This document shows positions 1 to 64,000 of a stretch of 64,000 nt of DNA, one piece after another. The number at the start of each line of letters is the position of its first letter. The first letter of the stretch is position 1. The DNA lies in assembly GCF_006345805.1 (NCBI RefSeq), contig NC_043015.1, forward strand, positions 12,338,001-12,402,000, read 5' to 3'. The notes under the pieces were generated by a model, which ran no database searches, was not told where the DNA came from, and saw nothing but the letters and a program-made list of their open reading frames with translations. The DNA comes from Octopus sinensis (taxonomy: Eukaryota). Made by a program: the position numbers and the translations under genes.

Positions 1-113
1 AGTGGGTTTTCTGGTTTTGAAGGTGAGATTTGAGGGCAGTCGTTGCGAGGCGGCAGAAACTATTGCTTCAGTTATCAAACCCGGAACTAAATTCAAGACA
101 TTTCATTGCTGCA

Positions 114-965
114 ATGACTGACATGGATGCCGTACCCGAAAAAAGGAGAAAACGGAGTGACAGTACAGGCGACCATTTCGACGACCGACAAACCGAAGCA
201 GAACTATTGAAATGCTTCGATAAATATGATATGACACATAAAAAGCGAGGTGTCGCCTACATCTTCAACAATGAAACTTTCAGACACTCGGAACTTACTT
301 GTGGTGGATCATCAAAAGACGCACAAGATTTTAAAATGGCATTAATAAGACTTGGATTACAGGAAGAAGATATCCATATTAATACAGATTTAAGTACCGA
401 AGAGATGATTGGGGTTTTGCAAAGGTTTGGCAAAGATAATACTGATATTGATTCTGATTGTTTTATTTGTGCAATACTAAGTTATAGTAACTCAGAAGGT
501 CTAATCTATGGATACGACGATAAAACTGAACTAGAGAAATTACTTTCTTATCTGAGACCCGATCGTTGTCCATGTTTAAAAGGAATACCTAAATTATTCT
601 TTATTCAAGCATGCCGAGGAAGTAAGATGGATTGTGGGGTCGAACAAAATGATGTTGCTTCCTATGGATTTGAAAAAACGTCATCCAAAATTCCAATTAT
701 GGCAGATATGCTGGTTGCTTATTCATCGTGTGATAAATATCCTTCTTTCGGAAATGAAGAAGGAGGCTCGTGGTTTATGCAAACTCTAAGTAAAATGTTG
801 ACGTATTATGGCACTGAACATGAAATCATGACACTTTTAACCGCTGTCTCTAAGTACGTTGCCTCTTTAGGCTCCCGGATTCCGGACAATTCAGCATACA
901 ATGAATATAAACAAATGCCTCACATTACGTCGACATTGACTAAACAACTGAAGTTTGAACCGTAG
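114..965 (+). CDS. Caspase-3/7-like protein, copy 1 (283 aa from first ATG), predicted catalytically inactive; intronless
   Basis: Caspase-fold motifs: KRGVAYIFNNETF, FICAILS, PKLFFIQACRG, ADMLVAYS, GSWFMQ, QMP..STLTKQL. Catalytic His codon is TAT (Tyr, 483-485). The S1 Arg positions read Cys (300-302) and Gly (750-752). The ORF-track start at 30 is a TTG; the first ATG is at 114. Confidence 0.9.
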   Translation: MTDMDAVPEKRRKRSDSTGDHFDDRQTEAELLKCFDKYDMTHKKRGVAYIFNNETFRHSELTCGGSSKDAQDFKMALIRLGLQEEDIHINTDLSTEEMIGVLQRFGKDNTDIDSDCFICAILSYSNSEGLIYGYDDKTELEKLLSYLRPDRCPCLKGIPKLFFIQACRGSKMDCGVEQNDVASYGFEKTSSKIPIMADMLVAYSSCDKYPSFGNEEGGSWFMQTLSKMLTYYGTEHEIMTLLTAVSKYVASLGSRIPDNSAYNEYKQMPHITSTLTKQLKFEP

Positions 966-1563
966 AACATTTGTAATATGGGATCCTTAAATACAGTGAG
1001 AATTTCTGATGCACGCACACATTATACGAATATATATATATATATATATATGTATAAGGATGAAAAGGAACACATATGATTACAGACTTAATTTGATTTT
1101 ATAAATATCATCTAACTTTTAAGACGTTTAACTAAAACTATTTTCTACCGTAAATTTCAATAAGGACACAAGTGCCTTATATTTTCATGCTAAATCTCAA
1201 AATAATTCTTCACTCTGAAAATTCAACTAACATTGTTTGGCGAACCTGGTGCACAGTCACCCCTAACCCCGGAACCAACCTTTCCGATTTTTTTTCCGCA
1301 CCGGATTCCTATGTTTTCGATGACGGAGATTCCAAATATGAAAAAAAAAAAAAGAACACGTTTTTAAAATTTTTTAATTTTTAACTCATTTTCGAATTTT
1401 TCTTTTCAATCTACGTGGAAAAATACGGAGATTATATATTTATGTGTTTGTGTATGTTTGTATGTCTGTGTTTGTTCCCCCACCCTTGCTTAACAACCGA
1501 CTCGCCTCCATTCAAAAATTGGGTTACCGACCCACTAAAAAATTGAGGTTGGATTAAAAGTGC

Positions 1564-1960
1564 TACTCTCTCTCTTTTACTTGTTTCAGTCATTTGACTG
1601 CGGCCATGCTGGAGCACCGCCTTTAGTCGAGCAAATCGACCCCGGGACTTATTCTTTGTAAGCCCAGTACTTATTCTATCGGTCTCTTTTTGCCGAACCG
1701 CTAATGACGGGGACGTAAACACATCAGCATCGGTTGTCAAGCAATGCTAGGGGAACAAACACAGACACACGCACATACATACATATATATATATATACAT
1801 ATATACGACAGGCTTCTTTCAGTTTCCGTCTACCAAATCCACACACAAGGCATTGGTCGGCCCGGGGCTATAGTAGAAGACACTTGTCCAAGATGCCACG
1901 CAGTGGGACTGAACCCAGGACCATGTGGTTGGTTAGCAAGCTACTTACCACACAGCCACT
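1564..1960 (-). mobile_element. tRNA-derived SINE, family A
   Basis: Near-complete copy of the window's most frequent ~390 bp repeat. Minus strand has A-box (TGGCTGTGTGG)- and B-box (GGTTCAGTCCC)-like motifs, an internal microsatellite and an AAGAGTA-type tail. Confidence 0.8.
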
Positions 1961-3046
1961 CGGCGTTTGGCCTCCTCAATAGGCATGTTATAAAAAAATG
2001 TTATTAGATTCAATAAAATGAATAATGTTTTCAGTTTTCATGTTTATTAATTTTTTCAGGCTTATCAATTTTTCCTTATTTTTTTGTTTTATTGAGGGTT
2101 AAACAATTTCTTTAGGTGGGGGAGATAACTGAAGGTACCAATATTTTTCATTAAACGGGGTGGGGGAGATAACCCAATTTTTTAAATGGGGATGAGATAA
2201 CCAAAAAGTACCCAACCGATGTTAGTGTGTTTACGTCCTCGTAACTTTGGTCGGCCAGAGGCTGTAGTAGAAGAAACTTGCCCAATGTACCATGTATTTG
2301 TTGACTTACACATTATTATATCTTACAATTAAGGCGGCGAACTGGCAGAATTGTTAGCACGTTGGACAAAATGTATAGCGGTATTTCGTCCGTCGCTACG
2401 TTCTGAGTTCAAATTCCGCCGAGGTTGACTTTATTTTTCATTCTTTCGGGATCGGTGCAGCCCCCTCCACACGAATTTTAGGCCATGTGCCTCCAGTAGA
2501 AAGGATTATTTTAAGTTTACAGCGGGGCTTAAATTTGAAACTGTGATAGCTTAGTAACGAGAAATGGGTCACAGCCTATCAGGCAACTTACTTGAACTCG
2601 GCTGCAATTATGTGATCGAAAGAATTTTCGACGAATTTCTGGCCACAACAGGGCTACAAACTGAGATGCGCGCCAAAATCAGGAGACAGACAGAGGGAAC
2701 AGGGGTCCATGAAAAGACAGGTTTTAGTGGTCGCAGCCGAGCCTGAGTTAAAAGGAATCGTTTGTCGACAATGAACTCAGAATCTTCTCTGCTCTCACGA
2801 CACGAAGATATATGCAGTCATATCTCTAATCCCTCGGCAAAAACCCATATATATCTATATGTACACAAAAGGTTTCATCTAACATTAAATGGGCTTTGTT
2901 GTAATATAGGTAACAGCCAAATCAGCCCACCTATTTAACCAAAGTTTTTTAACTAAAGTATTTTTCTTTTGGTTAAATACTTATAAATTAACTAAATGTT
3001 TTTGCTCCCTGATAGTAATATACGTTGCGTTTAAAATCTTCTATAT

Positions 3047-4530
3047 GCTTGTCCCACCCGTAACAAACGAGGTAGACAACCTACCATTACCTCAGCATAC
3101 AAAAGGACCCACTGTGAACGCTGGCAGGGCTGGACGAAGCCAGACTACCTACCTTCAGATGCACACGACATCAGAACTACAATCGCACATGCTATCGGTG
3201 TCAGCCTTAGAACAACGCTTAAAACCCATATTTTAAAGTTGAACAACAAACTGTATAAACAGACGAAAGGCGGTGCTATTGGAGTAGGGATCGCCGGTGA
3301 TGTTGCTAACCTCTTCATGGTATGGTGGGACAGACAGTTTGAACACTGCCTAACGACCCGTAACATCCACTTAGCTATGTACTCTCGATACGTTGACGAC
3401 ATTAACCTTGTCGTGAAACGTAATAGTAATACAGACACAGATATAGACTCTACTAAATGAAGAACAGGTGATGACAGCTATACAACACATAGCTGACTCT
3501 ATCCATAGCAGTATAAAAGTTACCGTAGACTACCCCTCTAAACACCCCAGTAATAGATTACCTGTCCTAGATACTGAGCTGTGGATAGAAAATACTATGG
3601 TTAACGGAACTGTTAAACCCTGTATGCTCCACTCACACTATTGTAAACCTATGGCTAATCCACTGGTAATCCGTAGTGACTCGGCGATGTCGAATACTAC
3701 CAAGCTCAACATCCCAGTGGCAGACTTAGAGTAATGAGGAGTGTATCCCCACTATGCCAACTACAAGAACGACAACACATCCAGCACTACATATTCCGAA
3801 TGCAACGCTCCGGATACACACAATACGATAGAATCAGAGTGTACAAAGGAGCGAAAACAAAATTCGAACGCATTCTAAGAAATGACGAAAACGGTATATG
3901 CCCTCTATACCGCAACAAGTTCTGGAATAGGTTAGAGAGGGACACCAACAAAAGGAATAAAATTAATACTTGGTATGATAACAAGAAATTTCACAGTGTA
4001 ATGTTTGTTGATTCCACACCTAAGAACGAATTAAGTAAGGCATTTAAGAAAATCCTGCGCACAACTGGCGTTAAGATCAAAGTTGGAGAAAAGACAGGTA
4101 GGACTATCAAATCTGTATTATGTAGATCATATCCATTTGATAGAATCACGTGGCGAAATAATTGTGCAGTATGTTCTACAAAACCACATGTGAACTGCAA
4201 AATCAAGAGCACTGTATACCTTATTAAGTGCCAAGAAGGTGCTTGCGCGACTAACCCAGAGTCATACATAGGTGAGACTTCTAGAAGTATCAATGACAGG
4301 TTCAAAGAACATCTGGACAACTACATTGAAAAGAAACCAAACTCCATCTTCTATCAGCATGCTGTAGACTGCCACAAGGGCTCCTTAGGGAGACTTAAGT
4401 TAAACATCTTATCCACACATCCCACTGATGCAATGCTGAGACAGGTCACTGAAGCTGTCTGTATACAAGAATACAAACCCACTCTCAACCGAAAATCCGA
4501 ATGGAGTAACATCCAGATTCCACTCGGGAG
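3047..4530 (+). mobile_element. Penelope-like retroelement (RT + GIY-YIG), 5'-truncated, frameshifted
   Basis: Successive ORF pieces give YKQTKGGAIG, SRYVDDI, LPVLD, then VYLIKC...C...YIGETSRSINDRFKEH (GIY-YIG) and PTLNRKSEW. RT plus GIY-YIG is diagnostic of PLEs. Confidence 0.88.
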
Positions 4531-5138
4531 TAGCATTCTATCAACCCCTCTCTCTCATTTACATGTGGTAATCCATACATACATGTTGAAATGCATGATA
4601 CTAAAATACATATATGCAATTATATATAACCGTATGAGCGTACATTATTTGATAAGTATGTACGTATGTGTAGATGTATATGTGGTGTGTATGTTAGTGT
4701 ATAAGTATGTACATGCATGCACATATGAGTATGTGTAGATATATGTATGTATTGTATATGTATGCATGTAAAAAAAAAGAATAAATAGAATAAAATAAAG
4801 CAAATTTGAATTTTAATCGTTGTCCCTGAAAAGAGTTATATATATATATATATATATATCAACAATTGAGGGTAAAATTAATTAATTAATCAATTTCACC
4901 AAGTGTTCAGTATGTAAAAGGACCATTTAAGGCGAATTCAAAATATTACATTATATAATTAGGGCTTAGTAAAATAAATTACTTTGCCACATACTGAACT
5001 TAGTAGAAATAGCAGCTAAAAAAAATTTTCTTAGCATTTCTACTACTTAAAGAAAATTTCTCTCAGATAATGTTTACTCCAGACAGCTCACGAAGGTGTG
5101 GGGGTAAATACAGAAAAATATCACAAGTACATAGATCG

Positions 5139-5201
5139 TTTGAGTACGTCAACGTTTCAAGATTAGCCAAATAAAATCAGCATTTCTTTCGTCAGCTCAA
5201 A
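5139..5201 (-). ncRNA. Type I hammerhead ribozyme motif (mirror copy in the other palindrome arm)
   Basis: Exact reverse complement of 5218-5280. Confidence 0.8.
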
Positions 5202-5217
5202 ATTTCTTAATTTGGAT

Positions 5218-5280
5218 TTTGAGCTGACGAAAGAAATGCTGATTTTATTTGGCTAATCTTGAAACGTTGACGTACTCAAA
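5218..5280 (+). ncRNA. Type I hammerhead ribozyme motif
   Basis: Stem I TTTGAG/CTCAAA, core CTGACGA (5224-5230), stem II AAGA..TCTT, GAAA (5261-5264), stem III ACG-ttga-CGT, cleavage triplet GUA (site after 5274). Confidence 0.8.
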
Positions 5281-5461
5281 CGATCTATGTACTTGTGATA
5301 TTTTTCTGTATTTACCCCCAAACCTTCGTGAGCTGTCTGGAGTAAACATTATCTGAGAGAAATTTTCTTTAAGTAGTAGAAATGCTAAGAAAATTTTTTT
5401 TGGTTGCTATTTCTACTAAGTTCAGTATGTGGCAAAGTAATTTATTTTACTAAGCCCTAAT

Positions 5462-5492
<31 letters not shown>

Positions 5493-5643
5493 ACATTATT
5501 GTTCAATTATCCGCACCAACGCACGGTTGCAACGCCAGATGGTTGTACCTCCAACCGTGCTGTTCACTGCTGTGATTTTGCTACTAAGGTATCGGTTAAA
5601 CTTTTGATTAATCTACTACAAGATTATTCATCTTCTATTTCAC

Positions 5644-5747
<104 letters not shown>

Positions 5748-5931
5748 TGTATGTAGAGATGGATAAGCGTATGTGTGCATACTTTAAAATTATACGTATA
5801 TTTGTATGTGTAAGTGTCTATATGATTGTGTGTACTTGTATATATGTATAAGGTTATATATGCATATATGTATCTAAGACGTTGTATCCATTCACCGTTA
5901 CACGGTGATGAGAGTGACAAACGCACGCACA

Positions 5932-5969
<38 letters not shown>

Positions 5970-6267
5970 TGTGTGTGTGTCTATATACACGTATATGTGT
6001 GTATATATACAGCCTTCAACAAAGTAACAGTCATGTATACAACTTGAACTGACACATATCAGTACATAAACATACGTTCACATGTACACACACACAGGCA
6101 CGTCTACACATTCTCCTATATACTCACATACATACGTAAGTACATGCATACATGCGTATAGGCAGGCGCACACACACATGCATACATACATACATACATA
6201 CATACATACATACATACATACATACATACATACATACATACATACATACATACATACATACATACAT

Positions 6268-6818
6268 GGTGGCTGCCCCCTCGTTATCGAGTATGGCCAT
6301 TGCGCGAAGCTTAATCAATGTTGTTATCGTGCAATGCCTGTGCAAGAAGATTTTTTTTTAAAGTGAGGAAAGGCTGTGCACTGAGTCAATCCCACTCACT
6401 AAGCAACAGCAGCTATAATCCGAAAAGAAGAACAAGTCAACATCATCGTTAACCACTGAGCCGCAGGTTTTATTTCGGAGTTATCCCAGTTACCTGAGTT
6501 ACCTTCTCCTAGAAGGATGCCCTAACAAAGGCTAGGAGTCTTTCACTCCCAATGGTTTAACCGCGCGATCGGGTATTCAGTCCGATTATTTCTATGTCCC
6601 CGCACATGATACAGCCTTAAGACATTTATTGGATGGCCATTGACTCTCAAGAGTTCCTCCGCCCTTTGACGGGTTTTGTTTTTCATCCCGCAGGGTGTCC
6701 AATAAACACCCTCCTCACCAAGCAAGCTTGGTGGGGTTGCCGGTTTAGTCGCCGACGACACGACCATGCAACAGGTTGAATTGGGTTACATGTTACCAGT
6801 AGCACTCGAAAGTGACTT
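6268..6818 (-). mobile_element. Non-coding interspersed repeat resembling an RTE-LINE UTR derivative, embedded in (CATA)n/(CATGA)n
   Basis: GC-richer 550-bp block bounded by tetra/pentanucleotide microsatellites; no coding motif seen. The family assignment is from general resemblance only. Confidence 0.35.
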
Positions 6819-6881
6819 GACATGACATGACATGACATGACATGACATGACATGACATGCATGCATACATACATACATACA

Positions 6882-7002
<121 letters not shown>

Positions 7003-7891
7003 TGAACTAACGGATACTTTCTCAGATGCAGCACGGAATTCTGTCAGTGAACAGGTCGCGGTGAACAGCGACAAAAATATTTTGACAAATTAAATTTAAA
7101 TGTTGAAGTGAATCGAACGGTTTTTGTCTGTTTCTTAAATGGCTTATAAACACCTTCCACGCTGCAATTGTTTTCGTTCCAGCACACGATCTCAGATCAG
7201 GTCACTTGCTATGTAAGTACATCTCCGTAATATTATTTTGTTCTCCTGTCGTAAACTCGTGTTTCGTTTTGGTTTTGGCATCACAAATAAAACATATATT
7301 TATACATTACTCGTTTAGGTGCAGGTGTTGCAGTGAGGTAAGAAGCTGCATGGTCCCTTGAGCAAGTGCCGTCTACCATAGCTTTGGGCCGACCAAAGTC
7401 TTGAGAGTAGATCTGGTAGACGGAAACTGAAAGAAACACATTGTATATGTGTGTGTGTGTCCTCGGATTAGATAAATCTTTCTATTATGCATTAAATTTA
7501 TATATATAAATATGTGTGTGTGTGTGTGTGTGTGTGTATCTTTGTGTCTGTCCTCTACCACCGCGTGGCAACCAGTGTTGGTGTGTTTACGTCCCCGTAA
7601 CGTAGCGGTTTGGCAAAACAACACGATAGAATAAGTATCAGGGTTTTAAAAATTAGTTTGGGGGTCGATTCGTTCGACTTAAGTTCTCTCAAAGGCAGTA
7701 GAAACAAGTAGATTTCTTCGATATTATGTTGTAATTTACCACAATACGATCTAAATTAACGAAGGAAAGTTTTCGGATCTTCTTTTCTCTCTTTTACTAT
7801 TTTTTGGAATGTGTGATGGAAAAAGGGGGAGGGAATTTTTTCTGAAATTCTAAAGTCACTCTATAGTTTTGATTCGTTTTTCATAAACCTT

Positions 7892-8486
7892 TACTCTTTT
7901 ACTTGTTTTAGTCATTTGGCTGCGGCTATGCTGGAGCACCGCCTTTAGTCGAGCAAATCGACCCCGGGACTTATTCTTTTGTAAGCCCAGTACTTATTCT
8001 ATCAGTCTCATTTGCCGAACCGCTAAGTAACGGGGACATAAACACACCAGCATCGGTAGTCAAGCAATGCTAGGGGGACAAACACAGACACACACACGCA
8101 TATATATATATACATATATACGACGGGCTTCTTTCAGTTTCCGTCTACCAAATCCACTCACAAGGCATTGGTCAGCCCGGGGCCATAGCAGAAGACACTT
8201 GCCCAAGATGCCACGCAGTGGGAATGAACCCGGAACCATGTGGTTGGTAAACAAGCTACTTACCTATTTCTTTATTACCCACAAGGGGCTAAACATAGAG
8301 GGGACAAACAAGGACAGACATAGGTATTAAGTCGATTACATCGACTCCAGTGCGTAACTGGTACTTAATTCATCGACCCCGAAAGGATGAAAGGCAAAGT
8401 CGACCTCGGCTTTGCCTTTCATCCTTTCGGGGTCGATGAATTAAGTACCAGTTACGCACTGGGGTCGATGTAGCCACTCCTGCGCC
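7892..8486 (-). mobile_element. SINE family A with a nested, folded-back SINE family B (8264-8471) in its head
   Basis: The family A head CTACTTACC|acac|AGCCACTCCTGCGCC is split at 8263/8472 by family B sequence. Confidence 0.8.
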
Positions 8487-8998
8487 TTTAATTATATTTT
8501 ATATATTATTAGTAGTAGTATTAAAATTAACTCCTATGTCCCGTTTCTCAGAAAAATCTGATGCACATACGATTTAGCGTTACAAGGGAGGTCACTCTTC
8601 ATACACTTCAGTGCTGGAGAGATCCGCATATTGCTCTCTTAATTTTTCGATGAATACGGCGAGCTTAGCGAGATTGTTAAGTACACCGGACAAAACTGCT
8701 TAGCAGCATTATCATATGTCTTCATGTTCTGATTTTAAATTCTAGGGAAGTCGGCTTTGACTGTCATCCATACGGGGTCGATAAAATAAGTACCAGTTGA
8801 TTACTGAATCAATGTAATCAACTGGTCCTACACACACACATACCATAAAATTTCAGTCTTTGTGCTTATAAGAGAAAAAAAACAAACTATTAATTTTTCG
8901 AAGGGGTCAATGGATTGACAGAATCGTTCGAACGTAGGACAATATGCCTCGCAGTATTTCTTCGACTCACTGGAGTTTATATGAAATACTTGTCATGA

Positions 8999-9105
8999 AC
9001 TGCGTGGCACCTTGGGCAAGTGTCTTCTACTATAGCCTCGGGCCGACCAAAGCCTTGTGAGTAGATTTGGTAGACGGAAACTGAAAGAAGCCCGTCGTAT
9101 ATATG

Positions 9106-9170
<65 letters not shown>

Positions 9171-9385
9171 ATGTTTGTGTGTCTGTGTTTGTCTCCCTAG
9201 CATTGCTTGACAACCGATGCTTGTGTGTTTACGTCCCCGTCACTTAGCGGTTCGGCAAAAGAGACCGATAGAATAAGTACTGGGCTTACAAAGAATAAGT
9301 CCCGGGGTCTATTTGCTCGACTAAAGGCGGTGCTCCAGCATGGCCGCAGTCAAATGACTGAAACAAGTAAAAGAGTAAAAGAGTA
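8999..9385 (+). mobile_element. SINE family A, 5'-truncated
   Basis: Matches family A from ACTGCGTGGCACC to the AAAAGAGTA tail. Confidence 0.8.
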
Positions 9386-9981
9386 ACGTAAACGGTATAG
9401 AGTAAAACTTCTCAAAATTGCTGCTTTTTCGCCTAAATTAGAAAAAAAATTATCAATTTTTCCGAAATATATAACAGGCGTGGTTTGATTCTTTAAAGCA
9501 TTTGTTCATGTCATCTTTCTCAACATCCACCTTTCTTTAAAGGCGTTGAATTGTTAAGGGGAATTTGGCTGCTTTTCCTAAAAGGTCGAGGGTCCACGAA
9601 GGCTATGTGACTATTATAGGTGGGAGTAAAACGAAAGAAAAAGGAAGCGGGTGGGGGAGGCAAAATGCAGAATTCTTAGATGTCAAATGCGAAGTGAACC
9701 TGTTGGATATGGTGCAAAACTGTATGAAGGTCAGCCTTTGTTCATCTGTTTCAAGAAAATTCAGTGTCTGTTTTATTGTTACTTGTTTCAATCTTTTGAC
9801 TGCGGCCATGCTGGAGCAACACCTCGAAGGGGGGGGGAGGTTAGTCGAAGAAATCGATCCCAGGACTTATTTTTTGTAAGCTTAGTACATACTCTATCGG
9901 GGTCTCTTGCCGAACCGCTAAGTTACGGGGACATAAAGACACCACAATCGGTTGTCAAACAATGGTTGGCAAGCGGAGGAG

Positions 9982-10015
<34 letters not shown>

Positions 10016-10021
10016 GTCTTT

Positions 10022-10060
<39 letters not shown>

Positions 10061-10514
10061 CTAGCGGGCCACCCGGTCTGTACGATGCTCAAATATATTC
10101 ATAAGGCACATATTTGTATGTATCATAATGCTCATTTCCCTTACAATAAAAGTTGTTAAAAGACATCTCAATATTGCATACCATAATTTTGAACATTTAT
10201 TTACAATATATCACCAAATTTCATTTCACCAATCGAAAATAGGATTTCTTGTAATCGTAACACATGTAAAAGAGATGTTCCAATAGTAGATGAACGTGAA
10301 AGTGTTTTGCGGATAAGCTATCCACGATCCACTTTGAGTTTCAGAAAATTAAAATGACTGGGCTTTGATGAGAGCGAAAAAAAAATCTACACCATTAAAA
10401 GCATATTTGTTAAGAATTTTATTGAAAAATATCCATTTATATATATAAAAAACAAAAACAAATTCGGTGGGGTACTCTTGTATAGGTATGCCCTATTTGT
10501 ATAATATATTACGG

Positions 10515-10715
10515 CAGTGCTTTCCAAACTTTTTGCTGGAGCGGAACCCCAAGGAAACATTCCACTGGCTCGAGGAACCCCTGTGCAATAATTTAATAGT
10601 CTTATGCACACATATCTGCACAGGAGAATTAAAAATTACTGCCGATTTTAGCAGTTTTGTAACTTCTTGCGGAACCTCTGGACTGTACTGGCGGAACCCC
10701 GGTTGAAAACTACTG
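10515..10715. mobile_element. hAT-type MITE
   Basis: Imperfect TIRs CAGTGCTTTCCAAAC / GGTTGAAAACTACTG; 8-bp TSD TATTACGG (10507-10514) / CATTACGG (10716-10723). Confidence 0.75.
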
Positions 10716-10739
10716 CATTACGGTGAAAATATCGACTTT

Positions 10740-10794
10740 ATTTAGTGTTTTTACTGGTTAACGTACAGAGAAACAAACTTTGCTTTTTATAAGG

Positions 10795-10857
<63 letters not shown>

Positions 10858-10882
10858 GAGATAGATAGATAGATAGAGATAG

Positions 10883-10973
<91 letters not shown>

Positions 10974-10984
10974 TAGATAGATAG

Positions 10985-11027
<43 letters not shown>

Positions 11028-11038
11028 TATATATATAT

Positions 11039-11107
<69 letters not shown>

Positions 11108-11331
11108 TTACAGTTAAATAGACATTACTTGTATTGCTAGGAATAGGAGCCAATGCATCACCTACTCCCCCCACACACACACACCACCGCTACCATCCGT
11201 TTTCGGAAAATAAGTGCAGTTACCTGCGAAATGGTCAAATTAATTTAATGATACGAAAAACCTGAAATATCACTTTTATTTAGTGTTTTCAGCTGTCAAC
11301 GTACAAACAAACAAACTTTGCTTTTTATAAG

Positions 11332-11409
<78 letters not shown>

Positions 11410-11553
11410 TCACAGTGAAATACGTGGATTGCTACAAATAGAAGTCAACACACCACCAACTCGCCCCCACCTCCAATCTATTTTCAGAAAATAAGTGAAC
11501 AGTTATCTGCAGAATGGTCAAATTTATTGAAATGACACGAAAAACCTGAAATA

Positions 11554-11560
<7 letters not shown>
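10740..11560 (-). repeat. Two tandem related units each carrying a (GATA)n array; possibly Helitron-like non-autonomous elements
   Basis: TTTAGTGTTTT...AAACAAACTTTGCTTTTTATAAG(G/A)AGATAGATAG occurs at ~10741 and ~11279, each followed by related TTTTC(G/A)GAAAATAAGTG blocks. Confidence 0.45.
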
Positions 11561-11593
<33 letters not shown>

Positions 11594-11619
11594 TCTGTCT
11601 GTCTATATATATTATTCTT

Positions 11620-11787
11620 TTACTCTTTTACTTGTTTCAGTCATTTGACTGCGGCCATGCTGGAGCACCGCCTTTAGTCGAGCAACTCGACCCCGGGACT
11701 TATTCTTTGTAAGCCCAGTACTTATTCTATCGGTCTCTTTTTGCCGAACCGCTAAGTGACGGGGACGTAAACACACCAGCATCGGTT
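11620..11787 (-). mobile_element. SINE family A, 3' part
   Basis: Near-identical to the 3' half of other family A copies. Confidence 0.75.
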
Positions 11788-11789
11788 GC

Positions 11790-12240
11790 TGCAAAGATAT
11801 CGGTTTCCAACTTAGCCCAACTTTACGCCTATGTACGTTATGCACATAACAATCACCTGGAGGACGAATTCCTGTTTTGAAAAAACCCTCAGCACCAAAA
11901 CAACCGCAAGAGAAATATTTAAGAAAATGGACAAATGTTTTTAGGCACATGATATCGACTGGGATCATATCATTGACGTGTGCACCGACGGCGCTCCGGA
12001 GATACTTGGCTGCCGTTCCAGTTTTCAGACTTTGGGGAAGGAAAATTTCCCAACTGCTATTGGTATACACTGCACGATTTATCGACAAGCACTAATAGTG
12101 AAAACCATGCCTGATGAGTTTTAAAAAATTATCTAAACTACGTGATTAAAACAGTGAACTTCATCAAAGCGAATGCACTCATCTCCTGTCTGTTTGCCGA
12201 GTTGTGCAAAGAAAGTGATTCTGAATTCGAAACATTCGTT
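11790..12240 (+). mobile_element. hAT (Buster/Charlie-type) transposase pseudogene fragment
   Basis: Cross-frame translation gives QLYAYVRY..EDEFLF..TTAREIF..WDHIIDVCTDGAP..IHCTIYRQAL..VIKTVNFIKANAL, i.e. the CTDGA and HC..HR motifs of hAT transposases. Confidence 0.8.
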
Positions 12241-12694
12241 AAAAAGTATCCATTTTTCTGGAAGTTATGAGGCAACAAAATCTGTGTGTGGAATAAAACG
12301 GTAGTTGTGCCTTTTTTCAATAAAAGTTAACTTTAACTTCCGATACATTTTTTAAAAAATTAACGGATATATATATGCATGACGAGCTTCTTTCAATCAA
12401 CCAAATCCACTCACAAGGAAGCAAATGGTTGGGGAAGATCTTATCACACAAGCACGTTTGCGCCAAGAAGAACTGCCCAAAAACCTGATTTCCATCCCTT
12501 ACCCGAAACATTTTTCACAATAAATTCCGATACCTCGTGAAAATTTCATTAAAAACTATATATTTTAAAGAAAATCATTAAAAATAATTTTTTTTTATCA
12601 GGGTACAGAACACATATCTGCTGTTATGCCCCTAGAAAACTATTTTAAATAAATTATACATCTTGATTTCTATGCTATATATACAAGATCTCGA

Positions 12695-12922
12695 TGGTAG
12701 CTGGCAGAAACGTTAGCACGCCGGGCGAAATGCTTAGCTGTATTCCGTCTGCCGTTACGTTCTGAGTTCAAATTCCGCCGAGGTCGACTTTTCCTTTCAT
12801 CCTCTCGGGGTCGATAAATTAAGTAACAGTTACGCACTGGGGTCGATATAATCGACTTAATCGCTTTGTCTGTCCTAGTTTGTCCCCTCTGTGTTTAGCC
12901 CCTTGTGGGTAGTAAAGAAATA
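12695..12922 (+). mobile_element. tRNA-derived SINE, family B
   Basis: Full ~225 bp copy (CTGGCAGAAACGTTAGC...GAGTTCAAATTCC...GTAAAGAAATA). Further copies at ~2332-2460, 21144-21368, 39700-39870 (+) and 45184-45412, 62525-62614 (-). Confidence 0.78.
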
Positions 12923-13170
12923 GGTATGTAGTTGATGAAATTAACTCAAGTATTTCCCTGCTACATATTCTGCCGATTCAGGAGTGTTATGGAAGGTGAA
13001 GGCAACCTCGATCGAATTGGAACTCGATATTTAATTAAATAAACACAACAATGGCATTACTTCCTTGATTGTAAACCTATAATTACCTATGACTCAAAAT
13101 AGAAAACACAAGAAATTTTTTGTTGGATCTGCGGCTGGTGGATGTTCTGACCACTTGTGCTTAAGCTGAT

Positions 13171-13332
13171 TAGCTAACGGCCACGAACTGTATATGGCTG
13201 CTAATCTTTGGATTAGGTCAACAGTTGCACATTGAAGAAAATGACGAAATCTAGCTAACGGCCACGAACTGTATATGGCTGCTAATCTTTGGATTAGGTC
13301 AACAGTATCACATTGAAGAAAATGACGAAATC
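13171..13332. repeat. 81-bp tandem duplication (2 copies)
   Basis: TAGCTAACGGCC...GACGAAATC starts at 13171 and 13252, with 2 mismatches. Confidence 0.9.
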
Positions 13333-14042
13333 TGTTGAGATTTTTATGAACAAACTTTATTTCTGATTGAGAGCGTTTGAATGTTATTGTGCTTTTGTGT
13401 AACTGAAATAGAGTTAGGACAAATGTTGAGTGTTTAAATGTTATTGAAATAGCACTACGATGTGTAATGAGAGAGTTTGGATGTTATTGTTATTTAAATA
13501 GTATTAGAAAAGTTACTGCTAGTCATTGTGTTACTGTGGATCGAAACATTTGACCAGATTCATACGACCGTTCTCTTCCCCTTACATTAATAAATGCAAA
13601 AGAATTAAAAACAAGACCTTGAATGTAATTATGATTCTTACTGTAGAAAATCAAAAACAACATCTGGTTTTCCAATTAGAAATTTTGAACACTTGAAGAC
13701 AAAAATTCCTTTTCTTCTCCACCCGAAAAGTCACTAAATGGGAAAAAAAATTACAAAACTCAAACCAGTCTGATCACACTGATACAAAAGCCACGCCTCC
13801 TTTACCCTCCACTCCCTCTCAAACGGTTTTTCCCCTTTCCTTTCCCTTCCTTCATAAACCCCGCAAAACACACTCCTGCTTTCTTTTCTCTTCTCTATCT
13901 TCACTATCTCCCACTTTCTCCTCCTCTCTCACACCTGCACTTTCAGACCCAAAAGTGGTCCACCTTTAAAAGTGCCGCTCGGGGCGGACCGCCCCTATCG
14001 TGCTCCCTCCCCCACCCCAGGTACGCTAGTGTATGGATGTAT

Positions 14043-14104
<62 letters not shown>

Positions 14105-14116
<12 letters not shown>

Positions 14117-14662
14117 GCTTAGTGTAGGGTATCGTAACCTCAAGGCGTATTGATGATGATTTGGTTGCTATATATGTAAAGGACTTATCTATCTGGTCAC
14201 GCACAGAAGATTCCGTTTTTTTTTGTGATGATTCTGTTGCTGGTGCTTATAAATATTTAGCCTGATTCATTTCTGATCCAGCAGGTCTGTGATCAAAGAC
14301 ATTCCACTCACGACCGTCCATCTTCACTTTTCAATATTTCGTTTAAAATATTGCTTGATTTTCAAATGTTCTGTGATCTATAACAACATCTACAAATCGA
14401 TGAAGAATGTAGCATAATGGGCAACAATATTTTGCGCGCGCGCCCACACACACAGACACACACGTACGCACACACACACGCACACACACACACACGTACA
14501 CACACACACACACACGTACGCACATACACACACACAGACACACACACGTACGCACACACACACACACACACACGTACGCACATACACACACAAACACACA
14601 CACACACACACGTACGCACATACACACACACAGAGACACACACACACACACACACACACGTA

Positions 14663-14756
<94 letters not shown>

Positions 14757-15457
14757 AATATATCGCTCTTTGTAATTGCTTAGTACAAAGTTAATTCTAA
14801 TTGGCCGATGATGAAACGCATTAAACCAATGAACGTTCTTTTTTCGTCTTTGTTTATGTTTTTCAAGTATAGTGTACCTCGAACTAGATCATCAATTGTT
14901 TTCTTTAATAAAAGAAGAATAGCAGAGTGTTCTACGAATGAGATTTTAGCTTCAAAAGTTAGTGATAGTTATAAATGGAAAGCTTTGAAAAAGAAGGATA
15001 GTCACAACTGGAAAATCTTTTTTAATAAGGGATGGTCATGATTTAAATGCTTTTTAAAGGAAGGATGGTTTCAGTTGGAATGACTTTAAAGAAAGAGCAA
15101 CAGTTAGAAAGACGCTCGTTTCGTTTGTCAGCACATTTTCGCATGCTGAGGGAATAAATCGGATTTCGAGAATTTTCAGAAACTTATTAAAAACGTGCCA
15201 CTTTAGCAGTACATGAACAGTCATCTCCCTTGATGTGGGAATTACTTAGACACACTTAGTTGTTATCGTGGTTTTGTTACTTCGTCATTGGATTATTTCT
15301 TAACAATACAGAGCTTTGCTACTTTCCAACGGTTTTCGAATCTACCCCATTAACAAATAAGAGGTAATTGTTCCAAGTGATTCTGTAATACAAAAGTATA
15401 ACTTTACTCTTTAATATATCATACCAGGAAACTGATTCGGGTCATTTCTTTGATATA
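14105..15457 (+). repeat. Segmental duplication: upstream region shared by caspase copies 2 and 4 (partner ~57725-59196)
   Basis: After (GATA)n both read (G/T)TTAGTGTAG..CTCAAGGCGTAT..CACGCACAGAAGA..CATTTCTGATCC; they also share CCGATGATGAA.CGCATT and AATAGCAG..GAGATTTTAGCTTC blocks. Confidence 0.75.
15000..15457 (+). promoter_or_regulatory. Conserved 5' flank (putative promoter/5'UTR) of caspase copy 2, with perfect 3-unit HSE-type motif at 15164-15178
   Basis: Aligns by eye to the ~470 bp upstream of copies 3 and 4 (shared ATGGTCAT, TTTAAAGA, CGAGAATTTT, ATGAACAGTCA, AACAAATAAG blocks). tTTCg-aGAAt-tTTCa at 15164-15178. Confidence 0.55.
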
Positions 15458-16297
15458 ATGACTACTATGGATGCTCGATATGTAAGTGAACCCATGAGAG
15501 CTGATCAGTTTCATCAGTCAACTGGGGAGGATTTAATGAAATGTTTTAATAAATACGATATGACGCATAAAAGGCGAGGTGTCGCTTACATCTTCAACAA
15601 TGAAAATTTCAAACGATCGGAACTTGCAACTCGTTATGGCTCATCAAAAGATACAGAAGATTTTAAAAAGGCATTAATTAAACTTGGATTCCGTGAAGAT
15701 GATATCAAAGTTTATATGGATGCAACAGTCGAAGAAATGCGCGACGCTTTGAAGCAGTTTGGAAAAAATTCTCATACTGATATTGATTGCTTTATTTGTG
15801 CAATATTGAGTCATGGTGGCCCGGACGACGTTATCTGTGGATACGACGATGTTGTTAAACTAGACGAATTGTTTTCTTACCTGAGACCCAAGTGTTGTCC
15901 ATCTTTAACAGGAGTACCTAAATTATTCTTTGTTGAAGCATCTCGTGGAAGTAAGATTGATGTGGGGGTCGAAAAAACTGATGCTGATTTAATAGGGTAT
16001 GGAAAAAGGACACCCAAAATTCCGGTTATGGCAGATATGTTGGTTGTTTATTCATCGAGTAATGAATATTCTTCTTTCATAAATGAAGATGGTTCGTGGT
16101 TTATGCAAGCTCTAAGTAAAATGTTGATGGAATATGGCAATGAATATGAAATCATGAAACTTTTAACTGCTGTCTCTAACCGTGTTGCCTCTTTAGACTT
16201 CCGAAGTTCGGCTAATTCGGAATACAATGGATGTAAACAAATGCCTCACATTATGTCGACATTGATTAAAGAACTAAAGTTTCAGTCCAAGAACTAA
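15458..16297 (+). CDS. Caspase-3/7-like protein, copy 2 (279 aa), predicted catalytically inactive; intronless
   Basis: Same motifs as the other copies. SHG intact (His 15812-15814) but QACRG reads EASRG (Ser codon 15941-15943). The small-subunit S1 Arg is Ile (16079-16081). Confidence 0.92.
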   Translation: MTTMDARYVSEPMRADQFHQSTGEDLMKCFNKYDMTHKRRGVAYIFNNENFKRSELATRYGSSKDTEDFKKALIKLGFREDDIKVYMDATVEEMRDALKQFGKNSHTDIDCFICAILSHGGPDDVICGYDDVVKLDELFSYLRPKCCPSLTGVPKLFFVEASRGSKIDVGVEKTDADLIGYGKRTPKIPVMADMLVVYSSSNEYSSFINEDGSWFMQALSKMLMEYGNEYEIMKLLTAVSNRVASLDFRSSANSEYNGCKQMPHIMSTLIKELKFQSKN

Positions 16298-16902
16298 ATG
16301 TACCGTTTACTTTAATATCAACACTAAAGTTTTACGTAAATATATGTATACAAATACAAAATGTATGTGCTTTTACATATAATTACTTGACCTAAAATGT
16401 AACATTTTAAATCAATTATTTTCTATAATTGTTAATATGATTCCAATCTTAATTTGGTTTCTTTTTAAAGTGTTTAAAAGAATATATTTATTTGTCATTG
16501 CTTTCATCATTATATCATCACAAGTATATATTTTATTTTTATCCCTACATATTATTAATTTTATATGAATGTTTACAGACATAAATTTTTTATTCTATTT
16601 TTTATTTTATTTTATTCGAATTAAATTATAGCTTGCACAGTAAGGTCCGGCGAATCTATATACACATATGTATACTTATCTGTTAAAATTAAAATATAAT
16701 ATTCAGTATCGAACTATGATAAAGTTATTTAGAGGCCTGATGATTGGGGTTGCATTTTAAGAAATGTTCCTATAAAGCGCTGCGTGCTTAAGGAACCATA
16801 AAAGAACCTCAAGAAACACGTGTAGCAGAGAAATGAGTAGTAAGTATTAAATTAAAATTCTTTTATATGGTGTGATGATGGGGACTACTATCTCTAAATA
16901 AC

Positions 16903-16962
<60 letters not shown>

Positions 16963-17138
16963 TATATATATATATATATACCAGCCTATGTAACCTAATG
17001 TTACCATGTACGTCTGATATATTTTAAAGTTATTGAAAGCACAGTATCACTGAATTATTTTCTTTCTATCCTTTAAGTGTTCTAATAGTTTCTTCGTTTG
17101 TGCCAAAGTGTTATTCAATTTCACTCGAACCCTTTTCA

Positions 17139-17583
17139 GTACTTTTTGGTTATCTCACCCCCATTAAAACATTGGGTTTTATGAGAAATATCGGTACTTT
17201 TGGTTATTTCTCTCAACGAATAAAATCGTTTAACCCTCAATAAAAGAAAATGAAAAAAATTAATAAAAATGAAAAGTGAAAAGATAAAACATCGTATTGA
17301 ATCTCATAATATTTTTATAACAAATCATTCTAAACTGAAAAAATTAATAAACTTGAAAACTGAAGCAATTAAACATCTTAATGAATCTGATGACATTTTT
17401 ATAACAAATCATACCATGCCTATTGAGAAGGCCAAACGTCAACTTGTTGAAGTTCTGTATCAAAAGTACTCTTTTAATCCAATCTTTTGTCGCCACATAA
17501 ACTCAATTTTTTACTGGGGTGAGTGATAACCCAATTTTTAATGGCAGTTTTTTTTAATGGGGAAGAGATAACCAAAACGTACC
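17139..17583. mobile_element. MITE with ~27-bp TIRs and 9-bp TSD (Mutator-like signature)
   Basis: TIRs GTACTTTTTGGTTATCTCACCCCCATT / AATGGGGAAGAGATAACCAAAACGTAC; CCCTTTTCA at 17130-17138 and 17584-17592. Absent from the homologous blocks at ~35420 and ~60640. A related terminus lies at ~2185-2212. Confidence 0.7.
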
Positions 17584-18242
17584 CCCTTTTCATTTTGAAA
17601 TGATTAGATACATTGATATTTTATTTCCAGAGAAATCAACTCTCTTGGTAGTCGAGGCTCTTATTATTCAACTTCGTAAAGACTGGGTGTCCATGACTTA
17701 CTTTTACTATTTGAAAATTTCAGAAAGAAAAAGACTAACTCAAAGCAAATTATCTTTTATTAGGATTATCAGAACACTTTCGTGTAGATTCCATTTGTTG
17801 CACACAATCTTTTGTTTCTTGTTTTTTGTTTTTCTCAAATTGTAAAGATAATTTTATGTACATTCTGTATTTTATGCAGTGAAAAACAACTCTAGCTCAA
17901 GGATGGGAGACAACTTTTGAAAATACTTGCAGTTTTACGAATGGAATTCCCCTTGCGCAACTTAAAGCAGAAATGGAATTCCCCTTCTGCTTTCAGTTTT
18001 ACAAATGGAATTCCCCTCTCGTGCTTTCAGTTTAACATGACCTTACAAAAAAATAGCACCAAAATATGTTAACAATACAAAATAATCTGTAGAAGACCAT
18101 GTCTCCGTGGCTAGGCTTTGAGGCGAAATTCTGGTTTAAGCACCTCATATTTTAGGTTTAAGCACCTTCATAACTTTTTTATTTGGAGAATTTACAGAAA
18201 CTTTTTGCGAATTTCTGTTCAATACACGGGAATTCATACGAT

Positions 18243-19348
18243 TGTACTGGCTTCATGGAGGCATGGCGTGGATTCGATCCTCGATCGCCAAATTTCACTT
18301 TTCAACAGCACTTTTCCTGCAGAGGAAACAATGGTTGATTGCAATGGTTGATTGACCCTTCTAACCTCTTCTAGAATTGAGATGACAGACTCACCCCCAA
18401 CGAAATCTATTGTCTTTGCAATATACTCTTTTACTTGTTTCAGTCATTTGACTGCGGCCATGCTGGAGCACCGCCTTTAATCGAGCAACTCGATCCTAGG
18501 ACTTATTCTTTTGTAAGCCCAGTACTTATGCTATCGGTCTCTTTTGCCGAACCGCTAAGTAACGGCGACATAAACACACCAGCATCGGTTGTCAAGCAAT
18601 GCTAGGGGGAGAAACACACACACCCATATATATATATACATATATACGACGGGCTTCTTTTCAGTTTCCGTTTACCAAATCCACTCACAAGGCTTTGGTC
18701 GGCCCGAGGACATAGTAGAAGACACTTGCCCAAGATGCCACGCAGTGGGACTGAACCCGGAACTATGTGATTGGTAAACAAGCTACTTACCACACAGCCA
18801 CTCCTGCGCCTATATGTTTATCTTTCTAACTAGTTTTGTATAGTTATAAATACTAGAACTCCGAAAGCCAAGATCAGTTAGTGAACAGAGACCAACTCGA
18901 GATGGCCACAAACAGACAGCCATTTTTTGAGACAAACGGCCAAGGAAGAATACAATCAATTTCTATGAGATACAACATCCCTCGACTCTCTAACTTTCAC
19001 TAGTTCATCTTCTTTTCTCTACAACATCACTCTGTCTCTACCTTTCTTACTGCTAGAATTACAAATGTGCTCATACTTATACAAGAAGAAATTAACTTTC
19101 TTAACCTTGAATGCTTTAACACTTATATTATTATACACACCTTGCCCTTCGAGGCATGGCATTATATTGAGTAACAGTAAAATAAATAAATTTAAAGTCA
19201 ACATCAACTTTTATCATTGTTCTTCTTTCATCTTGCACATCTGCAACAGCAACACCCGTTACACTCGCTAACAACCGACAACCACAATTACCATCACAAT
19301 TACCGTTACACTGGTGACCACTGACTCCACTTTAACAATACCGTTACA
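18243..19348 (-). mobile_element. Solo LTR (TG...CA, 4-bp TSD CGAT) with nested SINE A at 18424-18810
   Basis: Reverse-complement homologue of 24570-25316; CGAT at 18239-18242 and 19349-19352; empty site with single CGAT at 36086-36089. Confidence 0.85.
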
Positions 19349-22061
19349 CGATTATGCAAAAACCCAAACCGAAAATATTTAATTTAAGGGCTATTTTGAT
19401 GTTATTTTTAGCACATCTCACGACCATCTCATACCTTCGTCCTTTCTTTGTCACTCAGGTATTTGATGTTTTTCAATATCTTTCTCCCCATAAAAAACAT
19501 TTCATGGTCTATTACTAGATTTAAGCAAAAAAAAATTTGGACTGTCAATATTTCAAACTCTGATTTTAAAGAAAAAATCGAAAACTTTTTTTTTAAATTT
19601 AATTCGTAAAATTAGAAAAAATTATTTTTCTTAATTGAATGAATTCCGTATAAGACACAAATTCCCACAAATTTTCTAAAAATTACAAATAGAGGAGTCA
19701 CGTGGAGTTGTCATAAGGTGCTTAAACCGGTTTCAATTCCTGAAACAGGCCTTGAGTATAACATTTCATTTCAAGTTGCTCCAGTCTATTCAGTGGGCAA
19801 AAATGACTATTCTTGCGACGCACCGGCATCCCGTCCAATGGGGAATAATATGAGTAGCAGAAATATCTGACAATTACAAAACTTTGAAATTGAATTCATA
19901 CGACTATATCGGATGTAAAACAGAAAGAAATATCCTAAAGAACATGATTGCGATTCGATAAAATGTTACCAATGTCATCAATACACATAACTATTCAAGA
20001 CTTCTTGTGGAGCTGGATCTAATAGCAATTTCATCTTTGGCTTGCTGACTCTGTCCAAGAGCAGCGTTATATATTCAGTGCATTTTAGCCACTTCAGAGC
20101 AGAGAGAAGCAGATCACAGCGGGGTCACAACACAAAAATCAATGGACGATAACGGCAATACACTATGACTAGCTAACTTCAAGAAACTGACGACAGCAAC
20201 TACTATCCCATCTCCTTCAACAACATCTCATATAAGGTTCGGACTAGTTTGGTTTAAATATCATTTCTTTGTCGTTCGTAGTAACTACAATATTTTTGCT
20301 GACGATAAAAGTAAATATTTTTGCACTAAAAGCCACGGCAGCCTTTTTTATTTATTTCCTATCATTGTTAATAAGAATGCAAGCTTTGTTTATAAATACC
20401 ATAAACTTTTTTGGTTTTTAATATAAAATAAAGTTCTTTTACATACACAACTGCCTAATTTATTCATTCTAATTTAAAAAAAAAAATGATCTTTGACTCT
20501 GAAAATTGAACTAACATTGTTTTTATATACAACTACCTACTAATACGGCTCATATGCACGCAGTCACTACTTTATATTTTTCTGAACTAATACTTTTCAG
20601 GTGGACTGGTATTTAGGCAAAGCTCTTATTTTTATTCATATATCTTCCCGTGCTGGGATTTATCAAGAAAGAGAATTTTTTTCTTCTTTTTGCACGGAAC
20701 TGTATCATTTCATTGTTTTATTTATTCTGTCTTTTTCTTTAATTTTAGTGGAGAATGGCCTGAGTAAATTTGTTAACGATAAAATTAACCCCATTTTTCT
20801 TTCTTAGAAGATGTTCCACCTTAGTTTATGTAATCCCTATGCCTTTCTTTCCATCACAAAACCTATAACTTCAAAAAATAATTATCGATCCACACTTTTC
20901 TCCTTCAAATCGGATGTCATCAGGTGAAGTGCTGATCTTTGCACACGTTTTCTAATATGCAAATTCTTCCGCTATCTCCTATTCTACATTGTGACCACAA
21001 TCCAATTGTACAGCAAGCTCCTTGATGCTTACTCATCTGTCTACACGAATCAATTCATCCTCTCGCTTGCGATTCGTGTGAGTTGTCGTACTTGACGGGC
21101 TCCCATTGAACGGTTAGTCTTCATTGTTAGTTTACTCTTCCTTGAGCTGGCAGACACGTTAGCGCACTGGGCGAAATGCTTAGCGGTATTTCGTCTGTCG
21201 TTACGTTCTGAGTTCAGATTCCGCTGAGGTCAACTTTGCCTTTCATCCTTTCGGGGTCGATAAATAAAGTACCAGTTTCGCACTGGGGTCGATATAATCG
21301 ACTCAATCCCTTCGTCTGTCCTTGTTTGTCTCCTCTATGTTTAGCCCCTTCTGGGCAGTAAAGAAATATATACTTCTTCAACCACCTCTGCTCATTACTC
21401 TTGTCAATAATGTCATCGCAGGAAGGAACCTGTAGTTTTTTGTGAATGTCATTGCATCTATTCCAAATCTGGTATTTGCCTGCAGTGAATGACTATATTT
21501 GCATTACTTTCGGTACAACACTTGTATTTTGTCATAGAAACAAATAAATGTAAATAGTTTAAACATAGTCTCCTATTACGTCAAATTGCAAAATATTTTA
21601 AGATTATAATTTCTCGACTGTTAACCTCATCGCTAAAAGTAAACGCTATTTTCTGGGTTTTACTGATAAGTGAATGTTACTATTATTTTTACATGTTACA
21701 CAGATAACTCGTATGTACTACTCCCGAATACTAAAGCCATCTTTGACTTCGAATATTGAACTCGGAAACTGATGTTTATCATACTCAAACTAAGATTATC
21801 TGATATTGCGCCGCCATATAACCGCCATAAAGGGGTTTCTAGTCGAAGAAAATACTCCAGGACTTATTCTCTCTAAGCTATTACTTATTCTATCGTTCCC
21901 TTTTGCCAAACCGCTAATTTACGGTAAACACACTAAGATCAGTTGTCAAGCGTTAGAGGGAGGACGAACACAGGCACAAAGAAACACACACATACATAAA
22001 TGTGTGTGTGTGTGTGTGTGCGTGCGTGTATGTGTGTGCGTGTGATATATATATATATATA

Positions 22062-23310
22062 TATAATACATTAAAAGTCAGGTTGAATCTTGCTTGCTTG
22101 CAATGTTACCCAGCCAAACTGGCGCCTAATGGGAAAATGCTATGAATTAAGTTTACCCTGAAATGTGAATACGAACAGAATAAAACAAGCTTCGCGTAAA
22201 TCGAACAAGTGGTTTGGGGGATAATAGAGGTTTTCGGGGGTATAAATATCCAAAATGGTGCATAATGGGAAAATAGTCCGAAAATAATCTTAATCCTGAA
22301 TAGAAACTCTTATCTTTCGATTAGACACTGTGACTTGACAACGAAAAAATACGATTTTTTTTACAGTAAATGTTTCTATTTTCGCTTCTGTTAAACACAG
22401 TATATTAATCATTTAGATATATTCTTAATAGAATGTGATTTCAAAAATGTAAGTTGTTCATTAAGTAGGTGTTTATATTTTAGCTTTCTTTAAACAGACA
22501 ATATTTCAATGTTTTTACCTCCGCCTTAGCGAAGGCGGAGGTATTGTTTTCAGTTGTGTTTGTATGTTTGTTTGTTTGTCCGTGGACAAGATATCTTAAG
22601 AACCGCTTGATGGATTCGGATGAAACTTTCAGGGATGTTTGGTCTTGTGACTGGCTCGAAATGATTAGATTTTGGGATCGATCTGCAACTGGAACAGGAT
22701 TCTGGATAATTTTTCCTGTTTTTTTCAATTAATTTTTGAGAGCGGTCGGGTTCATTTTTAGTATTCTCGTTTGTGAGGGCAATCGAGTTTATTTCAGTTA
22801 TTCTCCTTTTAAAAACCATCTCTGGATAATTGTTGAGAGCATGCTGGTGTTGCCTTGGCGGAGGTTTGTGCTCTTGTTTTAAATTATTTTCAAGTAAATA
22901 CCACTAAAAAATTTTGGCATATTGAACAAATATTTTAAAGTGGAAATTACTTTAAAAATACGGTAAATATTTCATAAAAGACCCGTTCGTAACCTCGGCG
23001 TGAAATAGTTGTTTTTTTTTCCATAGGTTTTTTCCGAATGCATTCAAAGTATCTCACCTGCAAAGATTTGGCTGCTTCTACATAACAGCTATTTGCGATA
23101 AAGAACCCGAAATACCTGTTACGTGGTAGCTGGGAGTGCAAGAAATAGCAGTGAAATATTTCCTTTTCTGGGGAAAGGAGCCGTTTACACGTGATTTCGA
23201 TGTCACATTCGCTGAAAGCATGCGAAATAACATAGAAAAAACACGAAGCAAAATTCCGTTGGTGGGAAACTCAGAGTTTCCCGGTGACCCAACGGGTCAT
23301 GGGTAGTCTA

Positions 23311-23311
<1 letters not shown>
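22062..23311 (+). mobile_element. Helitron-like non-autonomous element with nested DINE-1/Helentron-like insert (~22512-22876)
   Basis: 3' hairpin TGACCC-aac-GGGTCA (23285-23299) followed by CTAG|T (23308-23311). The insert has TTTTACCTCCGCC / GGCGGAGGT ends and (GTTT)n. The 5' boundary is uncertain. Confidence 0.55.
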
Positions 23312-23342
<31 letters not shown>

Positions 23343-24339
23343 GTGGAAATGGATGCGTTGCGTTCAGTTAAATAATAAATAATGTATGTATATATATATA
23401 TATACAAAATTAAGAGGAATGACCACTAAAGTGGACGCCTAATATGCTAAACATAGACGTCAAAACGCCATTTCCACGAAGAGTGTGTTCTCAAGAAATT
23501 CTCAACAAAACGCCAAAATGTAAAAATGAGTAAGACAAATGAAAATATACGAAATAAAAAACGATTACCTACGTACCATAATTTCACTTGTTAATAATTT
23601 ACGCATGTAAATACTCAAATATCTGCAAGATCATCAGCGAAGTCTGTCGCTTACAAAACACATTTTCCAGAACTAGATACAAAATGCTCAACCGAAATAG
23701 AGTATGTATATAGTTCTACAAATTATATTTGGATGTATTTTTCAAATGTCTTCACTTCGGCGTGCTGAGACCGGAAATAACTTTGCAGTTAGTAAATTTC
23801 AGCAGCTAATTTATATACACACACATAATCTTCGCACTCTCTAAGAAAAAAAGACGTCGACTTTTTGACGTACACAATATTTTAATCATTTAGAAATCTT
23901 TTTAACTGAATGTGATTTCAAAAATTTAAGTTGTTTGTACAGTAAATATTCATATTTTAGCTTTCTTTAAACAGACATATTTAGTAAAACATATTAAGCA
24001 ACACTAATAATAAATCAAAAAGCATAAAAATAAACATGTTTTTAACGGTTTTATAGATATTTCAAACTTATGATGCTATGTGTTTCCATTATTTTGTCCA
24101 ACCCCTGTATGAATACGTATAAAAAAGGGGTTCGACTTGCACAGAATACAAATGATATAGAGAATTAAAGGGGTTGAAGAAAAGTACTACAAGTTCAACA
24201 GCTGTTTCTGGGGGCTCGGTGGTCCAAAATAATTTTTGCAGATTGACTCCATCGTAGGATGAGATGGGCCGCTGTCTTCAGAGGAGAAATCTTACATTTG
24301 AGATGTTAATGGAAAGAAGTTTTTTAGTCAAAAACTATC

Positions 24340-25973
24340 TCGCACCGAAGGCGATGTACGCGGGCGCATTGTCGTGATTAAACCACCACTCTCCACTTTT
24401 CTACAGGTCGGGGCATTTTCGTTTCACTGCGTCTTGCAAATGTTTCATAACGGCCAAGTAAAATGTTATGTTAACAACTTGACTAGGAGGAACAAATTCT
24501 GTGTTGACAATTCTTTTCGTATCGATGGAACAAATCAGCATCGTTTTGACATTGGACTTCCGTTGACACTGTAACGGTATTGTTAAGGTAGAGTCAGTGG
24601 TCACCAGTGTAACGGTTTGTATTGTGACATATGTCGGTGTTAGCAGTTACCAATTGTAAAGGGTTAGGTTGTTGCAGATGTTCAAGATGAACGAAGAACA
24701 GTGATCGAAGTTGTAAAGAAATATTTATTTACCGTTCCTTAATATAATGCCATGCCTCGACGGGTTGGTGTGATATAACCGAAAGAGCATGCGAGATTAA
24801 GAAAGTTAATTTCGGTCTGTATGTATGTACATCTTATTGCAGTAGTAAACCACAGATAGTGATAGAATAATGTTTTAAGAGAAAAGAAATTGAGTTAGTG
24901 AAAGTTATAAAGTCGAGGGAATACTTGGCTGATTGTAACCTTCTTTCTCCCTCTCACCGTGTGTCTTTAGTAGCTGCCTGCTAGTGGCCATGACTCTAGT
25001 CGTTTCGGTTCACTAACTGCTTTTGCCTTACCAAATTCTAATATTTATAACTATGCAAAAACAGCCAGAAGGATAGACATATTGTTGAGAACAATAGATT
25101 TCGTTGTGGATCTGTTAATTCAATTCTAGCTTTTGGTGAAATAGAAGAGGTTAGAAGGGTCAATCGGCAAAGACAAATCGGCTTAGCAAAGCCATATGCT
25201 AAATGTAACTTGCGTCAACCATTGTTTTCTCTGTGGGAAAAGTGTTGTTGAGCTGTTAAGTGAAATTTGGCGATCGACGATCGAATCCACACCATGCCTG
25301 CATGAAGTTCACTACAACACGCATTTTGGGGGTGTAATGACATCGAATGCTTCCATTGACTTGATTGCTGCTTCGTTTTCGGATCGTAGCCGTATCACCA
25401 CCTTTTGTCACCAATGATGACCTTCGAAAAAAAGGTCCGCATCAACTTCTAACTGTTCTTTCATTTCAACACACATTCAGTCCATGAACAAGCGAGACAC
25501 AAATTTTGCTGCAACTCTTTTTATATCAACAAGTTCATCAATTATTCGGTGACAATCCTCCAAGCACAGTTCATGATGTCTTCATTATGTTTTCATTTGT
25601 TCGGGAGGTCGACGATCACCCTGAACGAGATTGATCTTCAAGTGACAAGTGGCCATTCCTAAAGCGTGAAAACCACTCGTAAACTTGCGTTTTACTCATG
25701 GCAGCATCCTTGTAAGCTGTCTGAAGCATGACAACTGTTTTGTCTGCTGTTTTCCTCAGCAGAAAACAGAATTTCACAGAAGTACGCTGCTCATTTGTTT
25801 CAGCCATCGCAAAAATCGACGAACAGGGGAGAAGTACTGTAAAACAAAGACGCACCACGTGACAGTACGACGTGACACGATGACGCCTGATGGCGGCATA
25901 AAGTGGCTTCTAGCGGTGAGAGCCTGAGCTACAACGGTTACAACGTTTCCGGTTACTTTTGGGTACCCTCTAG
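24340..25973 (-). mobile_element. Mariner transposon remnant, split by a solo LTR
   Basis: N-terminal EQRTSVKFCFLL..TAYKDAAMSKTQVYEWFSRF..DQSRSG; C-terminal KSNVKTML..EFVPPSQVVN..FY and HDNAPA. TIR-like GAGGGTACCCAAAAGTAACCGG abuts TA at 25974-25975. Confidence 0.85.
24570..25316 (+). mobile_element. Solo LTR, 747 bp (TG...CA, 4-bp TSD ACAC; gypsy-like TSD length)
   Basis: Starts TGTAACGG, ends CACTACA; ACAC at 24566-24569 and 25317-25320; interrupts mariner coding sequence. Confidence 0.88.
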
Positions 25974-26663
25974 TATATATATATATATATATATATGTTG
26001 TGGTTAGAACCGCTTCATACAGACTCTCGTTTCCGGAATGAGATAGAAAATATTTCATCACTAAACACTTGCTGATAATCCACAAAGCTTAAGGAAAACT
26101 GACAATGGATTAGCATTGTTTCCACATCTGAGATGATGCTATTCCTACGCAGGCAATCGTTCGATGCTACGTCTAAAAACAAAGCCACCCAATTAATTGG
26201 AAAAGACGATATTCGCACAAAAATCCAGACATACATCAACAAACATTCTGGATCCACACGCAGCCTTTATTACAACCTCTTCTCGTACCACACAGTCAGG
26301 CTTGCGCCTATGCATAATTTTTACGCACACACACACACACATTTATACAAATGCACATACATACATGTATAAACAAGATGGCGCTGGCGTGTCAGGAAGT
26401 ACGAAGATAAGCCCCTGTAAAAACAATTTGAAAACCCCCAAATAGATCGAAGTAACTAAAAGTAAAGTGGTCTCTGGTTTTAATATATCATGTATTACGA
26501 CTCTGTTTATCTAATTCGATCCACCTATATGCAATTCAAGGGAAAATTTCACGACGTCAAAATATCAAATCCGACTCAAGACGTGATTTCCGCAAACACG
26601 ACTTGAAAATAAAAATAGAAAGACGTCAAATTCATTGACTGCACCTTTCTTTTTCTTTTCTTT

Positions 26664-26880
26664 TTACTTGTTTCAGTCATTTGACTGCGGCCATGCTGGA
26701 GCACCGCCTTTAGTCGAGCAAATCGACCCCGGGACTTATTCTTTGTAAGCCCAGTACTTATTCTATCGGTCTCTTTTTGCCGAACCGCTAAGTGACGGGG
26801 ACGTAAAAACACCAGCATCGGTTGTCAAGCAATGCTAGGGGGACAAACACAGACACACAAACACACACACATACATATAT
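26664..26880 (-). mobile_element. SINE family A, 3' half
   Basis: Near-identical to other family A copies. Confidence 0.75.
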
Positions 26881-27223
26881 ATATATATAAACAAACGGGG
26901 GGGTTGGTCTAAAGTCGTATGACAACCACCGTTATATTATATTTTGTTTAACCGTTACCGTTTTCAATTTCGTTTTCGTCTCTCGTATTTACATCCGTCT
27001 CGTGCGTTCACATTCCTGTCTTCTACCAAGAAATCTAATGCTTACAGCTTAGTTTTTTTTCTTGGGGCTGGCCGAGTTGGAGCAAATATCAGAATTGAAC
27101 AGCCGAAATTTGCTATGATGATTCGGTGTCTGACTGAAGATTGAAGGTTTCGAATGATTTGTCTGTGTTCCGTGTTTGTCCCTTCCTGTATTTCACGTTC
27201 TTTATATATAAAACATTTATTCT

Positions 27224-27291
<68 letters not shown>

Positions 27292-27385
27292 TGTGTGTCT
27301 GTGTCTGTGTGTGTATGTGTCTGTGTGTGTGTCTGTGTGGGTGTGTGTCTGTGTGTGTATGTGTCTCTGTGTGTGTCTGTGTGTG

Positions 27386-27426
<41 letters not shown>

Positions 27427-27479
27427 ATGTATGTATTTACATATATATGCGAAAACTGCGTAGTTACAGATGAAAAGTA

Positions 27480-28790
27480 AATTTACGTTTAGTCATTGTA
27501 AAAACTGCAAAGTAATGGGTTCACTGGATTAAGCTTTATTTCTGAAAAACAGTTACTTTGAATTTGCAGTAGAGAAAGGTCTATGGAGGTAAATGTTACG
27601 AAATGTGACCTGGGAGCAGGGGAAAGCAGTAGTCCGAAAAGAAAAGTCTGGAAGCACATCATATAAACCAATATAAAGGGAAATAACTCTTAACAATTCG
27701 TCACTGAATTCATTGATCGTCGCCAGGTAAAGGTTCTGTAAATTTAGAAATCTCTTATCCGAGGAGTGGACGGGTTAAAATTTGGATATATTTCAAGCTT
27801 TTCAAGGTTTATTCTTTTGTCATGGCATGGCTGGGTATTAACATGTTTGCCGTGTGGTATGTGTGGTATGAAGCTTGCTTCCCAAGCATGTGGTCTTTAG
27901 TTCAGTCCCGCTACGTGACACCTTGTGCTTCACTATTCTACTATAACCACGAGCCGACCAAAGCCTTCTTTGGAAAATGTCGTATATATCTATATCTATA
28001 TGTATATAACAATGTCTGTGTGCGTATCTTTGTGTTTGTGTTGTGTTTATCTTCCTCCACTGCCTGACAATCGTCCCCGGAATTGAGCAACTCAGCAAAA
28101 CAAAAAGCGATGGAATAAGCACCAGGCTTTAAGCATGATTACAGCGGTGGATCCATTCGTCTAAAAACCCTTCAAGGTAGTTCTCCAGCATGGTCGCAGT
28201 CCAATGCCTGAAGTAAGTCAAAATATAGAAAAAAACATAAAGATGAACAAATTGTAGTAATCTTTAAAAAAAGTCAGAAATTATCCCGTGCACTAAAACT
28301 CGTAATTTCATCAGACGTGTAATCAATGATGCTTTAAAAACCTCTTAAATTACGACTTTTAAAAAGAAAACAAAAACTGATTTCTACTTTTTTAGTTCGC
28401 ATCTTTTCCTACTTCTTTCTCTTAAACTTATTTGATTTTCACTTTTTTTTCGATTTTCGTTTTTTTTTTTTTTTTTTTCCAGATATATATTTTTCAGTGA
28501 CGGAATCAGTGATCCTCCCATTAACACAGCATCCAGAGTCTGGGGATGAAGCAAAGGAGTCACAGAATGGGAATCCCAAATAAGGCACCAACCTCTTATC
28601 CAGGGTCAAACGGTAAGACCATCTGGTCTCTTCCCATCACTTCTGGATATTCTCGCCGACACCAGAACTGAGGAGATATTGATCCAATCCAGAGCCCACT
28701 TGATGATTAGGTTTAGCTCGGTGAGACAAACGAAATGACTGGCATTTAGGCAGCAAGACAAACCACGAAGGCCTGTGAGATCGCTGAGCC
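27480..28790 (+). repeat. Segmental duplication (partner ~44640-46390)
   Basis: Collinear shared blocks: CAAAGTAATGG.TTCACT.GATTAAG, CAATATAAAGGGAAATAACTC, TATCCGAGGAGTGGACGGGTTAAA, a degenerate SINE A, then a CRE fragment. Confidence 0.8.
28470..28790 (-). mobile_element. CRE-clade (restriction-like endonuclease) LINE fragment
   Basis: Minus strand reads DGKRPDGLTV*PWIRGWCLIWDS. The homologue at 46100-46385 reads DGKRPYDLTLCPWVRGRCF..TVCDSFAHSH..AEE. Confidence 0.65.
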
Positions 28791-28929
28791 AACCACAGAG
28801 ACATCTCAGTTCCCCACGGATGTCGGGTCCCATTCTGTGGAACTCATCCAGGCTCAGTAGACCAACAACGTTGACCACAAGCAGGACATCAATTCAGTCC
28901 CCCTGAGAATTTCGTCCTTGCATCCTTAA

Positions 28930-29160
28930 GTATCCGGACTCGTCAGCAAACCATTTCTTCCAGTCTGAGGCGTTTGAGACGCCTGGAGGGGCTAACAACG
29001 AAGTTCTTGTCATCGTTGGCGGCTCGTATTAACGAGGTGCAAGGAGATGCCTGTGAGGGTGCTTGGCTGTTCCAGCACCTTAGCCTCACCATCGCCCGTG
29101 GTAATGCCGCCAGTGTGTTGACGTGTTTCGGTGGGTTCCGTTGAAACTTATGGTGTAGGA
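28930..29160 (+). mobile_element. CRE-clade LINE C-terminal fragment
   Basis: Plus strand reads KFLSSLAARINEVQGDACEGAWLFQHLSLTIARGNAASVL, the typical CRE ORF terminus. Confidence 0.65.
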
Positions 29161-29540
29161 CCAATTAAAGCTCCTTAGTGTTAAACCGATGACTTTTTAT
29201 CTTTCTTTCTCCTTTCCTTCTTTTTTTGCCCTTTTTTTCTTTCTTGGTACATGTTTGTGTTTTCGCTTTGGGATTTCTATTTAAATATAACTTTGTGTTA
29301 TATATGTATCATATTCGTGTGCACCATATTCCTATATGTTCTATATGTAATAAGTAAATCACTTAAATTTTCAATCAAACAAACAACTTTTTCAAAAACT
29401 ATATATTTTTCAGTCTGCATACGAACATGTCAATATTAAATCTTACGAAATTTTTCCGTCGTAGTCTTCAATGTTTGTAAAAAGATGCAACTGTGGAAAA
29501 TAAATAAACGTTGAATAAAATAAATAAATAAATAAATAAA

Positions 29541-29575
<35 letters not shown>

Positions 29576-29662
29576 TCGTGGAAGGAGTCCAAACAATGCA
29601 AATTATTGAAATTTTGAATATTTACAAGTTTCGAGAAACGATTCTCTCCTCTTGAGAAGCTA

Positions 29663-29800
<138 letters not shown>

Positions 29801-30032
29801 ATCACATCATATGCAGCTCCAAGTGTGCCTACCAGGATCGAAATATGATGATTATCAGAATGAAAGTGAGCAAAACAAATTTTTAAATATTGTTTATATA
29901 TCTATGCACTTATTAACACATATAAACTTTTTTCTTTACTTGTTTATATATAGATGTATATGTATATATATATATATTAGCAAGCTATTTCTAGCATACG
30001 GCCGACTACCTAGTGGTCTTGCCCTTTGAATG

Positions 30033-30074
<42 letters not shown>

Positions 30075-30075
30075 A

Positions 30076-30146
<71 letters not shown>

Positions 30147-30151
30147 ATATA

Positions 30152-30315
30152 TATTAGAAGAAATGAGGTACTCAGAAATTCGGATGGTTTTATATTTACA
30201 GATATTTATTTGTATATTACATGTTTTTATACATCATATAACTTATATCATATACAAATAAATATCTGTAAATATAAAACCATCCGAATTTCTGAGTACC
30301 TCATTTCTTCTAATA
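30152..30315. repeat. Perfect palindrome (66-bp arms, 32-nt spacer) in (TA)n
   Basis: TATTAGAAGAAATGAGGTACTCAG...TTTGTATAT is mirrored at 30250-30315. Confidence 0.9.
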
Positions 30316-30341
30316 TAAATACCTGTACATCATCTCCAAAC

Positions 30342-30423
<82 letters not shown>

Positions 30424-30478
30424 GCATACACACATACACACACACACACACATATATATATATATTATATATATATAT

Positions 30479-30522
<44 letters not shown>

Positions 30523-30779
30523 ATATATATATATATCATATCGTATCATATATCATGTCATAATAATAATTTATTCAAAAGTGTTCTCGCTTCCCTTCTG
30601 GGAAGTATGCAAATAAGCAAGCATAATTAGTTCTTCAACACTGTAGATCCACAAAAAAGAAAAAGGCAATTATCGATTACATTGACATCAAGAGAGAGAG
30701 GATAAAACACAGTCTGTTGATGAGTTGAACTCGAACTTCTAATTGGATTTCCGGTTATTCTTTAGAAGACATGCAAGAA

Positions 30780-31100
30780 AGCTTCCCAAAATGTTGAAAA
30801 AAAGGTATAATATGCCCTGTCCTTACAGTAAAAAGCAGAGCAGATGCTAAAAATTGCAAGCCTATTTCTCTGAACATACATAGTCACAAAGTCATAGGGC
30901 ACCTTATCATAAGAGGCTGATTATGTTCCTTAAAAGAAGTATCTTCTTCACCACCACACAAATTATCTTCAGTCCAGGGTGGAACTGCGTCACACATCTA
31001 CTACGACATTTTGTCTGGGTACTGAAAAAAGCCGCTCAAACATTAAAATATGGATATCTCCACTTTGTCAAGGCCTTCGACGAAGTTGGTCATGGGAGTA
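30780..31100 (+). mobile_element. Degenerate LINE RT N-terminal fragment (CR1/L2-like)
   Basis: KPISL...LIMFL..Q..FSPG.NC.THL...YLHFVKAFDEVGH resembles RT domains 1-3. Confidence 0.55.
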
Positions 31101-31214
31101 TGTTTTCTGTGTCTATGTGTGCGCGCGCGCGTGTGTGTGTGTGTGTGTGTGTGTGTGTTTATCTGGTTATATATATATATTATATATATATATATATATA
31201 TAATATATATATCC

Positions 31215-33256
31215 GCGAGAAAAAAGCAACAAGAATGGATAGGTTTTTAGTACGATCGTTTCATACAAGGACAGGTTTTATTAAAAGTTGCAAAGATTAC
31301 AGCATATAAACGAGTCCCGTACTCAATCAGCTAAATAACATGTAAGTTCCCTAGACATCCTAGTGTTTGAGGCTATACTCATGAAGTAATGTAGATAATT
31401 AAACAGATTTCTAAAGTTCATTAAAGTTCTTTAAAGATGTACAGTCTTATCACAGAATTTTAAAAAGTTTTGATAGCATCACAGAGAAGGTGACCTAATC
31501 TATATGAATTTCCATAGATATGATGAGGATTATATACTCACAGAAGACAATTTATCCATTGTTAATTACAACGAGGTGGGTCTCAATTCCTGCTTATTAG
31601 CATTACAGAGAGGGTGAATTAATCCTTTGTATATATGCACAGATTCCAATGGTGTAGATGTAAATTTCCAGAGAAATGGAAATGAATTTCATATCACAGG
31701 CGATAAATTTTACAATGGTTGAACACAATGAGGTAGGTATCAATCCTTGTTATATGATTAGGTGTTTGCCACATTAATCAAATTACTGCTATTCACAAGA
31801 GGCTGTAGCTATTTTAACTCTTAAAGGCTGAAGGGCTTACTAGATCGGGCCAAGAATAGAGAAGGGAATAAAAGAAAGAGAGAAAAATAATGGAGGAGGG
31901 AGCAAAAAGGGGGGGGAGAGGGGGACTAAAAGAGAAGAAAAGGAACATCAGAATAAGAAGAAGAAAAAGAAAAAAGAGAAAAGAGAGAGAAATAGGGAAA
32001 GAAGGGAAAAAGAAGAAAAAGAAAAAAAGAGGGTTCTAGCTATACAGGAGAGTTATAGACTGTAAGTCTGGTTTTTAATCAACAGGCATCTAGGAACTAG
32101 AGGAGAATATTATTCTTTGACCAGTAAACCGTTAACCGTTAATATTGCTGTTGAAATCAGCTATGAGTTTAAAGAGAATCTAAAGAGATAACACAGTCAG
32201 GGTTAAGGGGTTAGATTTTCCTAATGTATTTTCTGGTGATTTTAGCATCTGACCCTTAACCCCTGACTGTGGTTATCTCTTTAGATTCTTCTTTAAACTC
32301 ATAGCTGATTTCAACAGCAAATAAATAACGGTTTACTGGTCAAAGAATAATATTCCCTCTAGTTCCTAGATGCCTGTTGATTAAAACCAGACTTACAGTC
32401 TACTAACTCTCCTGTATAGCTAGAACCCTCTTTTTTTTCTTTTTCTTCTTTTTCCCTTCTTTCCCTATTTCTTTCTCTTTTCTCTTTTTTCTTTTTCTTC
32501 TTCTTATTCTCTGTTTCCTTTTCTCTTCTCTTTTAGTCCCCCTCTCCCCCCACCCCTTTTTGCTCCCTCCTCCATTATTTTCTCTCTTTTCTTTTATTCC
32601 CTTCTCTATTCTTGGCCGATCTAGTAAGCCCTTCAGCCTTTAAGAGTTAAATAGCTACAGCCTCTTGTGAATAGCAGTAATTTGATTAATGTGGCAAACA
32701 CCTAATCATATAACAAGGATTGATACCTACCTCATTGTGTTTCAACCATTGTAAAATTTATCGCCTGTGAATATGAAATTCATTTCCATTTCTCTGGAAA
32801 TTTACATCTACACCATTGGAATCTGTGCATATATACAAAGGATTAATTCACCCTCTCTGTAATGCTAATAAGCAGGAATTGAGACCCACCTCGTTGTAAT
32901 TAACAATGGATAAATTTGTCTTCTGTGAGTATATAATCCCTCATCATATCATATGGAAATTCATATAGATTAGGTCACCTTCTCTGTGATGCTATCAAAA
33001 CTTTTTTAAAATTCTGTGATAAGACTGTACATCATCTTTAAAGAACTTTAATGAACTTTAGAAATCTGTTTAATTATCTACATTACTTCATGAGTATAGC
33101 CTCAAACACTAGGATGTCTAGGGAACTTACATGTATTTTAGCTGATGAGTACGGGACTCGTTTATATGCTGTAATCTTTGCAACTTTTAATAAAACCTGT
33201 CCTTGTATGAAACGATCGTACTAAAAACCTATCCATTCTTGTTGCTTTTTTCTCGC
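31215..33256. repeat. 2-kb inverted repeat (~1-kb arms, ~30-nt spacer 32217-32246) ending in hammerhead motifs
   Basis: The arms are reverse complements along their length, differing mainly by 1-nt indels. Confidence 0.9.
33136..33226 (+). ncRNA. Type I hammerhead ribozyme motif with palindromic minimal stem III
   Basis: Stem I TTTTAG/CTAAAA, CTGATGA (33142-33148), stem II GTAC.GGAC/GTCC..GTAT with a long loop, GAAA (33209-33212), ACGATCGT, triplet GUA. The mirror copy at 31245-31335 (-) has core CTGATTGA. Confidence 0.72.
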
Positions 33257-33439
33257 TTATAATCACCCCACATTACTGTATTGTTAAATCAGTATAGTTT
33301 TTTTTTGGTGCATCTAAGTTAGGTACCATATTCAAGTAAATTTTTAAAATTAACTTGAATCTTTATTGCTCTTTGAAATTATATATATATATATATATAA
33401 ACTTAAACTTAGATAAACTTAGATGTGTTTCGACCAATG

Positions 33440-33765
33440 ATTGGTCCAGGCCATGTCTAACTTAATAGCACCACCTGATAGGATTATTTGAATCCTGTTT
33501 AAGTCAAGGTCCATTCAAGTAGTGAGTTTTTGTTGGGTGAGTTGTATCCAATTATGGGTGGCTTATCTGGTATTCTTTGAAGGAATCTATCAAGACTCCG
33601 TTTAAAGTTGATGGGATCCTGTTCCTCTTTGATCTCTTTCGGGACAATGTTAAATAAGGCAGGGCCTGTTGAGGAAAAAAAATTATGTTGTAGTGTATAT
33701 GTATGCTGTGATCTTGAATTGGGCAGGGGGACGTATGGCCTGTGGTCCCAGTCTTGGATGAACCT
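33440..33765 (-). mobile_element. CR1/L2-group LINE 3' fragment
   Basis: Minus strand reads HPRLG..TLQHNFFSSTGPALFNIVPKEIKEEQDPINFKRSLDRFLQRIPDKPP. Related fragments at ~50520-50995 (-) and ~51882-52295 (+). Confidence 0.7.
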
Positions 33766-33832
33766 TGAAGCTTATATATATATATATATATTATATATAT
33801 TATATATATATATCTATAATATATCTATTTAA

Positions 33833-33869
<37 letters not shown>

Positions 33870-33946
33870 GTATATGTTAATATATATATGTATATGAATA
33901 TATAATATATATGTAATGATATATATATATGTATATAGTATGTATA

Positions 33947-33984
<38 letters not shown>

Positions 33985-34026
33985 GTATATATGTGTGTGT
34001 ATATAATATATATATATATATATATA

Positions 34027-34075
<49 letters not shown>

Positions 34076-34479
34076 TATATACATCAGTTCTACCGATGAG
34101 CATAGACGCAATTTTTTATGCGGTAAGTGCGAAATCACAGGTAATATAGGACTAAATTCATTTTTAAATGTCTTGTTTTAAATGTCTTGCTTTGAAAAAC
34201 TGCATTGGGTATGATTAGTGAAATTTTTGGTAGTAATGACTTATGTCCCTCTTAGTGTGAGGCATTTATGTGTAATAATGCCCTCTATATAATATAAATT
34301 AATATGTTCCAAACAAAAAAATTATTTTCGAATTTTTTCTCTTATGAGGTTTTTCACGCTAACTACCTGATAATTTCTTGTTAAGATTCCTTACTAAGAA
34401 GTTATCCTTAATTGTTAAATTTATATATATATATATATATATGTACACACACATGCATACATATGTGTGTATGTATATT

Positions 34480-34519
<40 letters not shown>

Positions 34520-35792
34520 TATATATATATATATTCCTATACGCGATCCGAACAAAAGCCCCCTCGGACAAAAGCCCTTCAGTTTTGTTTTGTTTTTTAC
34601 TTATTGCAGTTATAAGACTACGGCCGGCCATGCTAAGGCACCACCTTGAATAATTTTTAGATGGCTGTTTAGAACCCGGAATTTCTTTTTTTTAAGCTTC
34701 CTCAAAACCACTTCTGTGATATAATTTATTTTTGTTTTCTTTTTATTTGTTGTAGTCATCGGAATGCAGCCATGCTGGGGCACGACCTCGAGGAATTTTT
34801 AGTTGATTGTATCGACCCCAGAATTTTTTTAGATGATTTACAACCAGCGCATGAAGTTAAGCTTAAAAGGCCTCTCGATATGCTAGAAATAACAGCCAAA
34901 TCTCTTGAATTCTTTTTATAACCTACCTCGATTATATTTTTTGATTATTCTTCATTTTTTTTTATTTTCTAAAAATCTTTTTACTTGTTTCAATCACTGA
35001 ACTGCGGCCATGCTAGGGCAACATCTTGAAGAATTTTTAGTCGAATGTATCTACCCCAGAATCATTGGTTTGGATCAAGCTTTAAAAAAAATTGGGTTCC
35101 ATACAGCCATTTAAAAATTCTTCAAGGTGGTCACTACCATGGCCGGCCGCAGTCTAATAACTGCAACAAGTTAAAAAAGAAAAAAAAAATTCTGGGATCG
35201 ATACATTCAACTAAAAATTCTAAATAGCTAAAAATAATCAAAAATATAACCGTGGGGCTTTTGCCCACTTTCACACTTTAACTATGCTGCTTTTCCATAT
35301 CTGATATGTGTTTTAAAGTTACTTAAAACAGTGTCACTGAATTTTCTTTCTATCTTTTAATTGGTCAAATAGTTGGCTCGTTTAGGCCAAAGTATTATGC
35401 AGTTTCTCTTGAACTTTTTCCATTTTGAAGTTCATTCAATGTATTAATATTTTATTCTCACAGAAATCAACTCTCTTGATACTTGAGGCTCTTGTTAAAC
35501 TTCGTAAGGACAGGGTATCCATCAATTATCTTTACTATTTGAAAAATTCAGGGTGGAAAAAATGGATAACGCAAGCAAATTTTGTTTTATTAGAAACATC
35601 AGAACACTTTCATGTGGGCTCCATTGGCTGCACACAATCTTTTGTGTGTGTGTGTGTGTTGTGCGTGTGTGCTTTAATTTCTCAAATTGTAAAGATAATT
35701 TATGGGCATTCTGGATTCTATATATTGAAGAACAAAATTTTTGACTGAAGGATGGGAGACAACTTTTCAAAATTACTTGCAGTTTTATGAGT

Positions 35793-35868
35793 GGAATTCC
35801 CCTCTTGCGTGTTCTTTTACAAATGGAATTCCCCTCTCGTGCTTTCAATTTTACAAATGGAATTCCCC
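35793..35868 (-). promoter_or_regulatory. Three tandem GGGGAATTCC (kappaB-consensus) motifs in 32-34 bp repeats
   Basis: GGAATTCCCC at 35793-35802, 35825-35834 and 35859-35868; the reverse complement fits GGGRNWYYCC. Homologous triplets at 17943-18016 and 40381-40456. Function unproven. Confidence 0.35.
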
Positions 35869-36249
35869 TTTCGTGCTTTCAGTTTAACAACTTTATAAAC
35901 TAAATAGCGCCAAAATCTATTAACAGTATAAAATAATCTGTGGAAGCGCGTGTCTCCGTGGCTTGTCTTTGAGGCGAAATTCTGGTTTAAGCACCTCATA
36001 TAATTCTTCATACCTTTTATTATTATTATTTTGGGGAATTTACAGAAACATTTTCCGAATTGTGCTCAACGCACGGAAATTCATACGATTATGCAAAAAC
36101 CGAAACCGAAAATTTTTTTATGTTTCATTTGAAGGCTATTTAAATTTTATTTTTGGTACACCTCGCGACTACCTGATACCTTCGTAGTTTCTCTGTTAGT
36201 CTGAAGTATTGATGATTTTTCAATATCTTTCTCCCTATAAACAAATTCC

Positions 36250-36731
36250 CGTGATGGTCATAATTGGAACGCTTTCAAAAAGTTGGATGATCACATTTGG
36301 AAAATTTTCAAATAAGGAATGGTCATAATTTTAAACGAGAGGATGGTTTTGGTTGGAATGCCTTTAAAGAAAGAGCGACAGTTTTATATATCCGCGCATT
36401 TTTGCGTACTGAATGAATAGATCGGAGTTATTTTCCATTTCGAGAATTTTCAGAAAATTAGAAACACGTGACACTATAAGAATATATGAACAGTCACCTC
36501 CCTTGGATTGAGAAATACCTAGATACACTGAGTTGTTATCGTATTTTTATTAATACCCCTTCGGATTATTTGTTAACGATACAGACCCTAGCCACTTTCC
36601 AAGGATTTTCGAATTTACCCCATAAACAAATAAGTGGCAATTTTTCCAAGTGATTTCGTAATACGAAAGTATTGTTTTACTCTTTAATATATCAAGCCGG
36701 AACTAGTTTCAAGTAATCTCACTGCTGTTAA
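36250..36731 (+). promoter_or_regulatory. Conserved 5' flank of caspase copy 3; HSE-type motif 36438-36452, E-box CACGTG 36465-36470
   Basis: Homologous to the flanks of copies 2 and 4; identical 15-mer TTTCGAGAATTTTCA to copy 2. Confidence 0.55.
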
Positions 36732-37559
36732 ATGGCTGCTCAACGTGCAAGTGTAACAGGTGGTCAGAGTCATCACCCAAGTAAGGCAGATTTAAAGAAA
36801 TGGTTCGATAGATATGATATGACGCATAAAAAGCGAGGTGTCGCTTACATCTTCAACAACGAAACTTTCAAACACCCGAAACTTAAAACTCGTTATGGCT
36901 CATCAAAAGATACAGAAGATTTTAAAAAAGCATTAATTAAACTTGGATTCCGTGAAGATGATATCAAAGTTTATACGGATGCAACAGTCGAAGAAATGCG
37001 CGACGCTTGGAAGCAGTTTGGAAAAAATTCTCATACTGATATTGATTGCTTTATTTGTGCAATATTGAGTCATGGTGACTCGGACGACATTATCTGTGGA
37101 TACGACGGTACTGTCAAACTAGACGAATTGTTTTCTTACCTGAGACCTGATCGTTGCCCATCTTTAAAAGGAATACCTAAATTATTCTTTATTCAAGCAT
37201 GTCGTGGAACTGCATCTGATTCTGGAGTCGAAAAAACTGATGCTGATTACATAGACCATGAAGAAATGTCACTCACAATTCCAGTTATGGCAGATATGTT
37301 GGTTGTTTATTCATCATGTAATAAACATGCCTCTTACAGAGATGAAAAGGCTGGCACGTGGTTTATGCAAGCCTTAAGTGAAATGTTGATGGAATATGGC
37401 ACCAAATATGAAATCATGAAACTTTTAACTGCTGTCTCTAACCGTGTTGCCTCTTTAGACCTCCAAAGTTCGGCTAATTCGGAATGCAAAAGTTGTAAAC
37501 AAATGCCTCAGATTAATTCGACATTGATTAAAGAACTAATGTTTGAACCAAAAAAATAA
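36732..37559 (+). CDS. Caspase-3/7-like protease, copy 3 (275 aa), catalytic residues intact; intronless
   Basis: TRYGS (S1 Arg), SHG (His 37071-37073), QACRG (Cys 37200-37202), linker VEKTD/ADYID and SYRD..GTWF (second S1 Arg) are all present. Confidence 0.93.
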   Translation: MAAQRASVTGGQSHHPSKADLKKWFDRYDMTHKKRGVAYIFNNETFKHPKLKTRYGSSKDTEDFKKALIKLGFREDDIKVYTDATVEEMRDAWKQFGKNSHTDIDCFICAILSHGDSDDIICGYDGTVKLDELFSYLRPDRCPSLKGIPKLFFIQACRGTASDSGVEKTDADYIDHEEMSLTIPVMADMLVVYSSCNKHASYRDEKAGTWFMQALSEMLMEYGTKYEIMKLLTAVSNRVASLDLQSSANSECKSCKQMPQINSTLIKELMFEPKK

Positions 37560-38499
37560 ATGTACATTTTTATTTTAATATAGTGCGAGATCTCTTAATA
37601 GAAACAGTCCTTTTTCTTGTAAAAATTTGTTTTGCATGCATGCACACGCACGCGCGTGTGCATGCGAGGTAAACAAATTTAAAATCTCATATTTTCACAA
37701 ATACAAGCATTTTCTACATATAATACCTGAACCAAAGATATTAAATAGATAAATGTAATATTTTAAACTAATTAGTTTCTATAATTGTTAATATGATCAC
37801 AAACTTGAATTAGCCTGTAACTTTTTAAGATGTTTAACTGAACCTATTCCCTACCATTCATTCTTAAAAGGAATACATTTATGCACGCACACACATGTAT
37901 ATATGAAATATACAGTATATACACACACACATGAAATATATAAATATTCTATATTTCAAAATAACCTTTCTCTCTGAAAACTGAACTAACATTGTCTTAT
38001 ATACAACTAAATATGAACATAATGTTAGAAAAAAAGATAGCTTTATCTTAGAGTGAAGGGGTATCTCCACAAGTGCCATATTCCACCTACACCAACAATG
38101 TGTCGTGGGGGGGGGTTCGCCACTCGTATACTGGCGAGAGGGACACAAATAATCAACCTCAGAATCACAGAGGCATCATATTTCATTAAGAAGAAAGTAT
38201 CTAGCCTTAACTGCTGGAATGGGCTCGACTGCTGAAATTACATCTACTACTTCCAGAGACTTTAACCAGTACCAGCAATGACCACTACAAAAAGCAAATG
38301 GAAAGAACTTCAGATGAAGGATCTTTGATCCAGAAGCGCTCACGCGGATAAACCTAACCTAACACCTAGTAACAAGGCTATCCACTGATTACAGACCACA
38401 TGTAAGGTCTATCTTTTTATCTACATTCCTATCTGTCCATCTATCTAACTACCCATCTCTCTGTATATCTGTGTATTTCATCTCTTTACTTATCCGTCT

Positions 38500-38765
38500 A
38501 TCTCTAAAGCCGAAGATCAGTGAAAAAAAGAATACCTACACTGAGCTATTGAGAAATCTACTGTTACTCTATCCAGATTACAAGCTCGGATTTATGCCTG
38601 TAATTATTGGGACCCTGGCATATGCAACACACTGCCTAAATACCAATCTTGAGAAATTAGACTTCTCAAAACCAGAAAGGAGGAAGCTAATTCGAAGACT
38701 ACAGATCCAATCCATCACTGGAACAGTAAAAATCGGTAAAACTTTCCAAAAGTTTATCATTTAAA
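38500..38765 (+). mobile_element. R4/Dong-like RLE LINE C-terminal fragment followed by (CATA)n
   Basis: EKKNTYTELLRNL.LLYPDYKL..PVIIG.L..L..L..LDF..LQIQSITGTVKI.KTF matches the K.Y..L / P.IIG.LG pattern of RLE elements. Confidence 0.6.
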
Positions 38766-38923
38766 CATATATGAGCATCTCTAGATACGCAATTATATGC
38801 ATGAGAATACATACATAAAGCAAAACATACAAATCTGCACATATACATACATACATACATGCATGCATGCATACATGCATACATGCATGCATGCATACAT
38901 ACATACATACATACATACATACA

Positions 38924-38957
<34 letters not shown>

Positions 38958-41900
38958 CATACCCTGTTGTTGATGTTGCAATTCCAATGAAGGAGCCTTG
39001 TGTCTAGGTTAGAAACCGGCTCTTTCACTATTGGCAAGCACTCTTGAAATAAAAACTGAACAATGACATTCATTCATTCATTAGTAACAAAATTAAAAAT
39101 TATCAAAACTATTTTTATTAAAAAGATGCTCCCCACCATCCTGATGGTTGTGGTGATAAAATATTGGAAAAATTGCCATCAAAACTTTTGTGGGTTTCTT
39201 GATCCAAAACTTCTACCCTTTCAAAACTTCAAAATTATTTTTTATACTTTAAAACTTTAAATCTGTAAAATCCTTAAACCATAAAACTCTGAAACACGAA
39301 TTTTTTTTCTTCTTTTTCTTTTTAGATATTTTGGGAATTTTGAGGTTTGGGGAATTGTTCTAGAATTAACTTTTAAAAAATTTTTTTCTTTTAGCATTTT
39401 TCCTTTAATCGATTTTTGAGATTTTTCTCGAGATTTGAGATAAAAAAAAATTCCGAAAAACTTTTCATCTTTCTTGACTCGTTCTTAATTGTTTTTAACT
39501 TCTTTTAACTTCTAACTTCCTTTAATTTATTCAGTTACAGTATTTCATCCTCCACCTTTATCATCCTAACATCTGCTAACGGCGTTACCCTGTTGTATTA
39601 CTATACTATAAATATGTAGACAAGCGATGGATTTGTAAGTTCGTTAGATATTTAACCGATTGACTAACAATGTTATTATTATTAATGTTAAGGTGCAAAG
39701 GCGGCGAGATGGCAGAATCGTTAGCGTGCTGGACGACATGCTTAGCGGTATTTCGCCCGTCGCTACGTCCTGAGTTTAAATTCCGCCGAGGTCAACTTTG
39801 CCTTTTATCCGTTTGTCTGTCCTTGTTTGTCCTCTCTGTGTTTAGCCCCTTGTGGGTAGTAAAGAAATAGGTAGGTAGGTAGCTAGCTATCAAATATATT
39901 TGCCAAATAATGTGGCGGTGCTATAGAGGACGGTGTTACTGTTGTTTTTAGCCCCAGGATGACAGCCATATCTATCTATCTAGCTAGCTAGCTAATAGAT
40001 AGATAGATAGATAGATAAACTTTATAACATTAGTTATTAAACATGTTAAGGTTTGTTTCTCATAAAATGGTGCATATTTAGTTTACATTTAATTATTTAC
40101 GATTATCTAAGGCAAACACAAGTACAAAACAAATACTTTTCACTTTAATGTTTTTGTCTATATTTAATTTCGATTTGCATATGTTCGTCAATTCGCTACA
40201 ATCTCTTTAAAGTAAACAAAATCAAAATTTTAAATTGGGGGGAGAGTGGTTGAAATTTAATTTTTTTTTTTTTTTTTTTTTGCATGTTCGTAATCTCCGA
40301 CATCTAAGACGTAGGAATCCGGAAAATATTTTTCAAAAATATTGTGCATTTGCCCCGAAAATACTTTCAGTTTTACAAATGGCATTCCCCTTTCGTATCT
40401 CTGTTCTATAATGGAATTCCCCTCTCGTGCTTTCAGCTTTACAAATGGAATTCCCCTCTCATACTTTCAGTTTGACATAACTTTAGAAATGTCGTTTGAC
40501 ATTTGCAATTTCGACGGCTTATGACAGTTTATACAAAAATTATGTACACATTTGCATTACTTTCGGTACAACTCTTGTATTTTGTAACTGATATATATTA
40601 AACACAGGATGTGTGTCTGTCCGTGTTTGTCACGTCGTCAAAACTCGAGATCCACCCAACCGATTTAATGAACTTTTACACATGCATTACATAGGGTCTA
40701 TAGAGTGTCATGCACCAAAATAATGTTCAACTTCTTGCCTAATGCCATCCGCAGGGGCAGATAAATCGCATTTTTTAAGCACATCCGCAGCGTTAAGGCC
40801 CGTAACTTGAATATTGAACCAGTCACTTTCCTCCAAATTTGCAACAAATATTAATCAGGCTCCTCGAATTGCTGTTGACTGAAAAAAAAATTCCAACACC
40901 GACTATGGCCCTCACCCCAAAAAATCATATTAATCAGATTTGAGTATACTGCACTGGGTTTTATGTTTGTTTTAGGCCATTTTCCGATGATAGAATATTG
41001 ACGCTAGTTATGCATTATAAGTAGCGTATAATATTTCATGAAAACCTTTCTGTCTAATTTGGTAGAGAAAATGAGAACATTAAATTTTTTGTCGACGCCC
41101 TGCTGATGCTTCATGTTACCATCCCGCGCACCACCGGGCCATGCGCGTGTGCGCGCGGCTGGGTAAAGTCACAACTAACTCATTCATCCATTCTCCAGAA
41201 GTGCCCTGTTGTTGTTTCACGTTTCAAATCCTGCGCAACGCAGCAAACCCGGCAGCATGTCTGCTTTCTATGTCATCCGTGCAAAATGCTCATACAAAAA
41301 AACTCAGTCATATGAGTTTGACTGCATGACCACTTCCGGAAGCTTCGCTCGCCACCTGCAATTAGTTCCCCCACCTGTGTTCCCTCCCCCGTTTGGTCGG
41401 GCGAGTTAGTACAGGGTGTCCCAGAACTAGTGATGACTTGAGTGAAATCGGATGCATTTTTTTAAGACTCACTTTTATTTATGTTTATCATGATTAATAT
41501 GTTGTAAAAGTGTATAAGTTTTAATTTTTGTTTTTAGTTTTATTTTCATTGCTGTTGGACCCCTCTTATTTGTCCATGACGGCTTTTTTTTCAATTTGGC
41601 AGCAATCATTTTCTTTACCTCCACCCCCAAGATGGAGCAATCGTTTAGCTGAGCTTAAAAAACACATTCAGTTAGCAGTGCATGAGCTAACTCCTGAAAT
41701 GCTTTAAAATGTGTTTCACAACGCTAAGAAGAGATTTGAAGTATGCTGGGATACAGACAGGTTGAAAAATTTTAATAAAGGTTTGACGTAAAATTTATAA
41801 ATCTATTTGTTTTTGGTAATAAACATAAAATTCTGTCAGTTTTTTTTTTAATTTGCTCTATTTCATTGAAACAGTTAATTCTGAAACACGTTGTGCGGTG

Positions 41901-42133
41901 TAGCGTTGTTAGTTGTTGCATTGCTCGAGCAAACATTAAAATCATAGGTCTTCTCGCCGTACACACGTTTATGTATTTGTGTTGAAGAATCGTGTGTTGT
42001 AGTTAAAAGAAAACATAATAAACGTACAAACAAACAGAAAACAGACACAGAAGATCACCAAATCCTCATCAGTTATCGCCCAGAGGGTCAAACGCAGTTT
42101 CGCATCTTCAACAATCATAAAGTTCCCTCTCGT

Positions 42134-42252
42134 GTCGCTGACGGCAAGATGTCGCTGACGGCAAGATGTCGCTGACGGCAAGATGTCGCTGACGGCAAGA
42201 TGTCGCTGACGGCAAGATGTCGCTGACGGCAAGATGTCGCTGACGGCAAGAT
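42134..42252. repeat. 17-bp minisatellite, 7 exact copies (GTCGCTGACGGCAAGAT)
   Basis: Directly counted; no spacers between units. Confidence 0.95.
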
Positions 42253-42899
42253 GCCGCCGGGAAATGGCGAGCCAACTAACAAGGGATCAAACATGACAGA
42301 AAGTGAACAAAGAAGAAATAAAGAAATATGTAATACAGAAAGTGAACATACTTTCCCTGTAATAAAGTCAAGATGTACTTTATTGCCTTCCCAACATCAT
42401 ATTTAGCAGACTGGGGCTTTAGTGAAATTGCACGTCTCCTATCTTTGTAAAGAAACTGAGTGAAAATTATTGAACGTGGGAATCAAAGACTACTTCATTA
42501 TACCTTCCAGCTTGATTTCAAGAAGTTAGTATCCATGCGTAATGTACATCCATCACATTAAAAATGGTACAGTACTTCCCACGTGATAAAGTGGTATGGC
42601 AGGCCACTATGAAAAAGACAGTCAGTCGTTGTAGATGAGTAGTAATAGTCGAGTTCTCAGTTGGAGTCGGTGTCAGTTACGTGATACATATGAGTTACCG
42701 TCAATGTAGACATTTCAAAGTTATTGTCTTGTGGAGCTGTCAGCGATAACACGATAGACGAGTCAAAGATGATAAGACGTGGAATACCGCCATAACATAT
42801 TAGTGGTGTCAGTAATATTATAGTGCCGGCAACAACATACATGTAGACGGGGATCCACTTTAAGTCCTTCATTATCGGCCGAAAAGAGGTTGTCACAGT

Positions 42900-43968
42900 T
42901 CTAGGACAGCACTCTTCACTCTTTCAAATGACATCTGGTGTACCACAGGGATCTGTTCTTGGCCCCCTTTTATTTGTAGCATATATTAATGACATAGATG
43001 CCAACTTAAAGAATGCCACAGTGCTGAAATATGCAGATGACATCAAGCTGTACCTCAAAATAAAGAGGACAGATCCTGTACACTATAGATCTTTATTGCA
43101 ATCAGACCTGGACGCAATGCAGCAATGGATCATGGACTGGCAACTCAAGCAGGATGTGGACAAATGTACCACCATGCATTTTGGGAGGAAAAACCCAGCG
43201 TCTACTTACTCCCTCCACAACACTAATCTCAAAAGGTCTTCTTGTGAACGTGACCTGGGTGTTATTGTCGACAGTGATTTGCGTTGGACAAAACACATTG
43301 CTAAAATTGCCAAGAAGGCTGAGGGTGCCTTGGAATCACTTACCAAGTCCTTTGTGAGCCGCTCTCCGGCTATCTATCTGAAGCTTTATATAGCTATGGT
43401 GCGGCCTCGCCTGGAGTTTGCATCACCGGTCTGAGACCCCTATCTTACCCAGGATATTAATCGTCTGGAAATCGTTCAACGACGTGCAACCAAGAGAATA
43501 CCCTCTATCAGGCATTTGCCATATTCTGAACGCCTTACTTCCCTGGGCATGGATACACTGAAACTCCGACGTCTGGCAGACACCCATAAAATTATTAACC
43601 ATCTTACAAACAATAACTCTGAGCACCTTTTCAAATTCGACCTGTCTAACACCCGTGGACATGTTTATAAAGCCAGAAAACAGCACAGTTCCCATGTCTT
43701 TCGGAAACATTTTTTCACGCTAAAAGTTGCTGAATTATGGAACAAACTGTCGGCATCAGTTGTTAGTTGTCGGAGCACTGCATCCTTCAAAACTTCCATG
43801 CTTCCTGAGATTCGCCAACACTACACCTGATTTTCTCCCCTCCATACACACGCAAGCTTGTATCTGATTCATACACTGTTCACTCCCCAGACATTTGTAC
43901 ATTGCTGCATATGCTTTATACGCACTTTCGACAAGTTGTGGTGCACCCGAGCACTGTATACAATAATT

Positions 43969-44036
<68 letters not shown>
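42900..44036 (+). mobile_element. CR1/L2-group LINE, 5'-truncated, with 3'UTR and (TTA)n tail
   Basis: SGVPQGSVLGPLLF, KYADDIKLY, ERDLGV, VRPRLEFASPV, then NTRGH and LWNKL. A second, shorter copy of the same 3' end lies at ~49425-49737. Confidence 0.88.
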
Positions 44037-44591
44037 GAGTGAGAGAGCAGTTCATGCCATCAAAGTGACACTGGGATAAAATATACGAAGCCCAGTATAC
44101 CCCTCATGACTACCCGTCTGATAAGGGTACACCAGGCACATGCATCACAACCATATGTGCGCGACATGGTGATCTCATATCAAGATAAACAGCACATGAC
44201 CTTGCAGGTGTGGCCCAGTTAGAATTTTCTTCAGGTTGAGTAGCCCATCCCGCTCAAAAGGTCCATGAATAAGGGTTGTTTAAGGATGTTGAAAGAACCA
44301 CCCATGTTTCCAGAGGTGAATTATTCAAACCCCAAAGAATCCCTCTCAACACATGGCTATGATGCTCCCCTACTACTTCTGCTCGTGATCAGAGATGCAC
44401 ATATCGTCAGCCACTAAGGGACATGCTCAACTGGTTAAGGTCAAACAACTGACAAGCAAATCTGTGGTATTGAGCAGAATATTTGCTGTAGCCCATCTTT
44501 TATACCAAGACAAAACAATGTACATGATAACACTTCCAATCAGTTAAGATCAGAAGCCATGAGAGCCACTGCCTGGTACTGCATCAGGGCA
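44037..44591 (+). mobile_element. ~550-bp non-coding interspersed repeat bounded by (TTA)n on both sides
   Basis: A high-identity reverse-complement copy at 53799-54342 is also inside (AAT)n. Confidence 0.75.
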
Positions 44592-44692
44592 TTTATTATT
44601 ATTATTATTATTATAACAAAATGTAAATTTAATCTTAATTATTATAAAAACAACAAAGTAATGGATTCACTAGATTAAGTTTCTTTTGGGGG

Positions 44693-44744
<52 letters not shown>

Positions 44745-46384
44745 AACTGTTGCTTTGAATTTGCTGCAGAAAGAAGTCTATATTAGTAGCGATGGAGCGG
44801 GGAAGGCGGCAGTCCGAAAAAGATAGTGAACCACTTAATGCAAGTCAATATAAAGGGAAATAACTCCTAACTATTCTTCAAATTATTCATCAATCTGGGA
44901 GATCATCGCCTATTAAAATAAAGGTTTTGTAAATTTGGAAATCCCCTATCCGAGGAGTGGACGGGTTAAACCTTTATATATATTTCAAACTATCGAAGTT
45001 TATTCTTTTGTCATGGCGTGGCTGTGTTGTATGAAGTTTGCTTCCCAACCATGTGGTCTTTAGTTCAGTCCTACTACGTAACACCTTGTGCTACAATATC
45101 CCACTACAACCCCGAGCCGACCAAAGCCTACTGACTGGATTCAGTAGAGAGAAACTGAAAACAAAAAGTAGTGCATATCCGTTTCTTTATTACCCACAAG
45201 GAGCTAAACACAGAGGGGACAAACAAGGACAGACAAACGGATTAAGTCGATTACATCGACGCCAGAGCGTAACTGGTACTTAATTTATCGACCCCGAAAG
45301 GATGAAAGGCAAAGTGGACCTGGGCAGAATTTGAACTCAGAACGTAACGGCAGACGAAATACGGCTACGCATTTCGCCCGGCGTGCTAACGATTCTGCCA
45401 ACTCGCCGCCTTCAGTAGTGCATATCTATGTGTATAAATGTTTGTATGCGTGTATTTGTGTTGTGCTTATCCTCCTCCACCGTTTTACAACCGTCCCCGT
45501 AATTTAGCAGTTCAGTAAAACAAAACACGAAAGAATAAGTACGAGGCTTTAAAAATAATTACTGAGATGGATTCAATGGTCTAAAAACCCTTCAACGTAG
45601 TGCCCCAGCATGGCCGCAGTCCAATGCCTGAAACAAGTCAAAAGATAAGGAAAATAAATAAAAAAACATGAACAAATTGTAGTAATCCAAAGAAGTGAGT
45701 TAGAAACTAACCAGTGCTCTTAAACTCGTAATTTCTTCAGACATGTAATTTATGATGCTTTAAAAGCCTCTTAAATAACAATTCTTTTAACCCTTTCATT
45801 ACTGTATTTATTTTGAGAAGCTCTGTGTTTCTTTCAATTATTTTAAATATAACAAAGAATTTAGTAAAATAACTTGGTTATCATTCAGCTAGTGTTAGGA
45901 ACATAAATTGTGACTAGGTTTGGTGGAAAATTTTAATTCAAAACTTATGAAAACAAAACATTTATACTCAGGGCCAGAGCCGGTTTCAGCCAGGTTGGTA
46001 ATGAAAGGGTTAAAAAAGAAATATTGATTTCTACCTTTTTTAGGCCTCACTTTTCCCACTTTTTTCTCTTAAACATTTTTGATTTTCACTTTTTTCTTTT
46101 TCTTTTCAGACATATATTCTTCAGCTACGGAAGCAGTGACCCTCCTTTTTATCGCAGCATCCAGAGTGTGGGAGTGTGCGAAGGAGTCACAGACAGTGGT
46201 GCCCCTGATGAAGCACCTACCTCTTACCCAGGGACAAAGTGTAAGATCATATGGTCTCTTCCCATCACTTCTGAATATTCTGACTCCAGAACTGAGGAAA
46301 TATTAACCTTATCCATGTTAGATTTAGCTCGATGTGACGAGCGAAACGACTGGCATTTAGGCAGCAAGACAAACCATGAAGGCC

Positions 46385-47460
46385 TGTGGAGCCGAGGGGC
46401 CAAACACAGCGACAGGTCATCAGCATAGAGGAGCAACCTGTCTTGAATTCCTCTGTTATTGCCTGGAGGACTATGCTGAATAAGAAGGAGTTGAGAGCTG
46501 ATCCTTGGGGAACCCCTACTTCTACCCGAATTTCTTCACTATACTCATTGCCGACCCTTACCTTACTAACGGTATCCCTGTACAGCTCTTATTACCCACT
46601 CATCAATCCCCAGTTTCCGCAACGCTTACCAGATAAGGGATCGGAGGACCCTATCAAAGGTTTTCTCCAAGTCAACAAAAGCCAAGTGTAGGGGTTTATC
46701 TTTGGCTAGTTATTTCTCCTGCAGTTGCCTTACCAGGAATATAGCATCAGTGATGCATCTACATGGCACAAAACCGAACTGCATCTCATCTAAGCAGACT
46801 CTCTCCCTAATTAGTTGGGCTATGACCCTCTCCGTGTGCTTCATCACCTGATCCAGCAGTTCGACACCCCTGTAGTTATTTCTATCTAAAGCATTGCCTT
46901 TACCTTTGTAGCAGTTGACTATGGTGCTGCTACGCTAGTAATTGGGTATGACTCCATCGTGAACTACCTGGTTTACAATACGGGTGACTACACCATAACC
47001 CACACCACCAGATATTTTAAGCATCTCAGCAGTGATTCCTGATGGGACGGAGGCTTTTCCTGATTTCATATCCTTCATAGCTTTATCTACCAGGATGATA
47101 TCTAATCGGGTAACTGGTCCCTCTACTGGGTCAACATTTGGCAGGCTCTCCTCCTCCTATTCATTCTTCACATTCAGCAGCCTCTTTCTTTGCAGAATCA
47201 TTAAAAGCAAGTGCACCATCATCCATGCGGACACATTTCTCTCCTGTAATATCTTAATTTTCTCTCACACATTGTCTTGCAATCCAAAATACTTCAGTTC
47301 TTTGGTCCTCACGTCGTTGAACTTTGGCAAACTTCTTTTCTGCTTCTCCCTTGGCTATGTATATCTGTTGCCCAGCCTCCCTTTGGCTATCTGGTACAGT
47401 TCCCTGCCACCCCCACTTTTTCCAGGTTTTCCAGGCCTGTTTCTTTGCACTAATGGCCTA
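46385..47460 (-). mobile_element. RTE-like LINE RT fragment
   Basis: Minus strand gives VRVGNEYSEEIRVEVGVPQGSALNSFLF..VLQAITEEFKTG..LLYADDL, with stops and frameshifts upstream. Confidence 0.75.
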
Positions 47461-47469
47461 GAAAAACAA

Positions 47470-48372
47470 AAGACGAAGATAAGTGTATGAAAAACAAGCA
47501 GGTACATTAGTTTGACGCTCGAGAAAATGGAAAAGTCTTTTACGTTTCAAGCCTACGCTCTTCAACAGAAAGGAACAAGAGAAAATAAACAGGGAGAGAA
47601 TAAAAAATAACTTGTAGATTTAGGAGAAAAAAGTTTGAAAGAGGTTGAAAAGAAGGGAGATAATAAAGTACTGGTGATCCCAAATGAAGGTGCGTGTGTG
47701 TGTATGTGAGAATGGTGTGTGTAAATGTATATGTGTGTGTGAATAGAGACTAGTGACTCTGACGTGTGTGAGTGCGTCTGTAACGTGTGGCTGCTCATAT
47801 AGTAGTATGTGTGGTGTGAGTGCTGGGAAGTGGTCAGTGCTAGTGGGTGGGGGTAGTACCAACGAGGAGGGGAGGAGATACGAGCAACTGTGGGGCGGGT
47901 GCGGAGAGAAAGAGCAGAAGTACCGTCGACGGAACGTGCCCTGGCAAGGGTAGTGTGGATAGTGGTAAGGGGATATCCACGAAGGATGAAGTGGCAAAAC
48001 AGGAGTTGAGACTGAGTCTCAAAGTCATAGTTGTCACTGCGCAAACGGAGGAAACGGGAGTAGGAGATTGAGAGCTTGGTATAGGTAGGGTGGGAGGAGG
48101 AGACGTTAAGGTAGGAGTGTGAGTCGGTGTGTTTGTAGTGGATGGAGGTGGTGAGAGCGGAGTGGTGTATACTGCCAGAAATGTCGAGAAATTAGACGGA
48201 AGAGTTAGAAATAGTGCAGGAGAATTCGAGGATTGGATAAAAAAAGAGGAAGGGGTCTAGTTGTTCGAGAGAGAGTGAGGTCGCAACGATACAGTCATCG
48301 ATATAACGACCGTGTAGTTCTGGAGTGGAACTGGTGAATCGTGAGAATATTTTGGGTCTGAACGTTAGCCAA
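47470..48372 (-). mobile_element. Penelope-like element fragment (RT C-terminal half plus terminal repeat)
   Basis: GRYIDDCI..FLDIS..HYKHTDSHSYL..SSHP..KLSISYSRFLRLR..RGYP; hammerhead-like motif at 47536-47573. Confidence 0.78.
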
Positions 48373-48374
48373 CA

Positions 48375-48423
<49 letters not shown>

Positions 48424-49879
48424 GGCGGTGCTCCAACATGGCCGCAGTCAAATGACTAAAACAAGTAAAAGAATATACATATTATCAGTTCAAATATAGT
48501 TGGAGCGTATTTGAAACCGTAAGGAAGCTACTGACTGTATGTATTTTGTTGAGGAGAAAATTTCTTTCGGTAGACAAACACACTTGGCCAGTTCGAAGCG
48601 CTGGCTAATCAGGCTGATGGATGCAAGCATTTCCAGCATAAAACCACTTCCAAAGACATGCATTCATCAATTTCGTTGGAGAACACTTCGAACTGCCTGC
48701 GTATATTTGTCTACAGCGACAAAGCTGTGAAAGCTATATACATATAAAATTTTGGGGGCCAAAGTTGCAAATGGCAAATAGAATTAGCTAATGAAAAACC
48801 AACAGAAATATAGTTTTCTAGAAGCAATTAATGTGAAAAATGACTAAAAATAAACAAACTTCAAAGGGAAGAATTCTACTTTTAGGACGCCATATAACCC
48901 CTCAATTTTAAGGCGGGGAGAGTTTTCAGAAAATCGTTGCGAATTTGTATTCGACACACTAAAATTCATTCACAATGCAAAAGCCCAAAATGAAGGTGTG
49001 TGATTTAAGGGGTATTTAGCTGTTATTTTTAGCACATCTTATAACCACCTCATGCCGTCCCCGTTTATTTGTCACTGACGTATTGATGCTCTTCAATACC
49101 TTTCTCCCCATATACACATCTAATGATCTATTGCTGGGATTTAAGCCAAGAATTCGGACTGTCCATACTTTAAACAGTTTTTTTTTTTTTTTCAAAAAAA
49201 ATGTTTTTTAATTAAATATAGTTTCTTTCATATGGTAAGAAGATCAACTTCGATGATGTTGAAGCAATGTCTGTAAGATAATAAAGCCAAAATAGGAGAA
49301 TTTAATGCAATAGGTGTCTGAGAAGATTTCACACCATTATAATCTGCTTTCTCATTATATAATTACATCAAGTTGGGCTTTAATTGTAAACAGTTTTTTA
49401 CAGTAACACCCGTGGAAATGTTTACAAAGTCAGAAAACAGCACAGCTCCCATGACTTTCGGAAACATTTTTTCACGCTAAGAGTTGCTGAAGTATGGAAC
49501 AAACTGCCAGCATCAGTTGTTGATTGTCGGAGCACTGCATCCTTCAAAACTTCCATGCTTCCTGAGATTCGCCAACACTACACCTGATTCTCTCCCCTCC
49601 ATACACACGCAAGCATGTATCTGACTCATACATTGTTCGCTTTCCAGACATTTGTACATTACTGCATACGCTTTATACGCACTTTTGACAGGTTGTGGTG
49701 CACCTGAGCACTGTATACAATAATTTCATTATTATTAAAGTTGAGTGTTTATATATGACAAGATATAAACGGCTCTCCATCGTTTTTGGTGTCGGAAAAG
49801 TAAAATTTTTCGGCAAGTTCTGTATAAAATTTTTATATCTTTAATGTTTCTTTTTCTCTGTATATATGTATGTATGTGT

Positions 49880-50086
49880 ATATGTTTGTGTCTGTGTTTG
49901 TCCCCACTCCAACATCGCTTGACACCGATGTTGGTGTGTTTACGTCCCCATAACTTAGCGGTTAGGCAAAAGAAACCGATAGAATAAGTACTAGACTTAC
50001 AAAGAATAATTCCTGGGTCGATTTGCTCGTCTAAAGGCGGTGCTCCAGCATGGCTGCAGTCAAATGACTGAAACAAGTAAAAGAGT
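49880..50086 (+). mobile_element. SINE family A, 3' half
   Basis: Matches family A through to AAAAGAGTA. Confidence 0.7.
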
Positions 50087-52376
50087 AATAGACCAGTGTT
50101 ATTTGCAATGAAGCTCAACGAAACACGAAGAACTAGAAAAGCACTCGGAGAGCGCAGACCTCCGCCAAGCAGCTCATTTCCACCCATATACACGCATGTA
50201 CCCGTATATACCGCAATCAGTTTCTTTATACAGTTGAAAATCCATTATCCGATACTCGTGGGACCGAGATTGTTGCAGATTTTTTTATTTTTCTAATTTC
50301 GGAGTGTTTTATTAAAAAAAAATTGCATCTACAAAACGGAACAGTTTGAGGATGGAAACCAGGTCTAAACGCAATAGCTTATAGACAAACTCTGAATGTA
50401 GTTCTATATAAATCTTTGATAATTTTTTTATACCTAAGACCATCAGAAATGTTAAGATATCAGCCTCTACCCATGTTGCCATGCTTTGATTCAAAGGTTA
50501 CAACATAGATTAGATTACTTAGATAAGTTTCCATCGAAGTTTACTCAGGCCCTGTCTAATTTAATAGCACCACCTGAAAGAGATACACAGTCAGCTCTGG
50601 GGAACCGTAGCCCATTCAAGCAGAGGATTATTGTTTTCAGAGATATATCTGGGTGTGGGTGGTTTATCTGGTATTTGTTCGGGCTAATCATCTAGGGATC
50701 GTTTGAATGCCATGAAGTCACTTTCCTCCTTTATGTGTGTCTGGCACGAAGTTGAAGAGACCAGGGCCAATTGAGGTGAATTAGTTCTACCATAGTGTTG
50801 TGATACGACATGAACATTTCTGTAGTGGACGGATAGCACGGGAGCCAAGCCTCGGGCGAATTTTAAAGATGGGCAATGTTGATGGAATATTTTCCACATC
50901 ATACAGATGATATGGAGCTCAAAGCAACGGTGGAGGGAGCAAAGCCTGAGCTTTTTGAGTCGATCCCAATAGTCAAGGCTTGTCATGTCATCCTCCGCAG
51001 ACCTCCGCCAAGCAGCTCATTTTATGATAGACATGCGAATAAGTTACTAATAGAGAAATGAAAATAAACTTTGGAAACAGCAACGCCACCATAGGTTACG
51101 TTGAAACGCTGAACGTGGCTTCAAGGGAGATAATCAAAGAACGTAACACTTTATGTAAAGTAAACATTACAAATGAAAAATCCTTCAAGAATACATAAAA
51201 ATTCCCGGATCACTACCAAAATTTCATTGTCTGTTCCTCGTGTCATTACCAACTTTTTCTGCAAGTTTCATCAAATACCGTTCACAACTTTTTGAGTTAT
51301 TTTGCATAGAGACGGACAAACCAACGCCGATGAAAACATAATCTCTTTCTTTGGCGGAGGTAAAAAATCTGAAATAAGCTGTTATTTTCTAATTTGCTAA
51401 GTATTGTGAAATCAATAATCCAGAACTGAACACAGAACGCGAATACCTCAAGAGTTGTCTCCCCTCCTTTACGAAATAAAATATCTGTAAACGGATAACA
51501 TTGTTGACTTTGTTTCTCATAGATTATTTGCTTTTTCTCTTAATGTGCTCCGTTTTATAAAAGCCATCTCTAAAGAAAATTAAATTATTTACCTTCTACT
51601 ATTAAACGTATAGAGAAATGCTTACTATTCATAGCTGTCTGTTGATTGGCTAAAATTACCCAAATTTTCCTACTTTAACTCCAAATAACATCAGTAAATA
51701 AAATAAAGTAATTGGCTGATTGTAATCAAAATTCAGAGTTGCATCGATACAGCAAAATTGAAAGCAATCTGAACAAAATTAAAGGGGGCTCATTTTGCGA
51801 ATGAAAAAGACTTGATCTGGACTCCAAATTTATTTACCGTTACTTTAATATATATCATACCTCGAAAATAACGAAAAAAGTATGCACTTCAAAGCTGAGA
51901 AGTTTCAAGCAATCTACTACTGGCCCCCAAACAGATTACAATCAGAATACACAGGACCAAGTGATAATGCAATCCTTGAGTCAGACCCTGTGTATGACCA
52001 AGTAATCCACCTGAGGAATGTTGCATCACTTCATGTCCATATTACGAAGATGGCAACACTGTGCAGGCGAGTTGTAGGTTGGATTTTGAGATCATTCCGG
52101 ACAAGGAAATAGGATATTAAGCTACTCTTGTGGAGAAGATTTGTTCTCAGTTGCCCAAATTACTGCTCCCAGCAGTGGTTGGTACAAAGCATCAAACTAA
52201 CTATGGAACTCGAGGAAACCCAACATCACTACACAAAGAAGAATGACTCAGTGCAACAAACGAGCTATCAGGTGAGGCTAGAAGAACTGAGACTATTAAG
52301 ATAGAGGGGGCTTGCCCAACACACACGCGTTAGCTACTACACACATTTTTTTTCTCTCCTTGTTTTTTTCTGTGTA

Positions 52377-52414
52377 TCTTTCTGTCGAAGAGCGTAGGCT
52401 CGAAACGTAAAAGA
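52377..52414 (+). ncRNA. Minimal hammerhead-like motif with variant core (CUGUCGA-A)
   Basis: Stem I TCTTT/AAAGA, stem II GAGC-gtag-GCTC, GAAA, ACGT, GUA; the core deviates from CUGANGA. Confidence 0.45.
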
Positions 52415-52696
52415 CTTTTTTCTATTCCTGAGCGCTATACTAATACATTTGTTTGTTTGTACACCACCTGCCTTCGTCATTTGTTTATTTTCGTAAACTT
52501 TCCCTTTATATATATATATATATATATAATCAATAATAATAAAGGGTAAAATCAATGAATTAATTAATAATTAATAATTTCACCGAGTAGTTTGGTATGT
52601 TAAAAGAACTATTATCGGTAAACTTATACAAAAATTCTATAATTATGAGTATAATTATAATTAAGGTTCAGCAACGAGTTCGATTCCAAGCAGTGA

Positions 52697-53798
<1,102 letters not shown>

Positions 53799-54342
53799 AG
53801 TACCAGGGTGTGGCTCTCATGGCTTCTGATCTTAACTGATTGGAAGTGTTATCATGTACATTGTTTTGTCTTGGTATAAAAGATGGGCTACAACAAATAT
53901 TCTGCTCAATACCACAGATTTGCTTGTCAGTTGTTTGACCTTAACCAGTTGAGCATGTCCCTTAGTGGCTGACCATATGTGCATCTCTGATCACGAGCAG
54001 AAGTTGTAGGGGGGCATCATAGCCATGTGTTGAGAGGGATTCTTTGGGGTTTGAATAGTTCACCTCTGGAAACATGGGTGGTTCTTTCAACATCCTTAAA
54101 CAACTCTTATTCAGGGACCGTTTCAGCGGGATGGGCTACTCAACCTGAAGAAAATTCTAACTGGGCCCCACCTGCAAGGTCATGTGCTGTTTATCTTGAT
54201 ATGAGATCACCATGTCGCGCACATATGGTTGTGATGCATGTGCCTGGTGTACCCTTATCGGACGGGTAGTCATGATGGGTATATTGGGCTTCGTATATTT
54301 TACCCCAGTGTCACTTTGATGGCATGAACTGCTCTCTCACTC
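53799..54342 (-). mobile_element. Second copy of the (TTA)n-embedded ~550-bp repeat
   Basis: Reverse complement of 44037-44580. Confidence 0.75.
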
Positions 54343-54440
<98 letters not shown>

Positions 54441-54528
54441 TAATAATGATAATGATAATGATAATAATAAAATAATAATGATAATGATAATAATATATAA
54501 TAATATAATAATAATAATAATAATAATA

Positions 54529-54567
<39 letters not shown>

Positions 54568-54569
54568 TA

Positions 54570-54630
<61 letters not shown>

Positions 54631-54631
<1 letters not shown>

Positions 54632-54815
54632 GACGACGACGGCGGCGGCGGCGAAAGCGACGGCGGCAGCGGCGAAAGCGACGGCGGCGGAGGCGACGGC
54701 GACGGCGAAAGCGACGGCGAAAGCGGCGGCGACGGCGACGGCGAAAGCGGCGGCGACGGCGACGGCGAAAGCGGCGGCGACGGCGACGGCGAAAGCGGCG
54801 GCGACGACGACAACG
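54631..54815. repeat. GC-rich trinucleotide array with a 24-bp higher-order unit (GCGGCGGCGACGGCGACGGCGAAA)
   Basis: About three exact units plus variants. Confidence 0.85.
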
Positions 54816-54945
54816 ATGACATCGAAAAATACCTTGGGAATGAGAACTCCTGAAGAAGGCTGGAGGGTATATCAGCCGAAATGTGTTAACAACAAACATG
54901 ATAAGGGCAAATATCCGTCGAATGTAAATAATGTAAATAACGTAC

Positions 54946-55003
<58 letters not shown>

Positions 55004-55378
55004 CATATTTATTTCTTTATTCATTCATTCATTTATTTATTTCATCATTTGATGTAGCAAAGCTGGAGCACCGTTTTGAAAGATTTTACTCGAACTAATC
55101 AACTCCAGATTCATTTTTTAAGCCTAGTACAAAATTAAAGCAATTATATGTCTTATCGAGAGAGGGAGGAAGCGGCATGTGTGAGAGATATACATATACA
55201 GGGTGAGAGTGATTAACTGTGTGGTAAATATATAAAGAAAGAAGAAAAGCTTCAAAAACAGTGAGACCCCGTAGAGACATATAGAGAATGGTAGAGTTGT
55301 CGATCTAAAATTTCTTTCTCGTAGCAAATTTTTTTTTTTTCAATTATATAATATATAATATATAATATATAATATATT

Positions 55379-55474
<96 letters not shown>

Positions 55475-55979
55475 AAAAAAGGTTTGAAAATGCAATTTAA
55501 ACGATGTTTATTTACTTTCGTGCTACAGGGAAAACTTGTTAGAGTTCTAGCTTGTCACTGATGAACTCCCACAGGCCCTAATCAGATAATGCTCTTTGGT
55601 CTTAGATTTTGATATACAAAGATTTGATAATCAAGACTATAAATTAGAATCGACCCCAAAATCAGTCATCTTTTTATATTTCGTAATGTTGCCATGAATG
55701 TTTTGTCGTCAGTTCGAAGCGTTCTCTAACCAGATTGACGGATGCATGTCTTTGGAAGTGGTTGATGCTAGAAGGGAGATAACCACTCCGAAATGCTTGT
55801 ATCTATCAGCCTGATTAGCTTCGAACTGACTTAGTATGTTTGTCTACAGAGAAAAAATTTCTCCGCGACAAAATACAGTCAGTAGCTTCGTTACGGTTTC
55901 AAATATGCCCCAGCCATATTTGAACTGGTAATAATTTTCTATTTATACACAACTCTGCTTAGCGTTTCTACTTCGTACA

Positions 55980-56021
<42 letters not shown>

Positions 56022-56124
56022 GTATATTTATTGCCATTTCAATATGGCTAACCCTAAGGGTGGATGCTACTGTAGTTTTTAGCCCCAGGAGGACACACTC
56101 CTCCAGCTGGCCATAGACACACTA

Positions 56125-56228
<104 letters not shown>

Positions 56229-56677
56229 GTAATATGTGACAATTATTCGGTAGCCATGATAAAACTCCAAGTTTCGGATGCCGAGGCGGAAATCCACGCC
56301 GCCATCTCTTTAGTTATCCAGCCATCGGGAAAAAAATATATATCAATATATATTACAAATAAGAAAATGGAGAAACACATTAGTTGGTTTATAAGCTTTA
56401 GGATATTAGAATGTTAACTTATTTAATTTTCAAAGCTACAACCATAATAACATACATACAGTATAGAATTCAATACATTGAAGATAAGAATACATCAATA
56501 TATATATATATATATATATAAATGGCAAGATAGCAAAAGACTGAAAGAGACCTCGATATTATGTAAATAGAGGAATTCATCTGAAAATATATGTGACGAT
56601 TATTCGGTAGCCATGATAAAACTCCGAGTTTCGGATGCCAAGGTGGAATCCAGCCATCGGAAAAATGCTATGAAAAA

Positions 56678-56734
<57 letters not shown>

Positions 56735-56746
56735 ATATATATACAT

Positions 56747-56782
<36 letters not shown>

Positions 56783-57416
56783 GATATATGTGTGTGTGTG
56801 TATGTGTGTGTGGTATATATCTATATCTATATATATATATCTATTACTATATAATATATCTACTGTATGATGTGTATGGGTATATTACGGAAAGGCTACG
56901 AAATGGTGCGTCCTAGAGAAAAACGGATTTGATTTTCGAAATTTGCGTCCCAACAACAATTTATTTACTCAGTCGGACACATTTGTAATAATTTTACCTA
57001 AATCCTCTAAGAGGGTAAGAAGACAGACAAAGTCCATGCTGTATTTACTTCAGGGAAAACTTGTTAGAGTTCTAGCTTGTCACTGATTTTGGGGTCGATT
57101 CTAATTTATAGTCTTGATTATCAAATCTTTGTATATCAAAATCTAAGACCAAAGGCATTATCTGATTAGGGCCTGTGGGAGTTCATAGTATATATAGTCA
57201 TAAAACTTGTCAAGATTAGTTTGAAGTAGTAATAAAGTAACTGCCTATAATGAGGTTTGGTAAAGGAAGAACTTAAATCAAATTAAATTATATTATATTA
57301 TTTTATATTATATTATATTATATCATATTATATTGATAGAACTGACTGGAGGACACTGATCCAACGAATAACCGAGAGTCGACTTCGACCGAGCGGATAA
57401 ATAGATAGATTATATA

Positions 57417-57466
<50 letters not shown>

Positions 57467-57599
57467 ATATATGGGTACACGACGTCACTAACTGGGCAAA
57501 CAACATGAAATACATAAAAACAGAACAAGTATACAGAGAAAAGGGCCTATGTGAATGCATATATTTCTACAGACGGACAGACAGACAGATAAACAGACT

Positions 57600-57637
<38 letters not shown>

Positions 57638-57650
57638 TAGACAGATAGAC

Positions 57651-57721
<71 letters not shown>

Positions 57722-58174
57722 CAAACAGATAGATGTTTAGTGTAGAGTATTGTAAACTCAAGGCGTATCGTTAATGATTTGATTGTCATATATATAAAGG
57801 ACTCATCTAGGCGATCACGCACAGAAGACTCCGCTTTGGCCATAATAATTCTGTAGCCGGTGGTTATTGTCTTTTAGTTTGAGTCATTTCTGATCCAAGA
57901 CAATTCCATTCATAACTGTCCCTCTTCACTTTTCCATTTTTTTTTTTATTATTTAGAATAGTTTAATTCTCAACTATTCTATGGAATTTTATTAGAAGAT
58001 ATTAACAAGGAATGTAGGTGTTATTTCTAGCATGACGGACGACACTTTACGCGCGTATCCACATACAAATTAATCGCTCGTTTTCATTGCTTGTGTCAGG
58101 TTAGTCCTAATCCCACTGTCCGATGATGAATCGCATTATACCAGTGATCATTATTTTTTTTTTTTTCGAGTATA

Positions 58175-58566
58175 GGCGTAAAAGTGGCTATGTGGTAAGT
58201 AGCTTACTTACCAACCACATGGTTCTGGGTTCGGTCCCACTGCGTGGCACTTTGGGCAAGTGTCTTCTACTATAGCCTCGGGCCGACCAAAGCCTTGTGA
58301 GAGGATTTGGTAGACTGGAAACTGAAAGAAGCCCGTCGTATATATATGTATGTGTGTCTGTGTTTGTCCCCCCCCCCAGCATCGCTTGACAACCGATGCT
58401 GGTGTGTTTACGTCCCTGTAACTTAGCGGTTCAGCAAAAGTGACCGATAGAATAAGTACTAGGCTTACAAAGAATAAGTCCTGGGGTCGATATGCTCGAC
58501 TAAAGACGGTGCTCCAGCATGGTCACAGTCAAATGACTGAAACAAATTTAAAGAGTAAAGAGAGTA
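58175..58566 (+). mobile_element. SINE family A, full length, inserted in the duplicated upstream region of caspase copy 4
   Basis: Head GGCGTAAAAGTGGCTATGTGG, B-box-like GGTTCGGTCCC, tail AGAGTA; absent from the homologous region upstream of copy 2. Confidence 0.8.
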
Positions 58567-58739
58567 TAGTGTACCTAGCACAACAATATCCAATGTATTT
58601 AAAAAAAAAAAAAATAGCAGTGTACTCTGAGTGAGATTTTAGCTTCGAAAAGACGAGGTGGCCGTTTGAAACACTCTTAAAAAGTCTGTAGTTATGCATG
58701 GAGCATTTTAAAACAGTCACGTAATAATTATAAATGGAA

Positions 58740-59196
58740 CACATTGAAAATACAGGATGGTCACGACTGGAAATTTTTTTAAAATAAAGAATGGTCATGA
58801 TTTAAACGCTTTTAAAAGAGAGAATTGTTTTTGGGGTTAGATTGACCTTAAAGAGAGAGGGGCAGTTCGAAAGTCGCTCGTTTTGTGCAACCACGCGTCT
58901 TTTCGTACTGAATGAACTGACAAAAGTCATTTTCGATTCCGAGAATTTTGAGAAAATTCGCAACAGGTGGCGCTATAGGAGTACATGAACAGTCACCGCC
59001 CTTGAGTTGGGATAACTTCCAAGATTCTGATGCATTAAGATGCGATCGGGTTTTTATTAATTCTCGTTTGGAGTATTTCTTGACGATACAGACCCTAATC
59101 ACTTTTCTCGGATTATCGACTTTACCACCATTAACAAATAAGTACTAATTTTACTGAGTGATACCGGATTTGGATTCAGGTCATTTCTTTGATATA
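58740..59196 (+). promoter_or_regulatory. Conserved 5' flank of caspase copy 4 (HSE-type motif degenerate, 58937-58951)
   Basis: Homologous to the flanks of copies 2 and 3; the aligned 15-mer TTCCGAGAATTTTGA has two mismatches. Confidence 0.5.
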
Positions 59197-59981
59197 ATGA
59201 CTACTACAGATGCTCGGTGTGTGAGTCTAACTGGCGATAAGAATCGTCGACCAATTGAGGAAGATTTAATGAATTGTTTCCATAAATATGAAATGACACA
59301 TAAAAAGCGAGGTGTTGCCTACATCTTCAACAATGAAACTTTCGAAGACTCGTCACTAAAAACTCGTCTTGGCTCATCAAAAGACTCAGACGATTTTAAA
59401 AATGCATTAATTAAACTTGGATTCGAAGAAGATGATATCCACCTTTATACAGACGCAACAACCGAGGAAATGCTCGAGGCTTTGGAGCTTTTTGGTAAAG
59501 AAAATTCTGATATTGATATTGATTGCTTTATTTGTGCAATTTTAAGTCATGGTGGGCAAGACGATATTATCTATGGATACGAAGGTCCTATAGAGCTAGA
59601 AAAATTGCTTTCTTGCCTGAGACCCGATCGTTGTGCACCTCTCACAGGAATACCTAAATTATTCTTTATTCAAGCATGTCGTGGAACTACACCGGATATT
59701 GGAGTCGAAAAAAAAGATGCTGATTACATAGACCATGATGAAAGGTCACCTAAAATTCCAGTTATGGCAGATATGTTGGTTGTTTATTCATCTGTTAATA
59801 AATATCCTTCTTTCAGAGATGAAGGAGAAGGTTCGTGGTTTATGCAAGTTTTAAGTAAAATTTTGACAGAATATGGCACTCAGTGTGAAATCATGAAACT
59901 TTTAACTGCTGTCCTAACGTGGTTGCCTCTTGAGACTTCCGAAGTTCGGTTAATCGGAATACAATGGATGTAAACAATGCC
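59197..59981 (+). CDS. Caspase-3/7-like protease, copy 4, catalytic residues intact; 3' end indel-ridden and cut by assembly gap
   Basis: TRLGS, SHG (59548-59550), QACRG (59677-59679) and SFRD..GSWF present. The last ~70 nt before the N gap match the copy 2 3' end except for several 1-nt indels. The ORF-track start at 59158 is a GTG. Confidence 0.85.
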
Positions 59982-60081
59982 NNNNNNNNNNNNNNNNNNN
60001 NNNNNNNNNNNNNNNNNNNNNNNNNNNNNNNNNNNNNNNNNNNNNNNNNNNNNNNNNNNNNNNNNNNNNNNNNNNNNNNNN
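59982..60081. other. Assembly gap (100 N)
   Basis: Run of exactly 100 Ns, typical of a placeholder for a gap of unknown size. Confidence 0.99.
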
Positions 60082-60399
60082 CTTGGCCTCCCAACATTAA
60101 CCTAAAACCCTAACCGTAGTACAGAAATGTTTGAAATTTTGGCCACTGAATCATAATGTCCGTATTTTTCCGCATATTTAGAAAAAAACTTCTCAAAAAA
60201 AAATTTTGGGAAATTTATTTTCAGAATCATTTAATCCGTATTTTCGCATTATTTGAAAAAAAAAAAACGTTTAAAATAAAAGAAATGGGGGTGGGGATTG
60301 GTAACTTAGAAATGTCGATTTTTGCCAATTTTTTTGCTGATTCGTATTCCCCGTAGTCGAACGGGGGCGGGGGTTGTGTCGAAAAAAAATGTTTTAAGG

Positions 60400-60430
<31 letters not shown>

Positions 60431-63400
60431 CATACACACACACACACACACACACTCACACACACACACATATATATGAAGACAGATTAGTTATTGTAAC
60501 ATGTTTCTACGCATGTCTCATATGTGTTTTAAAGTTATTTAAAACACTTGCAGTGTCACTGAATATTCTTTGTATCGTTTAATTGTTCTAATAGTTGTTT
60601 CGTTCATGCTAAAGTGTTGCGCAGTTTCTGTTGAACTCATTTCATTTTCAAGTTGATTCAATACATTAATATTTTATTTTCAAAGAAATCAACTTCCTTG
60701 GTATTCGAAACTCTTGTTATTCAACTTCGAAGGGACAGAATGTCCGCAAATTACTTTTAGAGTCTGAAAATTTCAAGGGGCAAAAAAGAATATCTCAGCA
60801 GAGTTTATTGGAAAACATAGACAAGCAAATAAAGTTTTTATCAGAAACATCAAAACACTCGACCTATTCTACGACTACTACAACTCTCCCTGCAACACGG
60901 AACTAGACTTCTTTTTTACACCATACTGTATCTCACTTTCACAGTAGTTATCACTTTATTCAATCTTATTCCCGTTTAGATGGATAAACTTTGTTGATCT
61001 TTCAGAGAGCGATTCTTTGGCTGCAGCTACTGAACTTCAGTTTTTTCCTTTTCTTTTTTTTAAACTCAAATGCTACTTTCCTAGATTTTCCACTAATCGT
61101 TTGTCACTGCTATTTATGACATCGTTCGTGCATTTGTACTGGTTTTAAGGTTTTAGAGTTAGGGTTTTAGGGTTAAGGTTTTAGGGTTAGGGTTGTCATA
61201 AATAACAGTGACAAACGAAATATACACCGCCGATAGTTGTTGACAAACAATGGCAGAAATTTTATTCATCTCAATACACGTCATTGATTGGTTGAAATTA
61301 CCGAAATACGAGAAATTTAAGGTGAAATATCTTCGTATTTATAAGTTTTTCTCCAAAATGCTAAGAATAAAATATGTTTTATATGACACAGTTTACCAGT
61401 GTCCAAAGTTTGAAAGTATTTAGTTACAAAAAATTATTTTAAAGTTTGTAGGCTAAAAGGTAAAGATCCGTTTAAAATTTCTAACTGTGAAAGCCAAACA
61501 AGAGATTCGCACTCATTTTTAGCAGATTAAACTAGAGCAACATGAAATGTGCCTTGCCCTAGAACACAACATGCGACCCAGTCTGGAAATCGAACTCATG
61601 ATCACAACAACCTAACCACGTGTCTTCACATTAGTTTTTGGTTTTGTTTTTACATCTCAAGAATTAGGTGTTCGTTCATAATCCGAAAAATGACAATGTC
61701 AATCAATGCAACTCATCTCAGAACATTTCAGCAGGTTTGCTATGTGTGATTATTGTTACGGTTCAAGAAACCTTAAAAATCAGTTTTGGTCTGGTCTATG
61801 TATTTGTTTCATTTGTTCAGCTCCAAGAACTGTATATTATTTCTTTGTAAACAAATATAAAGGGACATAACTCTCTCTGACTAGTGATTTATATTGTCAT
61901 CTTTATTGAAAACTAGCTAAGTAGCCCTTCGTTGCCAGACAGCGAAATTTTTCTTCCCACGAGAGTTCCGGACCCCAGTAATGAACTCTTTTGCATATAG
62001 CCAATCAAAACAGAGTCACCTTCGTCCTTTCTTCCTTTCTAGTCAGTACCGTGCTATCTTTACTCTTTCCCTCTCTACTGGCAGATAGTAATTTCCTCTA
62101 GGTTAATGATTGTTTCTTTTTGTCACTGAGCATTGAGATGGCTGTGGGGTGTGCTAAAAATAACAGCTAAATAAGATGTTTTGATAAATCTTTTAAATTA
62201 AAGTTTATTTGCCAACATCTTGATCAGAGATTTAAAACTAACTGCTTTTCTCTTTTAAATTAACATAAACATTTATTTACAAGAAAAAGAATCACCCGAG
62301 AACTTTTATCTAATTCTAAATTTTTCTGTTAAAAATTGTAATGTGTTTATCGCATGTAACGTGTTGTTTATCGCATTTGCATTAAACACTGGTGGTTGTA
62401 AGGTGTGCTAAAAATTATAGCTTAATAGGATTTATTTACATGAAATAAAATTACCGGAGACATAACACATTGTTTACAAATATACTTTTCTACTCAAGGC
62501 ACAAGGCCCGAAATTTGGAGGGAGGTGACCAGTCGATTAAATCGACTCAAGTATGCAACTGGTACTTAAATTTATCGATTCCGAAACGATGAAAGGCAAA
62601 GTCGACCTCGGCGGCGTTCTATTTACAGAATATTGACATCAGTGTATTTATTAAACCTTCAAGCAGTTCCTGCACTTTCATATTCGGCCAAAACATTATC
62701 TTTGATTGCTATAGTAATTCAAACACACCACTAACAAGCCTATGTGTTCAGTATCGATGATATTGGCATTTGAATGGGAGCACAATACAAGATTCGCATG
62801 GTAATCGGAGGTCGCCATTTTGAATGCCAACATTTTTTAACTTGACAAGGTGAAGATGAACCCTGATTGGCTGCATACAAATAACTACTTTACTGGGGTC
62901 CGGAACTCTCGTGGGAAAAAAATTCGCCGTGGAGCAATTTTTACAATAAAATGTCTTATATACATTTTTGTTTATTCCATGTCAGACCATGCTTTCATCG
63001 ACAGATAGGCCTCTTGATCGGAACAAATTTGTGCAACTTTTCGCAAAAAATTCCTTTTAAAATTATTTACATATCTGTTCGACCGTTTCATATAAATTTA
63101 TTCAATAAGACTCATTAAAACTTCAGCAGTTCTTGCATCTTTGGTCGTCGTAATGCTTTGCTTTCGTTTGTTTAATAAAAAATTCCTCCTCGTAATAAAT
63201 TGTGAAAAGTACTGAAGCAAATACCAGCATCCAAATCCTGTTTTCTGATTAGGAAAAATTGATTAAATATTAAACCTCTATAACATTTTTCAGTAATTTT
63301 TCTGAAACAAATAAATAGCAAAATTGAATTTAACGTGGAAAATTATTTCAATATATCAAATTTGAAAATGTTGACGTAATTTTAAAATGTCATATGTGAC

Positions 63401-64000
63401 AGTAACAGGGAAGCCCCTACAGAAGTAGAGAGACGGACAGTTATAGGACGTCACACACACAAACACACACAGACGCACACACACATACACACACACATAC
63501 ACACAAATTTACAAACGTACACACAGGTAATCACGTGTTTAAAAATGGTGTACAGTAGACGTGTGTGTGTGTGCGTGCGTGCGAGCGAGTGTTTCTTTGC
63601 TATGGACAGCAGAAATGCCACCTGTGAACAATTGTTGTCAACTCACCCCTTCATTCCTTAAAGCTACGTATTTCTCACACCCTCCTTTCTTTCCCTTCCT
63701 CTGCACTTTAAAAGTTACTTATGTGTATGTGTGTGTATGCGTATATCGATGTATTTACGAAAGTATGTATGCAGCGTTGCGAGGATATCCCTGCATAACA
63801 GCTGTATCAACGTTTTCATCCTACTGCCACTCCATATTTGACGCTTACACAACTCTGTTCTCCTCTACCCTGATATCAAACATTCTTCCTTTGCCACCTG
63901 ATTTTCCTCACACTAACACTCTTGCACCCTTCTCATTTTATCAAATAATAGCTCGTCCTACCATTTCAATTTCCTAAGTTACTTGTATTACAACCCGATT

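Follow-up and report, generated by a model that had tools for sequence, protein, structure and literature searches.

The window, 64,000 nucleotides of Octopus sinensis chromosome DNA (G000:C19:12338001-12402000), contains four members of a five-gene tandem array of the Octopus lineage, which encodes effector-type (executioner) caspases with short prodomains and single-exon domains. Two members of the array (c3 and c4) are catalytically complete and three (c1, c2 and c5, the last lying outside the window) are dead. Sequence comparison indicates that the dead copies were disabled by different mutations before O. bimaculoides split from O. vulgaris and O. sinensis. These genes have nonetheless stayed open and still encode foldable proteins of caspase shape, and this combination suggests, still tentatively, that they are retained pseudo-caspases which, as expressed but uncleaving procaspase-like proteins, could modulate their live neighbours.

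Exactly four caspase-like regions were found in the window, all on the plus strand and each in one open frame. All matched Pfam Peptidase_C14 (E = 6e-48, 3e-50, 8e-59 and 2e-46 for c1 to c4), and their closest solved relatives were Sf-caspase-1, caspase-7 and caspase-3 (E ~1e-46), in agreement with the four same-strand caspase-3/7-like ORFs of the first-pass annotation. Pfam found no domain other than Peptidase_C14 in the octopus copies, neither DED nor CARD, and the prodomain is only ~30-40 residues long. Key residues were numbered by alignment to zebrafish caspase-3 (R64, H121, G122, R207). The genes and their diagnostic motifs are as follows.

114-965, plus strand: c1, pseudo-caspase ORF, 283 aa (Peptidase_C14 match, residue alignment)
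294-308, plus strand: c1 LTCGG (R64 to Cys)
477-491, plus strand: c1 LSYSN (His to Tyr, Gly to Ser)
606-620, plus strand: c1 QACRG (Cys kept)
642-656, plus strand: c1 linker EQND/V
744-758, plus strand: c1 SFGNE (R207 to Gly)
15458-16297, plus strand: c2, pseudo-caspase ORF, 279 aa (Peptidase_C14 match, residue alignment)
15626-15640, plus strand: c2 ATRYG (R64 kept)
15806-15820, plus strand: c2 LSHGG (His kept)
15935-15949, plus strand: c2 EASRG (Gln to Glu; Cys to Ser, codon TCT)
15971-15985, plus strand: c2 linker EKTD/A
16073-16087, plus strand: c2 SFINE (R207 to Ile)
36732-37559, plus strand: c3, catalytically complete caspase ORF, 275 aa (Peptidase_C14 match, residue alignment)
36885-36899, plus strand: c3 KTRYG
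37065-37079, plus strand: c3 LSHGD
37194-37208, plus strand: c3 QACRG
37230-37244, plus strand: c3 linker EKTD/A
37332-37346, plus strand: c3 SYRDE
59197-59981, plus strand: c4, caspase ORF with disrupted 3' end (Peptidase_C14 match; catalytic and S1 residues complete)
59359-59373, plus strand: c4 KTRLG
59542-59556, plus strand: c4 LSHGG
59671-59685, plus strand: c4 QACRG
59809-59823, plus strand: c4 SFRDE
C19:12409226-12410074: c5, dead fifth member, 7.2 kb past the window end

R64, H121, QACRG and R207 are all in place in c3 and c4. The losses in c1 are R64 to Cys, H121 to Tyr, G122 to Ser and R207 to Gly, leaving it without the His and both S1 Arg. R64 and H121 are present in c2, which has lost the Cys, Gln161 and Arg207. 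These residue calls had been made correctly before, as had the description of c1 and c2 as full-length open frames inactivated by different mutations; the count of two dead copies holds for the window and not for the cluster, of which c5 is the third. In c5 the Cys was changed to Ser through an AGT codon, independently of c2, while His121, Gly122, Arg64 and Arg207 are retained in all three species compared; its pocket neighbourhood has changed at 2 of 20 positions, against 80 of 297 overall. The Asp of the linker (codon GAT) is invariant in 15 of 15 sequences, and the beta6 dimer-interface strand, KQMPxIxSxLxKxLxF, is conserved.

Two independent Cys to Ser changes with different codons, a third EASRG copy at C7:6764100 and the otherwise complete residue set of c5 raise the question of whether the Cys to Ser copies, c5 above all, are still proteolytic with a Ser nucleophile. 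We consider this very improbable. In clan CD enzymology, Cys to Ser caspase mutants serve as inactive controls. Of the 7 nonsynonymous outcomes that a single step from TGT can reach, 2 are Ser, so its recurrence is only weakly improbable (~0.08 for two events), and c2 has lost Arg207 and Gln161 besides.

The age of the lesions was examined in a set of three closely related Octopus species. Each of the five genes has a 1:1 orthologue in O. vulgaris (OX597832.1) and in O. bimaculoides (CM046619.1), in conserved synteny: the three species do not differ in gene order or orientation. In the tree, starred support marks every one of the five 1:1:1 orthologue groups. The Cys to Ser changes of c2 (TCT) and c5 (AGT) are each present in 3 of 3 species. 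In c1, R64 is replaced by Cys in all three, H121 by Cys/Cys/Tyr and R207 by Gly/Glu/Gly. The split of O. vulgaris and O. bimaculoides from O. sinensis has been dated to 13-34 My ago (PMC10925132). Orthologues with the same inactivating residues, which the first-pass annotation had proposed to look for, are thus found, which rules out that c1, c2 and c5 are young pseudogenes. Identical inactivating codons in three independently sequenced species also refute, for c1, c2 and c5, the idea that sequencing errors or the collapse of paralogues in a single assembly produced the dead-live differences. The four window copies are confirmed, and this idea, which we regard as having almost no chance of being right, survives at a single place, the 3' end of c4, where a contig break and indel errors affect the O. 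sinensis assembly.

The last ~70 nt of c4 (after ~59913) carry three 1-nt deletions relative to its paralogues and to the O. vulgaris orthologue (279 aa). As a result the tail is read in a shifted frame that stops prematurely at 59971-59973, after which a gap truncates the ORF.

59982-60081, no strand: assembly gap of 100 N at a contig break; last ~50 nt of c4 missing

Of the two proteases previously described as intact, c3 therefore stands and c4, as assembled, does not. Over its first 717 nt, c4 shows just 7 differing sites and no indel relative to O. vulgaris, which makes a contig-end error likelier than a real lesion. The orthologues in O. vulgaris and O. bimaculoides are full-length (279 aa), and c4 is the most constrained member of the array (omega 0.29-0.45). 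Past the gap the sequence loses colinearity with O. vulgaris, and the spacing between c4 and c5 is 12.0 kb in the O. sinensis assembly versus 22.7 kb in O. vulgaris; the gap probably also hides ~10 kb of intergenic DNA.

Retention of the dead copies was assessed against a neutral expectation built from the flanks, under which several lesions are expected in their frames. No stop or frameshift was present in any of them over the 732-840 nt that O. sinensis and O. bimaculoides have in common. Given the observed number of substitutions, the probability of no stop is 0.016-0.031. Flank indels occur at 10.7-11.3 per kb, 76-80% of them not multiples of 3, giving a probability of no frameshift of 0.001-0.003, or of 0.05-0.07 when only indels outside low-complexity context are used. 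The joint neutral probability per dead gene is ~1e-3 (conservative) or 3e-5 (full estimate). All indels within the caspase domains have lengths divisible by 3, which holds for 20-24% of those in the flanks. Amino-acid changes that arose after the species diverged avoid core columns, defined as those invariant in 16 catalytically complete paralogues: 5/64 versus 62/179 in c1 (p = 1.6e-5), 1/67 versus 50/206 in c2 (p = 3e-6) and 2/67 versus 59/204 in c5 (p = 1e-6). The interaction between core/variable and nonsynonymous/synonymous changes gave p = 0.055, 0.010 and 0.011 for c1, c2 and c5, and maximum-likelihood omega for core columns was 0.185 in c2 (p = 9e-4) and 0.24 in c5 (p = 0.056).

These results bear on the view that the dead copies, c1 above all, are functionless relics of birth and death that owe their open frames and conserved cores to chance, to a locally low indel rate and to gene conversion rather than to selection at the protein level. 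The intact domains of three genes in three species, the in-frame indels and the avoidance of core columns defined on other genes all argue against such slow decay, which we judge improbable. In its favour, gene-wide omega cannot be distinguished from 1 in c1 (1.15, p = 0.60) or c5 (1.12, p = 0.67), a value near 1 being what the first-pass annotation had named as refuting function. Formally, c1 and c5 show that value gene-wide, but a ratio near 1 does not discriminate in this fast-evolving family, since live c3 itself has a gene-wide omega of 0.88. Coding divergence is likewise not below that of the alignable flanks. Across the genome, 8 of 29 family members lack the dyad, C7:6761790 and C30:13138562 being examples of clear degeneration, and other caspase clusters include fragments with several stops, all of which slow decay would account for.

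Among the dead copies, c1 is the weakest case for selective retention. Its core-column omega is 0.75 (not significant), its old active-site positions are still changing between sister species (4/9 differences, post-hoc P = 0.002), and in O. bimaculoides its N-terminal prodomain has a frameshift, so that the annotated protein begins at the MTHKK Met. The AF2 model of c1 had a pLDDT of 86 and a pTM of 0.83, and its top Foldseek matches were caspase-1 (Spodoptera), caspase-7 and caspase-3, with target-normalised TM-scores (TMt) up to 0.91. The NCBI annotation includes spliced isoforms, one of which joins a donor within the c1 ORF (AT/GTTGAC, ~796) to an acceptor CTGGAG/T.

8976-9000, plus strand: alternative downstream exon of c1 (NCBI isoform P0122, 236 aa; canonical GT-AG, in-phase junction)

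The cluster had been called intronless; this is right for the caspase-domain ORF, a family-wide trait shared by at least 29 single-exon ORFs in the genome, and does not extend to these annotated isoforms.

In the protein tree, ((c2,c3),c4,...), c1 stands apart, and c2 and c3 form the sole live/dead sister pair of the array. The proximal ~450 bp upstream are common to c2, c3 and c4 (70-75% identity) and absent from c1.

14962-15421, plus strand: upstream block of c2 (c2-c3 75% over 472 bp; c2-c4 70% over 448 bp)
36251-36694, plus strand: upstream block of c3, with homologues upstream of c2 and c4
58721-59162, plus strand: upstream block of c4, with homologues upstream of c2 and c3

The block upstream of c2 is probably a duplicated 5' UTR/promoter region. 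The flanks of c2 and c4 have a few additional colinear pieces in common, and those of c1 and c3 only repeats of 50-100 bp. An earlier division by flanks into types A (c2, c4) and B (c1, c3), each with one live and one dead member, is therefore not upheld.

Gene conversion has affected the sister pair.

15674-15850, plus strand: conversion tract in c2, common with c3; N-terminal half of p20 including the His loop
36933-37109, plus strand: counterpart tract in c3

Over alignment columns 223-418, c2 and c3 differ at 3 positions in O. sinensis and 27 in O. bimaculoides, and in O. vulgaris the tract extends to no more than 28 nt before the Cys/Ser codon. Conversion thus ends before the active-site codon. 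The conservation of c2 may in part be borrowed from c3, as recurrent conversion would keep the dead copy like the live one with the Ser/Cys difference not overwritten. No conversion tracts were found in c1 and c5, a further point against slow decay.

The dead copies might instead have been retained for a job unrelated to their neighbours, for example as scaffolds or binders of Asp peptides in immunity or secretion, their surfaces evolving fast under diversifying selection. Variable-column omega is 1.4-1.6 in c1 and c5, and dN of c1, c3 and c5 (0.13-0.16) exceeds flank divergence (0.083-0.086). The His, both S1 Arg and isosteric Ser of c5 amount to a natural substrate-trap configuration, the old c1 pocket is lined with three Cys (64, 121, 163) in O. 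vulgaris and O. bimaculoides, and octopus skin mucus is enriched in caspase-domain proteins, though these belong to another clade; no peptide or accession among the listed entries of that proteome is attributable to the cluster. The omega values are not significant, leaving positive selection without statistical support, neither a signal peptide nor a new domain turned up, and the kept linker Asp and dimer strand fit a continued part in caspase circuitry. We think this alternative unlikely, though less so than slow decay.

The favoured reading, that of regulatory pseudo-caspases, draws on the retained activation-cleavage Asp and beta6 strand and on the arrest of conversion before the active-site codon. 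Produced as procaspase-like proteins unable to cleave, c1, c2 and c5 would pair with live paralogues in mixed dimers, or alternatively compete for an upstream activating caspase, IAP-type inhibitors or substrates. Either way they could tune caspase activity in its threshold or amplitude, like FLIP(L), CSP-2/3 and mosquito CASPS18. Mechanism-based viral caspase inhibitors attack the nucleophilic Cys; c2 and c5, which lack it, are unlikely bait for them.

This kind of system is not new, as there is precedent for caspase duplicates that have lost activity and regulate an active paralogue. In C. elegans the inactive homologues CSP-2 and CSP-3 restrain CED-3 by binding its zymogen; CSP-3 is a small subunit only, whereas the octopus copies are full-length (p20, linker with its Asp, and p10). 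FLIP(L), which adjoins its paralogues in the genome, is initiator-type, has tandem DEDs and works in the DISC, unlike the DED- and CARD-free octopus proteins, which are closest to caspase-3/7. This vertebrate pseudo-caspase does share with them a complete p20/p10-like fold, in its case without the catalytic Cys, and heterodimerises with an active paralogue (PMC7586951). The first-pass annotation's proposal of an undescribed system is overturned by FLIP(L) and by the caspase-like decoy paralogues of Diptera, as Bryant et al. 2010 is cited in passages of PMC7768685 and PMC3141678. According to those passages, Aedes aegypti CASPS18 is a decoy paralogue of CASPS19, and such decoys are short-prodomain duplicates with catalytic-residue substitutions, kept next to or alongside the active paralogue they modulate. 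The octopus copies differ in phylum and independent origin and in comprising three dead members with three different lesions in one five-gene array; their predicted modulation could be either enhancing or inhibiting.

We found no paper on the octopus single-exon clade or its pseudo-caspases, and a squid and octopus caspase survey tabulates pentapeptides for Euprymna only (PMC9389742). Caspases-3/-7, Sf-caspase-1 and drICE are the best sequence and structural matches and share with c3 and c4 the complete residue set and an xExD linker site. The octopus clade differs from them in its single-exon domain in every member, and is Octopus-specific and very fast-evolving, with a stem as long as 0.92 substitutions per site. 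Tandem expansion of effector-type caspases is a feature that the array has in common with another mollusc.

The caspase genes of the window belong to a conserved five-gene array, in which three ancient and independent inactivations have occurred and the genes have been retained, open and constrained in fold. ORF listing and tblastn identified exactly four caspase-like regions in the window (c1–c4), all on the forward strand as previously noted, and a fifth member of the array (c5) lies 7.2 kb beyond the window end. Residues were assigned by alignment to zebrafish caspase-3, and the earlier calls for c1–c4 proved correct.

Members of the caspase array, with catalytic and S1 pocket residues (window coordinates; c5 on the same chromosome, C19)
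114–965, forward strand: c1; R64 to Cys, H121 to Tyr (next Gly to Ser), QACRG retained, R207 to Gly
15458–16297, forward strand: c2; R64 and H121 retained, EASRG (Cys to Ser, TCT), R207 to Ile
36732–37559, forward strand: c3; R64, H121, QACRG and R207 all retained
59197–59981, forward strand: c4; R64, H121, QACRG and R207 all retained
C19:12409226–12410074 (L009:1465–2313): c5, 282 aa, XP_029648408.1; EASRG (Cys to Ser, AGT), His, Gly and both S1 Arg intact

Pfam Peptidase_C14 was matched by c1–c4 with E values of about 1e-46 or better (159–200 bits, cut-off 21.4). Positions 1–232 of the 233-position profile were covered in c1–c3 and positions 1–207 in c4, because the 3′ end of c4 is damaged. 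The closest solved relatives of c1–c4 are Spodoptera caspase-1, caspase-7 and caspase-3, and the four are therefore short-prodomain, executioner-type caspases. The prodomain spans only about 30–45 residues, and no DED or CARD was found in it by Pfam; FLIP-type pseudo-caspases, in contrast, carry tandem N-terminal death-effector domains.

Judged from the alignment, the His–Cys dyad (H121, and C163 in QACxG) is present in c3 and c4. It is broken at H121 in c1, and by replacement of C163 with Ser in c2 and c5. Both S1 arginines (R64 and R207) are found in c3, c4 and c5 and both are gone from c1, whereas R207 of c2 is replaced by Ile or Gly. With c5 counted, the array thus contains two complete and three dead members, rather than the two of each reported by the first-pass annotation.

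The tree pairs c2 with the complete c3 as sisters within a clade of complete paralogues, ((c2,c3),c4,...); c1 branches separately and c5 is basal, both still inside the clade. Topology and residues support an origin of c1, c2 and c5 by duplication of an active caspase followed by loss of catalytic residues. The Cys to Ser changes of c2 and c5 were independent events because their codons differ (TCT and AGT); this difference, together with the basal position of c5, rules out a common origin.

Syntenic orthologues of each of the five genes exist in O. vulgaris (OX597832.1, consecutive records CAI9736557–553) and O. bimaculoides (CM046619.1), with order and orientation unchanged, and the genes form five 1:1:1 orthologue groups, each with starred tree support. 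The orthologue comparison suggested by the first-pass annotation found inactivated states common to the three species. In c2 the Ser codon is TCT in every species; in c5 it is AGT in every species, and c5 has also kept His, Gly and both Arg. Position 64 of c1 is Cys throughout, position 121 reads TGT (Cys) in O. vulgaris as in O. bimaculoides but TAT (Tyr) in O. sinensis, and position 207 is Gly, Glu and Gly. Inactivation is therefore older than the divergence of O. bimaculoides from O. sinensis, dated to 13–34 My (PMC10925132). A homology search with c1 found relatives only in the three Octopus species and in two Logan contigs.

The c1 proteins of O. vulgaris and O. bimaculoides have Cys at positions 64, 121 and 163, so that the old active site has a lining of three cysteines; position 121 later changed to Tyr in O. 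sinensis (c1 motif sites 294–308, 477–491 and 744–758). In O. bimaculoides an indel in an A-rich run of the c1 prodomain puts the ancestral start (MDDVPAKRK...) out of frame (L032:9760–10000, in the c1 locus), and the annotated protein consequently starts at the Met of MTHKK and lacks the prodomain. The frameshift may be genuine or may stem from an error in assembly.

Retention of the reading frame was assessed against 15–21 kb of aligned flanking DNA, in which indels occur at 10.7–11.3 events per kb and only 20–24% are multiples of three. In the three species, no stops or frameshifts were present in the c1, c2 and c5 caspase domains (732–840 nt each), and all internal indels were of whole codons. 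Under the flank rate about 6–7 frameshifts are expected per gene (probability of none, about 0.001–0.003), or 2.6–3.0 when only indels outside homopolymer and microsatellite contexts are counted (0.05–0.07). A stop-free frame survived in only 1.6–3.1% of simulations using the observed number of substitutions and the flank spectrum.

The distribution of amino acid changes was also strongly non-uniform. Core columns were defined as those invariant in 16 catalytically complete paralogues, with c1, c2 and c5 excluded. Changed columns amounted to 5/64 core against 62/179 variable in c1 (p = 1.6e-5), 1/67 against 50/206 in c2 and 2/67 against 59/204 in c5 (p <= 1.6e-5 for each of the latter two). 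Maximum likelihood estimates of dN/dS (omega) for core columns were 0.185 in c2 (p = 9e-4), 0.24 in c5 (p = 0.056) and, short of significance, 0.75 in c1; variable columns gave 0.95–1.6. The interaction between site class and substitution class had p values of 0.010 (c2), 0.011 (c5) and 0.055 (c1). Frame retention, site heterogeneity and partitioned omega together argue clearly that c2 and c5 are kept by selection as proteins, and c1 is probably maintained as well, although it is the weakest case of the three. Of the nine sites at which c1 differs between O. sinensis and O. vulgaris, four lie no more than two residues from a former catalytic or S1 position (post-hoc P = 0.002).

The alternative that the dead copies are decaying slowly is most plausible for c1. 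The hallmarks of decayed or processed pseudogenes were absent from c1, c2 and c5, given their open domains and non-uniform changes; the pseudogene-like exceptions in the array were the c1 prodomain frameshift of O. bimaculoides and the 3′ end of O. sinensis c4, which lies at a contig break. A further rival is that the dead copies are neofunctionalised binders under diversifying selection. Omega at the variable sites was 1.4–1.6, which is not significant, and positive selection there was rejected.

Gene-wide ratios were calculated for O. sinensis, O. vulgaris and O. bimaculoides, by pairwise NG86 comparison of the first two species with O. bimaculoides and by maximum likelihood (GY model) on the three-species triplet.

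Gene-wide omega of the array genes (ML p values against 1)
c1: NG86 1.13–1.17; ML 1.15 (p = 0.60)
c2: NG86 0.46–0.58; ML 0.61 (p = 0.046)
c3: NG86 0.84–0.88; ML 0.88 (p = 0.61)
c4: NG86 0.45; ML 0.29 (p = 2e-5)
c5: NG86 0.97–1.13; ML 1.12 (p = 0.67)

The first-pass annotation had held that ratios near 1 would mark the dead copies as young pseudogenes. At face value c1 and c5, but not c2, have such ratios; so does the live c3, at 0.88, and a value near 1 is therefore uninformative in this caspase family. Gene-wide dN/dS was accordingly ruled out as a means of telling live from dead copies. Coding divergence of the five genes between O. sinensis and O. bimaculoides is 8.8–13.7% per site (dN up to 0.16), and that of alignable non-coding flanks, 8.3–8.6%, is equal to or below it; conventional constraint is apparent only in c4.

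The AF2 model of c1 is confident (pLDDT 86, pTM 0.83) except for one loop, the prodomain and the linker between the subunits, where confidence is low. In Foldseek its matches were effector caspases, with target-normalised TM-scores of 0.85–0.91 to caspase-3, caspase-7 and Sf-caspase-1. For c1, the one copy modelled, a caspase–hemoglobinase fold is thus predicted. An Asp (GAT) in the linker, in a V/I-E-x-x-D context, was present in 15 of 15 sequences, where caspase-3 has its IETD activation site in the alignment. The C-terminal strand KQMPxIxSxLxKxLxF, which in caspase-3/7 forms the beta6 dimer interface, was kept in all sequences. The pocket neighbourhood of c5 is more conserved than the rest, with 2/20 positions changed against 80/297 overall. 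Another rival would grant the Cys to Ser copies, c2 and c5, a residual Ser-based catalysis; c5 keeps its Asp pocket, and c2 has lost R207.

Alignment columns 223–418 (c2 about 15674–15850, c3 about 36933–37109) contain just three differences between the c2 and c3 genes of O. sinensis, compared with 27 between those of O. bimaculoides. In O. vulgaris the two genes are identical over columns 375–513, a stretch ending no more than 28 nt before the Cys/Ser codon (columns 540–542). Thus the His-loop half of p20 has been homogenised by gene conversion between the dead c2 and the live c3 while their active-site difference persists. Part of the apparent constraint on c2 may consequently be borrowed from c3, and survival of the active-site difference could be chance.

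Inactive caspase paralogues have a precedent in CSP-2/3 of C. elegans. Others are the caspase-like decoy molecules of Diptera (PMC7768685, PMC3141678) and FLIP(L), a vertebrate pseudo-caspase (PMC7586951). The array is a new, lineage-specific example of this known phenomenon, and our literature search found no description of octopus intronless caspases or pseudo-caspases. The first-pass annotation, which proposed a protease-plus-decoy module, was largely right in its observation, and its functional interpretation is plausible but unproven. The dead proteins would be expressed and act on caspase circuitry. They might pair with live paralogues as mixed dimers, or alternatively compete for an activator, inhibitor or substrate; the conserved beta6 strand and linker Asp are prerequisites for binding an active paralogue and changing its activity. 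Lacking the nucleophile, c2 and c5 are unlikely baits for mechanism-based viral inhibitors. More speculatively, cleavage of the linker would give c2–c5 a new N-terminal Ala, resembling IAP-binding motifs.

We regard as improbable, though worth stating, a stronger reading of the array as a dedicated module of proteases and pseudo-proteases, in which the dead subunits serve c3 and c4 either as obligatory partners without catalysis or as substrate traps. The candidates would be notably c5, with its intact Asp pocket and isosteric Ser, and c2, made c3-like by conversion that spared the Ser codon. If so, selection keeps the active sites of live and dead copies different while homogenising the remainder, and the array would be a heterodimeric effector-caspase system; we know of no description of one from any animal. 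Should the dead copies adjust the activity of the live ones, caspase regulation by pseudo-enzymes would have arisen independently once more, after FLIP, CSP-2/3 and the dipteran decoys, and the array, with five small and readily expressed proteins, would make a compact system open to testing. To our knowledge, the machinery of cell death and innate immunity in cephalopods is almost unexplored.

Expression of the array was sought in public data. In the part of the O. vulgaris skin-mucus proteome supplements covered (PMC11431876), nothing was attributable to the five genes by UniProt accessions or by tryptic motifs (GVAYIFNNE, LFFVEASR and others), and the caspases detected there belong to another clade. 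The five proteins were absent from Logan contigs and were found only on chromosome-scale records. One Logan relative (P0004, SRR11869386) is a different, catalytically complete family member, and its contig is apparently genomic, given that the sequence upstream of the gene is colinear with the region upstream of c2.

The description of the cluster as intronless was borne out for the caspase ORFs, which are single-exon; this is a trait of the whole family and not of the cluster, as the genome contains at least 29 full-length single-exon ORFs. The dyad (His and/or Cys) is lost in 8 of the 29 full-length loci aligned, about a quarter of the clade, and at least three of these have been kept for 13–34 My; four more have S1 Arg changes only.

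Loci lacking the dyad
c1, c2 and c5
C7:6761790–6764804: adjacent pair (6.762 and 6.764 Mb), both dead
C9544:7731–8420: one locus
C30:13138562–13139254: one locus, with a probable haplotig copy at C6349:20475–21167

The family's expansion has thus yielded pseudo-caspases repeatedly, and they are not peculiar to the window. The C19 and C30 arrays belong to a clade that has a long stem and matches from Octopus species only; octopuses own a private, fast-evolving clade of single-exon, executioner-type caspases. Annotation pipelines label the array proteins 'caspase-1/-3/-6/-7-like', and three that cannot be cysteine proteases go unflagged.

Spliced isoforms are recorded at NCBI, and one junction was confirmed as canonical and in phase: that of the c1 isoform (P0122), whose donor lies within c1 and whose downstream exon is at 8976. 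The isoforms are indirect evidence of expression. NCBI enters c2 and c3 as isoforms of a single gene. Its c2 'isoform X2' (P0003) ends ...FEPKK, as c3 does, whereas genomic c2 ends ...FQSKN, and its c3 'isoform X1' (P0126) begins MTTTTDV, which is not encoded within the window. For neither protein was an explanation by canonical splicing within the window found.

Although c4 had been listed as intact, this does not hold in the O. sinensis assembly. Comparison with its paralogues and with the orthologue of O. vulgaris (279 aa) shows three 1-nt deletions in the last 70 or so nt of c4, followed by a 100-N gap (damaged stretch and gap, 59913–60081); the shifted tail ends ...TAVLTWLPLETSEVRLIGIQWM at a stop, and the gene model is cut to 258 aa. 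Its first 717 nt differ from O. vulgaris by seven mismatches and no indels. Past the gap, colinearity with O. vulgaris is lost, and c4 and c5 are 12.0 kb apart compared with 22.7 kb in O. vulgaris, about 10 kb apparently being missing. The lesion is probably an assembly defect at a contig end, but it may be real.

The grouping of flanks into type A (c2, c4) and type B (c1, c3) was not reproduced by BLAST of 3-kb flanks and the tree. The proximal 450 bp or so upstream is common to c2, c3 and c4 (70–75% identity) and absent from c1. The flanks of c2 and c4 have a few further colinear pieces in common, and those of c1 and c3 only short interspersed repeats. Interspersed repeats account for much of the resemblance between flanks that was noticed by eye. 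One of these, of about 400 bp and 85–88% identical, occurs in the flanks of c1, c2 and c4 (about 1565–1960, 18426–18803 and, inverted, 58170–58560), and the c5 flanks also carry other short repeats found in flanks of the window copies. The DNA of the window is AT-rich (GC 0.26–0.42), with many microsatellites and retroelement debris, including the following.

Other repeats in the window
3035–4738, forward strand: Penelope-like retroelement remnant between c1 and c2, frames shifted; weak RVT_1 at 3035–3460 (E = 0.005) and GIY-YIG nuclease at 4100–4500 (25.7 bits, above cut-off)
42928–43434, forward strand: retroelement remnant between c3 and c4, a 168-aa ORF with an RVT_1 fragment (E = 1.9e-14)
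about 52600–55050: 2.4-kb simple-repeat block, very AT-rich (GC 0.26), with spurious long poly-Tyr/Ile/Leu/Asn ORFs on both strands

What the first reader, a model, noticed from the sequence alone, without database searches (positions are those of the whole stretch)
291..752. Copy 1: catalytic His and both Asp-binding arginines lost, Cys retained
Seen: SHG->SYS (CAT->TAT at 483-485, GGT->AGT); large-subunit S1 Arg -> Cys (300-302) with a one-codon deletion (ELTCGGS vs ELATRYGS); small-subunit S1 Arg -> Gly (750-752); QACRG is intact. Three active-site hits in an otherwise well-conserved fold look more targeted than random decay (inference). A QACRG-based annotation would wrongly call this an active caspase.
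Basis: partly seen in the sequence, partly recalled or inferred. Interest (0 to 1): 0.72.

Follow-up and report, generated by a model that had tools for sequence, protein, structure and literature searches.

The report
Octopus caspase copy without catalytic residues
One of four neighbouring octopus caspase genes has lost the histidine and both arginines it needs to cut after aspartate; three Octopus species share this loss, so it is most likely a non-cutting "pseudo-caspase" that databases still label as a normal caspase.

Summary
The window is Octopus sinensis chromosome DNA with four tandem single-exon effector-type caspase genes. Copy 1 (114-965, +) has TGT (Cys) at the caspase-3 R64 position, TAT-AGT (Tyr-Ser) for His121-Gly122 and GGA (Gly) at R207. 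QACRG is intact. These positions are 111-112/112 conserved in ordinary effector caspases.

This is not an assembly error. The syntenic orthologues in O. vulgaris and O. bimaculoides also lack R64 (Cys), H121 (Cys) and R207 (Glu, Gly), so the loss predates their split.

At the 55 most conserved caspase columns, the only changes specific to copy 1 are these four (P=5e-4). The predicted fold is a confident caspase-3/7 fold. The reading frame is open in all three species, and orthologue differences avoid family-conserved columns (15% vs 39%, p=6e-5).

"Targeted" is not required, however. Mean dN/dS in the copy-1 clade is 0.96, not distinguishable from 1. The dead sites keep changing between sister species. 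The O. bimaculoides copy has a broken N-terminus, and gene conversion occurs in the array.

Best reading: a retained catalytically dead effector caspase, possibly regulating active paralogues. A gene slowly decaying is the main rival. It is a new member of a known kind (pseudo-caspases), of moderate interest.

The parts
114..965 (+). Copy 1: a single-exon CDS of 283 codons plus stop. It is an effector-type caspase homologue, present in NCBI as an O. sinensis protein with a 236-aa isoform X2 named 'caspase-3-like'.
   Evidence: ORF. Pfam PF00656 E=8e-48. Exact protein in the collection, cluster with XP_036367180.1. AF2 pLDDT 86.7 and Foldseek TM about 0.9 to caspase-3/7 and Sf-caspase-1.
114..230 (+). 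Short N-terminal peptide (M1-D39) before the first beta strand. It has no CARD or DED. It contains the basic run EKRRKRS and a 6-codon stretch absent from copies 2-4.
   Evidence: Alignments. Low pLDDT (56-72) for residues 1-30. In O. bimaculoides this segment has ATG>TTG and a 1-nt deletion.
297..302 (+). ACT TGT: Cys at the caspase-3 R64 (S1 pocket) position, from CGT>TGT, a CpG transition. A one-codon deletion lies just upstream (between 296 and 297) and is specific to O. sinensis.
   Evidence: Cys is shared by all three species.
480..488 (+). AGT TAT AGT (S-Y-S) in place of S-H-G. The catalytic His121 and the oxyanion-hole Gly122 are lost.
   Evidence: O. vulgaris has TGT AGT (C-S) and O. 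bimaculoides has TGT GGT (C-G).
606..620 (+). QACRG pentapeptide retained, with the catalytic Cys163 equivalent at 612-614.
   Evidence: Identical in all three orthologues.
651..653 (+). GAT: the conserved Asp of the presumed inter-subunit processing site (VEQND|V, aligned with caspase-3 IETD175|S).
   Evidence: Invariant in all 9 array sequences. That it acts as a cleavage site is inferred from the alignment.
750..752 (+). GGA: Gly at the caspase-3 R207 (S1 pocket, small subunit) position.
   Evidence: O. vulgaris has GAA (Glu) and O. bimaculoides has GGA (Gly).
909..956 (+). KQMPHITSTLTKQLKF: the equivalent of the beta-6 strand and C-terminal segment that forms the dimer interface in caspase-3/7. 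It is conserved in the three orthologues.
   Evidence: Alignments. Its role in dimerisation is inferred from caspase-3/7 structures.
15458..16297 (+). Copy 2: a paralogue with the complementary loss (QACRG>EASRG, R207>Ile; His and R64 kept).
36732..37559 (+). Copy 3: a paralogue with all catalytic and S1 residues canonical. It is the likely active partner and the comparator used here.
59197..59973 (+). Copy 4: canonical active site, but the frame is broken after ...LLTAV (59913), next to the 100-N gap at 59982-60081.

Best explanation
Copy 1 is a catalytically dead effector-type caspase paralogue, a stand-alone pseudo-caspase. It sits in a four-gene tandem array that belongs to a caspase clade found here only in Octopus.

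Shown: it keeps the caspase fold, the QACRG loop, the linker Asp and the dimer-strand sequence. It lacks the general-base His, the oxyanion-hole Gly and both Arg residues that hold the P1 aspartate. This state is older than the O. sinensis / O. bimaculoides split.

From established caspase enzymology: without His121, R64 and R207 it cannot work as an Asp-directed cysteine protease.

Inferred: the protein is still made and is kept for a non-catalytic role. The most plausible role is pairing through the conserved beta-6 interface with active neighbours such as copy 3, or competing with them for upstream activators or inhibitors. That would tune executioner caspase activity much as FLIP(L) tunes caspase-8.

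Selection on it is weak. The core is conserved, the surface and the former active-site cleft change fast.
For: Loss of R64, H121, G122 and R207 at columns that are 111-112/112 conserved. Syntenic orthologues in O. vulgaris have 97% aa identity and collinear flanks. In O. bimaculoides the array order is the same. Both carry the same losses. The c1 clade has 100% bootstrap support.

The only lineage-specific changes at 55 ultra-conserved columns are the four active-site ones (P=5e-4). AF2 gives pLDDT 86.7 and pTM 0.83, and the top Foldseek hits are Sf-caspase-1, caspase-7 and caspase-3 with TM about 0.9.

No premature stop occurs in the 244-codon core in any species, with P=5e-4 to 3e-2 under neutrality. 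Orthologue amino-acid differences are depleted at columns invariant in the other paralogues (15% vs 39%, p=6e-5), and most are conservative. The linker Asp is invariant in all nine sequences. There is an annotated RefSeq model with a splice isoform. Precedents for regulatory pseudo-caspases are FLIP(L) (PMC7586951) and coral caspase-X (PMC4715348).
Against: Mean dN/dS of the copy-1 crown is 0.96, not different from 1 (p=0.86) and not significantly different from the family background of 0.62 (p=0.085). dN/dS at family-invariant columns is 0.71, against 0.19-0.39 in the paralogues. The O. bimaculoides orthologue has ATG>TTG and a 1-nt deletion that gives a stop 10 codons after the second ATG, so only an internal Met start remains. 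Gene-conversion tracts between copies 1 and 2 in O. bimaculoides could help keep a dead ORF open and distort rate estimates. There is no direct expression or protein evidence: the accessions were not found in the held skin-mucus proteome supplements. Heterodimerisation and any regulatory effect are pure inference.
Confidence: 0.55

Rival explanations
1. Copy 1 is a duplicate on its way out. It lost catalysis, has no remaining function and is drifting. The open frame has survived by chance and through occasional gene conversion from its neighbours.
For: Crown dN/dS is 0.96. dN at family-invariant columns is raised. The N-terminus is broken in O. bimaculoides. Conversion tracts occur in the array. 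The lost positions continue to change. The family readily produces degenerate copies: copy 2, P0011/P0015, P0012, P0036, and the disrupted copy 4.
Against: The 244-codon core has no stop in three species (P=5e-4 to 3e-2). Within the core, the indels are whole codons. Replacements strongly avoid family-conserved columns (p=6e-5). There are no lineage-specific hits at 41 non-catalytic ultra-conserved columns. The orthologues are most similar (93-97% nt), and unlike the paralogues, across the stretch just after the lost His up to QACRG (alignment codons 132-169), so conversion is not what maintains that part.
Confidence: 0.3
2. Copy 1 is a re-tooled protease. The retained Cys still acts as a nucleophile with a different partner residue, and the S1 pocket, stripped of its arginines, accepts a non-Asp P1 residue.
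For: QACRG is fully retained in all three species. That is unlikely if the motif were entirely unconstrained (P about 0.02 at the variable-column rate, higher at lower rates). Other clade members keep His and Cys but alter S1 residues (P0036, P0012, P0018), so specificity change may occur in this family.
Against: No residue that could replace the general base is conserved: position 121 is Tyr, Cys, Cys. Position 122 is Ser, Ser, Gly. Position 207 is Gly, Glu, Gly. Even O. sinensis and O. vulgaris (1.2% nt divergence) differ at 121 and 207. A working new active site should be conserved. QACRG also has a structural role, and the ASRG part is kept in the Cys-less copies too.
Confidence: 0.08
3. 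The substitutions are sequencing or assembly errors in this assembly.
For: Copy 4 in the same window is broken next to an N gap, so local assembly quality is not perfect. The TAT (versus TGT) codon and the one-codon deletion are seen only in this assembly.
Against: Two other species' independent assemblies lack the same three residues. The four changes are separate point substitutions in a clean open frame.
Confidence: 0.02

Closest known systems
c-FLIP(L) / CFLAR, the mammalian pseudo-caspase
   Same: It has a caspase-like domain without a working catalytic centre, arose by duplication next to active paralogues, and regulates an active caspase by heterodimerisation (PMC7586951). That is the model for the mechanism proposed here.
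   Different: FLIP(L) is initiator-type, with two DEDs, and lacks both the His and the Cys. Copy 1 is executioner-type with only a short N-peptide, keeps QACRG and has additionally lost both S1 arginines. Partner binding is untested here.
Coral caspase-X (Acropora), N-terminal inactive caspase domain
   Same: An invertebrate, lineage-restricted caspase-fold unit lacking catalytic residues and proposed to modulate an active caspase domain (PMC4715348).
   Different: In caspase-X the dead and live domains are fused in one polypeptide, and the dead one lacks both His and Cys. Here the dead and live units are separate neighbouring genes.
Executioner caspases: human caspase-3/-7 and Spodoptera Sf-caspase-1
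   Same: These are the best sequence and fold matches (34-38% identity, TM about 0.9). They share the short prodomain, the p20-linker-p10 layout, the QACRG motif and the linker Asp.
   Different: Copy 1 lacks H121, G122, R64 and R207, which are invariant in 111-112 of 112 such enzymes.
C. elegans CSP-3/CSP-2 and inactive caspase-12 variants (from memory; caspase-12 is mentioned in PMC12292325)
   Same: Caspase homologues without proteolytic activity that restrain an active caspase or have lost function in some species.
   Different: As I recall it, CSP-3 consists of a small-subunit-like part only. Caspase-12 is an inflammatory, CARD-bearing caspase. Neither is a full-length executioner-type copy with Cys kept and His and Arg lost.

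Membership tests
Caspase family (MEROPS C14A / Pfam Peptidase_C14), by homology | Significant match to the caspase domain profile over its full length | tested here: met
   PF00656 E=8.3e-48, profile positions 1-232 of 233. phmmer to PDB caspases at 1e-46 to 1e-37.
Caspase family (MEROPS C14A / Pfam Peptidase_C14), by homology | Caspase alpha/beta fold | tested here: met
   AF2 pLDDT 86.7, pTM 0.83. Foldseek E about 1e-27 and TM to target 0.86-0.92 for caspase-3, -7, -6 and Sf-caspase-1.
Active Asp-specific caspase | Catalytic dyad His121-Cys163 (caspase-3 numbering) | tested here: not met
   Cys is present (612-614). His is replaced by Tyr (483-485), or by Cys in the two orthologues.
Active Asp-specific caspase | S1 pocket residues Arg64, Gln161 and Arg207 that bind the P1 Asp | tested here: not met
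   R64>Cys and R207>Gly. Only Gln161 is kept.
Active Asp-specific caspase | Oxyanion-hole Gly122 | tested here: not met
   Gly>Ser in O. sinensis and O. vulgaris. Gly is kept in O. bimaculoides.
Active Asp-specific caspase | QACXG pentapeptide | tested here: met
   QACRG at 606-620.
Active Asp-specific caspase | Measurable peptidase activity | not testable with these tools
   Needs recombinant protein and substrates or probes.
Executioner (caspase-3/7-type) subfamily | Short prodomain without CARD or DED, and closest relatives are caspase-3/7-type | tested here: met
   Only PF00656 was found. About 38 residues precede beta-1. The best PDB and database hits are caspase-3/7 and Sf-caspase-1.
Pseudo-caspase (pseudoenzyme of the caspase fold) | Caspase fold retained while residues essential for catalysis are missing | tested here: met
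Pseudo-caspase (pseudoenzyme of the caspase fold) | Maintained by selection as a protein (not a decaying pseudogene) | tested here: inconclusive
   For: open core ORF in three species (P<=0.03) and replacements avoiding conserved columns (p=6e-5). Against: dN/dS 0.96, broken N-terminus in O. bimaculoides and gene conversion.
Pseudo-caspase (pseudoenzyme of the caspase fold) | Binds and regulates an active caspase partner (FLIP-like mode) | not testable with these tools
   Only the sequence conservation of the beta-6 interface segment could be seen.
c-FLIP family proper | Tandem death-effector domains N-terminal to the pseudo-caspase domain | tested here: not met
   No DED or any second Pfam domain. 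It works perhaps like FLIP but is not a member.

The most novel reading that the evidence does not exclude
The Octopus-restricted caspase clade may be a fast-evolving, immune-type array that repeatedly generates and keeps dead or re-specified members. At least five lineages have altered active sites. In this reading copy 1 is a non-cutting 'bait' whose former substrate cleft is under diversifying selection. Two of the 8 amino-acid differences between O. sinensis and O. vulgaris fall on the former His and S1 Arg positions, and the indel and N126D lie beside them. The bait could trap pathogen caspase inhibitors or host IAP-like regulators, or set the activation threshold of its active neighbours.
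Probability: 0.1. Interest if true: 0.7.

Novelty: new member of a known kind. Interest (0 to 1): 0.42.

Why it matters
Pseudo-caspases are rare and informative regulators of cell death; FLIP(L) is described as the only human one. An executioner-type, stand-alone dead caspase conserved across Octopus species, sitting beside a canonical copy and beside a second copy with the complementary loss (Cys gone, His kept), would give a natural system for studying how executioner caspase activity is tuned by inactive partners in a lophotrochozoan. It also shows concretely that counts of 'caspases' in cephalopod genomes and proteomes overstate the number of active enzymes. Copy 1, copy 2 and P0011/P0015 lack a dyad residue, and P0012, P0018 and P0036 have altered S1 pockets, yet the named ones among them carry names such as caspase-3-like, caspase-1-like or caspase-7. 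If the gene is merely decaying, the finding is ordinary.

Tried and rejected
1. Retrogene origin of the clade, inferred from the single-exon CDS. Rejected as a distinguishing feature, because the more canonical O. sinensis caspase-3-like gene P0053 also has a single-exon CDS.

2. IAP-binding-motif idea. Cleavage after TDMD would expose AVPE. This is not conserved: O. bimaculoides has DVPA in a frame-shifted segment. Dropped.

3. Protein-level evidence. The O. vulgaris skin-mucus proteome (PMC11431876) lists several caspase-3/7-like proteins, but neither A0AA36BMN2 nor A0A7E6FII8 was found in the held (partly truncated) supplements.

4. Deeper orthologues. A profile search with the three orthologues found no further copy-1-type sequence outside O. 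sinensis, O. vulgaris and O. bimaculoides. Argonauta appears only with a canonical caspase-7-like protein.

5. Rate tests. Neither pairwise NG86 nor my own branch-model ML implementation could reject dN/dS=1 for copy 1. The signal of constraint comes only from where the replacements fall and from the open frame.

6. A first Monte-Carlo run for ORF survival timed out. It was replaced by an analytic Poisson estimate.

7. Literature. Four full-text searches found no description of octopus pseudo-caspases. Wang et al. 2024 (PMC11543851) include octopus effector caspases in a tree without comment on active sites.

8. tRNA scan of the window: none found.

Full report
**What the window is.** The window is AT-rich eukaryotic DNA (35.8% GC, one 100-N gap) full of microsatellites and retroelement fragments. 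Proteins encoded in the window sit on a 53.9-Mb contig together with proteins named Octopus sinensis, so this is an O. sinensis chromosome.

A tblastn of the copy-1 ORF against the window finds four paralogues on the + strand:
- copy 1 at 114-965
- copy 2 at 15458-16297
- copy 3 at 36732-37559
- copy 4 at 59197-59973

Each is a single coding exon with a full-length Pfam Peptidase_C14 match, except that copy 4's match is truncated.

**Checking the observation.**
- TGT at 300-302
- AGT-TAT-AGT at 480-488
- CAA GCA TGC CGA GGA (QACRG) at 606-620
- GGA at 750-752
- one codon missing between 296 and 297 relative to the paralogues

Residue equivalence was tested in two ways. HMMER alignments to solved structures put the Cys opposite the S1 Arg of Sf-caspase-1, SYS opposite SHG, QACRG opposite QACRG, and F-G-N opposite W-R-N of caspase-3. 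A 137-sequence MAFFT alignment including human caspase-3 maps the changes to R64, H121, G122 and R207.

Among 112 ordinary effector-type caspases from across animals, these columns read R 112/112, H 112/112, G 112/112 and R 111/112. Q161 and C163, which copy 1 keeps, are also 112/112.

**Not an assembly artefact, and old.** The copy-1 protein is in NCBI and UniRef. Its cluster holds a 236-aa isoform named 'caspase-3-like isoform X2 [Octopus sinensis]' and the O. vulgaris protein 'caspase-1-like isoform X1'.

The O. vulgaris locus is collinear with window 1-10045 at about 97% nucleotide identity. In O. bimaculoides the same gene order is found on one chromosome: P0002 at 21.770 Mb, P0003 at 21.784 Mb, P0138/P0005, then P0004 at 21.822 Mb. 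A neighbour-joining tree groups the three copy-1 sequences with 100% bootstrap. It pairs copies 2, 3 and 4 with their O. bimaculoides orthologues at 95, 87 and 100%. The four-gene array therefore predates the split of these species.

All three copy-1 orthologues have lost the same positions:

| Caspase-3 position | O. sinensis | O. vulgaris | O. bimaculoides |
|---|---|---|---|
| R64 | Cys (TGT) | Cys (TGT) | Cys (TGT) |
| H121 | Tyr (TAT) | Cys (TGT) | Cys (TGT) |
| G122 | Ser | Ser | Gly |
| R207 | Gly (GGA) | Glu (GAA) | Gly (GGA) |
| QACRG | intact | intact | intact |

R64 changed by CGT>TGT, a CpG transition. The loss of catalytic and S1 residues is ancestral to the three species. The Tyr and the one-codon deletion are recent, O. 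sinensis-specific additions.

**Is the pattern 'targeted' or decay?** Several tests bear on this.

(a) Ultra-conserved columns. Of 55 columns at least 90% identical in the 112 canonical caspases, copy 1 deviates at nine. Five of these (H108, K154, G202, W206F, S249) are shared by the whole Octopus clade, including the canonical copy 3. The other four are exactly R64, H121, G122 and R207. So there are four lineage-specific hits, all within nine textbook active-site columns out of 50 available (hypergeometric P=5.5e-4). Copy 1 has fewer non-catalytic deviations (5) than copy 3 (8).

(b) Fold. AlphaFold2 with a 110-sequence alignment gives pLDDT 86.7 and pTM 0.83. Foldseek returns Sf-caspase-1, caspase-7, -3 and -6 with TM to target 0.86-0.92.

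(c) Open frame. About 5.6-5.8% of random substitutions in this AT-rich CDS create stops. At the observed O. sinensis-O. bimaculoides divergence (0.08-0.18 per site), the chance that the 244-codon core escapes all of them is 0.034 to 0.0005. The indels inside the core are whole codons.

(d) Where replacements fall. Between the O. sinensis and O. bimaculoides orthologues, 15% of columns invariant in the other three paralogue pairs differ, against 39% of variable columns (Fisher p=6e-5). The changes at invariant columns are mostly conservative (V/I, R/K, M/I, D/E, F/L). A freely drifting sequence should not show this.

These four results contradict plain neutral decay of the whole protein.

**Constraint is nevertheless weak.**
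- Pairwise dN/dS for copy 1 is 0.92. The values for copies 2, 3 and 4 are 0.58, 0.88 and 0.45.
- A codon branch model that I implemented gives a background omega of 0.62, a copy-1 stem of 0.61 and a copy-1 crown of 0.96. The crown is indistinguishable from 1 (p=0.86) and only marginally different from background (p=0.085).
- Split by column class, copy 1 has omega 0.71 at family-invariant columns, where the paralogues have 0.19-0.39, and 1.40 at variable ones.
- In O. bimaculoides the first ATG is TTG. A 1-nt deletion in an A-rich run puts a stop ten codons after the second ATG, so the annotated protein starts at the internal Met just before beta-1.
- A sliding-window comparison shows gene-conversion tracts. 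Copies 2 and 3 of O. sinensis are 96-99% identical over alignment codons 72-133. Copies 1 and 2 of O. bimaculoides are 89-95% identical over about 192-265. Conversion can both inflate orthologue divergence and help keep a frame open.
- Over alignment codons 132-169, the stretch from just after the lost His to QACRG, the copy-1 orthologues are 93-97% identical to each other and only 76-91% identical to the paralogues. Conversion is not what preserves that core, and it has not restored the lost residues in any species.

**'Targeting' is also unnecessary.** At the replacement frequency seen in variable columns (0.55, an upper bound), about five of nine released active-site positions would be expected to have changed. 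Four did. The clustering is what one expects when catalytic constraint is lost and fold constraint remains. Retention of all five QACRG residues is mildly unexpected under full release (P about 0.02 at that upper-bound rate). However, the ASRG part of the motif is also kept in the Cys-less paralogues, which suggests a structural reason.

**Why not a re-tooled protease.** A new catalytic arrangement should be conserved. Instead position 121 is Y/C/C, position 122 is S/S/G and position 207 is G/E/G. O. sinensis and O. vulgaris differ at only 8 residues plus one codon. Those differences include positions 121 and 207, an N/D two residues further on, and an indel abutting the R64 position. With 2.8% of codons differing overall, two hits among nine textbook positions has P of about 0.03. 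This is a post-hoc hint of unusually fast turnover in the former cleft. It is compatible with relaxed or diversifying selection, not with a fixed new active site.

**Mechanism.**
- Shown: the caspase fold is kept; His, the oxyanion Gly and both S1 Arg are lost; and the Cys loop, the linker Asp (VEQND|V aligned to IETD175|S, invariant in all nine array sequences) and the beta-6 segment KQMPHITSTLTKQLKF are retained.
- From established caspase enzymology: such a protein cannot hydrolyse after Asp.
- Inferred: it persists as a non-catalytic subunit or competitor. It may dimerise with active neighbours through beta-6, be cleaved at the linker by upstream caspases, or soak up regulators. This is analogous to FLIP(L) with caspase-8 (PMC7586951) and to the inactive domain of coral caspase-X (PMC4715348).

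I put about 0.9 on catalytic death, about 0.55 on a retained non-catalytic protein, and about 0.3 on the heterodimer-regulator mode specifically. The main rival is slow decay (about 0.3).

**Context and comparison.** The clade with at least 46% identity to copy 1 contains only O. sinensis, O. vulgaris and O. bimaculoides proteins plus two unannotated Logan contigs. The next hits, at about 40%, are ordinary caspase-3/7 from many phyla, including octopus's own and Argonauta's.

Within the clade, altered active sites arose several times:
- copy 1
- copy 2 (C163S, R207I/G, Q161E)
- P0011/P0015 (Q161E, C163S)
- P0012 (Q161E, R207I)
- P0018 (R207K)
- P0036 (R64L, Q161A, A162T, R207T, with His and Cys intact)

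The whole family evolves fast (omega about 0.6-0.7). Some family members may be among the caspases seen in octopus skin mucus (PMC11431876), but copy 1 itself was not found there. No paper in the searchable library describes octopus pseudo-caspases.

By homology copy 1 is a caspase-family member of executioner type. It fails the defining tests of an active caspase. It resembles FLIP in principle but is not a FLIP-family member, because it has no DEDs.

**Verdict.** The finding is a new member of a known kind, a stand-alone executioner-type pseudo-caspase that is at least as old as the O. sinensis / O. bimaculoides split. Interest is moderate.

Noticed in passing
window 15458-16297 (+): Copy 2 is a second degenerate caspase with the complementary loss. 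QACRG has become EASRG (catalytic Cys>Ser, Gln>Glu) and the R207-equivalent is Ile, while His and R64 are kept. The O. bimaculoides orthologue P0003 has QASRG and R207>Gly.
   Followed up: partly
window 59197-60081 (+): Copy 4 has a canonical active site, but after ...LLTAV (59913) the frame shifts twice and meets a stop, immediately before the 100-N gap at 59982-60081. It is either a pseudogene or an assembly problem. The O. bimaculoides orthologue P0004 is intact.
   Followed up: partly
window copies 2 and 3 (about 15670-15860 and 36930-37120); L002/L003 in O. bimaculoides: There are gene-conversion tracts. Copies 2 and 3 of O. sinensis are 96-99% identical at nucleotide level over alignment codons 72-133. 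Copies 1 and 2 of O. bimaculoides are 89-95% identical over codons about 192-265, which may have carried the R207>Gly codon into copy 2 there.
   Followed up: partly
related proteins P0036 (O. vulgaris), P0012 (O. sinensis), P0018 (Logan contig): Some clade members keep the His-Cys dyad but have altered S1 pockets: R64L/Q161A/R207T, Q161E/R207I, and R207K. They are candidates for caspases with non-Asp P1 preference.
   Followed up: no
window 114-965 versus L001 9992-10846: O. sinensis and O. vulgaris copy 1 differ at only 8 residues plus one codon. Two of the 8 are the former His (Y/C) and S1 Arg (G/E) positions, one lies two residues after the His position, and the indel abuts the R64 position. 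This is a hint of unusually fast change in the former cleft (post hoc, P about 0.03).
   Followed up: partly
L002 about 9885-9935 (O. bimaculoides copy-1 orthologue): The first ATG is TTG, and a 1-nt deletion in an A-rich run gives a stop ten codons after the second ATG. The annotated protein starts at the internal Met before beta-1. This could be real or a homopolymer error.
   Followed up: partly
window about 790 and about 8977: The RefSeq isoform X2 of copy 1 (236 aa) leaves the CDS after ...QTLSK (a GTAAAA donor near 790). It continues into sequence matching a repeat-rich region near 8977 (LYEILVMN). This is probably a minor or aberrant transcript, but it implies transcript evidence for the gene.
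   Followed up: partly
window 16279-16297 versus P0007: The NCBI 'isoform X2' protein of copy 2 (P0007) is identical to the window ORF except for its last residues (EPKK instead of QSKN). Those residues equal the C-terminus of copy 3. No obvious splice explains this.
   Followed up: no
window 42928-43434 (+); 3239-4738 (+): There is a reverse-transcriptase ORF (Pfam RVT_1, E=2e-14) at 42.9 kb. ORFs at 3.2-4.7 kb have YVDD-like and GIY-YIG-like strings but no Pfam hit; they may be a Penelope-like element.
   Followed up: partly
window about 52600-55050; also 1564-1961, 7890-8264, 8999-9383, 11612-11788: There is a large trinucleotide and low-complexity block that gives poly-Tyr/Leu/Ile/Asn 'ORFs'. 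A roughly 400-bp interspersed repeat is present several times in the window and in the O. vulgaris locus. ARAGORN finds no tRNA gene.
   Followed up: no
L006 2001-2867 (O. sinensis caspase-3-like P0053): The more canonical octopus caspase-3-like gene also has an intron-free CDS, so a single coding exon is not peculiar to this clade.
   Followed up: yes

What the first reader, a model, noticed from the sequence alone, without database searches (positions are those of the whole stretch)
15935..16081. Copy 2: QACRG converted to EASRG plus loss of the small-subunit S1 Arg
Seen: CAA->GAA (Gln->Glu), TGT->TCT (Cys->Ser, 15941-15943) and AGA->ATA (Arg->Ile, 16079-16081), while His, the first S1 Arg and the linker Asp (VEKTD) are kept. 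Established: the Gln and Arg line the S1 pocket, and Cys->Ser is the classical inactivating or substrate-trap mutation. Inference: a dominant-negative dimer partner or binder that can still be processed at the linker; residual Ser-His activity with altered P1 preference is a remote possibility.
Basis: partly seen in the sequence, partly recalled or inferred. Interest (0 to 1): 0.7.

Follow-up and report, generated by a model that had tools for sequence, protein, structure and literature searches.

The report
Conserved dead caspase in octopus cluster
One gene in an octopus tandem cluster of cell-death proteases has lost its catalytic cysteine and its substrate pocket, yet has stayed an intact gene in three species, so it is most likely a non-cutting regulator of its active neighbours.

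Summary
Window ORF 15458-16297 (Octopus sinensis chromosome CM016877.1) is an intronless caspase-3/7-like gene. It reads EASRG where its neighbours read QACRG, and Ile where they have the small-subunit S1 Arg. The His, the first S1 Arg and the linker Asp are kept.

The changes are neither private nor simultaneous:
- Cys->Ser (TCT) is shared with the syntenic orthologs in O. vulgaris and O. bimaculoides.
- O. bimaculoides still has Gln (QASRG) and lost the Arg by a different substitution (Gly).
- Gln->Glu came later.

Evidence that the gene is maintained: dN/dS 0.59 (canonical copy 4: 0.45), only in-frame indels, and a 98%-conserved 100-nt block before the ATG. The model is a confident caspase fold, and the dimer strand is identical to that of an active paralog.

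Two other cluster members are also "dead": copy 1 lost the His, and copy 5 is EASRG through an independent AGT Ser codon. EASRG also recurs in a hemichordate and two insects.

My reading is a selectively maintained pseudo-caspase (decoy or regulator), a new member of a known kind. The destroyed S1 pocket argues against a substrate trap. Expression and partner binding remain untested.

The parts
15458..16297 (+). Copy 2: single-exon coding sequence of a caspase-3/7-like pseudo-caspase, 279 aa
   Evidence: ORF list; Pfam PF00656 E 2.7e-50 over residues 40-273; best solved relatives are caspase-7 and caspase-3; AF2 pLDDT 80, pTM 0.79; Foldseek caspase-7 E 1e-28
15935..15937 (+). Glu160 codon GAA (= Gln283 of the S1 pocket). 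CAA in copies 3 and 4 and in the O. bimaculoides ortholog
15941..15943 (+). Ser162 codon TCT replacing the catalytic Cys (TGT). Same codon in the O. vulgaris and O. bimaculoides orthologs
16079..16081 (+). Ile208 codon ATA replacing the small-subunit S1 Arg (AGA). GGA (Gly) in the O. bimaculoides ortholog
16064..16066 (+). Glu203 in loop L3. Lys in 12 of 14 canonical paralogs, Glu in all three copy-2 orthologs
15632..15634 (+). Arg59, the retained first S1 Arg (= Arg179)
15812..15814 (+). His119, the retained dyad His (= His237)
15968..15982 (+). VEKTD linker motif. Asp175 aligns with caspase-7 Asp198 and lies in the only internal low-confidence (flexible) segment, 169-182
15358..15457 (+). 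Proximal upstream block, 96 of 98 aligned bases identical between O. sinensis and O. bimaculoides, against about 82-88% further upstream. Contains GT and AG splice-like signals (unverified)
14962..15457 (+). Upstream part of the duplicated unit, shared with copies 3 and 4 at 75-81% identity
15628..15818 (+). Gene-conversion tract shared with copy 3 (36887-37077): 3 mismatches in 191 nt. It ends 116 nt before the Glu160 codon
114..965 (+). Copy 1: QACRG kept but His->Tyr, Arg179->Cys and Arg341->Gly. A second pseudo-caspase
36732..37559 (+). Copy 3: canonical Arg/His/QACRG/Arg paralog and a likely active partner
59197..59973 (+). Copy 4: canonical active site. The 3' end has two 1-bp deletions next to a 100-N gap (59983-60082)

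Best explanation
Copy 2 is a selectively maintained pseudo-caspase. It is a tandem duplicate of an octopus effector (caspase-3/7-like) caspase that lost its nucleophile (Cys->Ser) before O. bimaculoides and O. sinensis diverged. It later lost its Asp-binding S1 pocket step by step: Arg341->Ile or Gly, Lys203->Glu and, in the sinensis/vulgaris lineage, Gln283->Glu. Shown: the residue changes, their age and order, orthology and synteny, weak but detectable purifying selection, and a confidently predicted caspase fold with a flexible linker that still carries the processing Asp. Inferred: the protein does not cleave or hold Asp substrates. It acts through protein-protein contacts, most likely by pairing through its unchanged beta6 dimer strand with the active neighbours (copies 3 and 4) and/or by competing with them for upstream activators or inhibitors. 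This would tune their activity up or down, as cFLIP(L) and the mosquito decoy caspase do. The Glu is most simply a charge partner for the now unliganded Arg59, plugging a disused pocket.
For: Fold: Pfam caspase domain and caspase-7/3 as best solved relatives; AF2 pLDDT 80.3 and pTM 0.79, with only residues 1-18 and the linker 169-182 disordered; Foldseek caspase-7 TM 0.9. Orthology: P0002 (O. bimaculoides) and P0024 (O. vulgaris) form a 99%-bootstrap clade with copy 2 and sit in the same cluster order. Shared change: the Ser codon is TCT in all three species. Selection: dN/dS 0.59 (CI 0.35-0.98, p 0.024) against 0.45 for canonical copy 4. The chance of keeping the ORF free of stop codons under neutral substitution is 0.01-0.05. 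The CDS has only two indels, both 3 nt. The 100 nt before the ATG are 96/98 identical between species. Pattern of change: only six lineage-specific departures from conserved paralog residues, four of them at the active site (V159, S162, E203, I/G208), while the beta6 strand KQMPHIMSTLIKELKF is identical to that of O. bimaculoides copy 4. The linker Asp is near-invariant across the family. Gene conversion with copy 3 has homogenised 15628-15818 but has not restored Cys in any species. Precedents: TbMCA4 (Cys->Ser, inactive, processed by an active paralog), cFLIP(L), and insect decoy caspases.
Against: There is no direct evidence of transcription or protein. No transcript contig encodes the exact protein, and no copy-2 peptide or accession appears in the held, truncated octopus mucus proteome tables. 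The dN/dS interval nearly touches 1, and after the conversion tract alone it is not significant (0.66, p 0.17). The whole cluster evolves fast. Dimerisation and regulation are inferred from sequence only.
Confidence: 0.6

Rival explanations
1. Copy 2 is a functionless duplicate drifting towards pseudogene status. The active-site changes are simply decay that has not yet produced a stop codon.
For: dN/dS is high across the cluster (0.45-1.24), and the upper confidence bound for copy 2 is 0.98. No expression evidence was found. Neighbouring copy 4 shows frameshifts in this assembly.
Against: The ORF is intact in three species at dS 0.17 (P 0.01-0.05 from substitutions alone). Only in-frame indels occur in the CDS, whereas the flanks carry 19-, 9- and 2-nt indels. 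The proximal upstream 100 nt are far more conserved than neutral DNA. Protein divergence is only about 1.4 times that of canonical copy 4 (dN 0.102 versus 0.075). Changes concentrate at the active site while the core and dimer strand are kept.
Confidence: 0.15
2. Copy 2 is a decoy or sink rather than a dimer partner. It would be a cleavable pseudo-substrate or bait that soaks up upstream activating caspases, IAP-type inhibitors or pathogen-encoded caspase inhibitors, protecting or timing the active paralogs.
For: It keeps a processing site (VEKTD|A) that would expose an N-terminal Ala. The family is a lineage-specific expansion that evolves fast, as is typical of immune or conflict genes. Three of the five cluster members are inactivated by different routes.
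Against: Nothing tested here separates this from the dimer-partner model. Asp at position 2 of the new N-terminus (ADLI) is not a typical IAP-binding motif (own knowledge).
Confidence: 0.2
3. Copy 2 is an active hydrolase that uses Ser162-His119, possibly helped by Glu160, with a new non-Asp P1 preference.
For: His119-Gly120 and the RG of the pentapeptide are retained in all three species. Glu and Ser are strongly associated across caspases (E&S 14, E&C 4, Q&S 6, Q&C 263). His is kept in five EASRG lineages.
Against: The only biochemically tested Cys->Ser protein of this fold, TbMCA4, has no activity on a full P1 library and regains it on Ser->Cys. In 2011 no Ser-nucleophile peptidase with a caspase fold was known. 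Residue 283 lines S1 and is not placed to orient His237 (established caspase structures, own knowledge). The O. bimaculoides ortholog lacks the Glu, and some EASRG proteins lack the His.
Confidence: 0.05
4. The three changes are sequencing or assembly errors, or an individual's private mutations.
For: The assembly has gaps and probable errors nearby (copy 4).
Against: The same TCT, GAA and ATA codons occur in the independent O. vulgaris assembly GCA_951406725.2, and TCT also occurs in O. bimaculoides GCA_001194135.2.
Confidence: 0.01

Closest known systems
cFLIP(L), the vertebrate pseudo-caspase (PMC7586951)
   Same: A caspase-fold paralog that arose by duplication next to its active relatives. 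It lacks the nucleophile, its inactivating substitutions are conserved, it keeps a linker Asp cleaved by the active partner, and it works by heterodimerising and can inhibit or activate.
   Different: cFLIP has tandem DED prodomains and derives from initiator caspases 8/10. Both dyad residues are replaced (Arg and Tyr). Copy 2 has a short prodomain, is effector-like, keeps His and has Ser. It is not an ortholog.
Dipteran caspase-like decoy molecules (Aedes aegypti CASPS18; Bryant et al. 2010, as cited in PMC3141678 and PMC7768685)
   Same: Enzymatically inactive caspase homologs that arose by recent gene duplication, carry substitutions at critical residues, and regulate a paralogous active caspase.
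   Different: They belong to a different phylum and an independent duplication. The original paper was not available here, so residue-level comparison is from memory only. The mosquito decoy enhances its paralog; the direction of the effect in octopus is unknown.
Trypanosoma brucei metacaspase 4 (PMC3220528)
   Same: It has the same chemistry: Ser in place of the catalytic Cys with His retained. It was shown to be inactive, Ser->Cys restores activity, it is processed by an active paralog, and it is biologically functional.
   Different: It is a metacaspase (Arg/Lys-specific, Ca-dependent, monomeric, lipid-anchored), not an animal caspase. Its specificity pocket was not dismantled.
Laboratory Cys->Ser/Ala caspase mutants (e.g. 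procaspase-7 C186A, PDB 1gqf)
   Same: Loss of the nucleophile leaves a folded, dimeric caspase. 1gqf (QAARG) is the top sequence match in the PDB.
   Different: These engineered proteins keep Gln283 and Arg341 and therefore still bind substrate (traps). Copy 2 has lost both.
C. elegans CSP-2/CSP-3 (own knowledge, not checked here)
   Same: Caspase homologs without activity that bind the CED-3 zymogen and restrain its auto-activation.
   Different: They are truncated or partial caspase homologs rather than full-length p20-p10 proteins with a point-mutated active site.

Membership tests
Caspase family (peptidase C14A, Pfam PF00656) | Significant full-length match to the caspase domain profile | tested here: met
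   PF00656 E 2.7e-50, profile positions 1-232 of 233
Caspase family (peptidase C14A, Pfam PF00656) | Caspase fold with p20 and p10 parts joined by a flexible linker | tested here: met
   AF2 pLDDT 80.3 with a disordered linker at 169-182; Foldseek caspase-7/3/6, TM 0.9, E 1e-28. This is a prediction, not a solved structure.
Caspase family (peptidase C14A, Pfam PF00656) | Catalytic dyad His237-Cys285 | tested here: not met
   His119 is present; Cys is replaced by Ser162 (TCT)
Caspase family (peptidase C14A, Pfam PF00656) | Asp-specific S1 pocket Arg179/Gln283/Arg341 | tested here: not met
   Arg59 is kept; Gln->Glu160; Arg->Ile208
Effector (caspase-3/7-like) subfamily | Short prodomain without CARD or DED; closest to caspase-3/7 | tested here: met
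   About 35 residues precede the domain and no other Pfam domain is found; the top PDB matches are caspase-7 and caspase-3
Pseudo-caspase / decoy caspase | Full caspase-fold paralog lacking a catalytic residue, derived by duplication of an active caspase | tested here: met
   Tandem cluster with canonical copies 3 and 4; lineage-specific octopus clade
Pseudo-caspase / decoy caspase | Inactivating change conserved and gene maintained by selection, rather than a decaying pseudogene | tested here: met
   Ser TCT in three species, dN/dS 0.59 (p 0.024), ORF-retention P 0.01-0.05, in-frame indels only, conserved upstream block. The support is moderate, not strong.
Pseudo-caspase / decoy caspase | Expressed as RNA and protein | tested here: inconclusive
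   RefSeq models exist. No exact-match transcript contig. No accession or peptide in the truncated proteome tables.
Pseudo-caspase / decoy caspase | Binds and modulates an active paralog | not testable with these tools
   Only indirect support: the beta6 strand is identical to that of O. bimaculoides copy 4
cFLIP orthologs | Tandem DED prodomain and Arg/Tyr in place of His/Cys | tested here: not met
   No DED; His is kept and Ser replaces Cys
Dead (processed or unitary) pseudogene | Stop codons or frameshifts disrupting the reading frame | tested here: not met
   Uninterrupted 279-281-codon ORFs in three species

The most novel reading that the evidence does not exclude
EASRG is not just wreckage. 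It may be a recurrent, selected active-site state of caspases, reached independently at least twice within this octopus cluster and again in a hemichordate, a midge and a katydid. In it, Glu283 plus Ser285 would create a new function. At the extreme this would be the first Ser-nucleophile hydrolase built on the caspase fold, with a non-Asp specificity. More modestly it would be a convergently evolved 'self-plugged', substrate-blind scaffold.
Probability: 0.07. Interest if true: 0.85.

Novelty: new member of a known kind. Interest (0 to 1): 0.5.

Why it matters
Pseudoenzymes that regulate their active relatives are a recognised theme, but very few pseudo-caspases are characterised: cFLIP, a mosquito decoy and the nematode CSPs. 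Here a single 70-kb octopus cluster holds three independently inactivated caspases next to two canonical ones. The three routes are His loss, Cys->Ser via TCT, and Cys->Ser via AGT. All are conserved in order across species.

This makes a compact natural system for asking how dead paralogs tune effector caspases. The system is testable with recombinant proteins, and the order of mutational steps is already resolved: nucleophile first, pocket later.

The strong association of Glu283 with Ser285 across distant phyla suggests a general rule: once the nucleophile is gone, the Asp-binding pocket is neutralised. This could be tested directly in human caspase-3/7. The finding also warns annotators that these genes, named 'caspase-1-like' or 'caspase-7', are not proteases.

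Tried and rejected
1. A motif-centred profile search (40-aa fragments around EASRG) was meant to list all Ser-for-Cys caspases. It found only 8 candidates, all short QV-type fragments, so it was uninformative.
2. Full-text searches for 'EASRG' and 'QASRG' returned only unrelated hits. There is no prior description in the held library.
3. The original mosquito decoy paper (PMC2902568) is not held. I relied on how two other papers describe it.
4. In the supplements of the octopus mucus proteome I searched for the cluster's UniProt accessions and for the copy-2 tryptic peptides LFFVEASR and TDADLIGYGK. Nothing was found, but the tables are truncated, so this is inconclusive. The listed caspase accession A0A7E6FHF5 could not be resolved.
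5. A lookup of transcript contigs encoding the exact protein found only the genome record.
6. An Rfam scan of the window found nothing.
7. The CDS of the O. bimaculoides copy-3 ortholog (P0005) is not on record, so no copy-3 ortholog dN/dS could be computed.
8. The first catalytic-site survey used a wrong column mapping and was redone.
9. Gene conversion from copy 5 or from P0011 as the source of Glu/Ile in copy 2 was rejected, because the neighbouring codons differ: GCC AGT AGA in copy 5, and ATT with a different context in P0011.
10. Rescue of the Cys by A-to-I RNA editing was rejected, because TCT contains no A.

Full report
**What the window is**

The window is eukaryotic DNA: about 36% GC, with many microsatellites. 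An exact-protein lookup places it on Octopus sinensis chromosome CM016877.1, at about 12,338,001-12,402,000 (taxonomy). It holds four intronless caspase ORFs on the + strand and no further caspase relics:

| Copy | Coordinates |
|---|---|
| 1 | 114-965 |
| 2 | 15458-16297 |
| 3 | 36732-37559 |
| 4 | 59197-59973 |

The duplicated unit is about 500 nt of upstream sequence plus the coding sequence (14962-16318 ~ 36251-37581 ~ 58721-59981). A fifth member, P0015, lies about 7 kb beyond the right end of the window.

**Check of the observation**

- Copy 2 reads GAA GCA TCT CGT GGA (EASRG) at 15935-15949 and ATA (Ile208) at 16079-16081.
- Copies 3 and 4 have CAA, TGT and AGA at the three changed codons.
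- The protein is a full-length caspase domain (PF00656, E 2.7e-50).
- Its best solved relatives are caspase-7 and caspase-3 (E 1e-44).
- That alignment puts Glu160, Ser162 and Ile208 on caspase-7 Gln184, Cys186 and Arg233. It puts Arg59, His119 and Asp175 on Arg87, His144 and the processing site Asp198.

**The changes are old, stepwise and not private**

The closest proteins in the 5.8-billion-protein collection are from Octopus.
- The O. vulgaris ortholog (P0024) has the same EASRG and Ile.
- The O. bimaculoides ortholog (P0002, 81% identity) has QASRG and Gly at the Arg position.

Orthology is supported in two ways. The three proteins form a clade with 99% bootstrap. The O. bimaculoides cluster also has the same gene order: copy 1 ortholog at 21.770 Mb, copy 2 at 21.784, copy 4 at 21.822 and copy 5 at 21.837.

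The codons give the order of events:
- The Ser codon is TCT in all three species, so TGT->TCT predates their split.
- The Arg codon AGA became ATA in the sinensis/vulgaris lineage and GGA in O. bimaculoides. Each is one step from AGA but two steps from the other, so the Arg was most parsimoniously lost twice, after the Cys.
- CAA->GAA occurred only in the sinensis/vulgaris lineage.

**Is it a gene or a decaying copy?**

- Between O. sinensis and O. bimaculoides, copy 2 has dS 0.174, dN 0.102 and dN/dS 0.59 (bootstrap CI 0.35-0.98; Fisher p 0.024). The catalytically canonical copy 4 has dN/dS 0.45.
- Random placement of the observed or neutral number of substitutions leaves the ORF free of stop codons in only 1-5% of simulations.
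- The two indels in the CDS are both 3 nt, whereas the 5' flank carries indels of 19, 9 and 2 nt.
- The 100 nt before the ATG are 96/98 identical between the species, against about 82-88% further upstream.
- The signal is moderate. Downstream of the conversion tract alone, dN/dS is 0.66 and not significant.

**Where the protein has and has not changed**

Only six positions separate all three copy-2 orthologs from residues conserved in at least 80% of 14 canonical octopus paralogs: P21S, I159V, C162S, K203E, R208I/G and E276Q. Four of these line the active site.

The beta6 dimer-interface strand KQMPHIMSTLIKELKF is identical to that of O. bimaculoides copy 4. The linker Asp is nearly invariant across the family.

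AlphaFold2 gives pLDDT 80.3 and pTM 0.79. Low confidence is confined to residues 1-18 and the linker 169-182. The model superposes on caspase-7, -3 and -6 (TM about 0.9, E 1e-28).

The picture is a folded caspase protomer with a cleavable linker and an intact dimer edge. Its substrate groove has lost two positive charges and gained two negative ones.

**Gene conversion**

Copies 2 and 3 differ at only 3 of 191 positions in 15628-15818 (= 36887-37077). Over the slightly wider interval 15640-15830, copy 2 differs from its own O. bimaculoides ortholog at 23 positions. A 68-nt identical run has P 0.004. O. sinensis and O. vulgaris copy 2 differ in two further patches, 15670-15717 and 15847-15909. 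One of these brings copy-3-like residues (DRC...LKG) to within about 15 codons of the pentapeptide.

Despite this traffic, the Ser has not been converted back to Cys in any species. That is compatible with selection for the dead state, but it does not prove it.

**The neighbourhood: three dead copies, three routes**

- Copy 1 keeps QACRG but has Tyr at the dyad His (Cys in the other two species), Cys at Arg179 and Gly at Arg341 (Glu in O. vulgaris). Its dN/dS is 1.17 and its ORF is intact in all three species.
- Copy 5 is EASRG in all three species with both S1 Arg residues kept, and its dN/dS is 1.24.
- The copy 5 Ser codon is AGT in O. sinensis and O. bimaculoides (O. vulgaris DNA was not fetched). 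AGT is two steps from TCT, and copy 2 plus copy 5 are never sisters (0 of 100 bootstraps). Cys->Ser therefore happened independently twice in one cluster.
- The joint probability that all three dead copies stayed open by chance is of order 1e-5 (product of the values).

**EASRG elsewhere**

An exhaustive HMMER scan of 1.84 billion representatives and a profile search found EASRG or EASKG in:
- Glandiceps talaboti, a hemichordate, with two paralogs;
- Diamesa hyperborea, a chironomid midge;
- Anabrus simplex, a katydid, with two proteins;
- an unnamed contig carrying QASRG and EASRG domains in tandem;
- a divergent octopod-like Logan contig, P0021, with Ser codon TCC and the His lost.

The hemichordate and insect proteins fall outside the octopus clade in the tree; P0021 falls inside it, in a different subfamily.

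Across the 311 aligned domains held locally, the counts at positions 283 and 285 are:

| Residue 283 | Cys at 285 | Ser at 285 |
|---|---|---|
| Gln | 263 | 6 |
| Glu | 4 | 14 |
| other | 14 | 3 |

The odds ratio is 108 (p 5e-15). Two caveats apply: the rows are not phylogenetically independent, and the queries themselves carried EASRG. Collapsed to lineages, this is about six E&S lineages against two E&C.

Glu is therefore strongly, though not exclusively, coupled to loss of the Cys. In copy 2 the order is demonstrably Ser first, then Glu.

My inference rests on the known geometry of the caspase S1 pocket, where Arg179, Gln283 and Arg341 jointly hold the P1 carboxylate. Once no substrate is turned over, a carboxylate at 283 would neutralise the buried Arg(s) and close the pocket. 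I could not measure this because model coordinates are not returned.

**Mechanism**

The best-supported reading is a pseudo-caspase. It is catalytically inert and no longer able to bind Asp at P1, so it is not a substrate trap. It probably still dimerises and is still cleaved at VEKTD175|A, and so modulates its active neighbours.

The rivals are neutral decay, a sink for activators or inhibitors, and a Ser-based hydrolase. They are weighed in the structured fields. The hydrolase idea is disfavoured by the one experimental precedent: T. brucei MCA4 (Cys->Ser, His kept) is inactive on a complete P1 library, is reactivated by Ser->Cys, and is processed by an active paralog (PMC3220528).

**Comparison with what is known**

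Functionally, copy 2 resembles three known proteins:
- cFLIP(L) (PMC7586951);
- the dipteran caspase-like decoys (as described in PMC3141678 and PMC7768685);
- TbMCA4.

It is not a member of the cFLIP family: it has no DEDs and its substitutions differ. It is a caspase homolog that fails two defining features of active caspases.

I found no paper describing octopus pseudo-caspases or the EASRG/QASRG motif. Surveys of cephalopod and mollusc caspases list pentapeptide variants such as QACQP, QSCRG and QACRS, but none with Ser.

**Verdict**

I file this as a new member of a known kind (pseudo/decoy caspases). The unusually clear evolutionary history and the convergent EASRG state are the parts that deserve follow-up. 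Interest 0.5.

Noticed in passing
window 114-965: Copy 1 is a second pseudo-caspase made by a different route. QACRG is kept, but the dyad His is Tyr (TAT; Cys in O. bimaculoides and O. vulgaris), Arg179 is Cys and Arg341 is Gly. The ORF is intact in three species, with dN/dS about 1.17.
   Followed up: partly
L005:1501-2349 (about 7.2 kb beyond the window's right end); O. bimaculoides L006:1501-2388: Copy 5 of the cluster is EASRG in all three species with both S1 Arg residues kept. Its Ser codon is AGT in O. sinensis and O. bimaculoides (TCT in copy 2), so the Cys was lost independently. dN/dS is about 1.24 and the ORF is intact.
   Followed up: yes
window 59900-60082: Copy 4 has a canonical active site. 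Two 1-bp deletions (about 59913 and about 59953) shift the frame just before a 100-N scaffold gap (59983-60082). This is either assembly error at a contig end or real pseudogenisation. The O. bimaculoides ortholog is intact.
   Followed up: partly
window 15628-15818 and 36887-37077: Gene-conversion tract between copies 2 and 3 (3 mismatches in 191 nt). In O. vulgaris the exchange differs: copy 3 carries copy-2-like residues after SHG, and copy 2 carries copy-3-like DRC..LKG.
   Followed up: yes
window 15458-37559 (RefSeq gene span, L001:3001-25102): RefSeq 'caspase-1-like isoform X2' (P0001) equals the copy 2 protein except for its last four residues, which are those of copy 3 about 21 kb downstream. 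No GT-AG intron fits the junction, so the model looks like a chimeric artefact of the tandem repeat.
   Followed up: partly
L009:4955-5785 and L009:561-1319 (O. sinensis CM016888.1): Two tandem paralogs on another chromosome read EACRG. At least one (P0011) has Ile (ATT) at the Arg341 position with Cys and His intact. It is a candidate active caspase with a non-Asp S1 pocket.
   Followed up: partly
proteins P0085/P0180, P0041, P0162/P0032, P0185: EASRG or EASKG caspases occur in a hemichordate (Glandiceps talaboti), a midge (Diamesa hyperborea), a katydid (Anabrus simplex) and an unnamed contig with QASRG and EASRG in tandem. Glu283 is strongly associated with Ser285 across caspases.
   Followed up: partly
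window 15358-15457 (and the equivalent stretches before copies 3 and 4): A block of about 100 nt before the ATG is nearly invariant between species and is shared by the paralogs. It includes AAGAG|GTAATT and ATACCAG|G, which look like splice donor and acceptor sites of a small 5'-UTR intron. Copy 4 lacks about 44 nt of it.
   Followed up: partly
window 42928-43434 and 3734-4738: There is a reverse-transcriptase fragment (PF00078, E 2e-14). A 334-aa ORF with no Pfam hit contains a 'YIGETSRS..RFKEH' stretch that resembles a GIY-YIG nuclease motif by eye, as in Penelope-like elements (unconfirmed). Interspersed repeats, e.g. 18424-18800, recur many times in the window.
   Followed up: no
window 52000-55000: An extreme low-complexity AT-rich block (GC 0.19) produces long spurious ORFs of poly-Tyr, poly-Ile and poly-Leu.
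   Followed up: no
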